From NCBI GenBank assembly GCA_965261085.1, contig OZ253442.1, positions 1,152,001-1,216,000 on the forward strand: 64,000 bases of DNA, written 5' to 3'. The notes under the pieces are model-generated. The model saw nothing but the letters and a program-made list of their open reading frames with translations, ran no database searches and had not been told where the DNA came from. Position 1 is the stretch's first letter. Every line of letters begins with the position of its first letter. The position numbers and the translations under genes were made by a program. This document shows, piece by piece, positions 1-64,000 of the stretch. This stretch comes from a bacterium (lineage in GTDB: Bacteria > UBA8248).

Positions 1-34
1 CAGTTCGTTATGGCGAGTCGTCAAGGAGAACAAG

Positions 35-814
35 ATGTCGGAGACCCGGATAGAGTGGACGGATGCAACCTGGAATCCCGTGGTGGGATGCTCCGTTCTG
101 ACAACCGGCTGCACCAATTGTTATGCCATGGCAATGGCGAAGCGCCTGGAGGCCATGGGGGTCGAGAAATATGCGGGACTGACTCGCCGAAGCGGCAAAC
201 GCACCGTGTGGAACGGAGTCGTAAAAGAGGATAAAAGAGCGCTTTCTTTGCCTCATACGTGGAAGAAGCCGCGCAAGATATTCGTGAATTCGATGAGCGA
301 TCTCTTTCATGAACGTGTCAGCGATTCTTTCATAATGGATGTTTGGCAGGTCATGCGCGACACGCCTCGCCACAACTATCAAATTCTGACGAAACGCCCC
401 GAACGCATGTCCGAAATGGTCTCGGGTAAAGTGGGGGCGATTCTTCCCAACGTGTGGCTCGGAACAAGCGTCGAGGACAGGGATACCATCGGGCGTCTGG
501 ATCATCTACGCCGTACGCCTGCCGCGATCCGCTTCGTCTCCTTTGAACCGCTGATCGGTTCAATCGGCAGCGTTGATCTGGCAGGGATTCACTGGGCCAT
601 CGTCGGCGGCGAAAGCGGAAGGGATGCGCGGCCTATCCGGGAAGAATGGATCGATGAAATACACATTCAATGCGTCCGACAGCGGACAGCTTTCTTCTTC
701 AAACAGTGGGGTACTTGGAGCATGGACAACAAGCGCCGCTCAAAATCGGCGAACGGTCGCGAATACCGTGGAAGGACTTGGGACGAGATGCCGACAGCAC
801 CGACCCCGATATAG
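35..814 (+). CDS. DUF5131 family protein (phage Gp37/Gp68-like, three-Cys motif)
   Basis: IEWTDATWNPVVGC..GC.NCYA, IFVNSMSDLFHE, QILTKRPER, WAIVGGESG and FFFKQWG motifs; GGAG upstream. Confidence 0.93.
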   Translation: MSETRIEWTDATWNPVVGCSVLTTGCTNCYAMAMAKRLEAMGVEKYAGLTRRSGKRTVWNGVVKEDKRALSLPHTWKKPRKIFVNSMSDLFHERVSDSFIMDVWQVMRDTPRHNYQILTKRPERMSEMVSGKVGAILPNVWLGTSVEDRDTIGRLDHLRRTPAAIRFVSFEPLIGSIGSVDLAGIHWAIVGGESGRDARPIREEWIDEIHIQCVRQRTAFFFKQWGTWSMDNKRRSKSANGREYRGRTWDEMPTAPTPI

Positions 815-843
815 GCTCCTTGCGAGATAGGGATAGAAATTAG

Positions 844-975
844 ATGGTGCAGAAACTTTATGACTGGGCAAACGGCGCCACTCTTGAAGATCACTCGCGT
901 CGCCAGCACAAGATTCTGCGATAATATTTATTTAACTTCCTGGAGGTTCGCTGTCAGCTCCCTCTGCTAAATTAG
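844..975 (+). pseudogene. tcmP: 5' remnant of three-Cys-motif partner protein (TcmP-like)
   Basis: MVQKLYDWANGATLEDHSRRQHKILR*YLFNFLEVRCQLP resembles TcmP N-termini; in-frame TAA at 922-924; truncated where low-GC DNA begins; usual neighbour of DUF5131. Confidence 0.65.
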
Positions 976-1198
976 ATTTGGTTTTTTACTGAATGAAGCT
1001 TTCACTATTGAAAATATTTTGATTCAAATTTAGGGAACTGCTTATATATCTAGGCACGGGCCGATTTCCTAGTTGGTTTCATTGTTCAAATTTCCTAAGA
1101 AGTGCCAGCAGAAACGGTGACATCCCATATCTTCACAATATAAAGAATGTATCGTATATAATGTTCCTCAAGTTGGCAAAAATGGAGGGCATGTCTGT

Positions 1199-3187
1199 AT
1201 GAGTAATGTTAATATTGGTAGATTGGTAGATAATATATCTCACAAAAGAACTAATATTTACACGCCAGTAGTAGAGTTGATCGTCAATGCAATACAGGCA
1301 ATTGAAGAATTGAGGCAATCGAATGGGATAATTTCGGTTCGCGTCTTGCGAAATACGCAACAGACTGAAATGTTCGATGGCCGTGGCGATATAGTTGGTT
1401 TTGAAGTGAAAGATAATGGAGTTGGGTTTACTGATGAACATCTAGAATCATTCGACACCCTTTACACAGAGAAAAGAAGTCTTAAAGGTGGCAAGGGATT
1501 TGGACGTTTTACCTGCCTGAAATACTTTGATCGACTTCACGTTGAGAGTGTTTATCGCAATGGTGATGAATTTCGAAAAAGAAATTTCCAGATGGGCAAA
1601 GAACGTGACATCATTGTCGATATAGATACTACCAGAAGCGAAATAGAAGAATCTGGGACGATTGTCAGGTTAATCAAACCTAAGCAAGTGACCAAATTTG
1701 AAAAAACACTCGAAAGTTTGGCTAAAAATATCACAGAACGAATACTGCCTTATTTAATCACAGAAGAATACGAGTGCCCAAAAATTATTTTATCTGAATA
1801 TGATGGTAGTGATGAAAAAATCCTAAACGAAATATCTGGTTCAATAAAAGAGATTCCGTTGAATCTAAACACATTTGAATTACAGGATGTTCAGCAAGAA
1901 CAACAAAAATTTCATGTTCGTTTGTTTAAGATATATTCTCCCGGAACCCAACGAAATAAAATTAGTCTCATTGCTCACAAACGCGATGTCATTGGGTCTT
2001 GGCTTTCAAGTCATATTTCTGAATTTGAAGAAGCATTCTTTGATGAAGGGCACATCAATGAATATGGGCATAAATTTATCATCAAAGCTCATGTGTTGGG
2101 AGATTACCTCGACCGCCATGTATCACTAGAGCGTGGGGGATTTGAGTTTCCTCCATCTGGTAATTTGCTTCTTGGTATAACCGAAGAAATAATAGAGAAG
2201 GAAGTCGCTAGGATCACCGAAGCGGCGGTTGGCAATGAGATCAAGTCAAGAAAAGAGGACAAGAGAAAACGTGTTCAAAATCACATTGATGAAAATTCTC
2301 CATGGCTTAAACGAATCTTAAAAGATATTGACCTTGGAGATTTGTCATTTCGTCCAACCCCAGAACAAATTGAAGAATTTTTATACAAACAAAAACTCAA
2401 GGAAGAATTAAAAGTTTAAAACGAAGTAAAAAAAATCTTGGATGATACAGACCCGAATAATTTGCAGGAAAAGGCAAATGATATTGCAGGAAAGGTCTTG
2501 GACACTAGCAAGGATGAATTAGCTCACTATATTGCGCTCAGAAAAAGTGCACTCGATCTGCTGGATAAAAGTCTAGGGATAGATGATGCTGGAAATTACT
2601 CCTCCGAGAAAGTGGTTCATGACATTATATTTCCTCAAAAGGGAGATTCCGAAGAGACACATTTTGAAGCTCAAAATCTTTGGATTCTGGATGAACGCTT
2701 AAACTTCACCGAGTATGTGAGTTCAGATAAACCTCTTAGCGCAGGGAATCGTTCTCGGCCAGATATTTTGGTTTACGGAAAAAAGGTACTGTTTCGTGAG
2801 GGGGACGAGCCAAGTAACCCTGTTACGATATTTGAGTTCAAAAAACCTAATAGAAGTGACTTTAAAACCGATCGTGACAATCCGATCGATCAACTATTGG
2901 ATTATGTGGACGATATCAAGAAGGGTCGTTGCAAAACTCCAAAAGGTCGAACTGTTCATGTGATGCCAAACACTCCATTTTATGGCTTCCTGGTGTGCGA
3001 TGTATCGAAGGATATTAGTGACTGGCTAAAAAGTCGGCATGACTTTAAACCGTTTCCCGACGGGATGGGTTGGTTTCGTTGGTGGGAAAATATAAATCTT
3101 TATTATGAGGTTATCAGATGGGACAAATTACTCAAAGATGCCACGATGCGAAACAAGATTTTCTTTAAAAAGTTAGGGATTGTCTAA
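1199..3187 (+). pseudogene. GHKL (HATPase_c) ATPase fused to C-terminal PD-(D/E)xK nuclease, interrupted by one TAA at 2417-2419
   Basis: ELIVNAIQA, DNGVG and GGKGFGR GHKL motifs; ORF 2438..3187 is in the same frame and has RPDIL...IFEFKKP; low GC. Confidence 0.85.
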
Positions 3188-3312
3188 TATTCGAGGCGTC
3201 GAAGTTCAGAACAATTGGCATCAGAGAGTTTTTTGGCCTCAGGCTACGCGCCACTTAAAACAATAGACTTTGGAAACTGGATGAATTAGGAGTGAAAAAA
3301 GCTTTTAGGAAG

Positions 3313-3400
3313 TGCATACGGAGAGACTCGAACTCTCACGGCTGCCTGTACAGCCACAGGATTTGGAGTCCAGTGTGTTTACCAATTCCACCACGAATGC
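3313..3400 (-). tRNA. tRNA with Leu-type body (long variable arm, A73) and CCA (Trp) anticodon; possibly a pseudo-tRNA
   Basis: GCATTCG/CGTATGC acceptor, TGGTGGAATTGGTAAACAC D-arm, CTGGA-CTCCAAA-TCCTG anticodon arm, GGCTGT-ACAG-GCAGCC variable arm, GAGAG-TTCGAGT-CTCTC T-arm; two T.T mismatches; no encoded 3' CCA. Confidence 0.8.
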
Positions 3401-3409
3401 GATTTTACG

Positions 3410-3447
3410 CTGCCCCTCATGAATATTTCTAGATTTGAGAGGGGCAG
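3410..3447. other. GC-rich hairpin next to the tRNA 5' end
   Basis: CTGCCCCTC (3410-3418) / GAGGGGCAG (3439-3447). Confidence 0.45.
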
Positions 3448-3506
3448 TGCTTGATAGAAGCTAAGGAGGCTCATCAAATGTCAATTCTTGAAAAGGAGAG
3501 AAAGTA

Positions 3507-3689
3507 ATGCACCAAAATGATGCGTTCTTAATGGGCGAAAACTTATACACAACTCCATATTTCGACGAAGGCCGGATTACTTTGATGATCGTCGGTGATG
3601 ACAAAGAAGGAAAATCCATAGACCTCAATAGAGAACAGGCCGAAAGGGTTAAGCTAGCTCTGGAAACATTCCTTCATTTTTCAAAATAA
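3507..3689 (+). CDS. small hypothetical protein (60 aa)
   Basis: AAGGAG upstream, protein-like composition. Confidence 0.5.
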   Translation: MHQNDAFLMGENLYTTPYFDEGRITLMIVGDDKEGKSIDLNREQAERVKLALETFLHFSK

Positions 3690-3884
3690 AGAGACGATGA
3701 CTGTTCGCTCTCGATAACAAACGAACCCGGAGAGTAAAGTGGAATTGTGCAACCCGGCATGGTGGAATGATGTTATCATCGGAGTTCTAATGGTCATTGT
3801 GACTACCTTTCTAGCATTTGCGACCTTAAGCCGGATCAATTATGTTTGTCCAAGATCTCGATCTGCCGCCACTCAGGTCCTGTC

Positions 3885-4048
3885 ATCACGGCCCGCACGA
3901 ACGTTTACACACAGGTAACCGACACAGACCCACCAAGCTGCGCAGGAATTTGAATTCGTTCGCTTTCGTTTTGATTACATCTTCCAGAAATCGAACCTCA
4001 ATCAAAATTCTAAAAAACCAATTTCTTCAATAGTTTCAAGAAGCTACA
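3885..4048 (+). repeat. recombination-like site, copy A (diverged)
   Basis: TGCGCAG-N15-CGCTTTCGTTTTGATTAC (3939-3978) shared with 40744 and 61407; preceded by ATCAC-N9-GAACGTTTACAC. Confidence 0.7.
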
Positions 4049-4146
4049 AAGATTCCAAAACCGTTGGTAATCCCCCGCCGTCTGAAAGCGGGCGAATTAC
4101 GGGAAGAAGTGAACTCTGCGGTTCACACCATCATGACGCCTGAGCC

Positions 4147-4170
4147 TCACACCCGGCGCATCGGTGATGC
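4147..4170 (-). other. putative MOBF oriT nic site
   Basis: minus strand GCATC-ACC-GATGC hairpin overlapping TGCG-CCGG-GTGT^GA, the same TGCG-N4-GT(G/C)T^ layout as F and R388 nic; upstream of an RHH gene; TGTATGCTA repeats at 4251 and 4293. Confidence 0.65.
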
Positions 4171-4406
4171 CCTGGCAACAGGGCGCGCACTTGTCAGGCA
4201 GCCTCTTGCGTAAACGGCGCCTGAAGAAGGCACGGTATTGTTGGAGAAAGTGTATGCTATCAGCATACGGTGGATATAGGCTATTTCCTGCATGTATGCT
4301 ACGAGCACACAAGAGAATCGGCGCTCCGGGCGGTCGGAGTTGTTCCGTAAATGCATCGGCTCTGACGACGTCCGGGCCAAAAACTAGAGCTATTGGAGAC
4401 AATACC

Positions 4407-4778
4407 ATGACCGAAAACCATTCCGCCGCCGCCGATTCCGGCGAGAAACCTGCCGAATCGCGCTCGCCGCGATCAATCCGGTTTTCCGATTTCGAGTGGG
4501 CGTGCATCGAACAGGAGGCCGCAGAGCGCGGAATGACGGCCGCCGAGCTCGTGCGCCATGCCGCGGCGGGTTTCGCTACGGGCAAGCTGACCGCAAGTTC
4601 TTCAGCGTTCCCGCCCGGGATTGCAGCCCAGTTCGAGCGCATCTATCGCGGCGTCTACCTTCTTTCGACGCTCAAACGCGATGAAATGGTCCGGGAAGGA
4701 CGCCGGGAAGAGCTCGATCGGATCGGGAAGGACGCCCGTGAATCGCAGGCCGCGATCCTGAAGGGCGTTTCAGAATGA
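4407..4778 (+). CDS. ribbon-helix-helix protein, probable relaxosome accessory factor
   Basis: RSIRFSDFEWACIEQEAAERGMTAAELVRHA RHH pattern; GGAG RBS; next to putative oriT. Confidence 0.7.
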   Translation: MTENHSAAADSGEKPAESRSPRSIRFSDFEWACIEQEAAERGMTAAELVRHAAAGFATGKLTASSSAFPPGIAAQFERIYRGVYLLSTLKRDEMVREGRREELDRIGKDARESQAAILKGVSE

Positions 4779-5466
4779 ACCCGGTCCACCCGCACCGGAG
4801 GAGCCTGCGCCTGTGCGCAGACACCCTACTCGGGGCCGTTTCGGGCAAGCGGGGATGATCGAGGCAGCGTCTCCGGGCTGCCGGAGCCGCTTTCAAACGA
4901 CCTCGTTTCCGGCGGCGCGGCGAAAACTTCCCGCTATCCGGCCCGGAAAAGACGGGAAGACCCGTTCAGGGTGGAAGGCGCTTGCAAGGAACGAGGGTGC
5001 GCGAAAGGTCTCTTCGACTTATCGCCAATCGATCCGTCCGGTCTTGAAGACTCGAACCTCCCGTCCATCAGCTCCATGGCGCAGAGATTCCGTATGATCG
5101 CGCATATCATGAAAATCACCGGATTCATTTGTCCATGAACAGCCACAAATGGCTATTCACCGAGGCCGTCAGGATGTTTTTGTCGAGATTCCATTTCTCC
5201 AGGAAGCCGCATTGTCTCGTGTCCAATTCAAATGTTCAAAACTCATTTTATGATGTAAAGCGCCTCGGAGCACGAAAAAGCGCAAGCGGGTGAACCAAAA
5301 ACGTGAAAAAACGTGAGTGAACTTCGAGAGACAAGGCATCAAGCCGAGAAGGCTGCGCGGCGCCGATTCCGCCTGGAACCGCATAGTTTCCGGGACGTTC
5401 GCCCAAGTGGTCATCCGGCTTCGCCCGGTCTGCTCGCCCCTGCCTGCCCCTGACCAGAGCAGACAA

Positions 5467-8328
5467 TCATAAACCGAGATCCCGCTCGACTGGTTTCTCG
5501 CGCACCGGTCCGGCCTCGCGGTCCGCGGCCCGGGCCGCTTTCGCATCGACTTCCGGACCCTTCGCCGGCGCTTCCCGCGCGACCTGCCCGGTCCCCTCGA
5601 GCGCCGAGACCCGCTCGCCCGTGGCCGCCTCGAGCCTCTCGCGCAGCGCCCCGGCGTCGTCGGTCACGAGTTCCGCCCGGTCCCGGGCGCGGCTGATCTC
5701 CACGTAGAGCGTCTTCTGGTTGGTGAGGTTGGGGTGGTTGGCCTCCATCGCGGCGATGACGGTATCCACGGTCCGGCCCTGGAAGGCATGCACCGTGGAA
5801 GCCCAGGCGCGGTCGATATGCCGCAGTTGGGGGTCGCCGGCGGTCATGTCGAGCCTTCGCCCGTCCTCGAGACGGAAGCCCACGCGACCGTCTTTCACGG
5901 CCGCTACCTCGGCGGTCTGGCTGTTCACCAGGCCGAGGTCCTTATCGTTGCGGGTCCAGCGGACCCGGTCGCCCTGTTGCAACTCCATCTGCTCGACCCG
6001 GTAGACCTCGACCCCGCCGCTCCTCGCCGCGATCCGTCCCGGCTCCCAGAGTACCGATCGCCCCTCTTTGCCTTCGAGCCTGACCGTGCGCGTCTCGTGA
6101 TCGACCCCGGCGACGCGGAGTTCGTCGCCCTTCTCTACGTCGAGACGCTTGTAGGGGCGGTGGAAGGCCACCACGTCACCGGGCGCGTAGTTCGCCGCGA
6201 GCGACTTCTCGGCGCGGGTGTAGCCGCGCGAGACGAGGCGTTCGGACTTCATGGCCGGGCCATGGACGACGCCGTCGCGGATAAGCCGCTCGCGGACGAT
6301 GGCGTTTATCTTTTCGCGGATCCTGTGGCTCGGCGCCATCAGCCCCGCCTGGGCGCGCGCTTCCGGCGAGAGCGCGAGCCAGCGCGCGGCGGCCGCGCCC
6401 GCGAGGTTGTCCGGCTTGACTTCGGCGACGTTGGAGCCGAGCTTCTCGAAGGCGCGTTTCACGTCGCCTGACAGGCTCGCCTCGACGGCTGCTTTCAAGT
6501 CCGGGTCGCGCTGGCGCATGATCTCGTCCATGGTCGCCGTCTTCATGCCCGCCGACTGCAACTGCGCGAAGGGCTTGCCCGCGTCCACCGCGTCCAACTG
6601 TTTCGCATCGCCGACCAGCACCAGGCGCGGAAGGCGCAAGGTATTGGCGACCCTGAGGAGGTCGCGGGCCTGCACCGTGGAGGCGAGAGAACCCTCGTCC
6701 ACCACGAGCACGGTCTTGCGGAACGCCGCGCGCATCTCCTTCTCGCCCTTCCTGGTCAGCCGGCCCTGGGCCAGCCCAGAGTTTCTCGCGAGGAAGCGCT
6801 GCAGCGTCTCGCTCTTTATCCCGGCCTCGGCTTCCAAGGTCCGAGCGGCCGAGGCCGAGGGCGCGAGACCCTTGACCTCGTAGCCGCGTTTTTCCAGAAG
6901 GGCGCGGGCGCGGTCCAGCATGGTGGTCTTGCCGGTACCGGCATAGCCCTGCACGCCGACGACGCGGTCATATTCCGAGAGGATGAGCCGGACGGCGTCC
7001 TTCTGTCCCGCCGTGAGCGGCCCCTTGTGCAGATGCGCGCTCACCATCCAGCTCCGCATGGGCGCCCGGCCACGGTTCTCACCACCGCGCATGAGCGCAA
7101 TGGTCTCGCGTTCGTCGGCGAGCGCCTTCTCCGTGGTCATGCCGTCGCCGCCTTCGAGAGCGGGAGCGGCGTGGAGCCGGCCTTCCTTGCGCAGGTCCTC
7201 GACGGCCCGTTCGGCGGCATCGGCGGTGACCGCGCCGGGGGACCAGGCGAGCGCCCCCGCGAGAAGATCGGCGCGGGCGAACACCGCCTCGCGCTCGGCG
7301 AGATGGGCCACCGCCCATTCCACCGCTTCGGCCGCCGGCTCCTTCGTTGCCGGTTCCCGCCGCGACGGGTCGACATCCCGCACGGAAGCGTTCTCCCGGC
7401 CGGCGGCCCTGGACATCGCCTCGGCGGCGAGCGCCCGCGCGTCGAACCCCAGCCCGTCGGCCTGTTTCTCCCAGACGTTCCTGAGGGCCGTCTTGTCCAC
7501 GTCGCGTTTGTGGACCCGGGTCATGAGCGCCGCGCGTTCGGCCAGGCGCGGGTTCCCCGCCGTCTCCCCGAGACCCCGTTCGGCCACCGCCGCCTCGATC
7601 TCCGCGCGCCGGGTCGAGAACGCCTCGATCACAGAGCGGGAAACGCCCGCGATCTCGAACCGCCCGTCGGCGTGGGTCTTCTCGGCGCGGTAGCCGAGCC
7701 CGCCCAACTCCCGCGCGAGTTCGCTCCGGTAGACCATGCCGATGAGCTTCTGGCGGCGGTAGAGCGCCTCGTTGGCCATGGTCCGCCACTTGCCGTCCGC
7801 GCCCTTTACCATGTTGGCGAGGACCGCGTGGGTGTGGAGCTGGGGGTCGAGGTTGCGCGAGGTGTCGTGCCGGAAGGTAGCTGCCACCGTCTTCTGCTCG
7901 CCCGTCCTGACCATGCGGCCCGTCCCGGGGTCGCGCATGCGGGTCTCGGCGGCGTTCCTCTCGACCCAGGCGAGGGTGCGCCCGACGGCGCGGTCGTGGG
8001 CCCGGGTTACGCGCGCATCGCCTCCCACGAGCGCTGCCAGAGAGACGGACTTGGGGGCCGAGAAGGTGAGGTCGCGCCCGGGCCGGTGGTGGATGCCGCC
8101 GTCCTTGCCGGGACGGCCCAGTTGCGGTCCACCCGGCACTTTGCCTTCCAGCACCGCCTTGAAGACGTCCGGGTCGACAGGACCCGATAGCCCCAAGTCC
8201 GCCGCACCCTTTCCGGCCCAGGCGCTCGCCTCCCTGTGCGCCGGGTCGTCTTTCGCGTAGTAGCCGTCCCGCTCGTAGTAGGAGGCGCCCTGCGCGGGAG
8301 CGGCGACGGCGCCGATCGATACGACCAT
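5467..8328 (-). CDS. trwC: MOBF conjugative relaxase-helicase (TrwC/TraI)
   Basis: YYERDGYY tyrosines, RPGRDLTFSAPKSVS, HDTSR..DPQLHTH, helicase GYAGTGKT and VVDEGS; TAATG overlap with traD stop. Confidence 0.95.
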   Translation of the reverse strand: MVVSIGAVAAPAQGASYYERDGYYAKDDPAHREASAWAGKGAADLGLSGPVDPDVFKAVLEGKVPGGPQLGRPGKDGGIHHRPGRDLTFSAPKSVSLAALVGGDARVTRAHDRAVGRTLAWVERNAAETRMRDPGTGRMVRTGEQKTVAATFRHDTSRNLDPQLHTHAVLANMVKGADGKWRTMANEALYRRQKLIGMVYRSELARELGGLGYRAEKTHADGRFEIAGVSRSVIEAFSTRRAEIEAAVAERGLGETAGNPRLAERAALMTRVHKRDVDKTALRNVWEKQADGLGFDARALAAEAMSRAAGRENASVRDVDPSRREPATKEPAAEAVEWAVAHLAEREAVFARADLLAGALAWSPGAVTADAAERAVEDLRKEGRLHAAPALEGGDGMTTEKALADERETIALMRGGENRGRAPMRSWMVSAHLHKGPLTAGQKDAVRLILSEYDRVVGVQGYAGTGKTTMLDRARALLEKRGYEVKGLAPSASAARTLEAEAGIKSETLQRFLARNSGLAQGRLTRKGEKEMRAAFRKTVLVVDEGSLASTVQARDLLRVANTLRLPRLVLVGDAKQLDAVDAGKPFAQLQSAGMKTATMDEIMRQRDPDLKAAVEASLSGDVKRAFEKLGSNVAEVKPDNLAGAAAARWLALSPEARAQAGLMAPSHRIREKINAIVRERLIRDGVVHGPAMKSERLVSRGYTRAEKSLAANYAPGDVVAFHRPYKRLDVEKGDELRVAGVDHETRTVRLEGKEGRSVLWEPGRIAARSGGVEVYRVEQMELQQGDRVRWTRNDKDLGLVNSQTAEVAAVKDGRVGFRLEDGRRLDMTAGDPQLRHIDRAWASTVHAFQGRTVDTVIAAMEANHPNLTNQKTLYVEISRARDRAELVTDDAGALRERLEAATGERVSALEGTGQVAREAPAKGPEVDAKAARAADREAGPVREKPVERDLGL

Positions 8329-10421
8329 TACAGCCAGTCGACCGGCCGGCGCGCCTCCGCGCCGCCGTCTACGGGTCCATCCGGATCGACCGCGGGGTCT
8401 TCCCGCTGTCCGTAAATGGCGGAATCCCGGCCGTCGGAACCAGCCGCCTCGACCTCGGGTATTTCCGCGCCTTCCGCCTCCACCGCGCGGCATTCGGCCG
8501 GGGCCGGCCCGGGTTCTCCCTGGGGTTCCGGTTCAGGCATCTCCCGGGCCCTTGTCGCCGTGTCACGCCCTCCGGGCGGTGCTCCGGGCGGTGCTCCGGG
8601 CAGTGCGGATGCCTCCACCTCTGCGTTTCCCGGGGTTTCCTGTGGCTCGGCCTCCGTGTCCTTCGCCTCGAGGGCCGGTATGTCGCCTCTCGGCACGAAG
8701 CTCTCGGCGGCTTTGGGCCTTTTCACGTAGGGAAGACTGATCCGGGCCACGGGCCAGGGACCGGGGAACTTGAGGTAGCCGCATAAATTCTCGAGGCGCA
8801 TGATCTCCGACGGCAGGGCCAGGGGGCGCATCTCGCGGCGCTGGGTGAGCGAGACCCCGTCCCGCATGGAACTCGCGCCGTAGCTCAAGCCCTGCGCGTA
8901 TTCCGTGACCTCGCCGCGTCCCAAGCTCTCGGCCGACCAGCGCGCCGTCTCCTGGTCGGGCGCCGCCAGCACCACCCGGGTGCCGCAGAGCCCCGACACG
9001 GTCTCGGCGCCGTTTCGGCCGTAGAGGTCGCGCAGGGCGGAGAACACCTGGATCCCGAGCACGAAGCACCCGCCGAACTGGCGCGATTCCGCGAGACCGG
9101 GCTGTAAGCTCGGCACCTGGTGTAAGGTGGGAAGTTCGTCGAGCACCACCCAGACCCTGCGCGCGTCGTCCCGGCCGAGGGAGAGGAGCGCGTTCACCGC
9201 GATCTCGAGCCAGGTGGAGATGAGACCTCTCAAGCTCGCGTGCTGGTCCCCGCGTGAGGTCAGGAACAGGAAGCCCGACTCGTCTTCGCGTTCCACCCAC
9301 TCTCTTATCGAGAAGGGTGCGCCCGTGTCGGGCAGGAACTCGAGCGCGCTCAAATGCGCGGTCAGCATGGCGCGCACCGAGAGAGCGGTCTTGGGGTTCT
9401 CCGGATCCACGATGGACTGGGCCACCGTGCCCTCCATGGCCTGGGCCAGGGCGGTGAGTTCGGTCTTGAGCAGGTGATCGACCAGCACCCGGTTCTCGGT
9501 CACGCCCTGTTTCCAGAGGACGCCCGCGCCGTTTGAGAACAGCTGCCTCGCGGCCGTGACCCAGAAGGGGTCCACCGTGTCCTTCTGCTGGGGGATAAGA
9601 GCGGCGGCCATCGTGTCGAAGTCCCGGGGCGTCCTCGCCTCGAAAAAAGGCGACCAGCGCGGCGCCCGGGCGTCCAGGGGGTTCATCAGAACGTCGCGGG
9701 CGGGGTCGTAGTATGCCCCCGTATAGCTCCCCATCTTGTCGTAGAGGATGCAGCGCTCCCCCCGGGCGCGGATCTGCGCGACCAGGTCCGAGATCAGGAC
9801 GGTCTTGCCCGAACCGGTGGTGCCCGAGACGATGGTGTGCTGGGTCTCGGCGCGCTTTGGCCAGGGTATCCCTGCGATGCGGCAAGACGCCCGTCGAGCG
9901 CTCGGGAAGAGGGCTTCCGCCAGGCGGGCGGAGGCGGGCTGTACGCGCCGTCTGAGCGCACCGGCGGATGTCATCTCCGCTCCCCGGACCCTCTGTGCGC
10001 GGGCCAGGCGCCGGCCCAGGAACCAGAAGGCGAGCGCGCAGAGGAGAATGCCGCCCAAGCCGATCCAGAGGCCCAGCCAGGCCTTTGCATGGATGGCGCC
10101 CAAGAGGCGCCTTTTGATCCGCTCGATCCGGGGGTCCGCCGCGATGAGGGCGATCCGCTCGCTCGTCCGCGCGCCTTCGCGCCACTCGTAGGCCTGGCGC
10201 GAATCTGGAGAATATCCCAGGCCGAGCTTGGCCTCGGCCAAGACACCCAGGCCTACGACCCGCCATTCATGGGCGCTCGTGGTGCGCCAGACCCCGATGA
10301 CGGGGACCAGAACGATCGTCAGGAGGAGTCCTAAAATCCCCCAGCGGACGAGCTGGCCCCACATATGGACGTCGTGCAAGAGGGTCTGGCCTCCCCTTAA
10401 GGTTGCGTTTCCGTACGTCAT
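8328..10421 (-). CDS. traD: type IV coupling protein TraD
   Basis: two N-terminal TM segments, GTTGSGKT, YDKMG, LDELPTL; directly upstream of relaxase. Confidence 0.95.
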   Translation of the reverse strand: MTYGNATLRGGQTLLHDVHMWGQLVRWGILGLLLTIVLVPVIGVWRTTSAHEWRVVGLGVLAEAKLGLGYSPDSRQAYEWREGARTSERIALIAADPRIERIKRRLLGAIHAKAWLGLWIGLGGILLCALAFWFLGRRLARAQRVRGAEMTSAGALRRRVQPASARLAEALFPSARRASCRIAGIPWPKRAETQHTIVSGTTGSGKTVLISDLVAQIRARGERCILYDKMGSYTGAYYDPARDVLMNPLDARAPRWSPFFEARTPRDFDTMAAALIPQQKDTVDPFWVTAARQLFSNGAGVLWKQGVTENRVLVDHLLKTELTALAQAMEGTVAQSIVDPENPKTALSVRAMLTAHLSALEFLPDTGAPFSIREWVEREDESGFLFLTSRGDQHASLRGLISTWLEIAVNALLSLGRDDARRVWVVLDELPTLHQVPSLQPGLAESRQFGGCFVLGIQVFSALRDLYGRNGAETVSGLCGTRVVLAAPDQETARWSAESLGRGEVTEYAQGLSYGASSMRDGVSLTQRREMRPLALPSEIMRLENLCGYLKFPGPWPVARISLPYVKRPKAAESFVPRGDIPALEAKDTEAEPQETPGNAEVEASALPGAPPGAPPGGRDTATRAREMPEPEPQGEPGPAPAECRAVEAEGAEIPEVEAAGSDGRDSAIYGQREDPAVDPDGPVDGGAEARRPVDWL

Positions 10422-10596
10422 CCGGTCCTCCTGTTCAGGATTGTGTGGATAGTGGTGCGCCCGTGCGCACTGTGGCGGGGATTCCGTCACGGGGACTGGT
10501 CCTCCTTCGGCCGCTACGAGTTCATTGATGAGGACGGCGACCGCTTCGACCCGGACGGGCCGCTACGCCCGTCCCCGTAGAAGGGACCTCCGCGCC

Positions 10597-10998
10597 CTAA
10601 ATCGGTCTCAGTCCTCGACCATCCGTCCTCCGTCCGGTCCCACCGCGGTCCGGCGCCGGGACCCGTCGCCGCGCCGAGTCCCAGACCTCCAGGTCCGCGG
10701 GCAGGTAGCGCACCCGGAACCCGAACCGGTGGAAAACCGGCCCCTTGCCGCTCACACGGTAGCGCTCCAGCGTCCTCGGCGAGAGGCGCAGCCGTGCGGC
10801 CGCCTCCCGTGTGCTCAGGTAATTCCTGCCGTTCTCGTTCATCGGCGCATCTCCTTCGAGGCCGAACCCGGCGAAAGGGTCCTCCTCCGTTACCCCGGCG
10901 CGGATGGCCCGGGCCTCTTCCTCTCTCGCCTGCGCCGCAACGCTGCGGCGCAGGCGATCGCCGGGGGGCATGTCGGTGTGGGTGTCCAGCGTTCCCAT
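10597..10998 (-). CDS. excisionase-like HTH protein; internally deleted paralog of 38694..39449
   Basis: MNENGRNYLSTREAAARLRLSPRTLERYRVSG near-identical to the 38694 ORF C-terminus. Confidence 0.7.
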   Translation of the reverse strand: MGTLDTHTDMPPGDRLRRSVAAQAREEEARAIRAGVTEEDPFAGFGLEGDAPMNENGRNYLSTREAAARLRLSPRTLERYRVSGKGPVFHRFGFRVRYLPADLEVWDSARRRVPAPDRGGTGRRTDGRGLRPI

Positions 10999-11149
10999 CG
11001 AAACGAACATAAAGTAAAAAAACGCGCCTGAAAATTGTTTTCGATAGCGCATAACCTGCACGCATGTTGCATTCCTGCCCACACATGCGGTGGGCTGCGC
11101 AGCAATGCGACAAAAAAACGGGGGCTCCCCGCGACGACGGAATAGAGGG

Positions 11150-11360
11150 GTATGGCATAAACATATATGAAAAGAAGAAAATCCGCGTCACGCCCGAACA
11201 GTGGGAACGCGTCAATGAAGAGGCGCAACAACGCGAGATCAGCCCGAACCGCCTCTTCATCGAGCCCCTACATGTGGAGGCCATAGAGTGCAGGGAATGC
11301 CCTCGCGCGAAAGCGGAAATTATCTGTTGCGCTCGACCATGCTAGCCGCGCAGGCTGGAC
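11150..11360 (+). pseudogene. frameshifted RHH-like regulator remnant
   Basis: KKIRVTPEQWERVNEEAQQREISPNRLFIE resembles the 4407 RHH protein; continues in another frame (LLRSTMLAAQA). Confidence 0.4.
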
Positions 11361-11714
11361 CACGGGCGCAAATCGGTGGTTCCCTGATGAATGTTTCTGA
11401 GCGCCGAAGCATGACCGCAATCAAGCTATTACGGGCCGGACTTTACAGGACGGTCGACAGAGACCCGCCGAGATGCGCACGAGTTGTAATTCATCCGCTT
11501 TCGGTTTGGTTACATGCTGGAGAAGGTGAATTCCTAACGGGATCGAGGAGAATGAATCTTTCCCAACAGTATTAACAGGGTAGGAGAATTTCACGAGCGA
11601 TGAATAAGCTTCTCCGCCTCTAAGCGGGCGAAAGACATTTATGTGCGATCCGTAAGGAGGAACACTTCCGGCCGCTCACACCACCATGCTGACGGACCCG
11701 ATGGCGGACACGAA

Positions 11715-11880
11715 CTAGGGAGCATTATCCGGGAGGAGGGCGCCGGCGTCCCGTCCGCACCACCCGCCGCACCACCCACAACACCTTGTTGCGGATATGG
11801 ACGTCTTCTGCGCGGCAGGGAGAATGGTCTGTGGGGATGAGCCGGAGCCTCGGGCGTTCCTCCTCGGCGCCATCGCAGCG
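11715..11880 (-). pseudogene. C-terminal remnant of an S24 peptidase/repressor
   Basis: EEERPRLRLIPTDHSPCRAEDVHIRNKVLWVVRRV parallels the C-terminus of 39610..40359. Confidence 0.55.
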
Positions 11881-12058
11881 CACCGCCGTTGATGATGCAG
11901 TCCGTCATGGGAGTCTTTCTTCCGGGTCATCCAGGCAATCGGGGACTCCGCCACGACATCCGCCGTCAGACGGTTCCCCGGCAATCCGTTCATGGCCTTG
12001 CGGCTTCGCGGGAGGGGCCGCTTCCCTCTACCGGCGCAGGGCGTCAGGCGCCTGTTCC

Positions 12059-12487
12059 TCACGGCCGCCTGACCTCCCACTCCACCTCGCCGAGGACCTC
12101 GACGTCTTCTGCGAAGCAGGGGGCGTAGGCGGGGTTGGCCGGGATGAGCCTCAGGCGTTCGTCCTCCGCACCATCGCCGGGCATCGCCTCGGCTCGTCTG
12201 GCCACCAGGCTCTCCCCGAGCCTGATCAGGAACTTTCCTCCCGCCTCCGGGCGCCGGCTCTCGAGGTCGACCACGACCCATTCGCCCTCGCGCAACTCAG
12301 GCTCCATCGAGTCGTCGCACACCCGCACGATGCGCAGGTGCGTGGTCTTCACGCCTTCTTCGGTGCGATGCTCCACCCAGAAAGGCTCGCCGATCTCGTT
12401 GTCGTCATCTCCCGTGCCGGGGCTCGGTTCGACGGGTTCAATGATCATGTCGATCCCGTTATGGCCCGGTGTGGTGTCGTCCGTCAT
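12059..12487 (-). CDS. stand-alone S24 peptidase-like domain (no HTH)
   Basis: RVCDDSMEPELREGEWVVVD...RLRLIPANPAY...VLGEV; expected catalytic Lys position reads LVARR. Confidence 0.8.
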   Translation of the reverse strand: MTDDTTPGHNGIDMIIEPVEPSPGTGDDDNEIGEPFWVEHRTEEGVKTTHLRIVRVCDDSMEPELREGEWVVVDLESRRPEAGGKFLIRLGESLVARRAEAMPGDGAEDERLRLIPANPAYAPCFAEDVEVLGEVEWEVRRP

Positions 12488-12616
12488 GGTGATATTCCTT
12501 TCCGGTAATCCAGGGGACCCGGTTTCGGTCCCCGATGTCCCGCGGGCCCTCGCCCGCATCCTTTCGCTTCACGTTCAAGATTCCAGGAGGCGCGCGCGGG
12601 ATTGCCCCGTCCACCG

Positions 12617-15600
12617 CTACCAGCGCTTCGAGCCCCTCAGGACGAGTCCGGCTTCGTGCTCACCGTCCCCTTCGGGTTCGGCGAGCGTGGCCTCGAGGTT
12701 CAGGGCGAAGGCGGGACCGAGCTTCCAGCGCGCTCCCGCGCGCCAGGTCTCCCCGCTCCCGGTGAGCGCCACGCCCGTATAGGGCGTCAGCAGGCCGCGC
12801 ATCGCGTCCAGTCCGTAGCCCACCTCGGCTTCTAATCGCGCGTCGGGGTCGAACTCCCCCCCCGCCACCGCGCGCTGCGACCAGAGGCGCTCCGTCCCGC
12901 CCGAGGCCGCGCCCCAGGCCGAACCCACCCGCATCGAGAGCCCCCGGCCGTCCCCGCCGGGAGAGAGGGCGAGCGAGGCGCTCACGCCCCATTCCTCATA
13001 ATCGCGCTCCTCGTGCGCGAGAAGGCCCCTTGCGCGCACCTCCACCGAGAGGCCCTTCGCATTCGTCCAGCCGAGGCCGCCGCCCAGTTCCACGCCGCTT
13101 CCCGTCTCCGCGTCGCCCGCATCGAAACGAAGGCCCACCTCGAGGGAGGGCGTGATGACACTGCCGCCACCCAGCTTCACCTCGCGCGAACCCTCCAGCA
13201 CCAGGCGCAGGCGCTGCGTGCGCGCCTCCGCCGAGACGAGGTTCGTCACCGCTTCCGACTCGGTCCACACGAGGAGGACGTCGGTCTTGACCTCAAGGTC
13301 GTAGCCCGCAACGGATGCGAGCTTGCCCCTGGCCCCGAACGCCGCCATCCCCATGGAGATGTCGGTCTCCATGCGCTCCACTATCCCCCCCGTGTTCTCC
13401 ACCTCGAGCGTCAACCCGCCCTCGCCCAGGCCCAGGACGCCCCAGACCGAGAGGCGCTCGCTCACCGTGTAGCGCAGGTAGGGGTGTGCGCTCGCGAGCG
13501 TCGATTCCACCTCGCCCCGCGCGCCGGTGGCCGTGTAGGAACCCTCCCCGGTGCTGTAGGCGAGCGTCACGCCCGCCAGGACCCTGCCACGCTCGTAATC
13601 AGCGCCCACGAGGCCCGTCGAGACGTCCCCCTCGAGCGTGAGCGCGTCCTCCTTGCCGCTGAAGCTCGCGCGCGACCCCCGGGCCCACAGCGACCAGCGC
13701 CCGTTCGCGTCCTCCTTCCCGCCACCTGCCGAGGCCATATGAAACGAACTCGCCATCAGCAGCCCGGCCGTCGATATCTCTTGCGCGGGGGAGTCGTCCG
13801 CCTCCACCCGGAGAAGGTCCTTCGTCTCCCTCAAGTCCGGCCCGAGGACGCTTGCATCCCCGAGGAGAGTCCCCTCCGCCCCGGGCCAGGAAGCGCCCAG
13901 GACCACCTGGTGGCCGCCGAGCGTCAACTGCGTCGAACCCGGAGAGTTCCCCTCGATGCGCGCGCCCACGGCTTCCAGCACCTGCTCCGCGACCGTGCGC
14001 CCGAAGCGCGCCAGCCACGCCTTGGGCATGTGGTCGGTGTTCTTGATCGTCCCCGTCGCCGTACCGTCGGCGATATACGCCCCCGAGGCGTTCGAGAGCG
14101 TGAGCGTCAGCGTCTCCCGCCCCTCGTCGTGCGCATCGTCGAGCACAGCGACCGATACCGTCTTCGCCCTATCGCCGGCCGCGAAGGTCAGCGTACCGCT
14201 CACCGCCGTGTAGTCGGCGCCCGCCTTCGCCGTCCCGTCGGCCGTCGCGTAGTCCACCGTCACCGCCCCCGAAGGCGCCCGGTCGAGCCTCACCACGAAC
14301 GCAAGCGCCGCGTCCGGTTCCTCCTCCACCTCCGCATCCGCCACCGAGAGACCCGGCGGACCCAGAACCCTCGTCGATATCGTCGCCGACAGCGCCCGCC
14401 CGTCGCCGGTGCACACCGCCCCCGGCGTACCGCAGGCGCGCCCGCCTTCGAGCGTCACCGTCACGTCGCCAATCGAACCCGGCTTGACCGTCGCCTCCCA
14501 CAGGTCCTTGCGCCGGTCCACCCGCTTCGCCTTCGTCACGCTCCCGCCGGACACCGACAACGACTGGTCGCGGAACGTCCGGAAGCCGATCGAGATGCCC
14601 TCGCTGAACGCGATCCTGAGCTTGAACGCCGTCTTCCCGTCATGCTCCGCCGGCGCCTGCACGAAACTCGCCGTCAGCGCCACGACCGCCGCCTCGACCG
14701 CGGGGCCGGCCACCGTCGCCGCCGGCGTGTTGGTCAACAGCCGCCGGTTCCCGCCCCGGGTGCAGATCGCCCCGGAGACCGCGCACTCGCGCCCGCCCGG
14801 CAGCGTGATCGTCACCGCCCCGTCCGTCTCGGGCGCGACCGTGATCTCCCACAGGTCATTGCGCCCGTCCACCCGCCGCGCCCCGGTCACCTCGCCCCCG
14901 GACACCGTGAACGAGTCGTCGCGCATCGACCGGAAGCCGATCCCGATGTCCTCGCTGAACGCCACCCGGAAGTGGAACGCGTCCTCGCCGTCATGCGCCT
15001 CCGGCAGGCCCTCGAACGCCGCCGTCAGCGGCGCAGGGCCCGGACCCTCTACCGTCGTCGCGATCCCCTCCGACAGCGAACGCCCGTCCTCCGTGCAGAT
15101 CGCCCCCGCGCCCCCGGCCGGCCGGTTGTCCACCCGGCGCACCGACGTCACCCGGCCGCCCTCGACCCGCACCCCGTGCTCGCCCACGTTCTCCGGGCTC
15201 TCCTCGATCGCCTCGCTGAACGCCACCCGAACCTTGACCCGGCCCGAGCCGTCGTGGCGCTCCGGCGGCGACACGAACCGCGCCTTCAGCGCCCGTGCAC
15301 CGGCCTCGGCGCTCTCCGGCTCGTTCCAGCAGCGGGCACCCCCGCATCCTCGTTGTGCGTGCAGTTGTGCAGCCCCCAGCCCGCGTACGCGCAGTGGGCC
15401 AGCGGCACCGGCAGCGCGGCCACCCTCTGATCGGCGTCGCCCGCCGCGCACGTCATGTCGTCGAGCCAGATCGGGAGGAGGGGCCAGTCCAGCGGATAGG
15501 GGCGGCCCACCGGAGAGTAGGACGCCTGCGCGGACGGTTGGCTCGGCACCCCTGACTGGCCGTAGCCCGACGCGTATTCGCCGTTGCCGTAGCCCATGGC

Positions 15601-18600
15601 CTCGCAGACCAGGGCGGGGGCATCGTTGGCGGATTCAGTTACCGTGACATCGTCCGTTGCGTTGCCGTCCGCATCCAGTTCCACGATGAACCTGGAGGTC
15701 GTTTCTCTCGAGAAGCCGTCGTCGCACACCGTGCCCCAGCGCCCGGCGTGGAACACCTCGACGCGCCCCGCGAACCCCTCATGCCCATCCGGGTGCGTGT
15801 ACGGTTCCTCCACCGGCAACCCCGACGCGGCCTTGACGTATTCGTAGCCCTCATGATCGGGGGGCAGCGACGGCAGAGGCGTGCCGAGATCCACCGTGAC
15901 GTCCCCGGTGTCCTCGGTGCGGATCACGCTCACCGGGTCGCCCGCCACCGAGCCCTTCGCCACCCGCAGCCCCGTTGCACCGAACGCGAGCGTGCCGTTC
16001 TCCACGCTCACCGGCAGGACCAGGTCCGATGGCGCCCCCGCGAGCACCTTCGCCCGCACCTGGCCGTCCTCCGCCTTCTCCACCGTCACGGTCAGGCGCA
16101 AGGGATCGCCGCCGTTATTACCGGCCAAGTTGAGGACCCTCAGCGCCGTCAGGCCGGAGAACAGCCCGGCGGGAAGTGTCACGAGCCGGTTGCCGTCGAG
16201 GATGATGCTCGTCAGTTCCGACAGCCCCGAGAACAGCCTGGCGGGAATAGTGTCGAGGCCGATGCCGCCCAGAGCGAGTAGCCGCAAACTCGTGAGATCG
16301 GAGAACACCGTCGCAGGGAGCGCGGCCCCCAACGAGGCGTTGCGGTTCAGAGAGAGGTTCTCCATCGCCGTCAGCCCGGAAAACACATCCGAGGGAAGCG
16401 ACTCAAGGGCGTTGTTTGACAGATTGAGAATCCCCAGCGCCGTCAGGCCGGAGAACAGGTCCGAAGGAAGCTCGGTGAGCGAGTTATTTCTCAGTTGGAG
16501 CTCATCCAGCGCCGACAGCCCCGCGAAATCGCCCGACTTGAGCGCCGTGACGTTCTTTCTGACCATGTACAGGTTCGTGATCGTGGCCAGGTCCGCGACG
16601 GTCACCGCGGCGCAGTCATCCACGCCGGAGAGCTCGGCCAGGATTGCGTCCTGCACCTGCTGCGTGCGGTCGCAAATGCCGGGCGTCGGCGTCACCGGAC
16701 CCGCCACAGCCTCGGCGCCGTCGCCGTCGGCGCTCACCACGCGGAGCTGGAAGGTGTGGGGCACCTCGTTGGTGAGCCCTGTCACCGTGAACCCGTCCTG
16801 GTTCGCGCCGCCGACCGCGCTGTTCGCAATCCGCGTCCAGTTCGGGGGATAACCGCCGTCCGTCTTGAACTGGTACTCGTGGCGCATGACGCCCGAATCC
16901 GGCGCGGGCGGGCCCGGGGGCGCCTCGCGGCTCACCGTCACCGTGTAGATCAGGAAGGTGGTGGTGTTCTGGGCCGTCACCTTCACCTTGATGACGGTGT
17001 CGCCCACCGCCACCGGCACCTGGTGGCCGGCCGTCCCGGTGTCCGCGTCGTCGAGCGTCACGTCGGACTCGTCCAGATATTCGATCGTCGCGTTGGTTTC
17101 GTTCTTCGTCGCCGTCACCGTCACCTCGTCGACGGTGCTCTCCACCATCGCCGTGTAGGTGAAGGTGCCCGACGCGAAGGTCACCAGGTCCGTGCCGCCG
17201 GCGGTCACCGTCAGATCGCTCAGCGTCGCGTCCGTCGAGCCCCCCACCATCGTGGAACCGTTCGTCACCGCGGGAACGCCGTCCTCGCCGGTGGTGAACG
17301 AGTCGACCTCGTGACCGTCGCTGTCCGCGATCGCGTCGCCGCCGGCAACCGACTTGTCGTAGCTGACGACGACCGTCTGACCCTGGTAGATAGTAGCTGC
17401 CGTAGTAATCTGCAGGGTTTTATTTGAATAAGCGATGGAGTTAAATCCGACTTCGACGCCATCAACCGTCACGGTGAAGGCAGCCGCTATCGACGCCGGC
17501 AAGATGAACGGCAGCCCGTGAAGGTTCTCACTGAAATTGAGACTGATAACATTCGAGAAACCTGCCGCCACCTCCGCACTGCTGAGCGTCGGCGGGGTGA
17601 CCTCAGTCGAATCGTTGTCGACCGCGGGCACCCCGCTCGCGCCGGTGGTGAAGTCGACGACCTCCTTGCCGGCGGCGTCGTCGAGGGCATTCGTGCCGGC
17701 GGCGGACCGGTCGTAGCTGACGACGACGGCCTGGTTCTTCAGGATCCTGGACGACAGGTTGATCTGCAGGCCGCTGCTGCCGTCCTTCGCGAGGCCCGAA
17801 ATCTCCACCGTGTCGCCGGCGGCGGTGACCGAGAAGGCATCCTTGAGCGCCGCCGGGATGGTCGCTGGAAGGTCGAGGTCCTCGTCGAAAGCGAGTTCGA
17901 TGGCAACGCCGGACGACGCCACCGTCGCGCCGGTGAGCTCGGGCGGTCTGAAATCCGCCGCGGAGTTGTTGACCACCGCCGGAATCCCATCCCTGCCGGT
18001 GGTGAAGTCGACGACCTTGTTGCCGTCGGAGTCCCCGAGGGCCTCGGTGCCGGCGGCGGACTGGTCGTAGGACACGACGACGGTCTGACCCGCTGAGATC
18101 GCGCGTCCCACCGAAACGTTCACCTTAGCCATTCCACCGCTGAAGCCATTGACCGGGACATCGGTACCGTCGACGGTGACGGTGAACGCGCTTCGAATCG
18201 TGATCGTGTAGGTGGGGTGGTCCAGGATCTCGTTGAAGGTCAGAGCGATTCTTTGCCCGTTCGTCGATACCTCGGCGGCGGTCACATAGGGCGGGCCGGT
18301 GTCCGTGCCGTTGACGCGGATTTTAGTGACGGACGAATGGGAAGCCCACGTAGGAACAACAGCATCAGGATCTCTGGAGCGGCGTCTATCCGCGATCTCC
18401 CATCCTGATCCCGGGGCCGCGTCTTGATCGTCTGAAGTAGTACCGGCAAGAAATAACCCGCTGGTGGCATCCGATTGCAATACCAGAAAATATGACCTTT
18501 CGGCGGCGAGGGTGGTCCCGGCGGGCGCCGTGAAGGTGTTGTTGCCCACGACGAGAGGCGTTGGAGCGATGAGGGTCGCGTGGACGGCACCCGGATTCCC

Positions 18601-18969
18601 ACTGCTATCGGCTCTTCTCACCGTCGCCGTCGCGGTGACCCCGGCGGGGTCACCTATTAACTTCACCTCAATGCTGGTCAACGGAAAGCCAGCGGCGCTC
18701 CGTCCGGTCGTGAAGCCCTGCCCAAACTCAAGATTCCTGAACGAGTATGAGCTGTTGCCAGATTCGTCAAAATTGCTCACCAGCTCCGCGGCTTGGGCGG
18801 TTGCGGGCAGGGCGAGGCTGCCGGAGAGCGCGAGCAGCGCCGCGGCGGCCAGCGCGCGTGCGGAGCGGAGGAACCCGCCCGCAAAGCGGCGCCGAAGTCC
18901 GGAAGGGGAACCGTGATGCGCTCTTGAACCGTCGTTCCCTGGAGACGAAGCTATCGCGTGTAACATCAT
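12617..18969 (-). pseudogene. giant autotransporter adhesin (signal peptide, 3 SwmB-like repeats, cadherin-like sandwich, FN3 fragment, LRRs, SRCR, Ig-like repeats, Calx-beta, beta-barrel), frameshifted near 15335
   Basis: ORFs 15286..18969 and 12617..15451 join as EDAGV/RCWNE; GRVEVFHAGRWGTVCDDGF SRCR; LTELPSDLFSGLTAL LRRs; VTVDYATADGTA Calx-beta; AWLARFGRTVA linker; terminal W. Confidence 0.88.
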
Positions 18970-19252
18970 TGTCTCACCTTTCCTTTCATGTGGTGCGCCG
19001 CCGTCCCGCTACGGCCGCAAGACCGGCATCCGGGTCGTCCATGACTCATGCTTGTCGGTGGTGGATTAGCTGGTATTCGCCGCCAGGGGATGCGGAACGC
19101 CCCTTCGGGCCGCCGGAATGCTCGCTTCCGGGCGCATCTGTGGCGCAAATGCGCCCAAAAAGGCGCAAAACCCCGCCCGGGCGGGCAGGGCCGTGATCGT
19201 TCCGGCGCCCCAAGCCGGGCCGAAGGCCCGGCTCCCGATCCTTGAAGGCCCG

Positions 19253-19437
19253 GGCTTGAGGCTTGAGGCTTGAGGCTTGAGGCTTGAGGCTTGAGGCTTG
19301 AGGCTTGAGGCTTGAGGCTTGAGGCTTGAGGCTTGAGGCTTGAGGCTTGAGGCTTGAGGCTTGAGGCTTGAGGCTTGAGGCTTGAGGCTTGAGGCTTGAG
19401 GCTTGAGGCTTGAGGCTTGAGGCTTGAGGCTTGAGGC
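19253..19437. repeat. perfect heptamer tandem repeat (GGCTTGA)x26
   Basis: 182 bp of uninterrupted units plus GGC. Confidence 0.98.
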
Positions 19438-19441
19438 GCTC

Positions 19442-19470
19442 AGTATACTAGGATCCGGCGTCTCACGCAA
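19442..19470 (-). promoter_or_regulatory. sigma70-type promoter reading into the heptamer array and adhesin gene
   Basis: TTGCGT-N17-TATACT on the minus strand. Confidence 0.65.
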
Positions 19471-19646
19471 TTTCAGGCCTCTCACCAACTTCCCTTGATA
19501 TTCCATGCGTTCCCTTTTCTTTCTTGCGTTCGTTTCACGAGGCGCGGCATGGAACCCGCAATGGGCCCGGGCGATGCGTCGAACGATACGGAGCCGGCCC
19601 GTGGTACGGAACCTGGCGCCTCCTAGCCAAAGTCTGTTCACTTTCT

Positions 19647-19747
19647 AGGATAACCGATTCGGACACACCTTGTGAAACGGGAAATTTTTGGGCTAGGGAT
19701 AATTAAATTAGTGCAAATGCGGGCCCCTTGCGGGGTGGCGTTTCACA
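19647..19747 (+). repeat. direct repeat flanking LysR, copy 1
   Basis: AGGATAA-N17-TGTGAAACG.GAAATTTT..GGCTA...GCAAA.GCGGG.CCCTTGCGGGGTGGCG. Confidence 0.75.
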
Positions 19748-19782
19748 GGCCTTCCAGCCGGAAACGAAGCCCGGCGGACGGT

Positions 19783-20673
19783 TCAGGCCTCCTTCCGTAT
19801 CCATTCCCGGAATGCCCGGACTCCCGGATTGCGCCTCGACTCGGCCGTCGTGATGAGGCAGCACCGAGCGGGCGCTTCGGCCTGCCGCTCGAACAGGGGG
19901 ACCAGTTCGCCTTGTTCCATCTCCCGCTCGATCACCCGCGAGTGTCCCATCGCCGTCCCCATGCCACCCACCGCGGCGGCGACCACCATCGAGTAGAGCC
20001 GGTAGCCCGACGCGCGGGAGAGGTCCGGCGAGAGTTTCCCCTGGCGCGCGAACCAGTACGGCCAGTCCGTGTCCCATCCCAGGTCGTACAGCAGGGGCCA
20101 CTCGTGCAGGTCCACCGGGTCGGCGGGCCTCCCGCGCGCCTCGATGAGGGCCGGGCTGCAGACCGGAAACAGATCCTCCTCATAGAGCGTCTCCTCGTAC
20201 AGCCCCTCCGGGCGCGGCGCGGCGGTCTCGCCGACGTATGCGATCCAGACGTCGAAATCGCGCGCCGCAGTGTCGACGCCCCGGTGGTTGGTCTCAAGCT
20301 CGATGACGACGCCGGGGTGGGACGCCTGGAAATCCGCGAGCCTCGGCATGAGCCACTTCTCGGCGACGGACTCGACCGAAACCAGTTTCAGCCGCCGTGT
20401 CCCCGAATCGCCCCGGCGGCGTTCCGTGACGGCCCCGAGCTCGGCCAGAATGCGCTGGACATCCTTCAGATACGCCTTGCCGCGCCCGTTCAGGCGCACT
20501 CCGCGATGGCCGCGCTCGAACAGCGCGCCGCCGAGATGCGCTTCGAGCACCTTGACGCGGTAGGCAACGGCCGAGGGTGTGACGCTGAGTTCCTCCGCCG
20601 CCTTGGCAAAGCTCTCGCGGCGGGCCGCGACTTCAAAAAAGCGCAGGCAATCGAGCGGCGGAATGGGTGGCAT
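19783..20673 (-). CDS. LysR family regulator (GcvA-like)
   Basis: LRFFEVAARRESFAKAAEELSVTPSAVAYRVKVLE HTH; KWLMPRLADF; LFPVCSP. Confidence 0.95.
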   Translation of the reverse strand: MPPIPPLDCLRFFEVAARRESFAKAAEELSVTPSAVAYRVKVLEAHLGGALFERGHRGVRLNGRGKAYLKDVQRILAELGAVTERRRGDSGTRRLKLVSVESVAEKWLMPRLADFQASHPGVVIELETNHRGVDTAARDFDVWIAYVGETAAPRPEGLYEETLYEEDLFPVCSPALIEARGRPADPVDLHEWPLLYDLGWDTDWPYWFARQGKLSPDLSRASGYRLYSMVVAAAVGGMGTAMGHSRVIEREMEQGELVPLFERQAEAPARCCLITTAESRRNPGVRAFREWIRKEA

Positions 20674-20720
20674 GGTCGCGTAACTCCCAAGGGGAATGGT
20701 CGTCAGTTTGATCGGCTATC

Positions 20721-20822
20721 AGGATAAGGGTATTTCACGGGAGTTGTGAAACGCGAAATTTTATGGCTACGGGATATTATAATTTGGGCAAACGCGGGGC
20801 CCTTGCGGGGTGGCGATTCCCC
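20721..20822 (+). repeat. direct repeat flanking LysR, copy 2
   Basis: same motif as 19647-19747; adjoins the break point of the traD fragment. Confidence 0.75.
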
Positions 20823-20849
20823 GCGCGTATTCCTGGAACGACCGGACGC

Positions 20850-21382
20850 GCCCGGCGCGTTGCCGGCAACAAGGCTTCGGCCAGGCGGGCGGAGGCGGGC
20901 TGCACGCGCCTCCCGAGCGCACCGGCCGACGTCATCTCAGCTCCCCGGACCCTCTGTGCGCGGGCCAGGCGCCGGCCCAGGATGCAAAAGACGACCGCGC
21001 AGAGAGCGACGCCGCCCACCCCAATCCAGAGGCCCAGCCAGGCCTTTGCATGGACGGCGCCCAAGAGGCGCCTCCTGATCCGCTCGATGCGCGGGTCCGC
21101 CGCGATGAGGGCGATCCGCTCGCTCGTCCGCGCGCCTTCGCGCCACTCGTAGGCCTGGCGCGAATCGGGAGAATATCCCAGGCCGAGCTTGGCCTCGGCC
21201 AGGGCACCCAGGCCTACGACCCGCCATTCATGGGCGCTCGTGGTGCGCCAGACCCTGATGACGGGGACCAGAACGATCGTCAGGAGGAGTCCTATAATCC
21301 CCCAGCGGACGAGCTGGCCCCACATATGGACGTCGTGCAAGAGGGTCTGGCCTCCTCTCAAGGTTGCGTTTCCGAAGGTCAT
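20850..21382 (-). pseudogene. traD: 5' fragment of traD (duplicate)
   Basis: near-identical to about 9890-10421; ends before Walker A. Confidence 0.92.
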
Positions 21383-21557
21383 CGTGTCCTCCCGTTCGAG
21401 GTTTCATGGTCGATGGTGCTCCCGGTGTCCACGCTTGGCCTCGCGCCCCGCGGGAGGTCGAGGAGGGTTGGGGCTAAGGGCGCGGGAGCAGATTCTGGAG
21501 AGAGTTTATGGCATGGCGCCCGCTACCTATTGACTCGCAATCAGAGAGGAACGACCC

Positions 21558-21920
21558 ATGCGGAATGACAATCCATCCGGCGGAACCGGCCGGCGCGCCC
21601 GCGCCCTCGTCCTCGGGGGACCCCTCCTCGCGTTTCTCTTCACCCTCTTCGTCCTCACGACCGGGAGCGGGTTCCATCTGATCGTCGGCGTCTGGTTCTG
21701 GGCCGTTCTCTGGACCTTCTCCTCCGCGCTCATGGGCGTCCTGTGGCGGGGAATCCGCCATGGGGACTGGTCCGCCTTCCGCCGCTACGAGTTCCCCGAA
21801 GATGACGGCGAGCGGTTCGATTGGTCGACCCGGACCGGCCGCTACGCCTGGCGCCGGGATTACGAGGAGGGAGGTCTTAACGAGGAAGGGGGTTTTCACG
21901 ATCACGGCCCCATCACCTGA
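21558..21920 (+). CDS. small two-TM membrane protein, candidate entry-exclusion factor
   Basis: two hydrophobic segments, GAGG RBS, convergent with and overlapping the traG end (as eex in SXT/R391). Confidence 0.55.
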   Translation: MRNDNPSGGTGRRARALVLGGPLLAFLFTLFVLTTGSGFHLIVGVWFWAVLWTFSSALMGVLWRGIRHGDWSAFRRYEFPEDDGERFDWSTRTGRYAWRRDYEEGGLNEEGGFHDHGPIT

Positions 21921-24823
21921 TCGCCCGAGAAAGCGCTTCCGGCTTCGCGCTCTTTCCTCTCGTCCTGCTCCTTCCCCTCGGGTCCGGGCGCCGCGTTCCG
22001 TGCGGTGCCGTAGAGTTTCCCCCCCAGCCATTCCCCGATGAACGGGACTTCCTCCGTGGCATGCTCGACAAAGGGCTTGTCGGCCTCCGCCGCGACTTTC
22101 ACGTTGCCTCGTCCGATGCGCCCCCCCGTGACTCCCGTCCGGGCCTCGCGTCCCGCTTCGCGGATATCGAGTTCGGTCTCGATCTCGGCGCGCCCGCGCG
22201 CAGCCCGCTTACCGGCGTCGCCCGGCCCGGGCGTACCGGCGCCCCGCGCCCGCTCGCGCACCGAGTCCGACCAGCCCTCCCAGGCCGCCGCGGTCCCGCT
22301 CACGCCGGACTCTTTCAGTCCCTCGCGCGCCCGTTCGTAACCTGCCGGCCCCGGGGCCGGGCGCACCCCCTCGGGCGCCGGGAAGCGCTCCGCGATGAAG
22401 GCGGCGGCGTGCGCGCGCAACACTTCCGCGTCTTCCGCCGTCTGGGGCGAGGCGAGTCGCATGGCGCCCGACGCCCCGATCTCGCGCCCGTCCGCGCCGG
22501 TACGCGCGCTCAGCCAGGCGAAGAAGGGCTGGCCGAGTTCGCTGTCGACCGCCTGGGAGCTGCCGCGCACCTGGGCCGCCTGGGTGCTCCAGTTCTCCGC
22601 TTCGCGGCGGCTCACCGCTTCTTGCTCGCCGAAGCGGCGCAGCCTCGTCATGTTGGCGCCCAGACTCTCATCCAGGCTCTTGAGTTCGCTCTCCCCCGAG
22701 GCGGTGGAATAGCGCCTCGATGCCTCGGCGGCCCGGGACCAGTGGTCGAGCAACTGGTTCTGCTCGGCGTAGTCGGTCATGCGGTTCCAGGCTTCGCGCC
22801 CGAAGGTCTGGCCCCTCCAGCTCGCCGACCCGTCGGCGCCGAACTTCACGATGAAGTCGAACCCGCCTCCCAGCCTGGCCTCGCCCGTGAGGACGGCGGC
22901 CTGCTCCTTCGAGATGCCGCCGGCTTGGGAGAGTTTTTCGAAGTGGGACTCGAGGCTCTGCGCGCTCAGGCTCTCGTTTTCCGTCACCCCCCTCGCATGG
23001 GTGAGGCCGGTTCGCACGTCCCGGGAAAAACGCTCGACCATGGCGGCGGAATCGGTCGCCGCGGCGGTTCGCGCCGTAGCGGCCTCGGCCGACCAGTGAC
23101 GGGCCTGCTCCAGGGCCGTGCCCGCCCGGTTCTCGTGGCTTGCCGCGAGGGATTCGGAGAGCCTGACGCCCGCCGCGGGGATGCGGCTGGTGGCGGAGCC
23201 TGCGTCCATCACCGCGGCGCCCTCTCCGGTCACGGTATAGGCCGCGCCCCCCGGGGCGAAGCCCGTGTAGCGGTCCGTGTCGACGTGCGCCGAAGTGCGG
23301 AGCTGGTGTCCCTCGAGCGATGCGAAGCGGTGCGTGTCTCCTTGCGTGTTGGCGAGCGAGATGTTGCCCGTCGTACCTTCCTGCGCGGCCGATGAGGCCG
23401 CGTCCTGGCCGACCGAGAGCACCGAGGTCGCGAGGCTGGTCGCCCGGCCCACCCCGTAGGCGAGCGCCGCGGCGAGGAAGGGCACCGACATCGAGAGGTA
23501 GCCCGACATCACCGCCACGTCGGCGGCCACGGCCCGGATCCCCGCCTGGGCCACGAGCGAGACGCCGATATCCCCACCCGGCATGAGCGCACCCGCGCCC
23601 ATACGCTCGGCGGCTTCGCCCATGGCGATGCGGTGCAGGACAGCGTAGAGCGGACCCCAGCTCTGCAACCAGACGAGTCCCGCGAAGTAGGAGCGGAATA
23701 TCCCTTCGCCCGCGGGCGTCAGCATCAACAGGACCGCCATCGGGAAAGCGCCGACGTAGAGGCACTCGAACACGATGCGAAGCATCGGGACCCACGTCTC
23801 CGCCTGTCTGCCGATGGCCCGGTAGGCCGAGACGGTCTGGGCCTCCGCCCTGGCCTCAGTATAGGCCCTGAGCGCGGCGGCGTTTCCGGCTTCGGCGCTC
23901 CATTGCTCACCCGCGCCGTGGACGGCGTTCAGCACCATCTGCTGGCGTAGGATATCGGCCGCGGTCCTCGAAGCCCCGATCAGGTAGTCGTGGGCGGCGG
24001 GCAGCGCGGCCAGCAGTTCGGCCCTCGCCAGCGCCTCGCTCGCCGCTCCGGGGAAGAGTCTACGCCCGAAGATTGCGGAGGCCCTCGCGATCTCCGCCCC
24101 CCAGAGCGCGCCCATTCGCGAGGCGGCTTCGGCGCAGGTCACGATCTCGCGTGTGAGCGGCGTGGCGCCCGTGCCCGCCGGTGCGTCGCGGGTCGCGTAT
24201 TCGACCATGCGCGCGGGCGAGGCCCCGGCCGAGGGTGAGCCCGAAGCGGTGACGAGCGCCCAGAGGTCCGTACTCTCGCGCAGGTCGTCGGCCGATATGT
24301 GGCCCAGCAGCAGGGCGTGGAACACGCACTGCCGCGCATAGGCCCGGAGGTTCCGGGCGAAGACGGCGTCGGTCACCTCCATCCGGGTCGCGGCGGCCGC
24401 GAGCCTGGCGCCGAAGATGAAGCCGTGGCGGCGGTAGGCCAGGTCGTCAGGCAGGGAGAAGGCCTGTTCGGTCAGCCGCGTGAGCCCGTCCCCCACCCGG
24501 CTCGTGAGCGAGGCGAAGAGCGCGAGACCGAGCGGCACGTTCGCCACGACCGCGGGCGCGAGCGCAGGGTCCAGCCTGTCCACCACCCGCACGGTCGCCT
24601 TGGGGACCACCATCGCGCCCCAGACGGCTGTGAAGAGCAGCAGCCACTTCGCGTTGTCCTTCCACGACCCGCCGAAGGCGGTGCGGAAGAGCACCCAGGC
24701 GAGCCCGCAGACGCCGGCGATCCGGGCCAGCGTCACGAAGGCCCCGCCGCCGGTGATCGCGGCGACCGCGTTCAGGAGATCGACGAGGTAGGTCCCGCCG
24801 CCCAGGGTGAAGAGTTCGTACAT
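21902..24823 (-). CDS. traG: mating-pair stabilisation protein TraG
   Basis: multi-TM N-terminus, VANVPLGLALFASLTS, WLQSWGPLYAVLH; follows traH. Confidence 0.93.
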   Translation of the reverse strand: MYELFTLGGGTYLVDLLNAVAAITGGGAFVTLARIAGVCGLAWVLFRTAFGGSWKDNAKWLLLFTAVWGAMVVPKATVRVVDRLDPALAPAVVANVPLGLALFASLTSRVGDGLTRLTEQAFSLPDDLAYRRHGFIFGARLAAAATRMEVTDAVFARNLRAYARQCVFHALLLGHISADDLRESTDLWALVTASGSPSAGASPARMVEYATRDAPAGTGATPLTREIVTCAEAASRMGALWGAEIARASAIFGRRLFPGAASEALARAELLAALPAAHDYLIGASRTAADILRQQMVLNAVHGAGEQWSAEAGNAAALRAYTEARAEAQTVSAYRAIGRQAETWVPMLRIVFECLYVGAFPMAVLLMLTPAGEGIFRSYFAGLVWLQSWGPLYAVLHRIAMGEAAERMGAGALMPGGDIGVSLVAQAGIRAVAADVAVMSGYLSMSVPFLAAALAYGVGRATSLATSVLSVGQDAASSAAQEGTTGNISLANTQGDTHRFASLEGHQLRTSAHVDTDRYTGFAPGGAAYTVTGEGAAVMDAGSATSRIPAAGVRLSESLAASHENRAGTALEQARHWSAEAATARTAAATDSAAMVERFSRDVRTGLTHARGVTENESLSAQSLESHFEKLSQAGGISKEQAAVLTGEARLGGGFDFIVKFGADGSASWRGQTFGREAWNRMTDYAEQNQLLDHWSRAAEASRRYSTASGESELKSLDESLGANMTRLRRFGEQEAVSRREAENWSTQAAQVRGSSQAVDSELGQPFFAWLSARTGADGREIGASGAMRLASPQTAEDAEVLRAHAAAFIAERFPAPEGVRPAPGPAGYERAREGLKESGVSGTAAAWEGWSDSVRERARGAGTPGPGDAGKRAARGRAEIETELDIREAGREARTGVTGGRIGRGNVKVAAEADKPFVEHATEEVPFIGEWLGGKLYGTARNAAPGPEGKEQDERKEREAGSAFSGDQVMGP

Positions 24824-24846
24824 GGCTGTTTATCCCTGCTACGGCG

Positions 24847-26259
24847 CTACCGGGCGCCGGCCGCGCCGCGGGAGAAGGCGAGCGCCGCGCGGAGTTCGGC
24901 CGAGAGCGCGCCCGCGAGTTCGGTCTCGATGAGCCTTAGTTTCTCGACCACGGCGAGGGCGGTGTTGAATCGCGCAAGTCCCTCGTGGCGGTGGCGAGCG
25001 AGCGCGGTCCGGTTCCTGCGCAGCCCCTCGCGCCAGCGCGAGAGCCGCTCTCCGTCGGCGACGTCGAGTGCGCCCGCGCGTTCCTCGACCGTGCGGTGTA
25101 AGTCCGATATCCAGACCTGGAGCACGTCGAGCGCCACCGCCTCGGCCAAGGCGTCCACCTCCTGTTCCACCACGGCGCCGCGGTAGGCGGCGGCGGTGTT
25201 CACGATCCGGTAGACCGGAAGCGTCGTCAGGTTGACGAGTCCCAGGGCGTCGGCCGGGGGCGCCGTGTCGGCCCGCACCGCGTCGACGAGGCGGCGGAGC
25301 AGTTCCGCGACCCGGTTCCTGAAGCCCCGCGCCGCGGGCACGGTGAGCCTCCCGAGGACGGGGTTGAGACACTCGGTCGAAGTGTCGCAGCGGTATACGG
25401 GCAAGTCGCCGCCTCCTTCCATCAGGATCTCGGTCACGCGGCGGTCGAGCGCCAGGGGTTCCAGCACGCGCACCCGGGGACCGGAAGGGTCGGAGTCCGA
25501 TACCGGGGCGGTCACGATCACGCTCCCCGATACCGACATGGCGAATTCACCCAGGTCGCGGTCGGACGCCAGGAAGCCCGAGGCGCGCACCGCGCGCCAG
25601 GCGTAGTTCACGTTGACCGGCGCCTGGTCCCTGAGCGCCCCCGCTGCCGCGGCCAGGGTCGAGTGGCGTTTCCCGTCCGCGCCGCAGCCGTGGCGCGCGG
25701 CGGCGTAATCGGAAAAAATGCCCTGCCGCGTCCCGACCGCGGCGCAGATCGCGGCGCTCGCCCGGTCGTTCTTCGACCAGACCGCGCCGACGAGAGCCTG
25801 GGCCGTCTCGCAGGAATCGAGGTTCCGGTTGTTCACCCACTGGGCGAGGGCCCTCAGCTTCGACATGGTCTCTGCGATCACGGGCGAGATGGTCTCGAGG
25901 GCGAGTTCGAAGGCGAAGCCCGCTGCGTTCTGTGCGACGGCGCGGGCGAAGGCGATCATCTGGTCGGAATCGATGAAGGAAAATGCGCCGGCGAACGCGT
26001 CGATGCCGCCGCAACCGGCGCGGTAGGAGGGCAGGCTCACCGTGGCGATGGACTCGGAGCGAACCGGCGCGCGCAGGTAGAGGTTGCCGAGCGTCCAGTG
26101 GCCCGAGGCCTGTCCGTCGAAGGCGGTGGGTCCGGTGGTGTTCACCGCCGCGCCCCGCCAGAAGTTCTCCATCTCCGACATCACGTCCGCGTGCGCGGGC
26201 GCGGCGAGAAGGAGCGCGAGGAGCAGGGCCGGCCCCAGGATTTTTCGTCCGGTGGTCAT
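24847..26259 (-). CDS. traH: pilus assembly protein TraH
   Basis: PSYRAGCGGIDAFAGAFSFI, AFELALETISP. Confidence 0.95.
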   Translation of the reverse strand: MTTGRKILGPALLLALLLAAPAHADVMSEMENFWRGAAVNTTGPTAFDGQASGHWTLGNLYLRAPVRSESIATVSLPSYRAGCGGIDAFAGAFSFIDSDQMIAFARAVAQNAAGFAFELALETISPVIAETMSKLRALAQWVNNRNLDSCETAQALVGAVWSKNDRASAAICAAVGTRQGIFSDYAAARHGCGADGKRHSTLAAAAGALRDQAPVNVNYAWRAVRASGFLASDRDLGEFAMSVSGSVIVTAPVSDSDPSGPRVRVLEPLALDRRVTEILMEGGGDLPVYRCDTSTECLNPVLGRLTVPAARGFRNRVAELLRRLVDAVRADTAPPADALGLVNLTTLPVYRIVNTAAAYRGAVVEQEVDALAEAVALDVLQVWISDLHRTVEERAGALDVADGERLSRWREGLRRNRTALARHRHEGLARFNTALAVVEKLRLIETELAGALSAELRAALAFSRGAAGAR

Positions 26260-26263
26260 CCGT

Positions 26264-27061
26264 CTAGTAGTCACTTCCGACCTCCCTTGCGGTAAGCGTG
26301 AAGATGCGCTCGGCCAACTGGTCCTCGGCGACGACGCCGTATGCGACCGGAAGCGTCCGCTTGGTCCGCGTATCGTATAAGACCACGGTGGGCAATACCG
26401 GGGCCTGGATCCCCATCCGCGCGGCGCGGCCCTGATCGGGCACCGCCTCCGGCCAGCCCGCAAGCGGTCCGCCCGTCATCGAGACCGCGAGCACCTCTAT
26501 CCCGTGACGAAGCGCGAAGGCGCGAAGCAGCGGTCCGAATACGCGGCACGCGGGACACCGCTCCGAGCCCAGGTAGATCAGGCCGTAGCGCTCACCGAGT
26601 CTGGCCAGTGCGCCCTCGCGCTCGGCCCGGCGCTCATCCGACCAGAGTTTTTTGGCGAGCGCGCCCACCGGACGTTTTAGGGTGTAATCGAGAGCCGGAT
26701 TCGCCCAGACCGTACGGCGGAAGGCGTCCGAAAACGACGCGGCGCTTTGCAGGGCTTTCTGCTGGAGAGCCAAGTAGGCCGTGACGTTCTCTGTGCTCGG
26801 TTCCAGGATCGCACGCGCGCGGGCCTCTTCCAGCGCCCGGCGGGTCGAGAGAATGCGTTCGGTGGCGCTCGGTGTTTGCGCGGGCCGTGGCGCCTGCGCC
26901 TCATCTTCCGTCGTTTCATCGCGGTCGCAATAGAAGTGCCAGCCGAGCGGGGAACCGGCATCGGGCGTACCGCACCACGAGCGCCATTCCCGCGCCTCCG
27001 CGGGCAGGACGGAGAGAACGGAGAGCAGGCAGGCGAGTATGAATGCGTATGAGCTGATCAT
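26264..27061 (-). CDS. traF: TraF (thioredoxin-like) pilus assembly protein
   Basis: LGWHFYC, ARARAILEPS, CPAC motif. Confidence 0.93.
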   Translation of the reverse strand: MISSYAFILACLLSVLSVLPAEAREWRSWCGTPDAGSPLGWHFYCDRDETTEDEAQAPRPAQTPSATERILSTRRALEEARARAILEPSTENVTAYLALQQKALQSAASFSDAFRRTVWANPALDYTLKRPVGALAKKLWSDERRAEREGALARLGERYGLIYLGSERCPACRVFGPLLRAFALRHGIEVLAVSMTGGPLAGWPEAVPDQGRAARMGIQAPVLPTVVLYDTRTKRTLPVAYGVVAEDQLAERIFTLTAREVGSDY

Positions 27062-27070
27062 GGTCGTCCC

Positions 27071-28147
27071 TCACTTGTTCCTGTCGTAAAAATCGCGGAT
27101 GCGCGCGCGCATGGCATTGCCGGTTTCGTCGGCTTCGGGAAGCGCGATCGAGGGCGCACTCGACCCGTCTACGATGTTCTCGGTGAACTCCGACAGGTCC
27201 ACGGCCTCGAAGTCGATCCGCTCCATCTCATCGACCGTGAAGCCCCGGCAACTCCCCCAGCCGAGTCCGAGCTGTCCCCGCGTCGCCTCCTGCAGGATGC
27301 GCCCGAGCTTGGAACCGAAGACGCACCAGACACGCTCCCGGCGGATGCAGACGCCGAATATCCGCTTCGCGCACCGCGTTCCGAGGTAGTGCGTATTCCC
27401 GGCATGGCGCTCCTGGGCTAAAAGGCGCTCCCCCTCGGTGCACTCGGCCAGGTCGATGAGTAGACCCGAGTCCTTGCAGCAATCGGCCAGCCCGCCCCAT
27501 CGGATCCGGCACGAGCGGCGCTCGCCGCGGAAAAACCTCAGATTCTCGCGGTCGAATTCCTCCCCGCCCATCTCCATCACCATGTTGAGCCGGGCCGTTG
27601 CGCCGATGAACCCGGTGTTGGCCTGTGGGGTCGTGGTTTCACATCCCGCGCCGGCGCACCAGGAGACCGATCCGCAAGGGCCGCCCGTTTCCGCCTGCGC
27701 GAGGCCGGCGGCGCAGTTCGCGACGGACCCCGACGCCAGGCCCGAGGCGCCGAAGCGCGAAGCTTTCGGGTCGCCCTGGATTTCCTCCCCGCGCACCGGG
27801 ATCGGGTCATCCGCCCTGACGGACGCGTCCGGACGCCCGGTAACACCCTCGATCACGGCGCGTCCGGCCTTTCCGCCAGGATCGGTGGGATCCGTCAAGA
27901 CCCGGTTCGCTGCGGATTCCAGCTCGGCTGCGCCGATGCCTCTTTCGGGCGGGTTCGTTCCTGCGTAACCCGGAACGCGGGCGGTCGAAGCGGGGTCCCT
28001 CGCGACGGCGGCGGCGGCCGCCCGTCCCGCATCGCCAATCGCGCGGGCAGCCGCCTTTGGGTCTTCGGCACGGGCGTTGCCGGCCGACAGGTACGCGAGG
28101 AGCACGAGGGCCGGGGCGACGGCCCGCATCCATAGTTTCCGCTTCAT
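27071..28147 (-). CDS. traN: TraN (short form)
   Basis: Cys-rich C-terminus DCCKD, HYLGTRC, CVFGSKLGRILQE, CRGFT..E...IDF. Confidence 0.9.
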   Translation of the reverse strand: MKRKLWMRAVAPALVLLAYLSAGNARAEDPKAAARAIGDAGRAAAAAVARDPASTARVPGYAGTNPPERGIGAAELESAANRVLTDPTDPGGKAGRAVIEGVTGRPDASVRADDPIPVRGEEIQGDPKASRFGASGLASGSVANCAAGLAQAETGGPCGSVSWCAGAGCETTTPQANTGFIGATARLNMVMEMGGEEFDRENLRFFRGERRSCRIRWGGLADCCKDSGLLIDLAECTEGERLLAQERHAGNTHYLGTRCAKRIFGVCIRRERVWCVFGSKLGRILQEATRGQLGLGWGSCRGFTVDEMERIDFEAVDLSEFTENIVDGSSAPSIALPEADETGNAMRARIRDFYDRNK

Positions 28148-28857
28148 GGAGAATCTCCTCTGAGCTTTGCGAGATGACGGCGCGCCGTCTCGCGGCCCGG
28201 CCCGCCCTCTTCAGCGATGATCGAAAGCGCCGCTTCAAGGCCGATGTTCCCACTAATACGGTCATGGGGCGGCGGCGGGTCCGCTGCGCAGCCACGGCTC
28301 TTACAGGGCGGGACCCCGCCCGGGACCACGGCGACGGCGGGGATCGCGGTGATACCGAAGAGGCGGAACAGGCGCGGGTCGATCGCGGCGCCTGCGCCTT
28401 CCGCAAGATACGCCCCGATACGCTTGACCGTGGCCTTGAGTCCTTGGGGGCCAAGTCCGCGCAGGACCAGCGGCGCGCCGATTCGCGCCGCCTCCAGGCT
28501 CCATTCACGCCGGCTCGCAGCGGGGGCCGAGAGGCTCATGAAGACGATGACCTCGGAGCCACGGGGACGCGTGGTGAGGCCGTCGGCAACGCGACCGGCA
28601 TGGCCCTCGGCCGGGAGGGGAATGGGGGTTTGAGAGGGATTTTCCCCTGCGCGCCTGAGCGCGCGCTTAATCACCGACCGTGACCAGGCGCTAAGATCGC
28701 CTGCAGGCGATTTTTTCGTTTTCCGTAATACCCCTTCCACCATCTCGCGCGCTGCTTTTTCATTGCTTTCCTGCGCCGGGACCGGAGTGGCCCACGCCGT
28801 GAGGAGGAGGGTGCAGGAAAGCGCCATGACAGTCTTATGAATCACTTTGCAGCCCAT
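28144..28857 (-). CDS. trbC: F-type pilin assembly protein TrbC
   Basis: VFMSLS, LVLRG, IDPRLFRLFGITAIPA, ISGNIGLEAAL. Confidence 0.9.
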   Translation of the reverse strand: MGCKVIHKTVMALSCTLLLTAWATPVPAQESNEKAAREMVEGVLRKTKKSPAGDLSAWSRSVIKRALRRAGENPSQTPIPLPAEGHAGRVADGLTTRPRGSEVIVFMSLSAPAASRREWSLEAARIGAPLVLRGLGPQGLKATVKRIGAYLAEGAGAAIDPRLFRLFGITAIPAVAVVPGGVPPCKSRGCAADPPPPHDRISGNIGLEAALSIIAEEGGPGRETARRHLAKLRGDSP

Positions 28858-28868
28858 TATCAATTTCC

Positions 28869-29870
28869 TTAGAGGAGACAGCAGTTGCGCTTGCGCCAGA
28901 GCAGGTACCCGAAATTCTCCCCCGCCACGGGCAACTCGCGCAGCGCTTCCCACAGCACTGTGGAGCGGCCCGTCGGGTTGCAGCCCGTGAGGGGTGACGT
29001 GGCGGGAACCGGCTGGGTCATCTGCCAGCGGTATTGCGATTTCTTCATGATCGGCATGGGATAGCGCCCACACAGCGCCGCAGTCCCCGAGGTGCCCCAG
29101 GCGAGCAGCAGCCTGTGGAGGCGGAACACGAGCCTTTGGGCCGCGAGCAGCGAGGCCTGCACTCCTCCCACGTGGGCGCCCACGTTCCCGGTCAGGGGAT
29201 ACATCCCGCCCTGACAGCCCGCGCACCAGTACAGGGGATCGATCGGCAGGCCCGCAGACGCCGCCGCGCAATCGGCGGCGCAGGCCGCCTGGGCCGGCAG
29301 GTCGGCGAAGAGCGCGGCCTCGGGGTTCAGCAGGAAGGAGAGTTCATCGTCGCGCCAGGCGGGGTCGAGCTCCGAAACCCAGGCGATGTCGAGCCCGCCG
29401 CCTTCCAGGCAGCCCAAGTCGAGCAGCGCTCCGATCCACGAGAGAAGCGGGTAGACGTAGTAGTGGGCGTGCCAGGTGGAACCCTGCGCGCCGTCTCCGC
29501 TTGAAGAACCCGTTCGCCCGCGTCCGGCGGGCAGGCCTGAGTCGATGGTCATGCCGCCGAGATTCGGGAAACACCAGGGCGCGCGGCTCGCGTCTACCAG
29601 CCGCGCCGGCTCCCACATCCCGAGCGAGAGCCCGATCCGGGGGATGGGCTTTCCGCAGAAGCATATCGGAGAACCCGGGTTGGGCGTGTCCGGCGCGCCC
29701 GAGGCTGAGCCCATCCGGATCGGCCCGATCGATATCGGGAACAGACACTCCCAGCACACGTCAGTCACGGGGTTCACGAAACGCCCGGTGCACGATTGCG
29801 CGGACGCGTGACCGGCGGGCAGGACGCAGGCGAGGAGGATGATTAGAATGAAAAAAATCCGGTGTTTCAT
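28869..29870 (-). CDS. traU: TraU
   Basis: CTGRFVNPVTDVCWECLFPISIG; WRKRNCC. Confidence 0.96.
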   Translation of the reverse strand: MKHRIFFILIILLACVLPAGHASAQSCTGRFVNPVTDVCWECLFPISIGPIRMGSASGAPDTPNPGSPICFCGKPIPRIGLSLGMWEPARLVDASRAPWCFPNLGGMTIDSGLPAGRGRTGSSSGDGAQGSTWHAHYYVYPLLSWIGALLDLGCLEGGGLDIAWVSELDPAWRDDELSFLLNPEAALFADLPAQAACAADCAAASAGLPIDPLYWCAGCQGGMYPLTGNVGAHVGGVQASLLAAQRLVFRLHRLLLAWGTSGTAALCGRYPMPIMKKSQYRWQMTQPVPATSPLTGCNPTGRSTVLWEALRELPVAGENFGYLLWRKRNCCLL

Positions 29871-30538
29871 GGCCGGTCTCCTTCGCCCAGGGGATCCGGT
29901 TTGTCTTCGAGAGGCACTTCCGTGATTTTCAGGGTCGATCCCGCAGCCGCGACCACGGACGGCGTGGCGAGAAGCCCCAGGCGCCCCGTGAGCCGACCGC
30001 CCTGATCGTAAAAGAACGCCCGGCCGCGGGTACGGGCCAGTTCCAGCGGACGGCCCGCGAGCAAAACGATCACCGAGGGATTTTCGTGGCGAAGCGCCCA
30101 GGCGACCTCGACAGGACGGGTCCCGTCGATGAACAGGAGATCGCGGGTCAGGGGATGCGTCGAAAGCGGATTGACCCGCGCGCCGCGCGCCGCGAGCAGG
30201 GTCCCGTCCGCCGCCCGGACGTCTTCTTCAAGCGTGACGGAAGGATCGAACAGACGGGTGCGGCGGACACGCGCGGGGAGGATGTCCGAGACGCGGGGAG
30301 GCGCCTCGACGCGCTCCCTGACCCGGGCGAGCGCCTCGCGGCGCATGCGGGCGAGTTCGCCCGTAGTTTCCATCGCCTTGAGTCTGGCCTCGATATCGAG
30401 CAGCAGGTCGGGTTCCGTGATGCGCCATACCGCGCCGCGCACGCCGAGATCCTTCGCCGTCACGGCTTCCGCCATGAGCGTCAACGCGAATGCAATCACG
30501 ACGGACAGCAAACGGGATAGTGGAGGACGCCGCCTCAT
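29867..30538 (-). CDS. traW: TraW
   Basis: KDLGVRG.VW.I.EPDLL, FDPS, RVNPL, LLFIDG, YDQGG.LT. Confidence 0.94.
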   Translation of the reverse strand: MRRRPPLSRLLSVVIAFALTLMAEAVTAKDLGVRGAVWRITEPDLLLDIEARLKAMETTGELARMRREALARVRERVEAPPRVSDILPARVRRTRLFDPSVTLEEDVRAADGTLLAARGARVNPLSTHPLTRDLLFIDGTRPVEVAWALRHENPSVIVLLAGRPLELARTRGRAFFYDQGGRLTGRLGLLATPSVVAAAGSTLKITEVPLEDKPDPLGEGDRP

Positions 30539-31089
30539 GGCAGCACCTTTTTTTGACTTGCGAGCGGTCCTTTCAGTCCCAGCCACGGGACGTCGGGAAG
30601 CGCCAGGGCACGGCCCCGGATGCGTTCCAGCGGGATGAGCCCGATCTCCTCATAACGGCTGTCGTGGCTGTCCGCGTGATCGGCGTGGACGTAGTAATGA
30701 TCCTGCGGGATCACTACAGGTTTGATCGCTTCAAGCTCGCGTCCGTTGAGCGCACGCCTCTTCGCGGTCCCGATGAGGGCGCCGTTCAGGCGGATGCGGC
30801 GCTCCGCGTCCACCTCCACCCACTCTCCCGGCAGGCCGCGCACGCGCTTCATGTAGGGGATAGGCGATCCCGCCGCCTCCGGCGGGTCGAAGAGCACGAA
30901 GTCGCCGCGTTTCGGCGCGCCCATGAGCGGCAGCGCGAAATACCCCCACGCCGGATCGGAGGTGCTCGCGTTCACGTGCACGCGCGAGGCCGCCGCGAGC
31001 CACAGTCCGGACAGAACGGCCATACAGACCAGGAACCTGAAGCCCCGGGTGTTGGCGCGTCCCGGCGCCTTGGCGTCGGTAATCATCAT
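30535..31089 (-). CDS. S26 conjugative signal peptidase (TrhF-like)
   Basis: VNASTS, YMKRVRGLPGE, DSHDSRY. Confidence 0.9.
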   Translation of the reverse strand: MMITDAKAPGRANTRGFRFLVCMAVLSGLWLAAASRVHVNASTSDPAWGYFALPLMGAPKRGDFVLFDPPEAAGSPIPYMKRVRGLPGEWVEVDAERRIRLNGALIGTAKRRALNGRELEAIKPVVIPQDHYYVHADHADSHDSRYEEIGLIPLERIRGRALALPDVPWLGLKGPLASQKKVLP

Positions 31090-31469
31090 TTTTTATCCTC
31101 CTTCTTATCCTTCGGGGGATGCGCACGGGGCGGGACCGCGGCCATCGCCGCCTCGACTTCCGCCGTCAGGTCCTTGGCGCCCGCGGCGACCGCGCCCGCC
31201 GTGAGTAGGATGGCTCCGTGGCGAGCCGCCGTCTTTGCGAGCGTCTCTTCCAATCGCCTGGCCCAGGCGCGGGCCGCACCCAAAGCCTCCTCGTTGTTTC
31301 CGCCTTCCCGGAGGGTCCTGGTCACGTAGTCCGCCGTGAGGCTCGATAGACGTACGCTCGCGATACGCGGGACATTTTCGAGGGAGGCCCGCACCGTCAC
31401 TGCCGAGACGGCCGCGGCCACGCCGGCCGCGAGGAGCAGGGAGGCTGCGAACGCCGGGAACCCGCTCAT
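31086..31469 (-). CDS. trbI: TrbI-like protein
   Basis: N-terminal TM, AVAAGAKDLT, position after traC. Confidence 0.8.
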   Translation of the reverse strand: MSGFPAFAASLLLAAGVAAAVSAVTVRASLENVPRIASVRLSSLTADYVTRTLREGGNNEEALGAARAWARRLEETLAKTAARHGAILLTAGAVAAGAKDLTAEVEAAMAAVPPRAHPPKDKKEDKK

Positions 31470-31732
31470 GACCGCTCTCCCGCCGCACGACGCCGCGCAC
31501 TCATCGATATCCATGCCCTGGCGTCGTACCGCCTGAACCAGGCCGTTCCCTCCTCGTCATGGAACATGTAGAGGTAGCGGCCCGCGTAGAGCGGATCGCA
31601 GGGATCGGCCGAGAGCACGCGCGCTGCGATAGCGGCGCGGAACACGCCCTCGGTGTCCTCGAAGACCTGGACGCTCCGCTTCCGTTCAGGCCGCCGCCCG
31701 CGTCCAGGCCGTCGCCTGCGATCAGGCCGCAT
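31466..31732 (-). CDS. hypothetical protein
   Basis: overlaps both neighbours; start uncertain. Confidence 0.5.
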   Translation of the reverse strand: MRPDRRRRPGRGRRPERKRSVQVFEDTEGVFRAAIAARVLSADPCDPLYAGRYLYMFHDEEGTAWFRRYDARAWISMSARRRAAGERS

Positions 31733-32465
31733 CGCGTGAGCCTCCGGCCAGGGGCGAGCGTTCCGACGACGCCTCCGGCGCCGTCCGTACGTGCGCTCCA
31801 TCTTGTTTCTCCTCGTTACTTTCGCCGGCCTCATCAGTGCGGGGCGCCGCGGCGCTCCCGCCCGCGTCCGGCGGTCTCTTGAGGTCGTGGAAACGATCGA
31901 GCCAGAGCCGCGCCGCCCGGGCGGGATCGAGTAGCCTGATGCGGCGATCGAGCGGCGGAAAGGCGACGGACGTGGCCGCGCCCTCGCCCGCTCCGGGGAC
32001 GTCGCGCGCCTCCGCGGCTTCCGCCATCCGGGCGATGAAGCGCAAAAGCTCCGCCTGTTCCGCAGAAGGTTCTCCCTCAAGTCCGGCCGCCTCGAGCACG
32101 ACCGCCTCGACCCGCCCGCAGAGCCGTCTCATGCGGTCCGTCGGCCGCAGCGAGGAGGCGGCGTCGGCTCCCAGCCACGCGACGCTCGCTTGAGAGAGCA
32201 GCGCGTAGAGCGCCGCCTCCCGGACGCGCCTGCTCCCGGGTCCGCCCAGGTCCTCTATCGCCTCGCTCATCGTCACCGCGTGGGCCGCCAGGGAATGGAA
32301 GCGCTTGAGTCGCCCGCCCCTTCGGCAGGTGTTGGCCAGCACGTGGGCCAGGGCCTCGAAGTCGACCGCTTCGGCCGTCAGCGATTCGGGGTCCCCCGGC
32401 CAATCGAGGGGTCGATCCTCCGTCCCGCCCGCTGCGTGTGCGGATATCCTTCTTTTCGCGTTCAT
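31722..32465 (-). CDS. YfbR/HD-phosphohydrolase-like protein lacking the HD dyad
   Basis: ALAHVLANTCRRGG...HSLAAHAV...ALLSQASVAWLG versus family consensus LLHDAxEAYxGD. Confidence 0.7.
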   Translation of the reverse strand: MNAKRRISAHAAGGTEDRPLDWPGDPESLTAEAVDFEALAHVLANTCRRGGRLKRFHSLAAHAVTMSEAIEDLGGPGSRRVREAALYALLSQASVAWLGADAASSLRPTDRMRRLCGRVEAVVLEAAGLEGEPSAEQAELLRFIARMAEAAEARDVPGAGEGAATSVAFPPLDRRIRLLDPARAARLWLDRFHDLKRPPDAGGSAAAPRTDEAGESNEEKQDGAHVRTAPEASSERSPLAGGSRDAA

Positions 32466-32535
32466 GCGGTTTCTCCTTTCCCGTTGGTGGTTTCCTGTTC
32501 CTGGTTCGTATTCGGGTATCAGGGGATGAAGGGGC

Positions 32536-35037
32536 TCACGGCCCGCCGTCCTCCGCGATGCGCGCGACCGCCTCCTCGGTGCTGAGGCCCTCTTCCTTCA
32601 ATTTTTCGATGGCGGCGAAGGCGGGCCCGCGCGATGAATAGAGCGCGGACGATGCGCGGTCGAGCACCAGCCGCGCCACGCGCCACCCGTCCGGACCGTG
32701 CAGCACCAACTCGGCGTGGCGCCCGTCCACGGTGGCGAGGCTCTTGAGCGCCCGCTCCATGCCGGGGTCGCAGTGGATGCGCTTTTCCTGTTTGAGGAGT
32801 TCGACGGACTCGTCCTTCTGGGCCAGGAAGATCGTCCAGTCGGCGTTGTCCCAGGCCGCCCGCGCCGCGGGGTTGGCGTAATAGTCGTTCACGCTCTGGG
32901 TGCCGGTGACGAGTGCGCCCCTATACTTGCGCGCCCGCCGCGCCGCGCCCTCCAGGAACGCGCGGCTGTCCTCGCCCGAGAGCAGGTCCCATGCCTCATC
33001 GATAACGATCGCCTTGGGCCGCGTCCTCGGGCCGTGGTACATGCGTTGGGTGGCGAGAAAGACCACGAGCATGAGCACCACGCCCTGCAGGTCGCCCCGG
33101 CCCTTTAGTTCCGCGAGTTCGAACACGGTGAGCGCGGCGTCCAGAGCGGGGGTCTCGCCCCCCTCGAATAGCCGTCCAAGCGCGCCGCCCGGGCGCCAGG
33201 GGCCGAGAGCGAGCGCCATGTCGGACGCCCGCCTGTCGCCCGCAGCCTCGAGTCCCCGCTGCACGGCGCCCAGATCCGCGTCGTTTCCGGACTCCTCCCA
33301 GGCGCGCGCGATGGCCTCATCGATCAGCGCCGCCTCGATGTCGTCGATCCGGCCGCGCCTCCTGCACATGCGCCCGACCACGGCGGCCAGCATGGCGAAG
33401 CATTCCTCCCGGTAGTCGCCGTCGCGCGCCGCGGTCTCCGCATCGATCATGGCGAAGGGGTTCAACCGCGCGGGGTCCTTGCCGAAGGCGATGAAGGCGC
33501 CGCCCAGGGCTTCCGCCGTGTGCTGGAACGAACGCCCATCATCAATGACCACGGCTTCCCCGCCCGCGCCCGCGATGCCGGCGACGAGCTCCTGCATGAG
33601 AACCGACTTGCCCGAGCCCGATTTTCCCGTCACGGCTACGTTGTAGTTCCCCGCCTCGTTGGCGAAGGGGGACCAGCAGGCGGGCTGGCCCCGCCTCCCC
33701 ACCAGCAACAATGCGGGCGGCGCGTCGGGCGTCGTACGCTGGCCGCGCCACTCGCCGTGCACGGGGGCGAGGTTCACGGCGGATGAGGTGAGCAGGGTCT
33801 TCATCCGGCCCATCCGGGCGAGGTCGGCGTCGAGTCCGCCTGCCGGGACCATGGGCAGGCAGGAGAGCCAACCCGGCAGGTGGGCGTAGCGCTCCGCCCC
33901 CAAGCGCCAGCCCTGGCCGTGGTAGATGGCGCGCACCGCCTGTTCGGCCTCGTCGATTCCGTCGAGCGGCGCGTAGACACAGATGGTGTAACTCGCCCGG
34001 ACCAGGCGCTCGCCTTCCTTGAGCCGTTCGGTCACGAAGCGCCAGTCCCGGGCCTTCTCCGGGAGGCCGGGCAGGTAGCGCGCGATGCCCGTGCCCGCCT
34101 GTTGCGTCGCCCGGGCGGATTTGAGAAATGCGCGCTCACCGTCGGCCGCCTCGCCCATCATCACGGTGAGCGCGGTCAGTACCGGGGCGCCCGGCTGCAG
34201 AAAGTCGCGATGGAAATCGCCGATCAGCGCGTTGCCGCGCCAGCCGGGCCAGACCTCAGGATATGCGCGTGCGGAGAGTACGCGCACCGCCACGTCCGTC
34301 CCCGCGGGATGGTGGAAGACCAGCCCCGCCGGCGCCACGCTCATCGCACGGCCGGGCGCCGCGCACTGCAGGTGAATCGGGTCGCGCGGCGACCAGCGCC
34401 TCTCGGGACGATTAAGCCCGCCGTCGTGTTCTCCCTCCGGGTCGGGCGCCGTGAGTTCCGCCGCGAGTGATAACAACCCGTCCGGCTCGAGCCTTCGCGC
34501 CCAGGTCCCGATCGAGGCGAGAGCGCCCTCGAGCGCACGGCGGAAGCCGCCGAGCGCGGTCTCTGACGCCGGTCCCGGCCGGCCCGGCAGGCAGGCCGTC
34601 AGGAACACCCGGCAGTCGTTCAGCGTGAACGGCGGCCCGCCCGCATGAAGCGGGCGCCAGCCGGCGCCCGAGAAGAGGGCCTCGCGGCGCGCCGCCATCA
34701 CGGCTTGCAGGCCGCCCGCTCCCTCCCTAGGTTGCGCCCAGTCCCTGATCGCCGCCCCGTAGCGCGGGCTCGTCCAGTGGATGACCTGCACCACCGAGCG
34801 CTCGGGCGCCGAGTCGGCCAGGGTCCCGGCCAGCGCGTCCAGCGTCCCCTCGTCGATTCCCGCGAAGGGCGGGAGTTCCAGAACGAAGCCGCAACTCGCG
34901 GCGTTGACGTAGAACTCGCCCGCCTCGTCCCAGGCCCGCCAGGGCAGCAAGTCGACGAGCGGCGCCGGCATGGCCGGGAGCGTCCAGGGCTGGAGCGCGT
35001 CAGGTCCTTTGAGCAAATCCTTCAAACGTTCGATCAC
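32536..35037 (-). CDS. traC: VirB4-family ATPase TraC
   Basis: NYNVAVTGKSGSGKS, IDDGRS, IVIDEAW, RRARKY; GTG start overlapping traV stop. Confidence 0.96.
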   Translation of the reverse strand: MIERLKDLLKGPDALQPWTLPAMPAPLVDLLPWRAWDEAGEFYVNAASCGFVLELPPFAGIDEGTLDALAGTLADSAPERSVVQVIHWTSPRYGAAIRDWAQPREGAGGLQAVMAARREALFSGAGWRPLHAGGPPFTLNDCRVFLTACLPGRPGPASETALGGFRRALEGALASIGTWARRLEPDGLLSLAAELTAPDPEGEHDGGLNRPERRWSPRDPIHLQCAAPGRAMSVAPAGLVFHHPAGTDVAVRVLSARAYPEVWPGWRGNALIGDFHRDFLQPGAPVLTALTVMMGEAADGERAFLKSARATQQAGTGIARYLPGLPEKARDWRFVTERLKEGERLVRASYTICVYAPLDGIDEAEQAVRAIYHGQGWRLGAERYAHLPGWLSCLPMVPAGGLDADLARMGRMKTLLTSSAVNLAPVHGEWRGQRTTPDAPPALLLVGRRGQPACWSPFANEAGNYNVAVTGKSGSGKSVLMQELVAGIAGAGGEAVVIDDGRSFQHTAEALGGAFIAFGKDPARLNPFAMIDAETAARDGDYREECFAMLAAVVGRMCRRRGRIDDIEAALIDEAIARAWEESGNDADLGAVQRGLEAAGDRRASDMALALGPWRPGGALGRLFEGGETPALDAALTVFELAELKGRGDLQGVVLMLVVFLATQRMYHGPRTRPKAIVIDEAWDLLSGEDSRAFLEGAARRARKYRGALVTGTQSVNDYYANPAARAAWDNADWTIFLAQKDESVELLKQEKRIHCDPGMERALKSLATVDGRHAELVLHGPDGWRVARLVLDRASSALYSSRGPAFAAIEKLKEEGLSTEEAVARIAEDGGP

Positions 35038-35534
35038 GGTAGCCTCCAACTCGCGGGCTCGACCACGACCCGCACCCAGCCCCCTTCGCGGTAGACGCCT
35101 TCCGCGTCCACGAAGGGCGCGATCCATATCCGCGCGATCCTCTCCTTCGTGCGGAAGTTTTCATCGGCCGGAGCGGGGGTGTCTTGCACCGGTGGCAGGG
35201 ATAATGGTTCGGCGGTAGCCGCGCCTTCGTCGTGTTCCTCGTCGGGACTGAAGAGTTCGGCGAACCAGGCGAGGAAGCCGCCCAGGGTTTCGGACACGGG
35301 AGTTTCCACGCGGCGAAGCGGGACCGGGAAGGCAGTCTTTCGTGCTTCTTCCTGCGCCGAGACCGCAGGGTCCGCCTCGGATACGCTCGCACACGCCACG
35401 CCCTGCGCCAGGGGGCATTGCCAGGCCTCGCCCACGTGGCTACCCCCCGCGCAGCCGGCGAGGAGCGCCGCTCCCAGGAGCATCGTGATCGGCCGCCAGG
35501 GTTTTCCGGTTCGTTGATGGATCGTAGTACTCAT
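35034..35534 (-). CDS. traV: lipoprotein TraV
   Basis: lipobox LLAGC, WQCP..GVAC, RIWIAPFVD. Confidence 0.9.
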   Translation of the reverse strand: MSTTIHQRTGKPWRPITMLLGAALLAGCAGGSHVGEAWQCPLAQGVACASVSEADPAVSAQEEARKTAFPVPLRRVETPVSETLGGFLAWFAELFSPDEEHDEGAATAEPLSLPPVQDTPAPADENFRTKERIARIWIAPFVDAEGVYREGGWVRVVVEPASWRLP

Positions 35535-36784
35535 CCGTTTCTCCTCTGCTTGTCGCCTGTTTTTTTCTTCTTCTCCTCACGCCCGTCGATCCGGGCGCCC
35601 TCGATGAACACGACCGTCACCCGCGTACCCGTCTGCAACTGGATTACGGGCTGGTACTGCTCGGCCCGGCGGATCAGGTAATCGGCGACCCTGCGCCCGG
35701 CCGATGCAGCGCCGGCGCCCAGACCCGCGCGGCCCAGATCGCGGAGGCCCGCCGCGTTCGCGGCGCCCTCCGTCCCGGTCGGGGTTTGAAGCAGGTTGGC
35801 CGCGGTCTCCCCCGCGCCGGATACCAGACCCGCCAAGAAGGCCTTTTCCACCAGCGCGCCCTCGCGGCTCACCACCGGACCCCGCACGCCGGCCTTCCCG
35901 CCGCCCGCGACGAAACCCGTGACTTTCGTCTCAATCACGGTCTCGGGATCCGGCCCGGCGCAGGTCATGGTCTGCAGCCGCACGTAGATTTTTTCCGAAG
36001 AAAGGTCCCCGTAGGTGGCGCCCGTCAGCGTGCAGCCCGCAACGTCGGTTTCGAGCGCTTCTCCGTCCGAAGCCGCGCTCTTCGCCTTGCCCGTCAGTCG
36101 CAGCAATACCGGCCGCGGGTCGCCTTGGGAGGAGACGCCCACCGAGGCGTCCACACCGGCCAGCACCACCGCCTCCGCGTAGGCGCCCGCGGGCAGCCAG
36201 GAGGAAAGCGGACGGGGTCCCGTGTCAGGGGTGTTTTTACCTGCCGGTCCCGCACCGGTCTCGAACTCCCGGATCATCGGTGTGATGGGTGCGCCAAGGT
36301 CGCCCGGCGCAGCGGAGGCCCTCCCGCCGGAAGCGGGGCGGCCTCCCTTCGAACCCGGAGCAGTCCGTTTAGCCGGAACCGGCGCGGCCGGGCGGGTTTC
36401 GAGCCTCTTGCGCATCTCCTCGATCATCGCCGCCTGCCGGTCGATCACCATCCGGCCGTCCTCGGCGCCCCGCGCGAGGCTCTCGCGGAGCTTGGCGTTC
36501 TCCCCCTCGAAGCGCCGGCTCTTGGTTTCCATCTCCCGGAGCCGCGTTTCCAACTGGCCTATCCGCGCCTCGGAGCGCCGCACCCAGACCGCCTCCGCCG
36601 ATCTGGAGCCGGCCAGTTCCGCCCTGATCCCGCCCCGTGGCGGCGGCGCCTCGCCGCCGCCCGCCGAGAACCAGACCGCGAACGCGATCAATAACGCCGC
36701 GGCGATACCCGAGAACAGCAGCAGCTGTCGCCCGCGGACCCGTCTGCTCTCCGGGTCCATCGGGGTTTTATCCTGTCCACTCAT
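35531..36784 (-). CDS. traB: TraB (VirB10-like)
   Basis: TM plus coiled coil, GDLSSEK, GVRGPVVSREG, YLIRRAEQYQPVI. Confidence 0.95.
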   Translation of the reverse strand: MSGQDKTPMDPESRRVRGRQLLLFSGIAAALLIAFAVWFSAGGGEAPPPRGGIRAELAGSRSAEAVWVRRSEARIGQLETRLREMETKSRRFEGENAKLRESLARGAEDGRMVIDRQAAMIEEMRKRLETRPAAPVPAKRTAPGSKGGRPASGGRASAAPGDLGAPITPMIREFETGAGPAGKNTPDTGPRPLSSWLPAGAYAEAVVLAGVDASVGVSSQGDPRPVLLRLTGKAKSAASDGEALETDVAGCTLTGATYGDLSSEKIYVRLQTMTCAGPDPETVIETKVTGFVAGGGKAGVRGPVVSREGALVEKAFLAGLVSGAGETAANLLQTPTGTEGAANAAGLRDLGRAGLGAGAASAGRRVADYLIRRAEQYQPVIQLQTGTRVTVVFIEGARIDGREEKKKKTGDKQRRNG

Positions 36785-37530
36785 CGCGCCGACCCCATCC
36801 GGGAGGCTTCGCGCACCGCCACGGCGAGCCGTCCGCCCGAGGGGCCGCTCGCAGGCTCCGCCAGCCAGAGCGCGGCGACGCCCGGCGCGAGACTTTGCAT
36901 GAGTGTTTCGAAGTCGTCCCCCAGACTTAAGTCCGCCTCGAACACGCGCGCGATAAAGCGCGGCCCGCGCCAGACCTCGATAAGCGTGAGGCCCTCCGTC
37001 TCGGGCGTTCCCGCCCGCCTCTCGATCACGTAGCCCGGAGGAATCTCGCGCCGCGCCACCGCGCGCACGAGCGCCACCAGCGCGCCCACGCGACGGTCGC
37101 CCGGTCTCGGAATAGCCGGTTCTTGCGCCGCGGCCGCGTTCCGGATCAGTATCTGCGCGGAACCCTGCTCGGTCGCCCGGAGCGTCAGTAGGTAGGTGAA
37201 GCCTTTCACCGTCCCGATGAACAGCGTCACGGGCTTGCGGGCGAGGTTCTCGTGGTCCAAAGGCCGCAGGTAGATGTCCCCGCGCGACTTGTCGTGCTCC
37301 ACCGCGAAACCATCCGGTCCTCGGATCACGCGCGCGACCCGATCGTCCGCCAGCGCGATACGGCTCACCGCCCGGTCCGATATCACGGCTTCCAGTTCCG
37401 CGTGGTCGGCGGCTTCGAGTATCTGCATCGCAGACGCCGGAGCCGCCGACCAGAGGAAGATCGCCGCCAGGAGGAGCGCCGCGACCGGCGGGGCAGCCAG
37501 GTTTTTGGGGGTATTCCTCGTTCGCGTCAT
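36781..37530 (-). CDS. traK: secretin-like TraK
   Basis: signal peptide, VSRIAL, GDIYLRP, TLFIGT.KGFTY. Confidence 0.9.
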   Translation of the reverse strand: MTRTRNTPKNLAAPPVAALLLAAIFLWSAAPASAMQILEAADHAELEAVISDRAVSRIALADDRVARVIRGPDGFAVEHDKSRGDIYLRPLDHENLARKPVTLFIGTVKGFTYLLTLRATEQGSAQILIRNAAAAQEPAIPRPGDRRVGALVALVRAVARREIPPGYVIERRAGTPETEGLTLIEVWRGPRFIARVFEADLSLGDDFETLMQSLAPGVAALWLAEPASGPSGGRLAVAVREASRMGSAR

Positions 37531-38084
37531 TTTTTCTCCTCCAGTTCTTCGAAACGAAGCAGCCCGATCCGGCCCGCGTCCACGCGGAAGGACAGCCGGT
37601 AGCGTTTCCTCGCGCGAGATACCGGCTCGCGCCCCACCCAGGTCGCGAGTTCCCCGCTCACCACGACGGTGAGCGTTCCGGTGTCCGCCTCGATACGACC
37701 GGGATAGAAGGCCGTCGAGAGGTCGCGGCGCGCCATGCGACCGGCTTCGGCCGCGACCCAGGCCCCGATCGCGCCGCGGGCGGAGGCGTGGGCGAGCCGC
37801 GCCGCCGCCTCGCGGGCGTGTTCCGCGTTCTCGGGAGTCAGCGTCAGCAGCGTCACGGCGACGGTCCGCCCCATGTCTTCCAAGTACCTGCTCCCGGCCC
37901 GCCCGCCGCCGACCTCCCACGCCGGTCCCGTGACCGCCGGGACCAGCACCGTCATGCGCTCCACCGAGGCGAGAGCGATGCTCAGTCCCAGGTTGGCCAG
38001 GAGCGAGAGGGCGAGCAGCACGGCCAGCGCCGCGCGCCCGTCCCTCACCTGCCGCCTCTGCGCTTCCATCATGTCGCGTCTCAT
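37527..38084 (-). CDS. traE: TraE
   Basis: TM then TVLVP, YLEDM, LTLTPEN, AFYP, G.L.TWVG. Confidence 0.92.
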   Translation of the reverse strand: MRRDMMEAQRRQVRDGRAALAVLLALSLLANLGLSIALASVERMTVLVPAVTGPAWEVGGGRAGSRYLEDMGRTVAVTLLTLTPENAEHAREAAARLAHASARGAIGAWVAAEAGRMARRDLSTAFYPGRIEADTGTLTVVVSGELATWVGREPVSRARKRYRLSFRVDAGRIGLLRFEELEEKK

Positions 38085-38094
38085 TAAATCCTCC

Positions 38095-38388
38095 TCATCC
38101 GGTGAAGCGGCGCAGGTGGCTCGGCGGTGCGCCCCTGAGTCCCAGCACGAAGCCCGGCAGGAACCAGTAGAGCGCGCAGATCGCGACATCCGCCCCGCCT
38201 CCCCGCTTGGCCCGGCGCAGCAGGGCCCAGCCCGCAAGACCGCTCAGGAGACCGGTCACGAAGGCGTTGGCCGCCAGCCCCAGGAGAGCCGGCCCCAGAA
38301 GGGCCGCCGCCTCGTCCAGTGTCCAGAACAGCCAGCGTTCGGGGTCGTCCAGGCGCGAGGGGATCGCGTGCTTCGCCTGATCGCTCAT
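38095..38388 (-). CDS. traL: TraL
   Basis: IPSRLDDPERWLFWTLDE, LYWFLP. Confidence 0.93.
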   Translation of the reverse strand: MSDQAKHAIPSRLDDPERWLFWTLDEAAALLGPALLGLAANAFVTGLLSGLAGWALLRRAKRGGGADVAICALYWFLPGFVLGLRGAPPSHLRRFTG

Positions 38389-38400
38389 TCACGGCCCCCC

Positions 38401-38697
38401 TCATATGATCGCCGTGCCGACCAGCCCGGTGACGACGCCCGTCCCGGCGCCTGCCGCGATGCCCACCCCGACCGCGCCCGCCAACTGCGCGGCGTTGAAG
38501 CGCATGACCGAACCCACCAGGGCGGCGCCCACCGCGAGCGCGGCCGCGAGCTGTCCGCCCGTGCCCGAGACGATCCCGGTCACCGTGCCGAGCGGACCCG
38601 CGAACGTCGTGTCCGTCGTGGCCCAGGCAGCATCCAGACGCCAGAGCGCCCAAATGAGCGCCGTTAGAACGTGTTTTCCAAAGAAGAAGTTTTTCAT
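38401..38697 (-). CDS. traA: conjugative pilin
   Basis: leader plus two Gly/Ala-rich hydrophobic helices; first gene before traL. Confidence 0.75.
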   Translation of the reverse strand: MKNFFFGKHVLTALIWALWRLDAAWATTDTTFAGPLGTVTGIVSGTGGQLAAALAVGAALVGSVMRFNAAQLAGAVGVGIAAGAGTGVVTGLVGTAII

Positions 38698-39449
38698 CGC
38701 GTATTCCTCCCCAGGGCCAGGGCCCCTCCGTCGTCGGACGTGGACACCCGCCGCCGCGCCGAGGCCCACGCCTCGATGTCGGCGAGCAGGTAGCGAACCC
38801 GGGAGCCGAAGCGGTGGAATACCGGTCCCTCGCCGCTCACACGGTAGCGGTCCAGCGTCCTCGGCGAGAGGCCCAGCCATTCCGCCGCCTCCCGTGTGCT
38901 TAGGTAGTTCCTGCCGTTCTCGTTCATGCGCATTTCTCCTTTCCGTTCGAAATCGGCCCCGGTGGTCGGGGCCTTTGCTGTGAATGCGCCGGGTGTCCTC
39001 CCGGCGAAAGGGTCCGTTATGTCCGTCAGCCTGTCCCGGATGGCCCGGAGCTCATCTTCCCTCGCGTGCGCAGCCATCCAGGCGCGCATCCGGTCGACCG
39101 TCCTGAGCAGTGGCGGGTACCCCCTGCGCAGCCTTCCCACGAAGGAGGGATTACAGACGGCTTCTTCGCCCAGCACCGAGGGCTTGGTCCCGGACACGGC
39201 CAGGAACGCCTCGACCTCGCGCCGGAAGACCGGACCCAGCGGCGGATACCCCATGAAGGCCAGCACCCGGTCCGCCGTCACCAGGCGCACCGAACGCCCC
39301 CGTAACTGCGAGGCCACGAAATCCGGATCGCCCAGCGCGTCTATCCCGAAGCGACTCACGCACACCCCGTGGCGCGCGCGCCAGGCCGCAACGATCCGCC
39401 TCAAACGATCGTCCGAAGTCATGTCGGTATGGGTATCGAACGTCTTCAT
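38694..39449 (-). CDS. two Cro-like repeats fused to an excisionase-like HTH_17 domain
   Basis: FGIDALGDPDFV...TADRVLAFM and LGEEAVCNPSFV...TVDRMRAWM repeats, then YLSTREAAEWLGLSPRTLDRYR; ATGA overlap with pilin. Confidence 0.8.
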   Translation of the reverse strand: MKTFDTHTDMTSDDRLRRIVAAWRARHGVCVSRFGIDALGDPDFVASQLRGRSVRLVTADRVLAFMGYPPLGPVFRREVEAFLAVSGTKPSVLGEEAVCNPSFVGRLRRGYPPLLRTVDRMRAWMAAHAREDELRAIRDRLTDITDPFAGRTPGAFTAKAPTTGADFERKGEMRMNENGRNYLSTREAAEWLGLSPRTLDRYRVSGEGPVFHRFGSRVRYLLADIEAWASARRRVSTSDDGGALALGRNTR

Positions 39450-39478
39450 GCAGGCGAACATAAGGGAATCATTTTTGT

Positions 39479-39506
39479 TTGACAATAGTTTTACGTAGTG
39501 TATAAC
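39479..39506 (+). promoter_or_regulatory. candidate promoter for the repressor in the divergent control region
   Basis: TTGACA-N16-TATAAC; nearby TTTAC repeats. Confidence 0.45.
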
Positions 39507-39609
39507 CTTAGTTTACATTAAGTTTGCGCCCACATTTGCGCCCGGCTGCGCAGGGATGCGGCAAAAAAAACGGGGATTTTCCCGCGACGGTGGAATGAAA
39601 GGGGGCAGA

Positions 39610-40359
39610 ATGAACGAGTACGGAAAAAAGGACGAGAGGGAGGCGCTCCGGCGCGACCCGGTCCGTCTCAGGCTGAAGGAACTCCTGCGGAGCAACGACC
39701 TCACCCTCTCCGCGGTATCGCTGGCCATCGGCCGCAACCAGACCTATCTGCAGCAGTACGTTGACCGCGGCGTGCCCGTGGTGCTCGGATACCGCGATAG
39801 CGAAACCCTGGCCGAACTCCTCGGATGCGACCCTGAGGAACTCCGCCACGAGACCGTGCCGAAACGAAAACCCATGACGCGCAAGCGGCCCGGGCCGCTG
39901 CCCGGGCTTCCCGGCGCGCCGGTGGTGGCCGTCCCGGAGATCACGTCGGAGGCCGCCGTCGCCGAGGCGCTCACCGGCGAGCGCGCCCCGGAACTCGAGC
40001 GCTGGGGCTGGCCGTTGAACATCATCCGCTACGAGTCGGGCGCCGCGCTCGGGAACCTGCGCATCATCAGGGTGCGGGGCAACTCGATGGAGCCCGAGAT
40101 GCGCGAGGGTGACCGCATCCTGGTCGACGCCTCGAACAAGCTGCCGGTCACGGGCGAGAAGTACTTGCTCTGGGACGGCAACGGGCTGGTCGTCAAGCGG
40201 GTCGAGGTGGTCCACCGTGATGCGGCGGACGGGGACGAACCGCCCCGGCTCAGGCTGATCTCCGCCAACCCCGACTACGCCCCCTATTCATGCCTCGCCC
40301 GGGACGTCCACGTCTTCGGCAAGGTGTGGTGGGTGGTGGGGCGGGTGGCGCATGGATGA
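39610..40359 (+). CDS. CI/LexA-like repressor (HTH + S24)
   Basis: VSLAIGRNQTYLQQYV HTH; VRGNSMEP and VVKR Ser/Lys dyad. Confidence 0.92.
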   Translation: MNEYGKKDEREALRRDPVRLRLKELLRSNDLTLSAVSLAIGRNQTYLQQYVDRGVPVVLGYRDSETLAELLGCDPEELRHETVPKRKPMTRKRPGPLPGLPGAPVVAVPEITSEAAVAEALTGERAPELERWGWPLNIIRYESGAALGNLRIIRVRGNSMEPEMREGDRILVDASNKLPVTGEKYLLWDGNGLVVKRVEVVHRDAADGDEPPRLRLISANPDYAPYSCLARDVHVFGKVWWVVGRVAHG

Positions 40360-40607
40360 CGCAGGGAATGTCGGCAGGTCGGAGGACGGGTAAGGGAAAA
40401 CGGTCAATGAGACGGGATTGGGAAAACCAGTGACGATGCAAGGGCTTCGAGCCCGCCAAAGCGATTCGGACCCGATCCGCGCATCTCCATACGGGCCCGC
40501 GGCAAGAGTGAAGCGCCAAAATCGAGAGGTCTGACATAAGACTGCGCCTGACCGCGTACCGAACCGTTCGAACAACATGCTTGCGTTCAAGGGGTCGTCC
40601 ACATACA

Positions 40608-40899
40608 TTCAGTCGTCGGGTGAGATCGTCGCCGGCGCCAGAGGCAGTTGTTGGTATTGCGCGGCGTAGTCGGTTTGGACCCATGCTTTCCTGACCCCCA
40701 TCACCCCACGGTTGAATGGTTCGACGACAGGTACCCGCCGGGATGCGCAGAAGTTTTAATGAACCCGCTTTCGTTTTGATTACGAATTGCAGAAGGCAGA
40801 TTCTGAACAAGTTCGGAAAATTTATATATCCAAAATAATTTCAATAAGATATAGGGGTTTCATAGCCGATCAAAACCTCTTGATTTCTCTAAGGCGAGC
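40608..40899 (+). repeat. recombination-like site, copy B (IR pair 40608-40623 / 40701-40716 plus 161-bp block 40739-40899)
   Basis: direct repeat of 61402-61562 with scattered mismatches. Confidence 0.85.
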
Positions 40900-41054
40900 C
40901 AATGGCGCGAAACTTGAGAACGGGCGGCGGTTGCCGTATAATTTCAGAGTATATGGGAAATTTCGGTTGAAGGGACTTCGGATGCTCAGGGATGGGGGAG
41001 GCCAAAAAGTGGCCTCGCACTTCGGTGTTGTTCCACTTTGTGGAGGAAAATAAA

Positions 41055-42083
41055 ATGAAGAATTGGGCGATCAGGTACCTTGGCATCGTGATTTGTACGG
41101 CAGCGATAGGAACAGCTCCTGCTATTGGTTCGGAGTATCCTCCCGAACTCGTTTCCGCCGCGAAGAAGGAAGGCAAGCTCGTTATCTACTGCTCTCACCG
41201 GCGCAAGATCATGATCCCGGCGAGCAAGGAGTTTGAAAGATTGTTCGGCATCAAGGTGGATCACACGCGGAAGTCGAGCAAGGGTGTCATCCGGATAGTC
41301 GAAGCCGAGCGCATGGCGGGACGGCAAAGGGTCGATATCATTTGCATCGGCGACAGGACGGCGCTGATCCGGTGGGGGAAAGAGAAGGAAGTGATCCCTT
41401 ATCAACCGAAAAACAAAAGCATGATGGACCCCATCTTGCGACCGAGGGAAAACTTCATCAACGACAAGTATGTTCTTAATATGGCCATCACCTACAACAC
41501 CAAGAAGGTGGCCAAGTCGGAAGTGCCGAAAACTTGGAAAGACCTTTTGGACCCCAAATGGAAGGACCGGATCGTCATGGCAGCTCCTTCAACGGGATCG
41601 GGGCTCGCCACTTTCGGCGTCTTATTAAAGAAATACGGTTGGAATTACTACAAAAAACTCGCGAGGAACCGTCCTCTGATCGTTATGCAGAGTAAGGCCG
41701 GCGAGGTTACGATCATTCGGGGAGAGCGGGATATCGGACCTGGCGTCGTCAGCGTAGCGAATAAGCTCAGGAGGAAGGGGGAACCCATCGGGATAGCATT
41801 AATGGAAGATGTCACGCCGATGTTTCTTGGCGGCTCCGTAATCTGGAAACACGGCGGCCACCCCAACGCGGCAAAGCTGTGGATGGAATTCGAGCTCAGC
41901 AAATTCTATCAGAATCTCATAGTCCAACAAAGTTATTTTGGGGTTCGCAAAGATATGCCATTGCCCAAAGGGGCGCCGTCCCTCAGCGGGTTGAATCGGG
42001 AAACGCCGGATTATAAATGGCTGCTGGCAAACAAGACGAAACTGCTGAAAAAGTTTGATAAAATCATGGGGAAACACAAATGA
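41055..42083 (+). CDS. ABC transporter substrate-binding protein (FbpA/AfuA-like)
   Basis: signal peptide, AAKKEGKLVIY, PKTWKDLLDPKWK, HPNAAKLW. Confidence 0.92.
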   Translation: MKNWAIRYLGIVICTAAIGTAPAIGSEYPPELVSAAKKEGKLVIYCSHRRKIMIPASKEFERLFGIKVDHTRKSSKGVIRIVEAERMAGRQRVDIICIGDRTALIRWGKEKEVIPYQPKNKSMMDPILRPRENFINDKYVLNMAITYNTKKVAKSEVPKTWKDLLDPKWKDRIVMAAPSTGSGLATFGVLLKKYGWNYYKKLARNRPLIVMQSKAGEVTIIRGERDIGPGVVSVANKLRRKGEPIGIALMEDVTPMFLGGSVIWKHGGHPNAAKLWMEFELSKFYQNLIVQQSYFGVRKDMPLPKGAPSLSGLNRETPDYKWLLANKTKLLKKFDKIMGKHK

Positions 42084-42142
42084 GTAAAATGAATAACAGT
42101 AGATCCATCTGATATGTCGAACCACTTTGAGGAGGGTTTCAA

Positions 42143-43435
42143 TTGACGCATGAAACTCGCGAGCAGAGGATCCGCCGTATCAAGGAGAAGTTAAGCCGGG
42201 ACCGCGGCCGGCCCAACGATGGCGTTCTCTTCGGGGTGGAGGTGGACCCCGATTATTTCGAGGCGTTCTCCCAGGTGGGCTGGGGCTTCTTCAATCGGGA
42301 TAAGCCCCGCCATGTGCCCGAAAAGATGCGGGCGATTCTCGCCGCGATCGTCACATGCTCGGTCCTCTGGAAGAAGGATCCAACGGAACCTGGCGCTACA
42401 CTCCACTGCGAGAGGGCGCTGGAGCATGGCGCCACCATGGAGGAGATTTTGGAGGCGTTCGAGGTTGCCGGCTTCGCGGGGGGACACCCGCTTCTCCTGA
42501 TGGGCCTGAGAGTTCTCAAGGAAATCGCCGGCAAAAAGGGCGGACTGAAAGAGCCCGGGAACGGGTTAGAGAGTCCGCGCGCTGGAGCCTCCTCGGAGAC
42601 TCGCGAGGAAAGGGTCCGCCGCATTACCGAGAAGATGGATCGGGACCGGGGCTATACCGACGAGGCCCTAGGCTTTGGCGCCCGACTGGACCCGGATTAC
42701 TTCGAACCGTACTCCGAGATAGGCTGGGGCTTCTTCAATCCGGATAGACCTCGCCACCTGCCCCAGAAGAATCGGGAAATCATCGCCGCCGTCGTCGTGG
42801 CTCTCAGGGGGAGCGAGGAGGACGCCTACCACCACTGCAAAAGGGCGCTCCAGCATGGCTCCACCATGGAGGAAGTCCTGGAGGCGTTCGAGGTGAGTGG
42901 CCTCCCCGGGGGAACTCCGCACCTACTGAGGGGCCTGAGGATCCTCAAACGGATTGCCGACGAAGGGGGAGGACTGAAAGATCCAATTGGTGGGCCTGGG
43001 GGCCCTCGCGGAAAAAGAATCCGCCGTATCACCGAGAAGATGAGCCGGGACCAAGGCCGGATCGACGAGGCCCTAGGCTTTGGCGCCCGACTGGACCCGG
43101 ATTACTTCGAACCGTACTCCGAGATAGGCTGGGGCTTCTTCAATCCGGACAAGCCCGGCCGCTTCTTGCCCCACAAGACGCGCGAAACAATTGCCGCGGC
43201 CCTGATGGCCTTCAGGACGGACGAGGAGGGCGTCGCCATCCACTGCAAGAGGGCGCTGGAGTACGGCGCCACCATCGAAGAAATGATAGAGGTGTTCGAA
43301 GTGTGTCTCGTCCCCGCGGGAGCCGGGGCCCAATTATTTGGGCTGAGGGCCCTTAAGCGCATCGTTGAGAGGGCGGGTGCGTCATGTGATGGAGGTTCTT
43401 GGATGAGTGAGCTGAAAGAGGAGGTTCTTGAATGA
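42143..43435 (+). CDS. protein with three tandem AhpD/carboxymuconolactone-decarboxylase-like domains
   Basis: 3x DPDYFE..S..GWGFFN...HC.RAL.HG.T.EE..E.FEV; TTG start after GGAGG. Confidence 0.85.
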   Translation: MTHETREQRIRRIKEKLSRDRGRPNDGVLFGVEVDPDYFEAFSQVGWGFFNRDKPRHVPEKMRAILAAIVTCSVLWKKDPTEPGATLHCERALEHGATMEEILEAFEVAGFAGGHPLLLMGLRVLKEIAGKKGGLKEPGNGLESPRAGASSETREERVRRITEKMDRDRGYTDEALGFGARLDPDYFEPYSEIGWGFFNPDRPRHLPQKNREIIAAVVVALRGSEEDAYHHCKRALQHGSTMEEVLEAFEVSGLPGGTPHLLRGLRILKRIADEGGGLKDPIGGPGGPRGKRIRRITEKMSRDQGRIDEALGFGARLDPDYFEPYSEIGWGFFNPDKPGRFLPHKTRETIAAALMAFRTDEEGVAIHCKRALEYGATIEEMIEVFEVCLVPAGAGAQLFGLRALKRIVERAGASCDGGSWMSELKEEVLE

Positions 43436-44082
43436 GCGAGCTGAAAGAGCCCATCGTGGTGGTGAAGTATTCCGATTTCACCTGACCCTACTGCTATGTG
43501 GCCACCGTCGGTGGAATCCCGATTCTGGAGCAGGATCCGGACGTGGAGGTCGAGTGGGTGAGCTGGGAGGGAAGGCCGCCCGGCGCCCCGTTCAAGTCCT
43601 TCACGCCGGAGGAGCGGCAGGAAGTCTACCAGAAGGTGCACAAGCCCCTAGCGGACAAGTACGGAGTGGATATCATCGTCGTCTCAAAGAACAGCTACCG
43701 CACCACGAACGCCCACATGACCTCCTTCTACGCCCGGGACATGGGCAAGTTCGTGGGGTTCCGGGACCGGGTGTACCAGGCCCTCTGGGTGGACAACCTC
43801 GACCTGGAGAGCCCCGACGTGCTCGCCCGGCTCGGGGAGGATGTGGGCCTCGACGGGGATGAGATCCGGAAGGTGATCGAGGAGAAGCGCTACTTCGGCG
43901 CGCTCCAGAGCCAGCGCGCCCAGGGAAAGAGTCTCGGGATCTTCGGCATCCCCTGCTTCGTGGTGGAGGGCAAGATCTTCTGGGGAAAAGACGTGATCGA
44001 CGATCTAAAAGAGGAGGTCGCGCGGCTGAAAAAAGAGAAGCTCGCCGAGCAGGTAAAAGAGGAATGGGGCTGTCCTAGCTAA
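43432..44082 (+). CDS. DsbA/FrnE-like thioredoxin-fold selenoprotein (UxxC)
   Basis: MSELKEPIVVVKYSDFT-U(TGA 43483-43485)-PYC; GIFGIPCF; CCACC-GTC-GGTGG hairpin after UGA; ATGA coupling to upstream gene. Confidence 0.88.
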
Positions 44083-44785
44083 GCGGCTTGTTTAGTCTAG
44101 GATGGCGTGATGTACGAGAGGAAAAGCCGGCTCAGTGATTGGAAGCGCGGTCGTCTGATTGAGCACTTCGTTGCCGGTACGACGGCTCGGGCGGCAGCCG
44201 AACTGGTTGGCGTCCACCGGAACACGGCGGTCTCATTTTATACTCGGCTTCGCAAGGTGATTGCCGAGGCAATGGAGAAGGCCTCGCCTTTTGCCGGAGA
44301 GATCGAGGTTGATGAGAGTTATTTTGGCGGCCGCCGCAAAGGCAAGCGGGGTCGAGGCGCTGGCGGAAAAGTCCCGGTTTTCGGGCTTTTGAAGCGAGGT
44401 GGGAAAGTCTACACGGCGATGATCCCCAATGCCCGGACTGCCACGTTGATGCCGATTATGGAGCGTATGATCCGGCCTGACAGCATCGTCTATACGGACG
44501 GTTTTTCGAGCTATGATGCCCTGGACGTTTCGGACTTCCACCATGTTCGGATCAATCACTCGGAGCGGTTCGTCGATGAGCGGAGCCATATCAACGGGAC
44601 CGAGAACTTCTGGAACCAGGCGAAGCGGCATTTACGGCGCTTCAATGGCGTCCCGAAACAGAGCTTTCACCTGTTCCTGAAGGAGTGCGAATGGCGGTTC
44701 AACGGAGGTGATCACCGAGAACTGCTTAACCAATTGAAGACATGGATCATTTTGAGACAGAAACGTACTTAGCTAGGACAGCCCC
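44066..44785 (+). mobile_element. IS1595 family (IS1016-like) insertion sequence
   Basis: 18-bp IR GGGGCTGTCCTAGCTAAG / CTTAGCTAGGACAGCCCC; AAGAGGAA duplicated on both flanks. Confidence 0.95.
44110..44772 (+). CDS. IS1595 family transposase
   Basis: EIEVDESYFGG, GRGAGGKVPVFG, VYTDG, HINGTENFW, LKECEWRFN. Confidence 0.96.
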   Translation: MYERKSRLSDWKRGRLIEHFVAGTTARAAAELVGVHRNTAVSFYTRLRKVIAEAMEKASPFAGEIEVDESYFGGRRKGKRGRGAGGKVPVFGLLKRGGKVYTAMIPNARTATLMPIMERMIRPDSIVYTDGFSSYDALDVSDFHHVRINHSERFVDERSHINGTENFWNQAKRHLRRFNGVPKQSFHLFLKECEWRFNGGDHRELLNQLKTWIILRQKRT

Positions 44786-44875
44786 AAGAGGAAAGCTAAG
44801 CGCAACTTCGTGCTTAAATGGACAGAGAGATCTATTCGTTAAAGCCGCGTCAGAGCAGACACAATGAGGGGAGAA

Positions 44876-45154
44876 ATGAGCTAGTACAAAAGCGAAATTC
44901 GAGGCGGCATGCGCATCGACTGGGACGTTCCGCTCGAAATTGACGATGACGTAGTTCTGCGTGCCGACGTCTTTCGGCCCGTCGAGGAGAGGAATATTCA
45001 CAAAGACAGAGGCTTCGTCTACGATGTTTTGGGTTTCGGCGCCCAGCTCGACTCCGACTCTTTCGAAGTCTACTCCCAGATGCACTACGGCTTTTTCAAA
45101 GAAGAACCTCGCAACCTCGATCCCAAGACCCGCGAGCTGATCGAGAATCAATAG
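44876..45154 (+). pseudogene. chimeric remnant: CocE/NonD hydrolase N-terminus fused to a CMD-like fragment
   Basis: MS*YKSEIRGGMRIDWDVPLEIDDDVVLRADVFRP then DRGF...LD.D.FEVYSQ..YGFF, similar to the 42143 repeats. Confidence 0.65.
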
Positions 45155-45171
45155 AAATTTAAGGAAATGGT

Positions 45172-46908
45172 ATGGCGGTAGCAACGTCAAGTCGCGGTTC
45201 TCTCTGGTTGGGCCTCGTGGGGGCAGTGCGCGGCTGGCGCCATGAAGCCCTTCGCTCGCTTATTTTTCTCGCCACCGCCATTATCCTCGGATTTTTTGTC
45301 CTCTACCCTCTTGGAATTTTGTTCAAGCGAAGCCTGTACGACTACGACGTACAAGTGTGGACCCTGAACAACTACAGGACCTTTTTCTCTGATCCGGAAC
45401 TTCTCGATGCTTTCTGGACCACGATCAAGCTTGCAATCGGGACATCCATATTTTCCCTCGTTGTAGCGCTTCCGATGGCGTGGGGAGTTTCCCGGACGGA
45501 CATGCCTTTCCGGGGATTCATCCGCTCCATGGTGGTGCTCACCTTCGCCACCCCGAGCTTCCTGGGGGCGATTGGATGGATTGTCCTGCTCGGTCCCCGG
45601 GCGGGCATATTGAACAAGGCATTCATGTGGATTTTCTCGACCGACACACCGCTGTTCAACATCTTCAGTTTCGCCGGGATGACCTTCGTAATGGGGTTGT
45701 TCGTCTATCCTTTCCTTTTCTTCTCGGTCGTCTCGGCGCTCGACAACATGGACCCGAGCTACGAGCAGGCCGCCCGGATCCTGGGTTCCAACAACTTCCG
45801 GGTGATGCGGACCGTGACCCTTCCCATTGTCACCCCGGCTATCCTGTCAGGGCTCATACTCGTAATTTTGGAGAGTTTTGTCGTTTTCGGAGCGCCGGCC
45901 ATTGTGGGAAACCCTGTCCATATCCAGACCCTATCGACCCAGGTCTATACCCTGTTTTCGAACGATCCGCCCCAATTCCACATGGCCGCGACGGCAGCGA
46001 CGCCGATTGTCATCGTGACCGCAATCTTGCTGGTCCTCCAGCGCTTTTATCTGGGGCGGAAGCAATACGTCACCATCACCGGCAAATCTCCTCAGCCCCA
46101 ATTGGTGGATATCGGCCGGTGGAAATATGCTCTCGGGGCATATTCGTACGGCATCGTCTTCGTGAGCATCATTCTCCCGATGCTGGCGCTTTTCGAGTCC
46201 TCCATCCTGCGCATCTGGGGCGCTCCGCTTTCATTTTCCAATCTCACTTTCGAGAACTACATCAACCTGTTCACCACCTCGGACGTCGTGGTGCGCGCGT
46301 TCACGAACAGTTTCAAGCTCGCTGTCGGCGCCGCCTTTGTCTGTATCGGGTTTACCTTTGTCATGGCGTGGATCGTCGAACGAACGAATGTGCCCGGAAA
46401 GGAGGGCCTCGCGCTGCTTTCGATGATCGGAATGGCGTTTCCCGGGGTCGCCCTCGGGGTGGCGCTCGTGCTCGCGTTCGCGGGCGGCCCGCTCCCGCTC
46501 TACGGCACCCTTTGGCTGTTCCTCATCGGCTACTTCGTCAAGGGAACGCCCATCGCCTTCATGTTCGCCCGGGCCTCCCTGAAGCAGATTCACGAGGAGC
46601 TTGAGCAGAGCTCGCGCATCCTCGGGGCGCACTGGGCCAAGACGATGAAGGACATCACCCTTCCTCTCATGAAGAAGGCGTTGCTCTCCGTCGGAACGAT
46701 CATTTTCTGCCTGAAATTCCGCGAAATGGCGACTTCCATCATGCTCTACACGGGCGGGCTCGAGGTGATCTCGATCCTCATCTTCGAATACATCGAAGAG
46801 GCGGAGATGGGAACCCTGGGCGCCCTGACGTTCCTCGTATTTTGCGTTAATCTGACTCTTATCGGGCTTTCCCGCAGAATCGTGGGAAAGGGCGCGTTCG
46901 AGATGTGA
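45172..46908 (+). CDS. ABC permease (FbpB-type, duplicated)
   Basis: two EAA-like motifs (YEQAARILG, LEQSSRILG), many TM segments. Confidence 0.95.
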   Translation: MAVATSSRGSLWLGLVGAVRGWRHEALRSLIFLATAIILGFFVLYPLGILFKRSLYDYDVQVWTLNNYRTFFSDPELLDAFWTTIKLAIGTSIFSLVVALPMAWGVSRTDMPFRGFIRSMVVLTFATPSFLGAIGWIVLLGPRAGILNKAFMWIFSTDTPLFNIFSFAGMTFVMGLFVYPFLFFSVVSALDNMDPSYEQAARILGSNNFRVMRTVTLPIVTPAILSGLILVILESFVVFGAPAIVGNPVHIQTLSTQVYTLFSNDPPQFHMAATAATPIVIVTAILLVLQRFYLGRKQYVTITGKSPQPQLVDIGRWKYALGAYSYGIVFVSIILPMLALFESSILRIWGAPLSFSNLTFENYINLFTTSDVVVRAFTNSFKLAVGAAFVCIGFTFVMAWIVERTNVPGKEGLALLSMIGMAFPGVALGVALVLAFAGGPLPLYGTLWLFLIGYFVKGTPIAFMFARASLKQIHEELEQSSRILGAHWAKTMKDITLPLMKKALLSVGTIIFCLKFREMATSIMLYTGGLEVISILIFEYIEEAEMGTLGALTFLVFCVNLTLIGLSRRIVGKGAFEM

Positions 46909-46920
46909 GGCGGGAAACCG

Positions 46921-48006
46921 ATGCCGGATCTATCCATTAACGGCCTGACGAAGGCCTTCGGCGAGACCATCGCCGTCAATGACCTTTCGCTCGAATTCAA
47001 AGAGGGCGAATCGGTGGTGCTGCTCGGCCCGAGTGGGTGCGGAAAGACCACGCTCCTCAAGCTGATCGCGGGTTTCCTCCAGCCAGGCGCGGGCGAGATC
47101 GCCATTGGCGGCCGGGTCATCTCGACCCGCCACGAGATGCTTCCCCCGGACCACAGGAAAATGTCGATGGTGTTCCAGTCCTACGCCATCTGGCCGCACA
47201 AGTCGGTGTTCCAGAACGTGGCCTACGGGCTCGAAGTGCGGAAGATCAAAAAGGCCGAGATCGAAAGGAAAGTGATGAACGCCCTTTCCCTCGTCCAACT
47301 CGACGGCCTCGAGGGCCGCTACTCCACCGAGCTCTCGGGCGGACAGCAGCAGCGCGTGGCCCTGGCGCGAGCGATCGTGGTCGAACCCTCCCTTCTTCTG
47401 CTGGACGAGCCTCTCTCGAACCTCGACGCCAACCTCAGGGTTGAGATGCGCGGGGAGCTGGCCGACCTCCACGACCGGCTGGGCATCACGTTCATCTACG
47501 TCACCCACGATCAGGCCGAGGCGATGGTCCTGGGGGATCGGGTCGTTTTGATGAATCAGGGAGTCATGGTCCAGCAGGGCCCGCCCGAGGAGATCTACGA
47601 GACCCCAAAGACCCGTTTCGCGGCGAATTTCATGGGGACCTCGAACATTTTCACCGGGTCGGTGGCCAGCGGGGCCGGTGCCAACGGCGCGATCCGGGTG
47701 GACACGAAGTTCGGGCCGGTCGCCGTGGCGCTGGGCGCCAGGCAGGCCCCCCCCACGGGGGAGGAGGTGCACTTCTGCATCCGGTCCGAACTCGTTCAGA
47801 TTCATCCGGGCGCGCCTTCTCCCGAGTCCAACCGGTATACGGCACGGATCCTCAAGCGGCAGTACTACGGCAAGCACGTTCAGTACGTCATGGATCTCGC
47901 GGGCGAGGAGCTTCAGGTGGAGTCTTTATCGGACATGAACGTCTCGGCGGGATCGGAAGTGACTATCGAATTACCTCCGGAGCATTGTGTGTTCCTGGAG
48001 GAGTAA
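46921..48006 (+). CDS. ABC ATP-binding protein (PotA/FbpC-like)
   Basis: [26 protein letters not shown]-like tail. Confidence 0.96.
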
Positions 48007-48458
48007 CCGGAAACCACTCGGTGCATCGGCACACATCACACAGGGGAGAACATCATGGGTAGAAAGCTGTTTGTCATCGTGGCGGCCGCGGCTTTTGCGG
48101 CGGCGGGGTTGCCGTGACTTGCCCTCAAGATACATGAGGCCAGAAAACCCACCAGCGTGATTGTGGCGGCTGTCTGCAATCGGTGGATAAGGTGACTCTA
48201 TCATCAGATGCAGCGGCAGGCCGCATGAGTGAGAGGGAGACACGGTCGCCTTCCCGCGCTTGCGACGGCGAAATCGAGCCCCCTTGGGCTTCAAAGCTCG
48301 GTCTAAGATAGGTCAGCCGTCGCCCTCTCAAAGCACCCAGATGGGCAAGACTCACAAGCCAACGCTCGGATAGAAGAATAGGACTCGCGGCTGCCTGGTT
48401 GAGAAAATACCTTAACGCGCAACGGGCTTTCATAGAAGGGGGGAACGTCAGGAAGAAT

Positions 48459-48548
48459 TCAGCGATACACTGCAATATGATAGGCAGCTATCAATATCGC
48501 CAGAAAGAGAACCGCAAACGGCAATAAGGGAAGGAGAAGAGTTCTCAT
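48459..48548 (-). CDS. 29-aa hydrophobic peptide downstream of TauE
   Basis: MRTLLLPLLPFAVLFLAILIAAYHIAVYR, single TM. Confidence 0.35.
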   Translation of the reverse strand: MRTLLLPLLPFAVLFLAILIAAYHIAVYR

Positions 48549-48571
48549 TTTTCGGAAGAACGGCGGTGTTT

Positions 48572-49729
48572 TCATATCTTGAAGGGAAGTCCAATCAAGT
48601 AGTTCAATAGATACACCAAGCCACCCAGGCCGCTCAGGATCCCCAGCATCAGCTTGAGGTAGTGTTCGGGCACGAATTTCTGCGTTTTGGATGCGCACCA
48701 TGCCCCCATTACAGCGGAGGAAGCGACCAGGAAGCCCCATCCCCACTCCGAATTTACATAACCGCCAGTGAGCAGGGGGAGAGTGACGTTGTAGGCGAAG
48801 AACCCGACGAGCGACTGCACCACGACGAACGGGATGGAGGCGGCCACGACCACAAACATCGGGAGCCGGTAAATCTTCACCAAGAGCGGGGTCATTAAGA
48901 ACCCTCCGCCCACGCCTATCGTAGAGGATACTAGGCCGACCCCTGTCCCCAGAAGCAGCAGCAGGGGCGGACACAAAGTATAGCTCTCATCCCAAAAGGA
49001 AATGGTGATTCTCCGCCACGAACGCTCCAGCGTATGAATCATCGCCTTCTCCGGGATGCCAGAGGGATTCTTACCTTCTCGGAGCATTTTCTTCACATGG
49101 GCGTCGAACTTCGCCTTGAATGTTGTGAGGTCGCGCCTCCGGGCCAGATACCGCGGCGTGACCTCGTACATCAGATGACCCCCCAAATAGAAAAGCCCTG
49201 CGCCGATCAATGCCTTGATGGGAGCCGGCTGAGACAGGAAGTACACCCGAATGAAGGGGCCAGCCTGCGACCCCACCAGCGTGCCGAGGCAAAGCCACAG
49301 AGCAATGTCCAGGTTCCAGCGCCTCTCTCGCCAGAAGCCCATGAGCGCGCCATAGGGATTGAGGAATGTAATGAGAAGGTGGGTGGGGGTTACGGCGAGC
49401 GTCTGAAAATTCAGCACAGACATCGAGTAAGGGAGCGCGAGAAGACCGCTGGCCTCACCCACCAGCGCCATGATGTAGCCGGTCCAGAAGCCCAGCCAGA
49501 GAAGATGCCACAATGGGACCGCCACTTCGGCGAGGGGATACGGTCGATCTCCTCCCGGCATGAAACCATGCTGCAAGTAGTTAGCGGCAATCCCGAGGAC
49601 AAACAGAGAAATCACGAAGGGAGCCTGATCCAGCAGAAACTCCCGCAGGATGGGATGTCGAGAAAGTAATTTCTTTGGAAGCATCTCGCCCTCTTCAATG
49701 GAAACAGATGTCTTTTCGGAGTCAACCAT
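48572..49729 (-). CDS. sulfite exporter TauE/SafE family protein
   Basis: GVGGGFLMTP, GTLVGSQAG, multi-TM. Confidence 0.9.
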   Translation of the reverse strand: MVDSEKTSVSIEEGEMLPKKLLSRHPILREFLLDQAPFVISLFVLGIAANYLQHGFMPGGDRPYPLAEVAVPLWHLLWLGFWTGYIMALVGEASGLLALPYSMSVLNFQTLAVTPTHLLITFLNPYGALMGFWRERRWNLDIALWLCLGTLVGSQAGPFIRVYFLSQPAPIKALIGAGLFYLGGHLMYEVTPRYLARRRDLTTFKAKFDAHVKKMLREGKNPSGIPEKAMIHTLERSWRRITISFWDESYTLCPPLLLLLGTGVGLVSSTIGVGGGFLMTPLLVKIYRLPMFVVVAASIPFVVVQSLVGFFAYNVTLPLLTGGYVNSEWGWGFLVASSAVMGAWCASKTQKFVPEHYLKLMLGILSGLGGLVYLLNYLIGLPFKI

Positions 49730-50050
49730 ATGGCGTGCCCAATAAATCCCAGTCGGCGAAACCCCTATCGTCATGCCACAACATTTGAAGCAAGGGAGCA
49801 AGAACAATGGCATGGAGGAATTCTGGGACTGCAGACGCTCATGGTTCCGCCTCACTGCAAGACAAGGTCAGATTCGACGACTGAGCCATAATCAAATTCT
49901 TGTTCGTTTTTCATCTAGCGATGTCAAGTTCAACTGCCTAGGTTCGCCGTCCGCATCCCATTTCCCGAGCTTCAAACGGGGAAAATGCCCTCTTGACACC
50001 TGTCCGAGTTAATGAGAAAGTTCCGTAAATTAGCATAAGAGGTCCGGAAA

Positions 50051-50836
50051 ATGAAACTACTCGAAAAGTTGTTGTCCATCTTGGACCTTTTTACCTCCCA
50101 GCGGCCGGTCCTGACATTCCCGGAAGTGGTCAAGCTTTCGGGATTCCCCAAGAGCACCGCACTCCGACTTACGCGAACCTTGGAGGAGTCGGGTCTCATT
50201 CAGCGAACGAGCACCGGACGGGGTTGGGTCTTGGGCCTAAGGCTCATCGGAATGCTGAGAAGCCTGGTCCATCAGGACGTGGTGGCCAGCAGCTCCTATC
50301 ATATGCGCCATCTCCGTGATCGAACGCAAGAAACGGTGTGCCTATGGAGAAAGATGGGCAATGCGCGTGCGTGTGTCATGCAGTTCGAAAGCTCACACGA
50401 ATTGCGGATGGCCGCCGAGCTCGGCAAACTTGTTCCCCTCTATTGCGGAGGGGCGGGGAAAATTCTGCTGGCGCACTTGAGCCAGGAGGAGACCGACCAA
50501 TATTTCCGACAGGTCCTGCTCAAGCCCGTCGGCCCTTCGACAGTCGTGCGCGAAGAAGAACTGCGGCGCGAGCTTCCGCGCATCAAGGCCAAGGGGGTAT
50601 CCATTGGGGTTCAAGAGCGGACCGTGGGCGGCGTGGGCATCGCGGCGCCAATCTATACGGCGAACGGCTGTGTGGACTATTGCATCAGCCTCTACGTGCC
50701 TGATTTGAGATTTTCCCGTAAAGCGAAATCGAATCTCACACGGGAACTCCGAATAGCGGTATCTGATATCAGTAAGGATTTGGGATTTCGAATAGATTTG
50801 CTTTCGTCAAATCTGTCTTATGGGAGATTGGCATGA
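50051..50836 (+). CDS. IclR family regulator
   Basis: PKSTALRLTRTL HTH; PLYCGGAGKILLA; GIAAPI. Confidence 0.95.
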   Translation: MKLLEKLLSILDLFTSQRPVLTFPEVVKLSGFPKSTALRLTRTLEESGLIQRTSTGRGWVLGLRLIGMLRSLVHQDVVASSSYHMRHLRDRTQETVCLWRKMGNARACVMQFESSHELRMAAELGKLVPLYCGGAGKILLAHLSQEETDQYFRQVLLKPVGPSTVVREEELRRELPRIKAKGVSIGVQERTVGGVGIAAPIYTANGCVDYCISLYVPDLRFSRKAKSNLTRELRIAVSDISKDLGFRIDLLSSNLSYGRLA

Positions 50837-51300
50837 GAGAATTTGAAGGGAGAAAATTCATCGCTTTCGGCGAGCGAGACGGCGTCCAGGGGCGCCTGAT
50901 CGGCGAATGCCTGCGCGGCGGGGGACTAGAAGTGGTCCTCGAACTGACCCAGTGCTTCGTCTGAACCGCGGCGGGAGGCATGGACTTTGAAAACCAAGCC
51001 TCCATCAAGCGCCTCGTCGAGGCGCACGGCAAAGAGAACCTAATCGCAGTCCTGGGTGCCAAGGATCCGAGCACCATCGAAACAATGGGGGTTACCCTCA
51101 CCAAGGGTGACCCCAGCTACGCGGGACCGCTGGGAGGGGTGGAGCTCGATCTCCCCTTCTACCACATATTCGAGCCCGCCTTCGAAGCGATCATCCCGGA
51201 AGCGCTTTACCAGGAGAAATTGGAGTTCCCCAAGCTGTCGACTGACTTGGACTCTCTGTTCGGAGCCATCGAGAAGGTGCGCAGCTTGAGCGCCGGCTAG
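50833..51300 (+). CDS. grdA: glycine/sarcosine/betaine reductase selenoprotein A
   Basis: GERDGV...TQCFV-U(TGA 50962-50964)-TAAGGMDFENQ, GDPSYAGPL; GGAGGC..GCCTCC hairpin 50974-51003. Confidence 0.96.
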
Positions 51301-51341
51301 CGGGGCACATCGGCTCGGCAAAATATAATGGGAGGTTCCCG

Positions 51342-52760
51342 ATGGAATTGATGGCGGCAGGATATCATCTCTTCCACGTTTCCGACCTCGTGCGGTACGG
51401 CGCCAAGCCTCTGTGGGAACTGTCAGTCCGACCTGCCCTTCGCTCCGAATTCGCCAATCGCCTGCGGACGTTCCAATCGGTGGTCGATTACCTCCCTCAT
51501 CAGGTGTTCATCGGAAACCAGGGGCCGGAAGATCTGAATCGGGAGCCGAGGCCTTGGTTTTGCCGCACAAATGGGTCCGCGCCGGTAATCGGGAAGTTCG
51601 GGGAGATCCTTACCCAGCCGGATTTCTTTCTCCTCATGAAGGAAGCGGACCAGTTTGACTTGGTCTGGCTTGAATACGAGTGGCTATCCGGTCAGGAAGA
51701 CCCCTGGAGGTGCCGAGGGTGGAGTCAGGAGGGCCTCGGACCCCTGGAGGGGAAACTCTTGGGGGACATCAATGACGAGATAGACCGAGAAGGCGCTTTG
51801 CCGCTCTTCCACGAGGGGAAGACGGTGGGATGCGTGCGCCAAGCCCACGAGCAAGATCCAAATCTCGAACCGACGGTGCTTCTGGAGAATTTTGCCGCGA
51901 AGGCCACCGGTGCTTTCGCGCTGCGTCACCTGCTGACTCAACAACGGATGGATCCCGAAACGGTCGATGTGGTCCTCTCATGCTCTGAGGATGCGGTGGG
52001 CGATCGGTACAACAGGGGAGGGGGGAATCTGGCCAAGGCGATCGCGGAGATGGCGGGCTGCTCCAATGCGAGCGGGGTAGACATCAAATCCTTCTGTGCC
52101 TCGCCGGGTTACGCCATCGTCCACGGTGCGGCCCTCATCTCGGCCGGAATTGCACGCCAGGTGGCGGTGGTGGGCGGCGGCTCCCTCCCCAAGCTCGGGA
52201 TGAAGTTTCTGGGACATCTCAAGAACGACATGCCCATCCTGGAGGATGTCCTCGCCAGCATGGCCTTCCTGATGACCGGACGTACGGGGGAAGCTCCCTT
52301 CATCCGCATGGAGGCGATTGGGCAGCATCGGGTCAAGGCGGGGATCTCCGAGCAGGCGCTGCTCGAGACGCTGGTGGGCGAGCCGCTCCGGGCTCTTGGG
52401 ATGAAAATGCTGGACATCTCCCGTTTCGCCGTGGAGCTCCACAATCCGGAAATCACCGAGCCAGCGGGTAGCGGAGATGTCCCGCGCAACAACTACCGCT
52501 CGTTGGGGGCGTTCGCCGTTCTGCGGAAAGAAATACTCGCCACCGAGATCCCGGAGTTCGTGACTTCCCGGGGGATGGTGGGATTTTCCCCGACGCAGGG
52601 CCACATACCGGCCGCCGTCCCCTATGTCGGCCACGCTCTGTCCCGACTTCGGCAGGGAAGCTTGGACCACGTGATGTTCGTCGCCAAGGGAAGCCTCTTC
52701 CTCGGGCGGATGACCCAGCTGATGGACGGGATCTCGTTCGTCTTGTCACGGCCGGAATGA
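51342..52760 (+). CDS. grdC: reductase complex component C, beta subunit
   Basis: ENFAAKATG, CSEDAVGD..NRGGGNLAKAIAE, KLGM, FSPTQGHIP, KGSLFLGRMT. Confidence 0.94.
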   Translation: MELMAAGYHLFHVSDLVRYGAKPLWELSVRPALRSEFANRLRTFQSVVDYLPHQVFIGNQGPEDLNREPRPWFCRTNGSAPVIGKFGEILTQPDFFLLMKEADQFDLVWLEYEWLSGQEDPWRCRGWSQEGLGPLEGKLLGDINDEIDREGALPLFHEGKTVGCVRQAHEQDPNLEPTVLLENFAAKATGAFALRHLLTQQRMDPETVDVVLSCSEDAVGDRYNRGGGNLAKAIAEMAGCSNASGVDIKSFCASPGYAIVHGAALISAGIARQVAVVGGGSLPKLGMKFLGHLKNDMPILEDVLASMAFLMTGRTGEAPFIRMEAIGQHRVKAGISEQALLETLVGEPLRALGMKMLDISRFAVELHNPEITEPAGSGDVPRNNYRSLGAFAVLRKEILATEIPEFVTSRGMVGFSPTQGHIPAAVPYVGHALSRLRQGSLDHVMFVAKGSLFLGRMTQLMDGISFVLSRPE

Positions 52761-52786
52761 GGTCTACGCTTTGACTGGGAGATGCC

Positions 52787-54070
52787 ATGCGCCTGGAAGT
52801 TCATAATCATACCGTCCGCGAAATAGAGTTCGGATCGAAAAATCAGATGAAAGATGGCAACTTATGCATCGATCCCTCGTACTTGGAAAAGCTCGCACGT
52901 CCGCATCCGGCCATCCAGCGGGTGGCCGTTGAGATTGCGCGGCCGAACGAATCCGTGCGCATCGTCAATCCGCTCGACGCCGTCGAGCCCATCGCCAAGG
53001 CGGGGCCCGCGCCCCTGGACGCCTTCCCCGGTTTCATCGGCCCATCCCAAACGGTCGGCAGCGGCGTCACACACCGGTTAAGCAATCTGCGCGTGGTGCA
53101 GTGCGGAATCTTCCCCAAAAAGTCCACCGGCGTCCTGACCGTCCGCCCGGCAGTGATCGACATGGCTGGCCCGGCCGCCCCCCTCTGCGCCTGCTCGGAC
53201 AGCTTCAACCTCGTGCTCACGTTTTGGCCTTGTCCGGACGCGACGAACCACGAGTTTGATGTGGCCATTCGAACAGTGACTCTGCAGTTCGCCCATCATC
53301 TCGGGAGCCTCGGCTTCGAGCAGGAGCTGGACGACGTGGAAGTGTTCGACATAGCAGCGTCATCGGACGGCCAGAAGCCACGCGTCGTCTATATCGGCCA
53401 AGTCCAGGACCAAGGGGAACTCGTCCAAACCTTCCTTTACGGGCAGAGCACGCGAATCCATACCCCTACCGCTCTATACCCGACGGAAATGCTGGATGGC
53501 GCGGTGGTGAGCGGCAATTACAAGAGTGCGATGAAAATTCCCACGTTCATGCATTGCCGCAACCCGGCAATCATGGAATTGCTAGACCGGCACGACAGAG
53601 ATCTGCTGTTCGCGGGGGTGATTCTGACGCGGGGTCACAACGACAACCACTTGCTGAAGGAGCGGAGCGCCTATTTTGCGGCGAACCTGGCGCGGCTGCT
53701 TCAAGCCGATGGCGCGATCATCAGTATCGAGGGGACCGGCAACACCATCATCGATGCAATGCTGACGGTGCGGGCCTGCGAGTCGGCAGGCATCAAGACG
53801 GTGCTGAAAATCCATGAGCACGCAGGGCAAGACGGGCGCGACTTTCCGGTCGCGGATTTCGTCCCGGAAGCGGATGTCATCGTGAGCACGGGGAATCTGG
53901 ACGAGCCGTTGGTCCTGCCGCCAGTGGAAAAGGTCCTCGGGCCCCAACCGCTCGAATTCTACGAGCGCCCACCCATCGATCCATTGGCGGGCGGGGAAGT
54001 GACGGGACACGAGCTTTACGCAAGCCAGTGGCAGATGGGGATATCGGGGATTTCCTGCGTCTCCTTCTAG
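52787..54070 (+). CDS. reductase component B proprotein (GrdE/GrdI family)
   Basis: IARPNESVRI..DAVEP, IDMAGP, PTEMLDGAVVSG, EGTGN, VSTGN. Confidence 0.92.
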   Translation: MRLEVHNHTVREIEFGSKNQMKDGNLCIDPSYLEKLARPHPAIQRVAVEIARPNESVRIVNPLDAVEPIAKAGPAPLDAFPGFIGPSQTVGSGVTHRLSNLRVVQCGIFPKKSTGVLTVRPAVIDMAGPAAPLCACSDSFNLVLTFWPCPDATNHEFDVAIRTVTLQFAHHLGSLGFEQELDDVEVFDIAASSDGQKPRVVYIGQVQDQGELVQTFLYGQSTRIHTPTALYPTEMLDGAVVSGNYKSAMKIPTFMHCRNPAIMELLDRHDRDLLFAGVILTRGHNDNHLLKERSAYFAANLARLLQADGAIISIEGTGNTIIDAMLTVRACESAGIKTVLKIHEHAGQDGRDFPVADFVPEADVIVSTGNLDEPLVLPPVEKVLGPQPLEFYERPPIDPLAGGEVTGHELYASQWQMGISGISCVSF

Positions 54071-54080
54071 GAGAGAATTC

Positions 54081-55415
54081 ATGTCCATTCGAGTGGTCCA
54101 TTATCTCAATCAATATTTTGGCGGCAAGGGGGGTGAAGAAAAGGCGGATTGCCCATTGGAGATCATAGAAGGCCCCGTAGGGCCCGGGAAGCTACTCCAG
54201 CGGGAGTTGGGCGACGACGCTTTTGTGACGACCATTATTTGCGGCGACGGTACCTTCGAGAAGGCCGAAGGCCAGACCCTCGAAGAAATTCGGCGGGCCA
54301 TCCGGGGGGCATCGCCCCATGTGCTCATCGCGGGGCCAGCGTTCGCGTCCGGAAGATACGGACTGGCCTGCGGTGCGGTGGCGGCCTGTGCCATGAGCGA
54401 CTGCGGAGTCCCGGCGGTCGTCGGAATGTCGGAGGAGAATCCCGCCCTGGAGTTATATCGCGCGCATGCTTATGTGGTCCCCTCAGGGGATTCCGTCGTG
54501 GAAATGCCGGCCTCTCTGCAGCGGATGGCCCACCTCGCAGTGCGCTTGGGGAGGAGGGAATCCGTCGGAAGCCCGGAGGAGGAAGGCTACTTCCCTCGCG
54601 GCATCCGAAGGAACGCCCGCCATCGCCGCTCGGCGGAAGGGAGGGCGCTAGATCTTCTCCTCGAGAAAATCCGGATGGAGAGCCCGCGGACCGAACTTCG
54701 CCTCAGCGCGGCCGAGGTCGTTCCGCCTCCCTCACCCCTGGCCAACCTGACCGAATCCACCATCGCCGTGGTGACCGAGTGTGGGGTCGTCCCCAAGGGA
54801 AATCCCGGTCGAGTCGAAGGTGTCCGAACGCAGAAATGGGAAAAGTACAGCCTCGATGGTCTTAAGGCGCTTTCCGCCGAGACCCACGAATCCATTCATG
54901 GAGGATACGACAACACGCGGATCAACGAGGACCCCAACAGAGGCGTGCCGCTGGATGCGCTTCGGTCGTTGGAAAGGGAGGGGTTCTTCGGAAGGCTTCA
55001 CGATACCTACTACGTGACCTGCGGGAACTGGGGCAATGTCGGCGTGATGAGCCAGATCGGTAAGGTCATCGCCGCTGAACTGAAAGAGGCTGGGATTCAC
55101 GGGGTCTTGGTGCCGGCTACGTGAGGGTCGGGGACGCGTAGCGGAGCTACGCTGGCGAAACAACTCGAGGCGGCGGGGATTCCCACCGTCTTGGTAACCT
55201 GCTTCTTCACCGTTGCCTTATCTATGGGCTGCAACCGCATTGTGCGGGGCGTCCGATTCCATCACCCGTTCGGGGATCCGGAACTGACCGAGGAGAGAGA
55301 GCGCACCCTTCGGAAGGATCTGGTGCGCGCGGCTCTTCAGACGCTCACCATTTCGATAGACAAGCAAACGGTCTTCGACACGGGCGCGCTGCTAGATGCG
55401 AGCAGCGTGAATTGA
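54081..55415 (+). CDS. grdB: reductase selenoprotein B (GrdB/GrdH family)
   Basis: VVHYLNQYFGG.GGEEKA, GPAF.SGRYG, HGGYD, LVPAT-U(TGA 55122-55124)-GSGTRSG; GCGTAGC-GGA-GCTACGC hairpin 11 nt after UGA. Confidence 0.94.
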
Positions 55416-55622
55416 AATGTCCGGGTGAATTCTTGAGGAGAAACGACGATGAAAAAAAAGGATTTCTGATGAATCGCCGGGGATTTCTCCAAAAGCTCAT
55501 CGCGCTCGGCGTCCGGGAGGGGGGAGCACACTACGTCCGGAGTTCCGCGGAGAACATCTCATGCACGCTACACACAACGCCTCAATGAGTTATAAAGCGA
55601 GGCTCTTAACTGAGGAGGGAGA

Positions 55623-56675
55623 GTGATGCCACGTAACAAAAAGATGGTGACACGGAGAAGTTTTCTGAAGAAATCTGCCTTTACTCTGGGAGCATTAACT
55701 GCAGCACCTGGCGTCCTTGCCAAGCCTAGGAAGGGGTACGCTGCTAGCTTCCCAAGCAAGCCAATACACGTGACAGTGCCCTGGAGACCGGGTGGCGGGA
55801 CGGATATTTTTACACGGGGCATTACGCCTGCCTGGGAGAAAGTTCTAGGAGTTCCGATTGTCGTCATTAACAAGCCTGGGGGCAACAACCAGGTCGGCTA
55901 CGAATATGTCTACGGTAAGGAACCTGATGGCTATAACATGGTCTTCGGCCAGCTGCCGAATTTGAATATCACATATCTCTTCCAGAAACCCCCCTACAAG
56001 GCGGAGAGCTGGTCATGGCTGGCGCTGGTTCACGATGACCAGCAGATTTTCTACTGCGCCAAGCAAGCGCCGTGGAAAGACCTGGGAGACCTGGTTGGAG
56101 ATATGAAGCGCCGCCCGGGAGAGATTAGTGTCGGAACCACCTCAAGAGGCTGGCATTACTACTTTCCCCGCCTTCTCGAAAAGAAGACGGGCCTTAAGTT
56201 CGGCAAGATACTCCCGTTCGAAAGCGGAAAGGGAGCCAGTTTGACTCGTGAAATCCGAGGCGGCCATCAGCTGCTCGCGACTCATGGTAGTTGGGTCTCC
56301 TGGGCTCGCAGAGTTCCAACATTTGCACGCGGCTTGGGGACGTGTGCCTTGAAGAGAAGTCCCTTGTGGCCAAATGTTCCTACGTGGAACGAGGTCCTGC
56401 CTCCAGAGCAGCATGTCACAGAGGATGAAATCTACCCGACTGTTTACAAGGGTTTCGTGTTTCCGAGTGCAGTCAAAGAGCAGTATCCAGACCGTTGGAA
56501 AGTGCTAGATGAAACATGGCGACAAACGATGACCACGAAGGCATTTAAGGATGCCGTTGCTAAACTTAGGGCGACAACAGTTATTCGATATAAGGGACTC
56601 GATGAGGCTGACAGAGAGATGAAGAAGTTCGACAAGATTTTGACGGAGCACAAAGACATTTTCGCGCGAAGGTAG
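55623..56675 (+). CDS. tctC: tripartite tricarboxylate transporter substrate-binding protein (Bug/TctC) with Tat signal
   Basis: TRRSFLK, FPSKPI..VPW.PGGGTD, NKPGG, PDGY, PNVPT..E. Confidence 0.92.
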   Translation: MMPRNKKMVTRRSFLKKSAFTLGALTAAPGVLAKPRKGYAASFPSKPIHVTVPWRPGGGTDIFTRGITPAWEKVLGVPIVVINKPGGNNQVGYEYVYGKEPDGYNMVFGQLPNLNITYLFQKPPYKAESWSWLALVHDDQQIFYCAKQAPWKDLGDLVGDMKRRPGEISVGTTSRGWHYYFPRLLEKKTGLKFGKILPFESGKGASLTREIRGGHQLLATHGSWVSWARRVPTFARGLGTCALKRSPLWPNVPTWNEVLPPEQHVTEDEIYPTVYKGFVFPSAVKEQYPDRWKVLDETWRQTMTTKAFKDAVAKLRATTVIRYKGLDEADREMKKFDKILTEHKDIFARR

Positions 56676-56761
56676 AACAAATTTGTAGGGTGAAGCTGGA
56701 TCAAAGACAGGGATGAGGGGGAAACGTTCAATCCTGAGCACCCTCAGGAAGTAGGGCACTT

Positions 56762-57178
56762 ATGCGCTTACATCGCTTATTCTTGCCAACTTTTGCGGTT
56801 GTATTCTCAATCGGTTATTTCTTTGACACCTACTCTCTTCCATTTTCCTCGACTTTGTATCCGCGAATCCTCATAGTTCTTCTTCTTGGCTTGTCCGTCT
56901 ATGAGCTTTGGAAAGAACTCCACGATGCCAGCCCCGAAACAGAAGAAGAGAAAATGCCAAATCGCCAAATCTTGTCAAAGATTGGTGCTGTGATCATTCT
57001 TTCTGTTGCCTATGCCCTCACGGTCGAGCGCATGGGCTTCCTACTGGCGACTCCCGTATTAGTATTTTTTATGCTTCTCGTGTGCCGTGTGACGGCCTGG
57101 AAATCGATACTCATGGCAATTTGTACGACAGCGGCATTTTATACTGTATTCGTAAAGTTTCTTCTTCTTCCGCTTTAA
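56762..57178 (+). CDS. tctB: TTT small membrane subunit
   Basis: 4 TM, MGFLLAT, between tctC and tctA. Confidence 0.85.
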   Translation: MRLHRLFLPTFAVVFSIGYFFDTYSLPFSSTLYPRILIVLLLGLSVYELWKELHDASPETEEEKMPNRQILSKIGAVIILSVAYALTVERMGFLLATPVLVFFMLLVCRVTAWKSILMAICTTAAFYTVFVKFLLLPL

Positions 57179-57190
57179 GGGAGCGTCACC

Positions 57191-58690
57191 ATGTATGACG
57201 CGATGTGGCCCGGGCTTCATTTGCTTTTTAAATTCGAAAATTTGATTTTTCTGTTTATCGGTGTACCAATAGGAATTATTTTTGGCGCTTTACCAGGAAT
57301 AAACTCGACCACTGCCATGGTATTAATGCTTCCCTTCACTTTCTGGATGAAGCCAGAACAGGCCGTCATATTTTTGATGGCTATTGCTGGTGCCTCAATT
57401 TACGGTGGCGCAATTCCAGCGATTCTTTTTGGAATGCCTGGAACACCAGGATCTAGCGTAACCGCCATTGAGGGCTATGCAATGACCCGCAATGGCGAAG
57501 GGATTAGAGCTCTTTCCATATCAGCTCTCGCCTCTTCCATAGGAGCTTTCCTGAGCGGCATTTCCTTAATGGTACTTGCTCCCCTCCTCGCTGTTTTCGC
57601 TCTCACATTCAGCTTTCCGGAGTTGGTGCTTATTGCTTGCTTTGCCCTTATCTTCCTCGCAGCCTTCAAAAAGTCGATGACTAAAGGACTCCTGGCCGCT
57701 CTTTTAGGACTTTTATTGGCAACTATCGGGACAGACCCTTTCTTTGGATACCCCAGGATGATTCTGGGCGTAGTCGCGTTATATGAGGGCCCATCGATTA
57801 TTGTAGCCCTTATTGGCTTCCTCTGCTTTTCTGAGGTTCTGATCCTTTGTGAGAGGCAGAGCGTAGTTAGGAGGGATGTGGAAACCCGAAGGGGAATAAG
57901 AGAAGTATATTTAGGTATATCCGATGTTTTACACAAACCAATCCATGTGCTTGCCGGCACTATCGCGGGTATCATAGTTGGCGCAATTCCTGGAGCTGGC
58001 ACTGGCATAGCCAACTTTCTGGGATACGTCGCGGGGAATGCCTTATCCAAGAACCCCGATCAATTTGGCAGAGGGACAGTCGATGGCGTTATCGGACCAG
58101 AGGCCGCAAACAGCGCAGTGGAAGGCAGCTCGTTGATTCTCGCGCTTACAGTTGGTATCCCCGGTAGCGGGATGGCTGCTGTAGTTCTTGCAGCGCTTAT
58201 GATTCACGGCATTGTACCGGGGCCTGATGTTTTCATACTTAAAGGCGAGCTCGTGTGGGCTGTGATGTGGTCAATTCTTTTGGGCGCTGTCGTAGTTTGC
58301 ATTGTGGGCTTGACATTGTGCAATTATTTCGGCCGCTTGGTGAGCCTTCCCATATCATATCTAGTCCCATTTCTAGTCCTGTTCATGATCATCGGGAGTT
58401 ATGCTGCGCGCAATTCAGCAGTCGACATTGTGACGATGATAGTCCTTGGGGTGCTTGGCTATTTCATGGCAAAATCTGGGTATGAGCGGCTGGCCATCGT
58501 ATTTCCGTTTATTCTTGGTGGGATGATTGAGCAAGGAATTGTATTATCGTTGCAACGCTCAGACGGGAACCCCCTCATATTCTTCCAAAGGCCTCTCGAT
58601 TTAGTGCTTTGGGCTTTTCTTGTCCTAGGGCTTCTCTCAATTAGGTGGCTGAAACGGCGAGTAGAGCGCACAGCTGAGCCATTCGTTTAG
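57191..58690 (+). CDS. tctA: TTT large permease
   Basis: GALPG, YGGAIPAIL..PGTP, PEAAN, GIPGS, PGP. Confidence 0.95.
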   Translation: MYDAMWPGLHLLFKFENLIFLFIGVPIGIIFGALPGINSTTAMVLMLPFTFWMKPEQAVIFLMAIAGASIYGGAIPAILFGMPGTPGSSVTAIEGYAMTRNGEGIRALSISALASSIGAFLSGISLMVLAPLLAVFALTFSFPELVLIACFALIFLAAFKKSMTKGLLAALLGLLLATIGTDPFFGYPRMILGVVALYEGPSIIVALIGFLCFSEVLILCERQSVVRRDVETRRGIREVYLGISDVLHKPIHVLAGTIAGIIVGAIPGAGTGIANFLGYVAGNALSKNPDQFGRGTVDGVIGPEAANSAVEGSSLILALTVGIPGSGMAAVVLAALMIHGIVPGPDVFILKGELVWAVMWSILLGAVVVCIVGLTLCNYFGRLVSLPISYLVPFLVLFMIIGSYAARNSAVDIVTMIVLGVLGYFMAKSGYERLAIVFPFILGGMIEQGIVLSLQRSDGNPLIFFQRPLDLVLWAFLVLGLLSIRWLKRRVERTAEPFV

Positions 58691-59859
58691 TCCCACGTGG
58701 GGTCAATCCCGCCCGGGGAGCCTGAATACGAGACTACGGATTGATAGATAACCTAAGCTTAAAGCTCAATTCTAATCTTTTCATGTGAGGATTGCACGCA
58801 GCTTTTGAACAGAAGTATGGGCAGTTGACCTGCCCTCAGTTGTTGTACCACTCCTGTGCTCCGCAAAAATTGGATCCTCCATAAAAAGAATACTTTGCCG
58901 AGGTCGCCAGATCAGGTTTAGGCGTGCCATGATCCATCTTATGGTCAAAGCCAAAGCCATTTTTCATGTTCTGATTGCCCCGTGCATGGCAAATTAGTAA
59001 ATCGCCATGCACAGGATTCATGGAGTAGGAAAAAACGACTAAAGCCCGATCCACTTCCGGGAGGGCATTTGCACAGGCCTGAGGAACCCACCGGAACCAT
59101 CTGGGTGGTGTCCTTATAGGTAACTACAACCGGTGCGTATCAGTACCAACCGGAGTCACTCAGGTTCACTTCGGGAATTGCTCAACTCCTTGAAACGTAT
59201 CGCTCCAGGTCACTACAAGCTCAATCAGGCTCATACCCCTTGCATTGCCCTTACAAGGCAACGTTTCTCGGCATCTGAATTATTCTCCCCAATATTTTTC
59301 TCGGGCCATGTCACATAATCCGTATACTGGCCCCCATGGGCACAGGGGCAGGGGGCGCGACACTCGTTTTCTGATACCGGTGCTAGCGCTCCCCCCTGCG
59401 CGCCCTCTCTCCCCGAGTGCCTTCCCCTGGATTTGAAGGCGGACAATTCACGGACAGAGCAGAGAATTAGGTTGGAAATAAAGAGATTCAAGGGGGCCGT
59501 TGGGTTCATAACCCAACGCGCGCGGAAAAAGTGGCTCGCGAGGCATTGATGCGATTCGCCGAAGAATCTTTTTATACTCAAAACCCACCACCATATAAAT
59601 TGACAGATAAAACCATTATCCTGCATCCGCTTGGGCGCGATTTTTTTAAGCGTAATATGAAAATCGTCTGGTGTTGGGCTTTATGCACAGGACGAACTAT
59701 CGACAAGCACGGAACCCAAACATTCCTGCGGTCGCCAACAAGATCGGTTTTCCAGAATCTCGCGGACAATGGAAAGGAGAGCGGGAGACTTCCTGCGCGG
59801 GGGCGCGGACCCCCGGGAGGGGGAGCACCTCTTCGAGCGCAAGGCGGCGGACGCTCTCT

Positions 59860-61020
59860 CCCCGCGCGCTCACTCGATGAGCGAACTGCTTCTCGCGAGT
59901 TCGTTTCACATCGCCTCGGGGGAGGGCGAGGGCAAGGGTGAGTCCGGACGCTGGTCGCTGTGGGGCCCGGGGGGCGCGCTCGAGCTTCAGCGGCAGGGAC
60001 GGCGACCTCGCGCTGGACGGCGACGTCACGACGGGTCTCGTGGGCGCGGACTACGAATCGGGCAAGGCGCTCCTGGGCGTGGCGCTCGCCTGGAGCGCGG
60101 GGGATGGTTCCTACAAGGGCGCAGGCGCTGCGGGCGAGCTCGAATCCACGCTTGCGAGCGTATACCCCTACCTGCGCTACAGGATGAGCGAGCGCCTCTC
60201 GGTCTGGGGCGTCGTGGGAATGGGCGAGGGCGACCTGACGCTTAAGACGCCCACGGGCGAGACGATGGAGACCGGCCTCTCGCTGGCGATGGCGGCGCTG
60301 GGGGTGCGCGGGGCGCTTCTCTCGAGGGCGGGCTACGAGTTGGCGGTGAAGTCCGACTTCACCTTCGTGCAGAGCGAATCGGAGAAGACGACGGGCCTGG
60401 CCTCCGCGGAGGCGCAGACGAGGCGCCTGCGCCTCGTGTTCGAGGGTTCGCGCGAGATGGACTTGGGCGCCGGTTCGCTGACGCCCTCGGTGGAGGTGGG
60501 CCTGCGCTACGACGGTGGCGACGCGGAGACGGGCGCCGGCGTGGAGTTGGGCGGCGGGGTGCGCTACGCGGCTTCGGGGCTCACGATGGAGGTCCGCGTA
60601 CGGGGCCTCCTCGCGCACGAGGAGAGCGACTATGAGGAATGGGGCGTGAGCGCCTCGGTGGTCTTCTCTCCCGGTTCGGAGGGGCGCGGGCTCTCGATGC
60701 GCGTGGGTTCGGCCTGGGGCGCCGCCTCGGGCGGGGCGGGCCGCATCTGGACGGGCGGGGCGGCGGGTCTCGCGGGGAGTGCGGATCAGCCCGGCGCGAG
60801 CCTGGACGCGGAGGTGGCCTACGGGCTGGACGCCTTGCGCGGCCTGCTGACGCCGTATGCGGGCGTGGCGCTCTCGGAGAACGGCGAGACCTGGCGCGCG
60901 GGCGCGCGCTGGAAACTCGGTCCCGCCTTCGACTTGGAGCTGGAGGCGAGCCTGAAGGAACCCGTAGGGGATGAGGAGCCCGAAGGCGGACTCCTCCTGC
61001 GCGGCTCGAGAAGGTGGTAG
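59860..61020 (+). pseudogene. orphan autotransporter beta-barrel (5'-truncated, frameshifted near 59970); paralog of the 12617 barrel
   Basis: LLLASSFHIAS..GRWSLW / DGDVTTGLVGADY...GLRYDGGDAETG...LRGSRRW. Confidence 0.88.
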
Positions 61021-61159
61021 GCGGACCGCTTCCCGCTTGAAGCGGACGCCGCCGCCGGAGGAATCCGGCGGCGCTACGGGGCGCGGGCGGTGGTTCCCGA
61101 ACCGACGTTTCGGGCTGGACTTTGGAGGAGCGCCGCACGATTCACCGACACGTGTAAAA

Positions 61160-61562
61160 GTTCAGTCGTGGGGTGATAGAGTGGACCACAGCATCGACTG
61201 GGTCGATCTTGACGGCGGGTTCACGGACATGATGACCAGATTGAGAATGCTAGCCGTATACCGCAACCGCTTGATTCTTCTGCCGCCTTCGAATTAAGAA
61301 AGCACCGGGTCAAGCCAACTATGATCGGGAAGAACACAGAAACGTCGCTGGCCCCGACGACGCCATCACCCCACGACTGAACCATTACGACGTGGACGCG
61401 ACGGGATGCGCAGAAGTTTCAATGAATCCGCTTTCGTTTTGATTACTAATTGTAGAAGGCAGATTCTGAATAAATTCAGAAAACTTATATATCCAAAATA
61501 ATTTCAATAAGATATAGGGGTTTCATAGCCGATCAAAACCTCTTAATGTCTCTAAGACGAGC
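61160..61562 (+). repeat. recombination-like site, copy C (perfect 18-bp IR 61160-61177 / 61365-61382 plus block 61402-61562)
   Basis: GTTCAGTCGTGGGGTGAT inverted pair; direct repeat of 40739-40899. Confidence 0.85.
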
Positions 61563-61593
61563 GAAGGCAAAAACAGAATGAGGATTGAACCCT

Positions 61594-61870
61594 CTACCGA
61601 ACCGCCTGGACTTCGAGCCGAAGCCCCTCGCGCTCCTGGAGACAAGCGATGACCTCGAACAAATTGCGGGCTTGGGGTCAGCCCCGACCGAAGAGGGAGT
61701 CGAGCTTCCCCGAGGAGGGGAAGGTCGTGCCGGCCCGAACATGCGCATCAAGCTCTTGGGCGATTTTCCGGTGAGGTCAATCGCGACTGATGAAGGAGCG
61801 ATTGCTACGATTGATGAAAGCCGATGGTCGCGTTGATGAAATCGCGCAGCACCGCCTTGCCGACTTCCAT
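61594..61870 (-). pseudogene. addiction-module antitoxin-like HTH remnant
   Basis: GKAVLRDFINATIGF, GKSPKSLMRMFGP and PQARNLFEVIACLQEREG fragments in broken frames; second fragment near 62374-62430. Confidence 0.7.
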
Positions 61871-61890
61871 CCGATGTGTGTCTCAGAATT

Positions 61891-62039
61891 ACTCCCCCCT
61901 TGAGGGGGAGTCAGTGAGGTAAGGGCGTTAGCCCGCTAGTGAACTGGTGGGGGGAGCTTTTACTTTAGAATCATCCCCCCACCGCATCAGCCTTCGCACA
62001 AAACACTCGGCTTCTGCGACTCCCCCTCAAGGGGGGAGT
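61891..62039. repeat. REP-doublet/MITE-like palindromic element
   Basis: ACTCCCCCCTTGAGGGGGAGT at both ends in inverted orientation. Confidence 0.85.
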
Positions 62040-62232
62040 GAATTTGAAGACTCTCAATGCGGAGTGAGAAAATCCTACCCATCCAAGCCGCATCTCTGAG
62101 ATTAGAAATCTTGCCTGCTTAAGGGGTTGCGTGATAGGAAGGTGTGGAGAAGATGACTTGTAAACCGACGGCGGTGGATGCGGACAATGCGTCCCGCTTC
62201 TTTTAGGAACAATGAAACCAGAGGAGCAACCC

Positions 62233-62364
62233 ATGGCGAAAGAACAGAACCCGCCCCCGAGCAGAGCCGGACAGCCTTCGGGAATCAATAAAGGGGTATC
62301 CCGTAAGCCCCCGGTCGCCGGCAAACCTCCTCCTCCCCCCGCTCCACCTCCCAAGAAGAGGTAA
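62233..62364 (+). CDS. 43-aa proline-rich basic peptide
   Basis: GAGGAG RBS; MAKEQNPPPSRAGQPSGINKGVSRKPPVAGKPPPPPAPPPKKR. Confidence 0.45.
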   Translation: MAKEQNPPPSRAGQPSGINKGVSRKPPVAGKPPPPPAPPPKKR

Positions 62365-62450
62365 GGGAGCCCAGGGTTTCGAAGCCGATGGTCGCGTTGA
62401 TGATATCGCGTAAGACGGCCTTGCCGATTATCCAATCTGAACTGCGGATT

Positions 62451-62642
62451 CACTCCCCCCTTGAGGGTCATTTCCGACCGAGAAGGGAGGGAATGTCGCA
62501 GAAGACGAGCCTTTGGCGAAGTCTGATGCGGTGGGGGACGATTCAAATAAAAAAGCTCCCCCCACCGGTTCGCTTTCGGGCTTGCGCCCTTACCTCACCG
62601 TCGGGCTTTCCCCTCGGGAAGCCCGACCTCAAGGGGGGAGTG
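62451..62642. repeat. second REP-doublet/MITE-like element (half copy at 63482-63503)
   Basis: CACTCCCCCCTTGAGG...CCTCAAGGGGGGAGTG. Confidence 0.8.
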
Positions 62643-62683
62643 AAGAGAGCTTGCGCCACCCGATGCCACAGCTTCGTACTACC

Positions 62684-63289
62684 CTACTTGAACCGCGCCT
62701 CGTTAAGCCGCCTGTAGACCTCCGTCCCTCTGAGCACGGGGTTCTCTTCCGCATAATCCCCTGGCGTTTTACCCGATCTGTCTCTTGCCGACGGATTTGC
62801 TCCTGCATCCAGCAGGGCCTCCACGACCGCCGGAGTCTTGCCCTCCAGCGCCGCCGTGTGCAGGGGCGTTTGTTTGTATTTATCCCGCGCGTTCGGATTG
62901 GCTCCGGCTTTCACCAGCGCCTTCACTATCGCCGGCGATTTGCCGAGCGCTGCGGCAGTGTGCAGGGGAGTCGTTCTTTTATACAAGTTCCGCGCGTTCG
63001 GGTCGGCTCCCGCTTTCACCAACGCCTCCACGACCATCGGATTTTTGCTGTAAGCCGCCGCTGTGTGCAGGGGAGCGTCTCCGTTGAATATGCTCCGCGA
63101 GATCGGGTCGGCTCCCGCCTTCAGGCAACGGGAGACATCCGATTCATCGGCGCGCTCGAAGAACTTCTGCGTGTTCCAGTCGTCACACGAAACTTCCGCC
63201 GCCGCGTCGGACGCCGCGCCCATCGCCACCGCGAGCCACAGGCAGAATCCCGTAAGGAACACTTTGAAAAGTCGGGTAAGTAGAGGCAT
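62684..63289 (-). CDS. secreted ankyrin-repeat protein
   Basis: signal peptide; repeated TPLHTAA...VEALVKAGADPNAR. Confidence 0.95.
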   Translation of the reverse strand: MPLLTRLFKVFLTGFCLWLAVAMGAASDAAAEVSCDDWNTQKFFERADESDVSRCLKAGADPISRSIFNGDAPLHTAAAYSKNPMVVEALVKAGADPNARNLYKRTTPLHTAAALGKSPAIVKALVKAGANPNARDKYKQTPLHTAALEGKTPAVVEALLDAGANPSARDRSGKTPGDYAEENPVLRGTEVYRRLNEARFK

Positions 63290-63714
63290 CTCAATTTCTT
63301 CCTTTTCCCCCACCTCTTCCACTTCACGAAATCCAGCCACCACGTCTATCTTACCGCGTTTTTGAGATTAGGCCTTGTTCGTCATTCCTGAGTATGCCGG
63401 AATCCAGGCGGATGAGGAACGGGCTGTCGATCCCGACAATAGAGGGTAAAACGCGATAGAAGTGGTAGATGCTCCGTAATAACTCCCCCTCATGGGGGGA
63501 GTGAAGAAACCTACCCATCCAAGCCGCAGTTTCGTAGTACCCTCCTTGAACCGTGCGTCATTCAACCGTCGAGGTTTCACTAAGTATCCCCGGTGTGTGC
63601 GAGGTGTTAATCTTATAGTGTGCATTGCTGGGTTGATCCCAGTCTCATCAGAGTATTGCCGAACTGTCTTGAAAACACTCATCCAAAGTGATGAACATCT
63701 AGTAGAGGAGTGAG

Positions 63715-64000
63715 ATGTCTGAATCTGAAACGAGAACTAACGGAGGCGACGAGAGGCTTGAACTAGACGCGCTAAAGGCCAGCATCCTATCGAACGAAAT
63801 TTCAATCTTCGATCTGTTACGTTCTGTGCCAAGTGGTGATTTTTGGGCGTTTGTTCAGTGGAAGCGCTTATTCTACGTCTTGTTGGAAGAACCAAACTTT
63901 CGGCAGCAGTTTGTAGCAGAGTCGCGCTCAATGATGGTTAAGGCAGGTTTCAACCCTGATGATGACGTGATAGGTAAGAACCTTACGAAAAAGGATGCCT
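63715..64000 (+). CDS. hypothetical protein, runs off the window
   Basis: GAGGAG RBS, open frame MSESETRTNGG... to the end. Confidence 0.5.
   Translation, partial: MSESETRTNGGDERLELDALKASILSNEISIFDLLRSVPSGDFWAFVQWKRLFYVLLEEPNFRQQFVAESRSMMVKAGFNPDDDVIGKNLTKKDA

Follow-up and report, generated by a model that had tools for sequence, protein, structure and literature searches.

The window, a 64-kb stretch of bacterial DNA, holds four copies of a ~180-bp sequence which are probably att-type junction elements without an integrase, the terminal 'arms' of integrated modules left by serial integration. Because the element is found where conjugative elements and islands end, sometimes directly against a tRNA-Ser gene, it most likely marks positions at which an integrase joined one block of DNA to another.

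An earlier note on this DNA had described three copies of a 40-nt motif in direct orientation. An exact search for the pattern TGCGCAG-N15-CGCTTTCGTTTTGATTAC agreed with this, giving exactly three matches in the window, all on the + strand, at 3939, 40744 and 61407, and none of 100 shuffles of the sequence gave any match. The 40-nt pattern is the core of the longer, ~180-nt junction element, of which the window has four copies, all on the + strand; they are listed here together with the window's one tRNA-like gene:

3918..4096, + strand, copy A (nhmmer E 6e-39; G000 1155918-1156096, G000 being the genome that holds the window)
11453..11633, + strand, a fourth, diverged copy (nhmmer E 5e-44), overlooked by the earlier note
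40722..40896, + strand, copy B (nhmmer E 1e-44)
61386..61565, + strand, copy C (nhmmer E 3e-41), at the right end of the island
about 3312-3400, - strand, tRNA gene, the sole Rfam 15 match passing in the window

Copy A, with the 40-nt motif inside it at 3939-3978, lies ~1.4 kb past the 3' end of the relaxase gene. The fourth copy is 77% identical to A over 70 nt, is not found by the exact 40-nt pattern, and sits in a 10.4-kb cargo insert of the conjugative element. Copy B marks the end of the conjugative backbone on the repressor side, starting 363 nt downstream of the repressor stop codon, and shows 93.6% identity to the copy in the same position of a second conjugative element (G000 2516778). 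The extended similarity of B and C had been recognised previously, but its length is somewhat greater than the 161 bp then given: the two are 88-91% identical along 179-205 nt, up to position 61565. The palindrome TTCTGAA..TTC(A/G)GAA and the motifs TTTCAA-N4-(C/A)TA and ATCAC-N9-GAA were each found as first described. The sites are also not tRNA 3' ends, as the earlier note had said, the only tRNA-like gene of the window being ~520 nt from A with its 5' end towards A.

The element starts at its left end with a short block, CGACA, followed by a ~65-nt module with two direct GTTTTRAT-like boxes, the second of which lies within an 18-nt core that is invariant. Next is an AT-rich stretch that contains an IHF-like site, then an imperfect TTTCAT...ATGAAA palindrome, and the right terminal block ends CTCTAA and then a G/C-rich decamer that is common to element right ends.

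The number of sites is much larger than three, the count first proposed. In G000 (4.27 Mb, 96% complete), the 18-nt core with at most two mismatches has 41 matches (26 forward, 15 reverse), against 0 for a reversed control, and a profile of the ~183-nt family (nhmmer, E<1e-10) identifies 47 copies, many of them solitary and adjoining ordinary chromosomal genes with no obvious island. Three genomes from a different family of this class (G022, G024, G026) also have copies; G008 has 32 core matches versus 0 in its control, and 48 of 57 exact-core loci in other assemblies are members of the family. The orientation of the copies is ordered: the 47 copies in G000 form 11 orientation runs where 23.6 are expected (z -3.9, or -3.6 without two duplicated copies), and all 11 copies at G000 2.44-2.52 Mb are on the + strand.

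In the window, the elements lie around the following features:

5467..40359, - strand, F-type conjugative backbone (Pfam matches)
5467-8493, - strand, TrwC relaxase (Pfam)
8328-10490, - strand, coupling protein (Pfam)
10450..20850, no strand assigned, cargo insert in the backbone (duplication and Pfam evidence)
21902-38388, - strand, TraG/H/F/N/U/W/C/V/B/K/E/L (Pfam)
38694-39485, - strand, HTH_17 gene (Pfam)
39556-40359, + strand, divergent cI/LexA-like repressor (Pfam)
40893..59787, + strand, island between B and C (Pfam)
59886..61020, + strand, autotransporter beta-barrel remnant, an inverted paralogue of 12617-13762

The cargo insert encodes a 256-aa HTH_17 paralogue, an S24 peptidase, an autotransporter-like protein, a giant LRR/cadherin-like protein and a LysR regulator. 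On either side of it lies one copy of a 534-bp duplicated segment, the 3' end of the coupling-protein gene (9903-10436 and 20864-21397), and the insert is missing from the second backbone copy in G000. Paralogous backbones are present at G000 2491189-2514993 (80-91% identity over its blocks and 90% over the T4SS block) and at G000 219877-242552 (76-84% identity). The proposal that the conjugative backbone lies between A and B, and an island between B and C, held up; the same backbone is bracketed again in G000 and in G008. Co-oriented elements flank the backbone in three of the four copies looked at, namely A...B in the window, G000 2485842...2516778, and G008 958478...929326 (core matches, both on the minus strand). 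The third conjugative element of G000 is a ~67-kb insertion relative to G008 and G004 with an integrase pair at one end; there is no full element at either end of it, so it is not bracketed.

The island encodes an ABC transporter, CMD, a DsbA-like protein, a truncated IS1595 transposase, TauE, IclR, glycine/sarcosine/betaine-reductase-like proteins and TctABC. G004 has it at 99-100% identity on two contig pieces, the interruption being an inserted repeat accompanied by a 7-bp duplication (48118-48124). The beta-barrel remnant to its right is present in G006 and absent from G004.

Sequence identity between genomes is lost at the two outer edges of the element and not within the 40-nt motif. An 11.2-kb duplication with 99.98% identity (window 3933-15108, G000 3722713-3711538) begins inside the left edge of A, between CGACA and TGCGC. 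The right flank of the 11453 copy, from 11622, is 91% identical to G000 1432698-1429038, which has a copy of a different subfamily. In G004, the island copy begins at 40893, the right end of B, after CTCTAA (window 40893-48124 is 99.7-100% identical on that contig), and no element was found upstream of its start there; the match of G004 to the right flank of the window begins at 61561. G006 carries window 39271-61565 at 99-100% identity, and this block stops at the right end of C. The right end of a 1.25-kb SBP cassette falls directly after CGACGCGT, and the same cassette (97% identical) is present at two loci whose flanking elements are only ~70% alike. At loci L095 and L100, synteny with relatives stops within ~15 nt of the element edges; at L098 this is true of the right flank, and matches to the left flank begin 85-200 nt away. 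Since these junction comparisons, like those of tRNA genes below, used metagenome-assembled genomes with 4-16% estimated contamination, some of the synteny breaks could be assembly errors. Blocks in common with relatives have their start or stop precisely where B and C end on the right, and this part of the earlier suggestion of tandem accretion by a recombinase acting in trans therefore fits the data. A search of relatives found no clean empty site, and neither a circle junction nor a deletion allele or other excision product was seen in contigs from public runs, which break at the repeat; the 20-kb stretch covered there contains one copy.

The element is found directly beside tRNA genes. In the genus, it lies 2-41 nt after the 3' end of tRNA-Ser in 11 of 44 loci, 6 of the 22 usable tRNA-Ser(GGA) loci and 5 of the 22 tRNA-Ser(TGA) loci, and in all 11 it has the same orientation. 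Two further tRNA contacts were detected in other assemblies (L041, L087). In G008 the order is tRNA-Ser(TGA), element with its right end towards the tRNA, RecQ, repressor and tra genes; the equivalent of B thus abuts the 3' end of tRNA-Ser(TGA), so that the conjugative element itself lies there. The 3' end of tRNA-Gly(CCC) has a 9-nt match to the consensus right end, but occupancy does not support it as a target, with an element at 0 of 24 tRNA-Gly(CCC) loci of the genus.

Searches for genes and for remnants agreed with the earlier note that there is no tyrosine or serine recombinase in the 64-kb window. Elsewhere in G000 there are 22 PF00589 matches, tandem pairs among them. The left half of the element (profile positions 7-95) shares homology with the promoter-leader region preceding tandem tyrosine-recombinase genes at G000 1091943 and 2394037, and a similar leader precedes the integrase pair at G000 217365, which adjoins a relaxase gene. 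Reading by eye, we found a GATTAC-type motif within ~100 nt upstream of the start at ~24 of 36 loci of int1 homologues in other assemblies. This homology suggests a candidate enzyme-site pair, consisting of the tandem tyrosine recombinases and the element.

We propose that paired tyrosine recombinases, like those of the sister conjugative elements in G000, would bind the element and integrate a circular module, with the crossover at a short core on the right edge of the element and the 3' ends of tRNA-Ser genes as the preferred natural target. Repeated integration would produce arrays in which modules alternate with elements of one shared orientation, and loss of the integrase gene would leave elements that could be mobilised only in cis, if they are mobile at the present day. 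In the window, A...B would be one conjugative element minus its integrase, and B...C an island accreted to it. Several observations speak against the att reading: breaks fall at both edges of the element and not at one core, the SBP cassette would not be predicted by a single-crossover model, the window has neither a recombinase gene nor a remnant of one, no circle junction, deletion allele or clean empty site was seen in the contigs and relatives compared, the ~67-kb conjugative element with its integrase pair has no full element at its ends, and many copies are solitary.

A broader reading, which we regard as possible and put forward tentatively, is that the elements form a genome-wide docking system of ~50 co-oriented, hairpin-less att-type sites per genome, at which paired tyrosine recombinases would insert, stack and exchange kb-scale modules. 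The sites would be located on conjugative elements as well as on the chromosome, and, with the same tentativeness, the whole would act as a 'macro-integron' behind the mosaic genomes of these sponge-associated bacteria, letting entire stacks move along with a conjugative element. An example may be a 22-kb block whose identity between G000 and G006 is 99-100%, with differing flanks.

It is rather unlikely that the element is of the MITE/REP/BIME type, a selfish and non-autonomous intergenic repeat spreading alone and taking no part in the integration of islands or conjugative elements, and coinciding with their borders only since repeats promote rearrangement and attract insertion sequences. 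The copies are dispersed as such a repeat would be: every one is intergenic, their size is constant, there are subfamilies, and presence differs between close relatives. At a given locus, one subfamily copy can be exchanged for another while the flank stays 91-94% identical. IS110/IS1111-type elements are also described as targeting REP sequences (PMC11187229). However, we looked for terminal inverted repeats and target-site duplications of the element and detected none, RNAalifold on 40 and on 83 distinct sequences gave neither a consensus structure nor a conserved hairpin for either strand, and 'empty' target sequences were not enriched in G000 (10 matches versus 5 in controls, none convincing). 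Membership of the MITE or REP groups was rejected on the pairing and the empty targets, the dispersed intergenic distribution itself being as in those groups. Random insertion would not yield the orientation runs in G000 or the uniform orientation at tRNA-Ser, and homologous recombination between copies would break inside the element, not at its edges. Blocks of the element are moreover kept across a class-level clade, yet the median pairwise identity of the copies in G000 is 63%. Enterobacterial REP/BIME sequences are intergenic mosaic repeats with IHF sites and are targets of IS110-family elements. The element may be analogous to these in its dispersed intergenic mosaic, its IHF-like site and its role as an IS110-family target, but it differs in having no palindromic REP unit, in its strongly ordered orientation, and in occurring next to the 3' ends of tRNA genes and at the termini of conjugative elements.

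That the element is a shared regulatory cassette (a promoter, an operator with an IHF site, or an mRNA leader) which puts flanking operons of the conjugative elements and islands under one regulator, in the manner of the AcaCD/SetCD boxes of IncA/C plasmids and SXT elements, we consider improbable. The alternation of strongly conserved with variable blocks, the IHF-like site and the palindrome would suit a cassette of this kind, as would the homology of the left half to the promoter and 5' untranslated leader of integrase genes. One RNA-library contig also spans 40739-40969, from the core of B to nearly the start of the SBP gene, although strand and transcript start are not readable from contigs. 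On the other hand, the genes flanking the copies occur in every orientation, the dispersed copies do not retain the -10-like hexamer seen in the integrase leader (read by eye), and the operon downstream of B has a near-consensus sigma-70-like promoter of its own outside the element (TTGAGA-17-TATAAT at 40914-40942, 11 of 12 matches). Neither a conserved RNA fold nor an Rfam family was found, the best Rfam 15 score being E about 1 around three copies.

In a strict form, the earlier proposal would be that exactly three attL/attI/attR (or res) sites belong to this one composite element, with a dedicated tyrosine or serine recombinase and a crossover in the 40-nt motif. Three exact matches do lie as direct repeats at the right places, but as stated this version is very improbable, being contradicted by the fourth copy in the window, the 47 copies in the genome, identity breaks outside the motif and the absence of serine recombinases. 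A serine resolvase acting on 'res' sites was rejected too, as no serine recombinase is encoded in the genome: PF00239 gave 0 matches in the 96% complete G000, and the control search matched 12 of 14 reference genomes.

Least probable of all is that the copies serve as an oriT, or mimic one, for the MOBF relaxase and allow flanking DNA to be mobilised. Copy A is near the relaxase end beside a weak NikA-like ORF, and copies within one element are co-oriented, as a polar transfer signal would be, but there is no conserved hairpin beside a candidate nick site, many of the 47 copies lie by housekeeping or tRNA genes, and in the second backbone copy the transfer genes have no element immediately upstream.

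Among known systems, the preferred reading of the copies as junction elements left by serial integration is closest to tandem ICE/IME/CIME accretions such as ICESt1/ICESt3 of streptococci, where, as described in PMC5704250, co-oriented direct repeats part a conjugative element from decayed integrase-less neighbours and integration takes place at a tRNA gene 3' end. Co-oriented direct repeats at module borders, a specific target such as a tRNA 3' end, and between-genome identity breaks at the site (40893, 61561-61565 and 3933; L095, L098, L100) were all found here. Compared with the att sites outlined in that source, the unit here is long (~180 bp) and conserved throughout, with ~47 copies per genome, including solitary chromosomal copies, in a class-level clade; breaks fall at both edges, and the recombinases presumed to act on it come from a tandem gene pair at another place in the genome. 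The int1/int2 pairs resemble Tn554-type recombinases in consisting of two tandem tyrosine-recombinase genes, but differ in size (391 and 406 aa here) from those described in PMC3414803. The name 'BIM' is not applicable to them, because the BIM modules of that source consist of one recombinase plus an unrelated protein. In the integron attC and IS1111-attC group, as presented in PMC11187229, co-oriented repeats likewise separate modules and an IS110/IS1111-type IS lies at one end of the repeat. Unlike attC, the elements here have no hairpin-forming imperfect inverted repeat, and the modules are 1-31 kb with at least one carrying its own promoter. An integron attC identity was rejected, both on the RNAalifold result and on integron-integrase models, which score 38-48 bits against cut-offs of at least 265.

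If the preferred reading is true, a single 180-bp sequence would serve to locate where conjugative elements, decayed islands and accreted cargo begin and end throughout a clade of uncultured bacteria associated with sponges, the genomes of which are difficult to parse by other means. The reading would also account for metabolic islands that are physically tied to a conjugative element and travel along with it, here a transporter and glycine/betaine-reductase-like selenoprotein island.

Insertion sequences abut the element in the window at two places:

40341..40720, no strand assigned, decayed IS110/IS1111-type end against the left edge of B (similarity over 40341-40623)
61161..61390, no strand assigned, second decayed IS110/IS1111-type end, against the left edge of C (70% identical to G000 2515387-2515158)

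An intact IS at G000 2515160-2516771 sits at the same edge of a B-like copy, and its non-coding part matches window 40341-40623 with 78% identity. IS of this type are found at one element edge as three intact copies and one truncated copy, and more decayed ends lie beside other copies. By the features tested, all read from sequence, the IS belongs to the IS110/IS1111 family: the truncated copy, which was covered by the Pfam scan, matches PF02371, the intact 365-aa ORFs are its BLASTP paralogues and have an N-terminal IGIDLAK motif (read by eye), and the length is 1.6 kb, of which ~500 nt are non-coding 3' of the ORF. IS1111 members are reported to target integron attC sites (PMC11187229), and the IS landing at element edges would be a naturally occurring case of an RNA-guided IS that targets a repeat resembling a recombination site. 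Directly left of B is the IS-end-like motif CCATCACCCCAC, and the same motif is present at the second decayed end by C.

The window carries, on its minus strand, an F-type conjugative element (TrwC relaxase, coupling protein, genes TraG to TraL); beside it, copies B and C of an intergenic element enclose a transporter and reductase island. The earlier note had described three direct copies of a 40-nt pattern, and these were borne out: TGCGCAG-N15-CGCTTTCGTTTTGATTAC gave three exact matches on the plus strand (3939, 40744 and 61407) and none in 100 shuffles, and the flanking motifs listed with it were also present. B and C are 88-91% identical across 179-205 nt. A repeat finder added a fourth, diverged copy (11455-11524, 77% identity to A), contained in a 10.4-kb cargo insert of the conjugative element that has a 534-bp duplication on its flanks.

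Element copies and the adjoining repressor in the window
3918-4096, plus strand: element copy A
11453-11633, plus strand: fourth element copy
39556-40359, plus strand: cI/LexA-like repressor, divergent from the tra genes
40722-40896, plus strand: element copy B
61386-61565, plus strand: element copy C

A search with an 18-nt core carrying two degenerate positions and allowing at most two mismatches found 41 sites in G000, the 4.27-Mb source genome of the window, but none with the reversed control. Alignment of 41 copies, with four three-mismatch outliers left out, defined a family of ~183 nt in which strongly conserved blocks alternate with variable blocks, and a profile search of G000 returned 50 matches at E<=1e-3, 47 of them at E<1e-10 and mostly full length. 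Pairwise identity among G000 copies has a median of 63% and reaches 90% in 6 of 780 pairs. All copies are intergenic with neighbouring genes in every orientation, and solitary ones adjoin ordinary genes (methylmalonyl-CoA mutase, ZnuA, MgsA, DEAD-box helicase, PHO4). The related genome G008 has 32 core matches, and three genomes belonging to a different family within the same class carry the element as well. In a public species collection, 48 of 57 exact-core loci were family members, seven were chance-level core-only matches and two gave no match; the assemblies with exact-core loci are titled Nitrospinota, Acidobacteriota, Rhodospirillaceae or plain 'bacterium', and several are sponge-derived. 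The literature, searched by words rather than by sequence, yielded no published description of the family, which is a weak sign that it has not been published.

The 47 G000 copies form 11 orientation runs against 23.6 expected (z -3.9, or -3.6 without two duplicated copies). All four window copies are on the plus strand and the tra genes on the minus strand; the 11 copies at G000 2.44-2.52 Mb are likewise all on the plus strand. Two further copies of the conjugative gene set, or backbone, were found in G000. The second (2.49-2.515 Mb; 80-91% identical over blocks, 90% in the T4SS block) is bracketed by elements at 2485842 and 2516778, the latter sharing 93.6% identity with B and occupying the equivalent position behind the repressor; the third lies at 0.22-0.2425 Mb (76-84%). 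The G008 backbone (~931.8-955.1 kb) is flanked by minus-strand core matches at 929326 and 958478. Elements bracket three of the four backbone copies examined.

Comparison between genomes, with flank alignments made for ~8 loci, placed several junctions at element ends. The related genome G006 contains window 39271-61565 at 99-100% identity, a block that stops at the right end of C, after CTCTAAGACG, beyond which its DNA differs. In a further relative, G004, the island begins at window 40893, directly after the CTCTAA of B and with no element upstream, and the match to the right flank of the window starts at 61561. Within G000, window 3933-15108 has an 11.2-kb duplicate (99.98%) whose start at 3933 separates the CGACA block from TGCGC. 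A 1.25-kb SBP cassette is present at 267935-269180 and 2484601-2485850 (97% identical) and ends at the last base of CGACGCGT; the elements beside the two cassettes are only ~70% alike. At two chromosomal elements (L095, L100), synteny with five relatives ends within ~15 nt of the element edges, and at a third (L098) this holds for the right flank, the left-flank matches there beginning 85-200 nt away from the left end. In most relatives the flanks of each of these loci lie apart. Because the breakpoints fall at the edges and not inside the 180-nt repeat, they argue for site-specific events rather than homologous exchange. The conserved 40-nt motif would be an arm and not the crossover point.

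In G000 the copy at 996076 directly adjoins the CCA end of a tRNA-Ser(GGA) gene that lies on the other strand. We scored tRNA loci in 23 genus genomes, counting as occupied those with an element 2-41 nt past the 3' end.

Occupancy of tRNA loci by the element
tRNA-Ser(GGA): element in 6 of 22 usable loci
tRNA-Ser(TGA): element in 5 of 22 loci
tRNA-Gly(CCC): element in 0 of 24 loci

All 11 tRNA-Ser elements face the tRNA with their right end, and other assemblies supplied two further tRNA-Ser cases. The gene order in G008 is tRNA-Ser(TGA), element, RecQ, repressor, tra genes, and the B-equivalent there is the junction of the conjugative element and the tRNA gene. Such a junction is the classical position of an att site. 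The right-end decamer of the element shares a 9-nt identity with tRNA-Gly(CCC) in at least 12 copies (13 nt in one); an origin from that tRNA was rejected on the empty tRNA-Gly(CCC) loci, and the 9-nt likeness is possibly a coincidence. A search for a degenerate tRNA right of C gave no tRNA signal, and a short 'scar' form of the element at empty tRNA-Ser flanks was dropped for ambiguous alignment. Separately, a relaxase 3' fragment and then an integrase pair are found at G008 923292-925442, ~3.7 kb from tRNA-Ser(TGA) on its 5' side. G000 2394037-2397120 is arranged in the same way, and the G008 segment may represent what is left of an earlier conjugative element at this tRNA gene.

G000 has 22 PF00589 matches, among them tandem pairs of tyrosine-recombinase genes (int1/int2; ~392 and 406 aa) at 1091943, 2394037, 3742652, 3813748 and 217365. 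The last directly adjoins the relaxase of the third backbone, and the promoter and leader of the first two align to positions 7-95 of the element profile. A GATTAC-type motif, read by eye from the sequences, lies within ~100 nt upstream of ~24 of 36 int1 homologues from other assemblies. The third backbone and its cargo form a ~67-kb insertion (G000 ~217.0-284.0 kb) relative to G008 and G004, and in this comparison neither end could be traced to a core or element. A tblastn search of the window with four integrase proteins gave no integrase remnant below E 0.6. The name 'BIM' was rejected for the pair, as the BIM described in PMC3414803 has a different make-up, one recombinase and another protein. 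A third repeat family of ~125-135 nt (G000 1091160-1091300, 217020-217141 and at least 15 other places) sits just outside the left end of integrase-pair units, and in most relatives one of its copies marks where the left-flank homology of the ~67-kb insertion stops.

We lean towards reading the elements as putative att-type sites, integrase-less junctions that would have been left by serial integration of modules, with recombinase action and excision predicted from sequence comparison. The earlier proposal that modules accreted at such sites is retained on the bracketing of backbones, the coincidence of junctions with elements, the adjacency to tRNA-Ser and the homology to integrase leaders; the notion of three special sites gave way to a large dispersed family. 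The main unexplained point for the att-type reading is the occurrence of two break edges rather than a single core. Among known models, the tandem accretion of ICEs, IMEs and CIMEs outlined in PMC5704250 comes closest.

Other readings fared less well. Insertion into a conserved 'empty' target, with the left block joined directly to the right block, showed no enrichment in G000 (10 matches versus 5 in controls). A promoter of the SBP operon was set aside, this operon right of B having its own near-consensus TTGAGA-17-TATAAT outside B, and a promoter of the leftward tra operons was dropped because B lies downstream of the plus-strand repressor and flanking genes face every way. The idea of a structured RNA, or of a hairpin in single-stranded DNA, found no support: no consensus structure emerged from RNAalifold on either strand (whole element, 40 distinct sequences; left module, 83), and Rfam held nothing matching the element. 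Resemblances to sigma-54, ECF, XerCD/dif-like and MOBP nick sites, judged by eye only, were unconvincing, and the res-type site suggested earlier fails on the lack of any serine recombinase in G000.

An IS110/IS1111-type insertion sequence of 1.6 kb, comprising a 365-aa ORF and a long non-coding stretch downstream of it, lies against the left edge of the element.

Copies of the insertion sequence
G000 2516778, 280924 and 3790813: intact copies
G000 1872024: truncated copy
Window 40341-40720: decayed end left of B
Window 61161-61390: decayed end left of C

A further remnant interrupts an element in G004. The ATCAC-N9-GAA motif occurs at B and C because the decayed ends lie there. IS1111 members are described as targeting attC sites, REP sequences and transposon ends (PMC11187229).

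The B region was found in 20 public sequencing runs from 11 studies. The four examined consist of contigs, which are silent on strand, transcript ends and rare joints, and cover a 20-kb stretch with copy B only. DNA contigs end at 40893, and one RNA-library contig spans 40739-40969. The listed contig joints are located in repeats, of ABC transporters and others, and no joint connects two element copies, B being the only one in that stretch. RNA-library depth over tra and island genes is contig-based and unusable for ranking expression.

Several further features were seen. The conjugative element carries two very large surface-protein genes (12617-18969, minus strand), encoding a 944-aa Calx-beta autotransporter-like protein and a 1227-aa protein with LRR, cadherin-like, SWM-repeat and SRCR-like domains, with paralogues at at least four other places in G000; eukaryote-like domains of this kind are typical of host-associated bacteria. 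Between the giant LRR/cadherin-like gene and a LysR gene, GGCTTGA is repeated in ~27 perfect tandem copies (19253-19440), an array that recurs with differing lengths at homologous flanks elsewhere in the genome. Window 1-3200, of low GC, encodes a DUF5131 (phage Gp37/Gp68-like) protein, a 406-aa HATPase_c protein and a 249-aa protein without family, has no match past position 967 in 22 genus genomes, and is possibly a small islet with a defence role or of phage origin. The tRNA-like gene at 3312-3400 (minus strand, 89 nt; ARAGORN Trp, anticodon CCA; Rfam tRNA 54 bits) has no encoded CCA end and lies in a stretch of 36-43% GC; 47 of the 52 predicted tRNAs of G000 encode CCA, and a canonical tRNA-Trp(CCA) is at 3946369. 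It looks like an extra, island-borne tRNA.

A second dispersed repeat, ~155 nt long and with a palindromic, G/C-rich centre, lies at window 61885-62040 and 62450-62600 and again at 63472-63505. It has more than 30 genome copies at 73-92% by BLAST, and many in relatives. In G004 an element with inverted ends breaks up the island at a site duplicated over 7 bp (CTTGCCC / CCTGCCC; loci L193 and L195, equivalent to window 48118-48124); its two sides are on different contigs. A GrdB-like ORF of the B-C island (54081-55415, plus strand) has TGA at codon 348 and, with this read as selenocysteine, is in frame for 444 aa; a tRNA-Sec is present at G000 110882.
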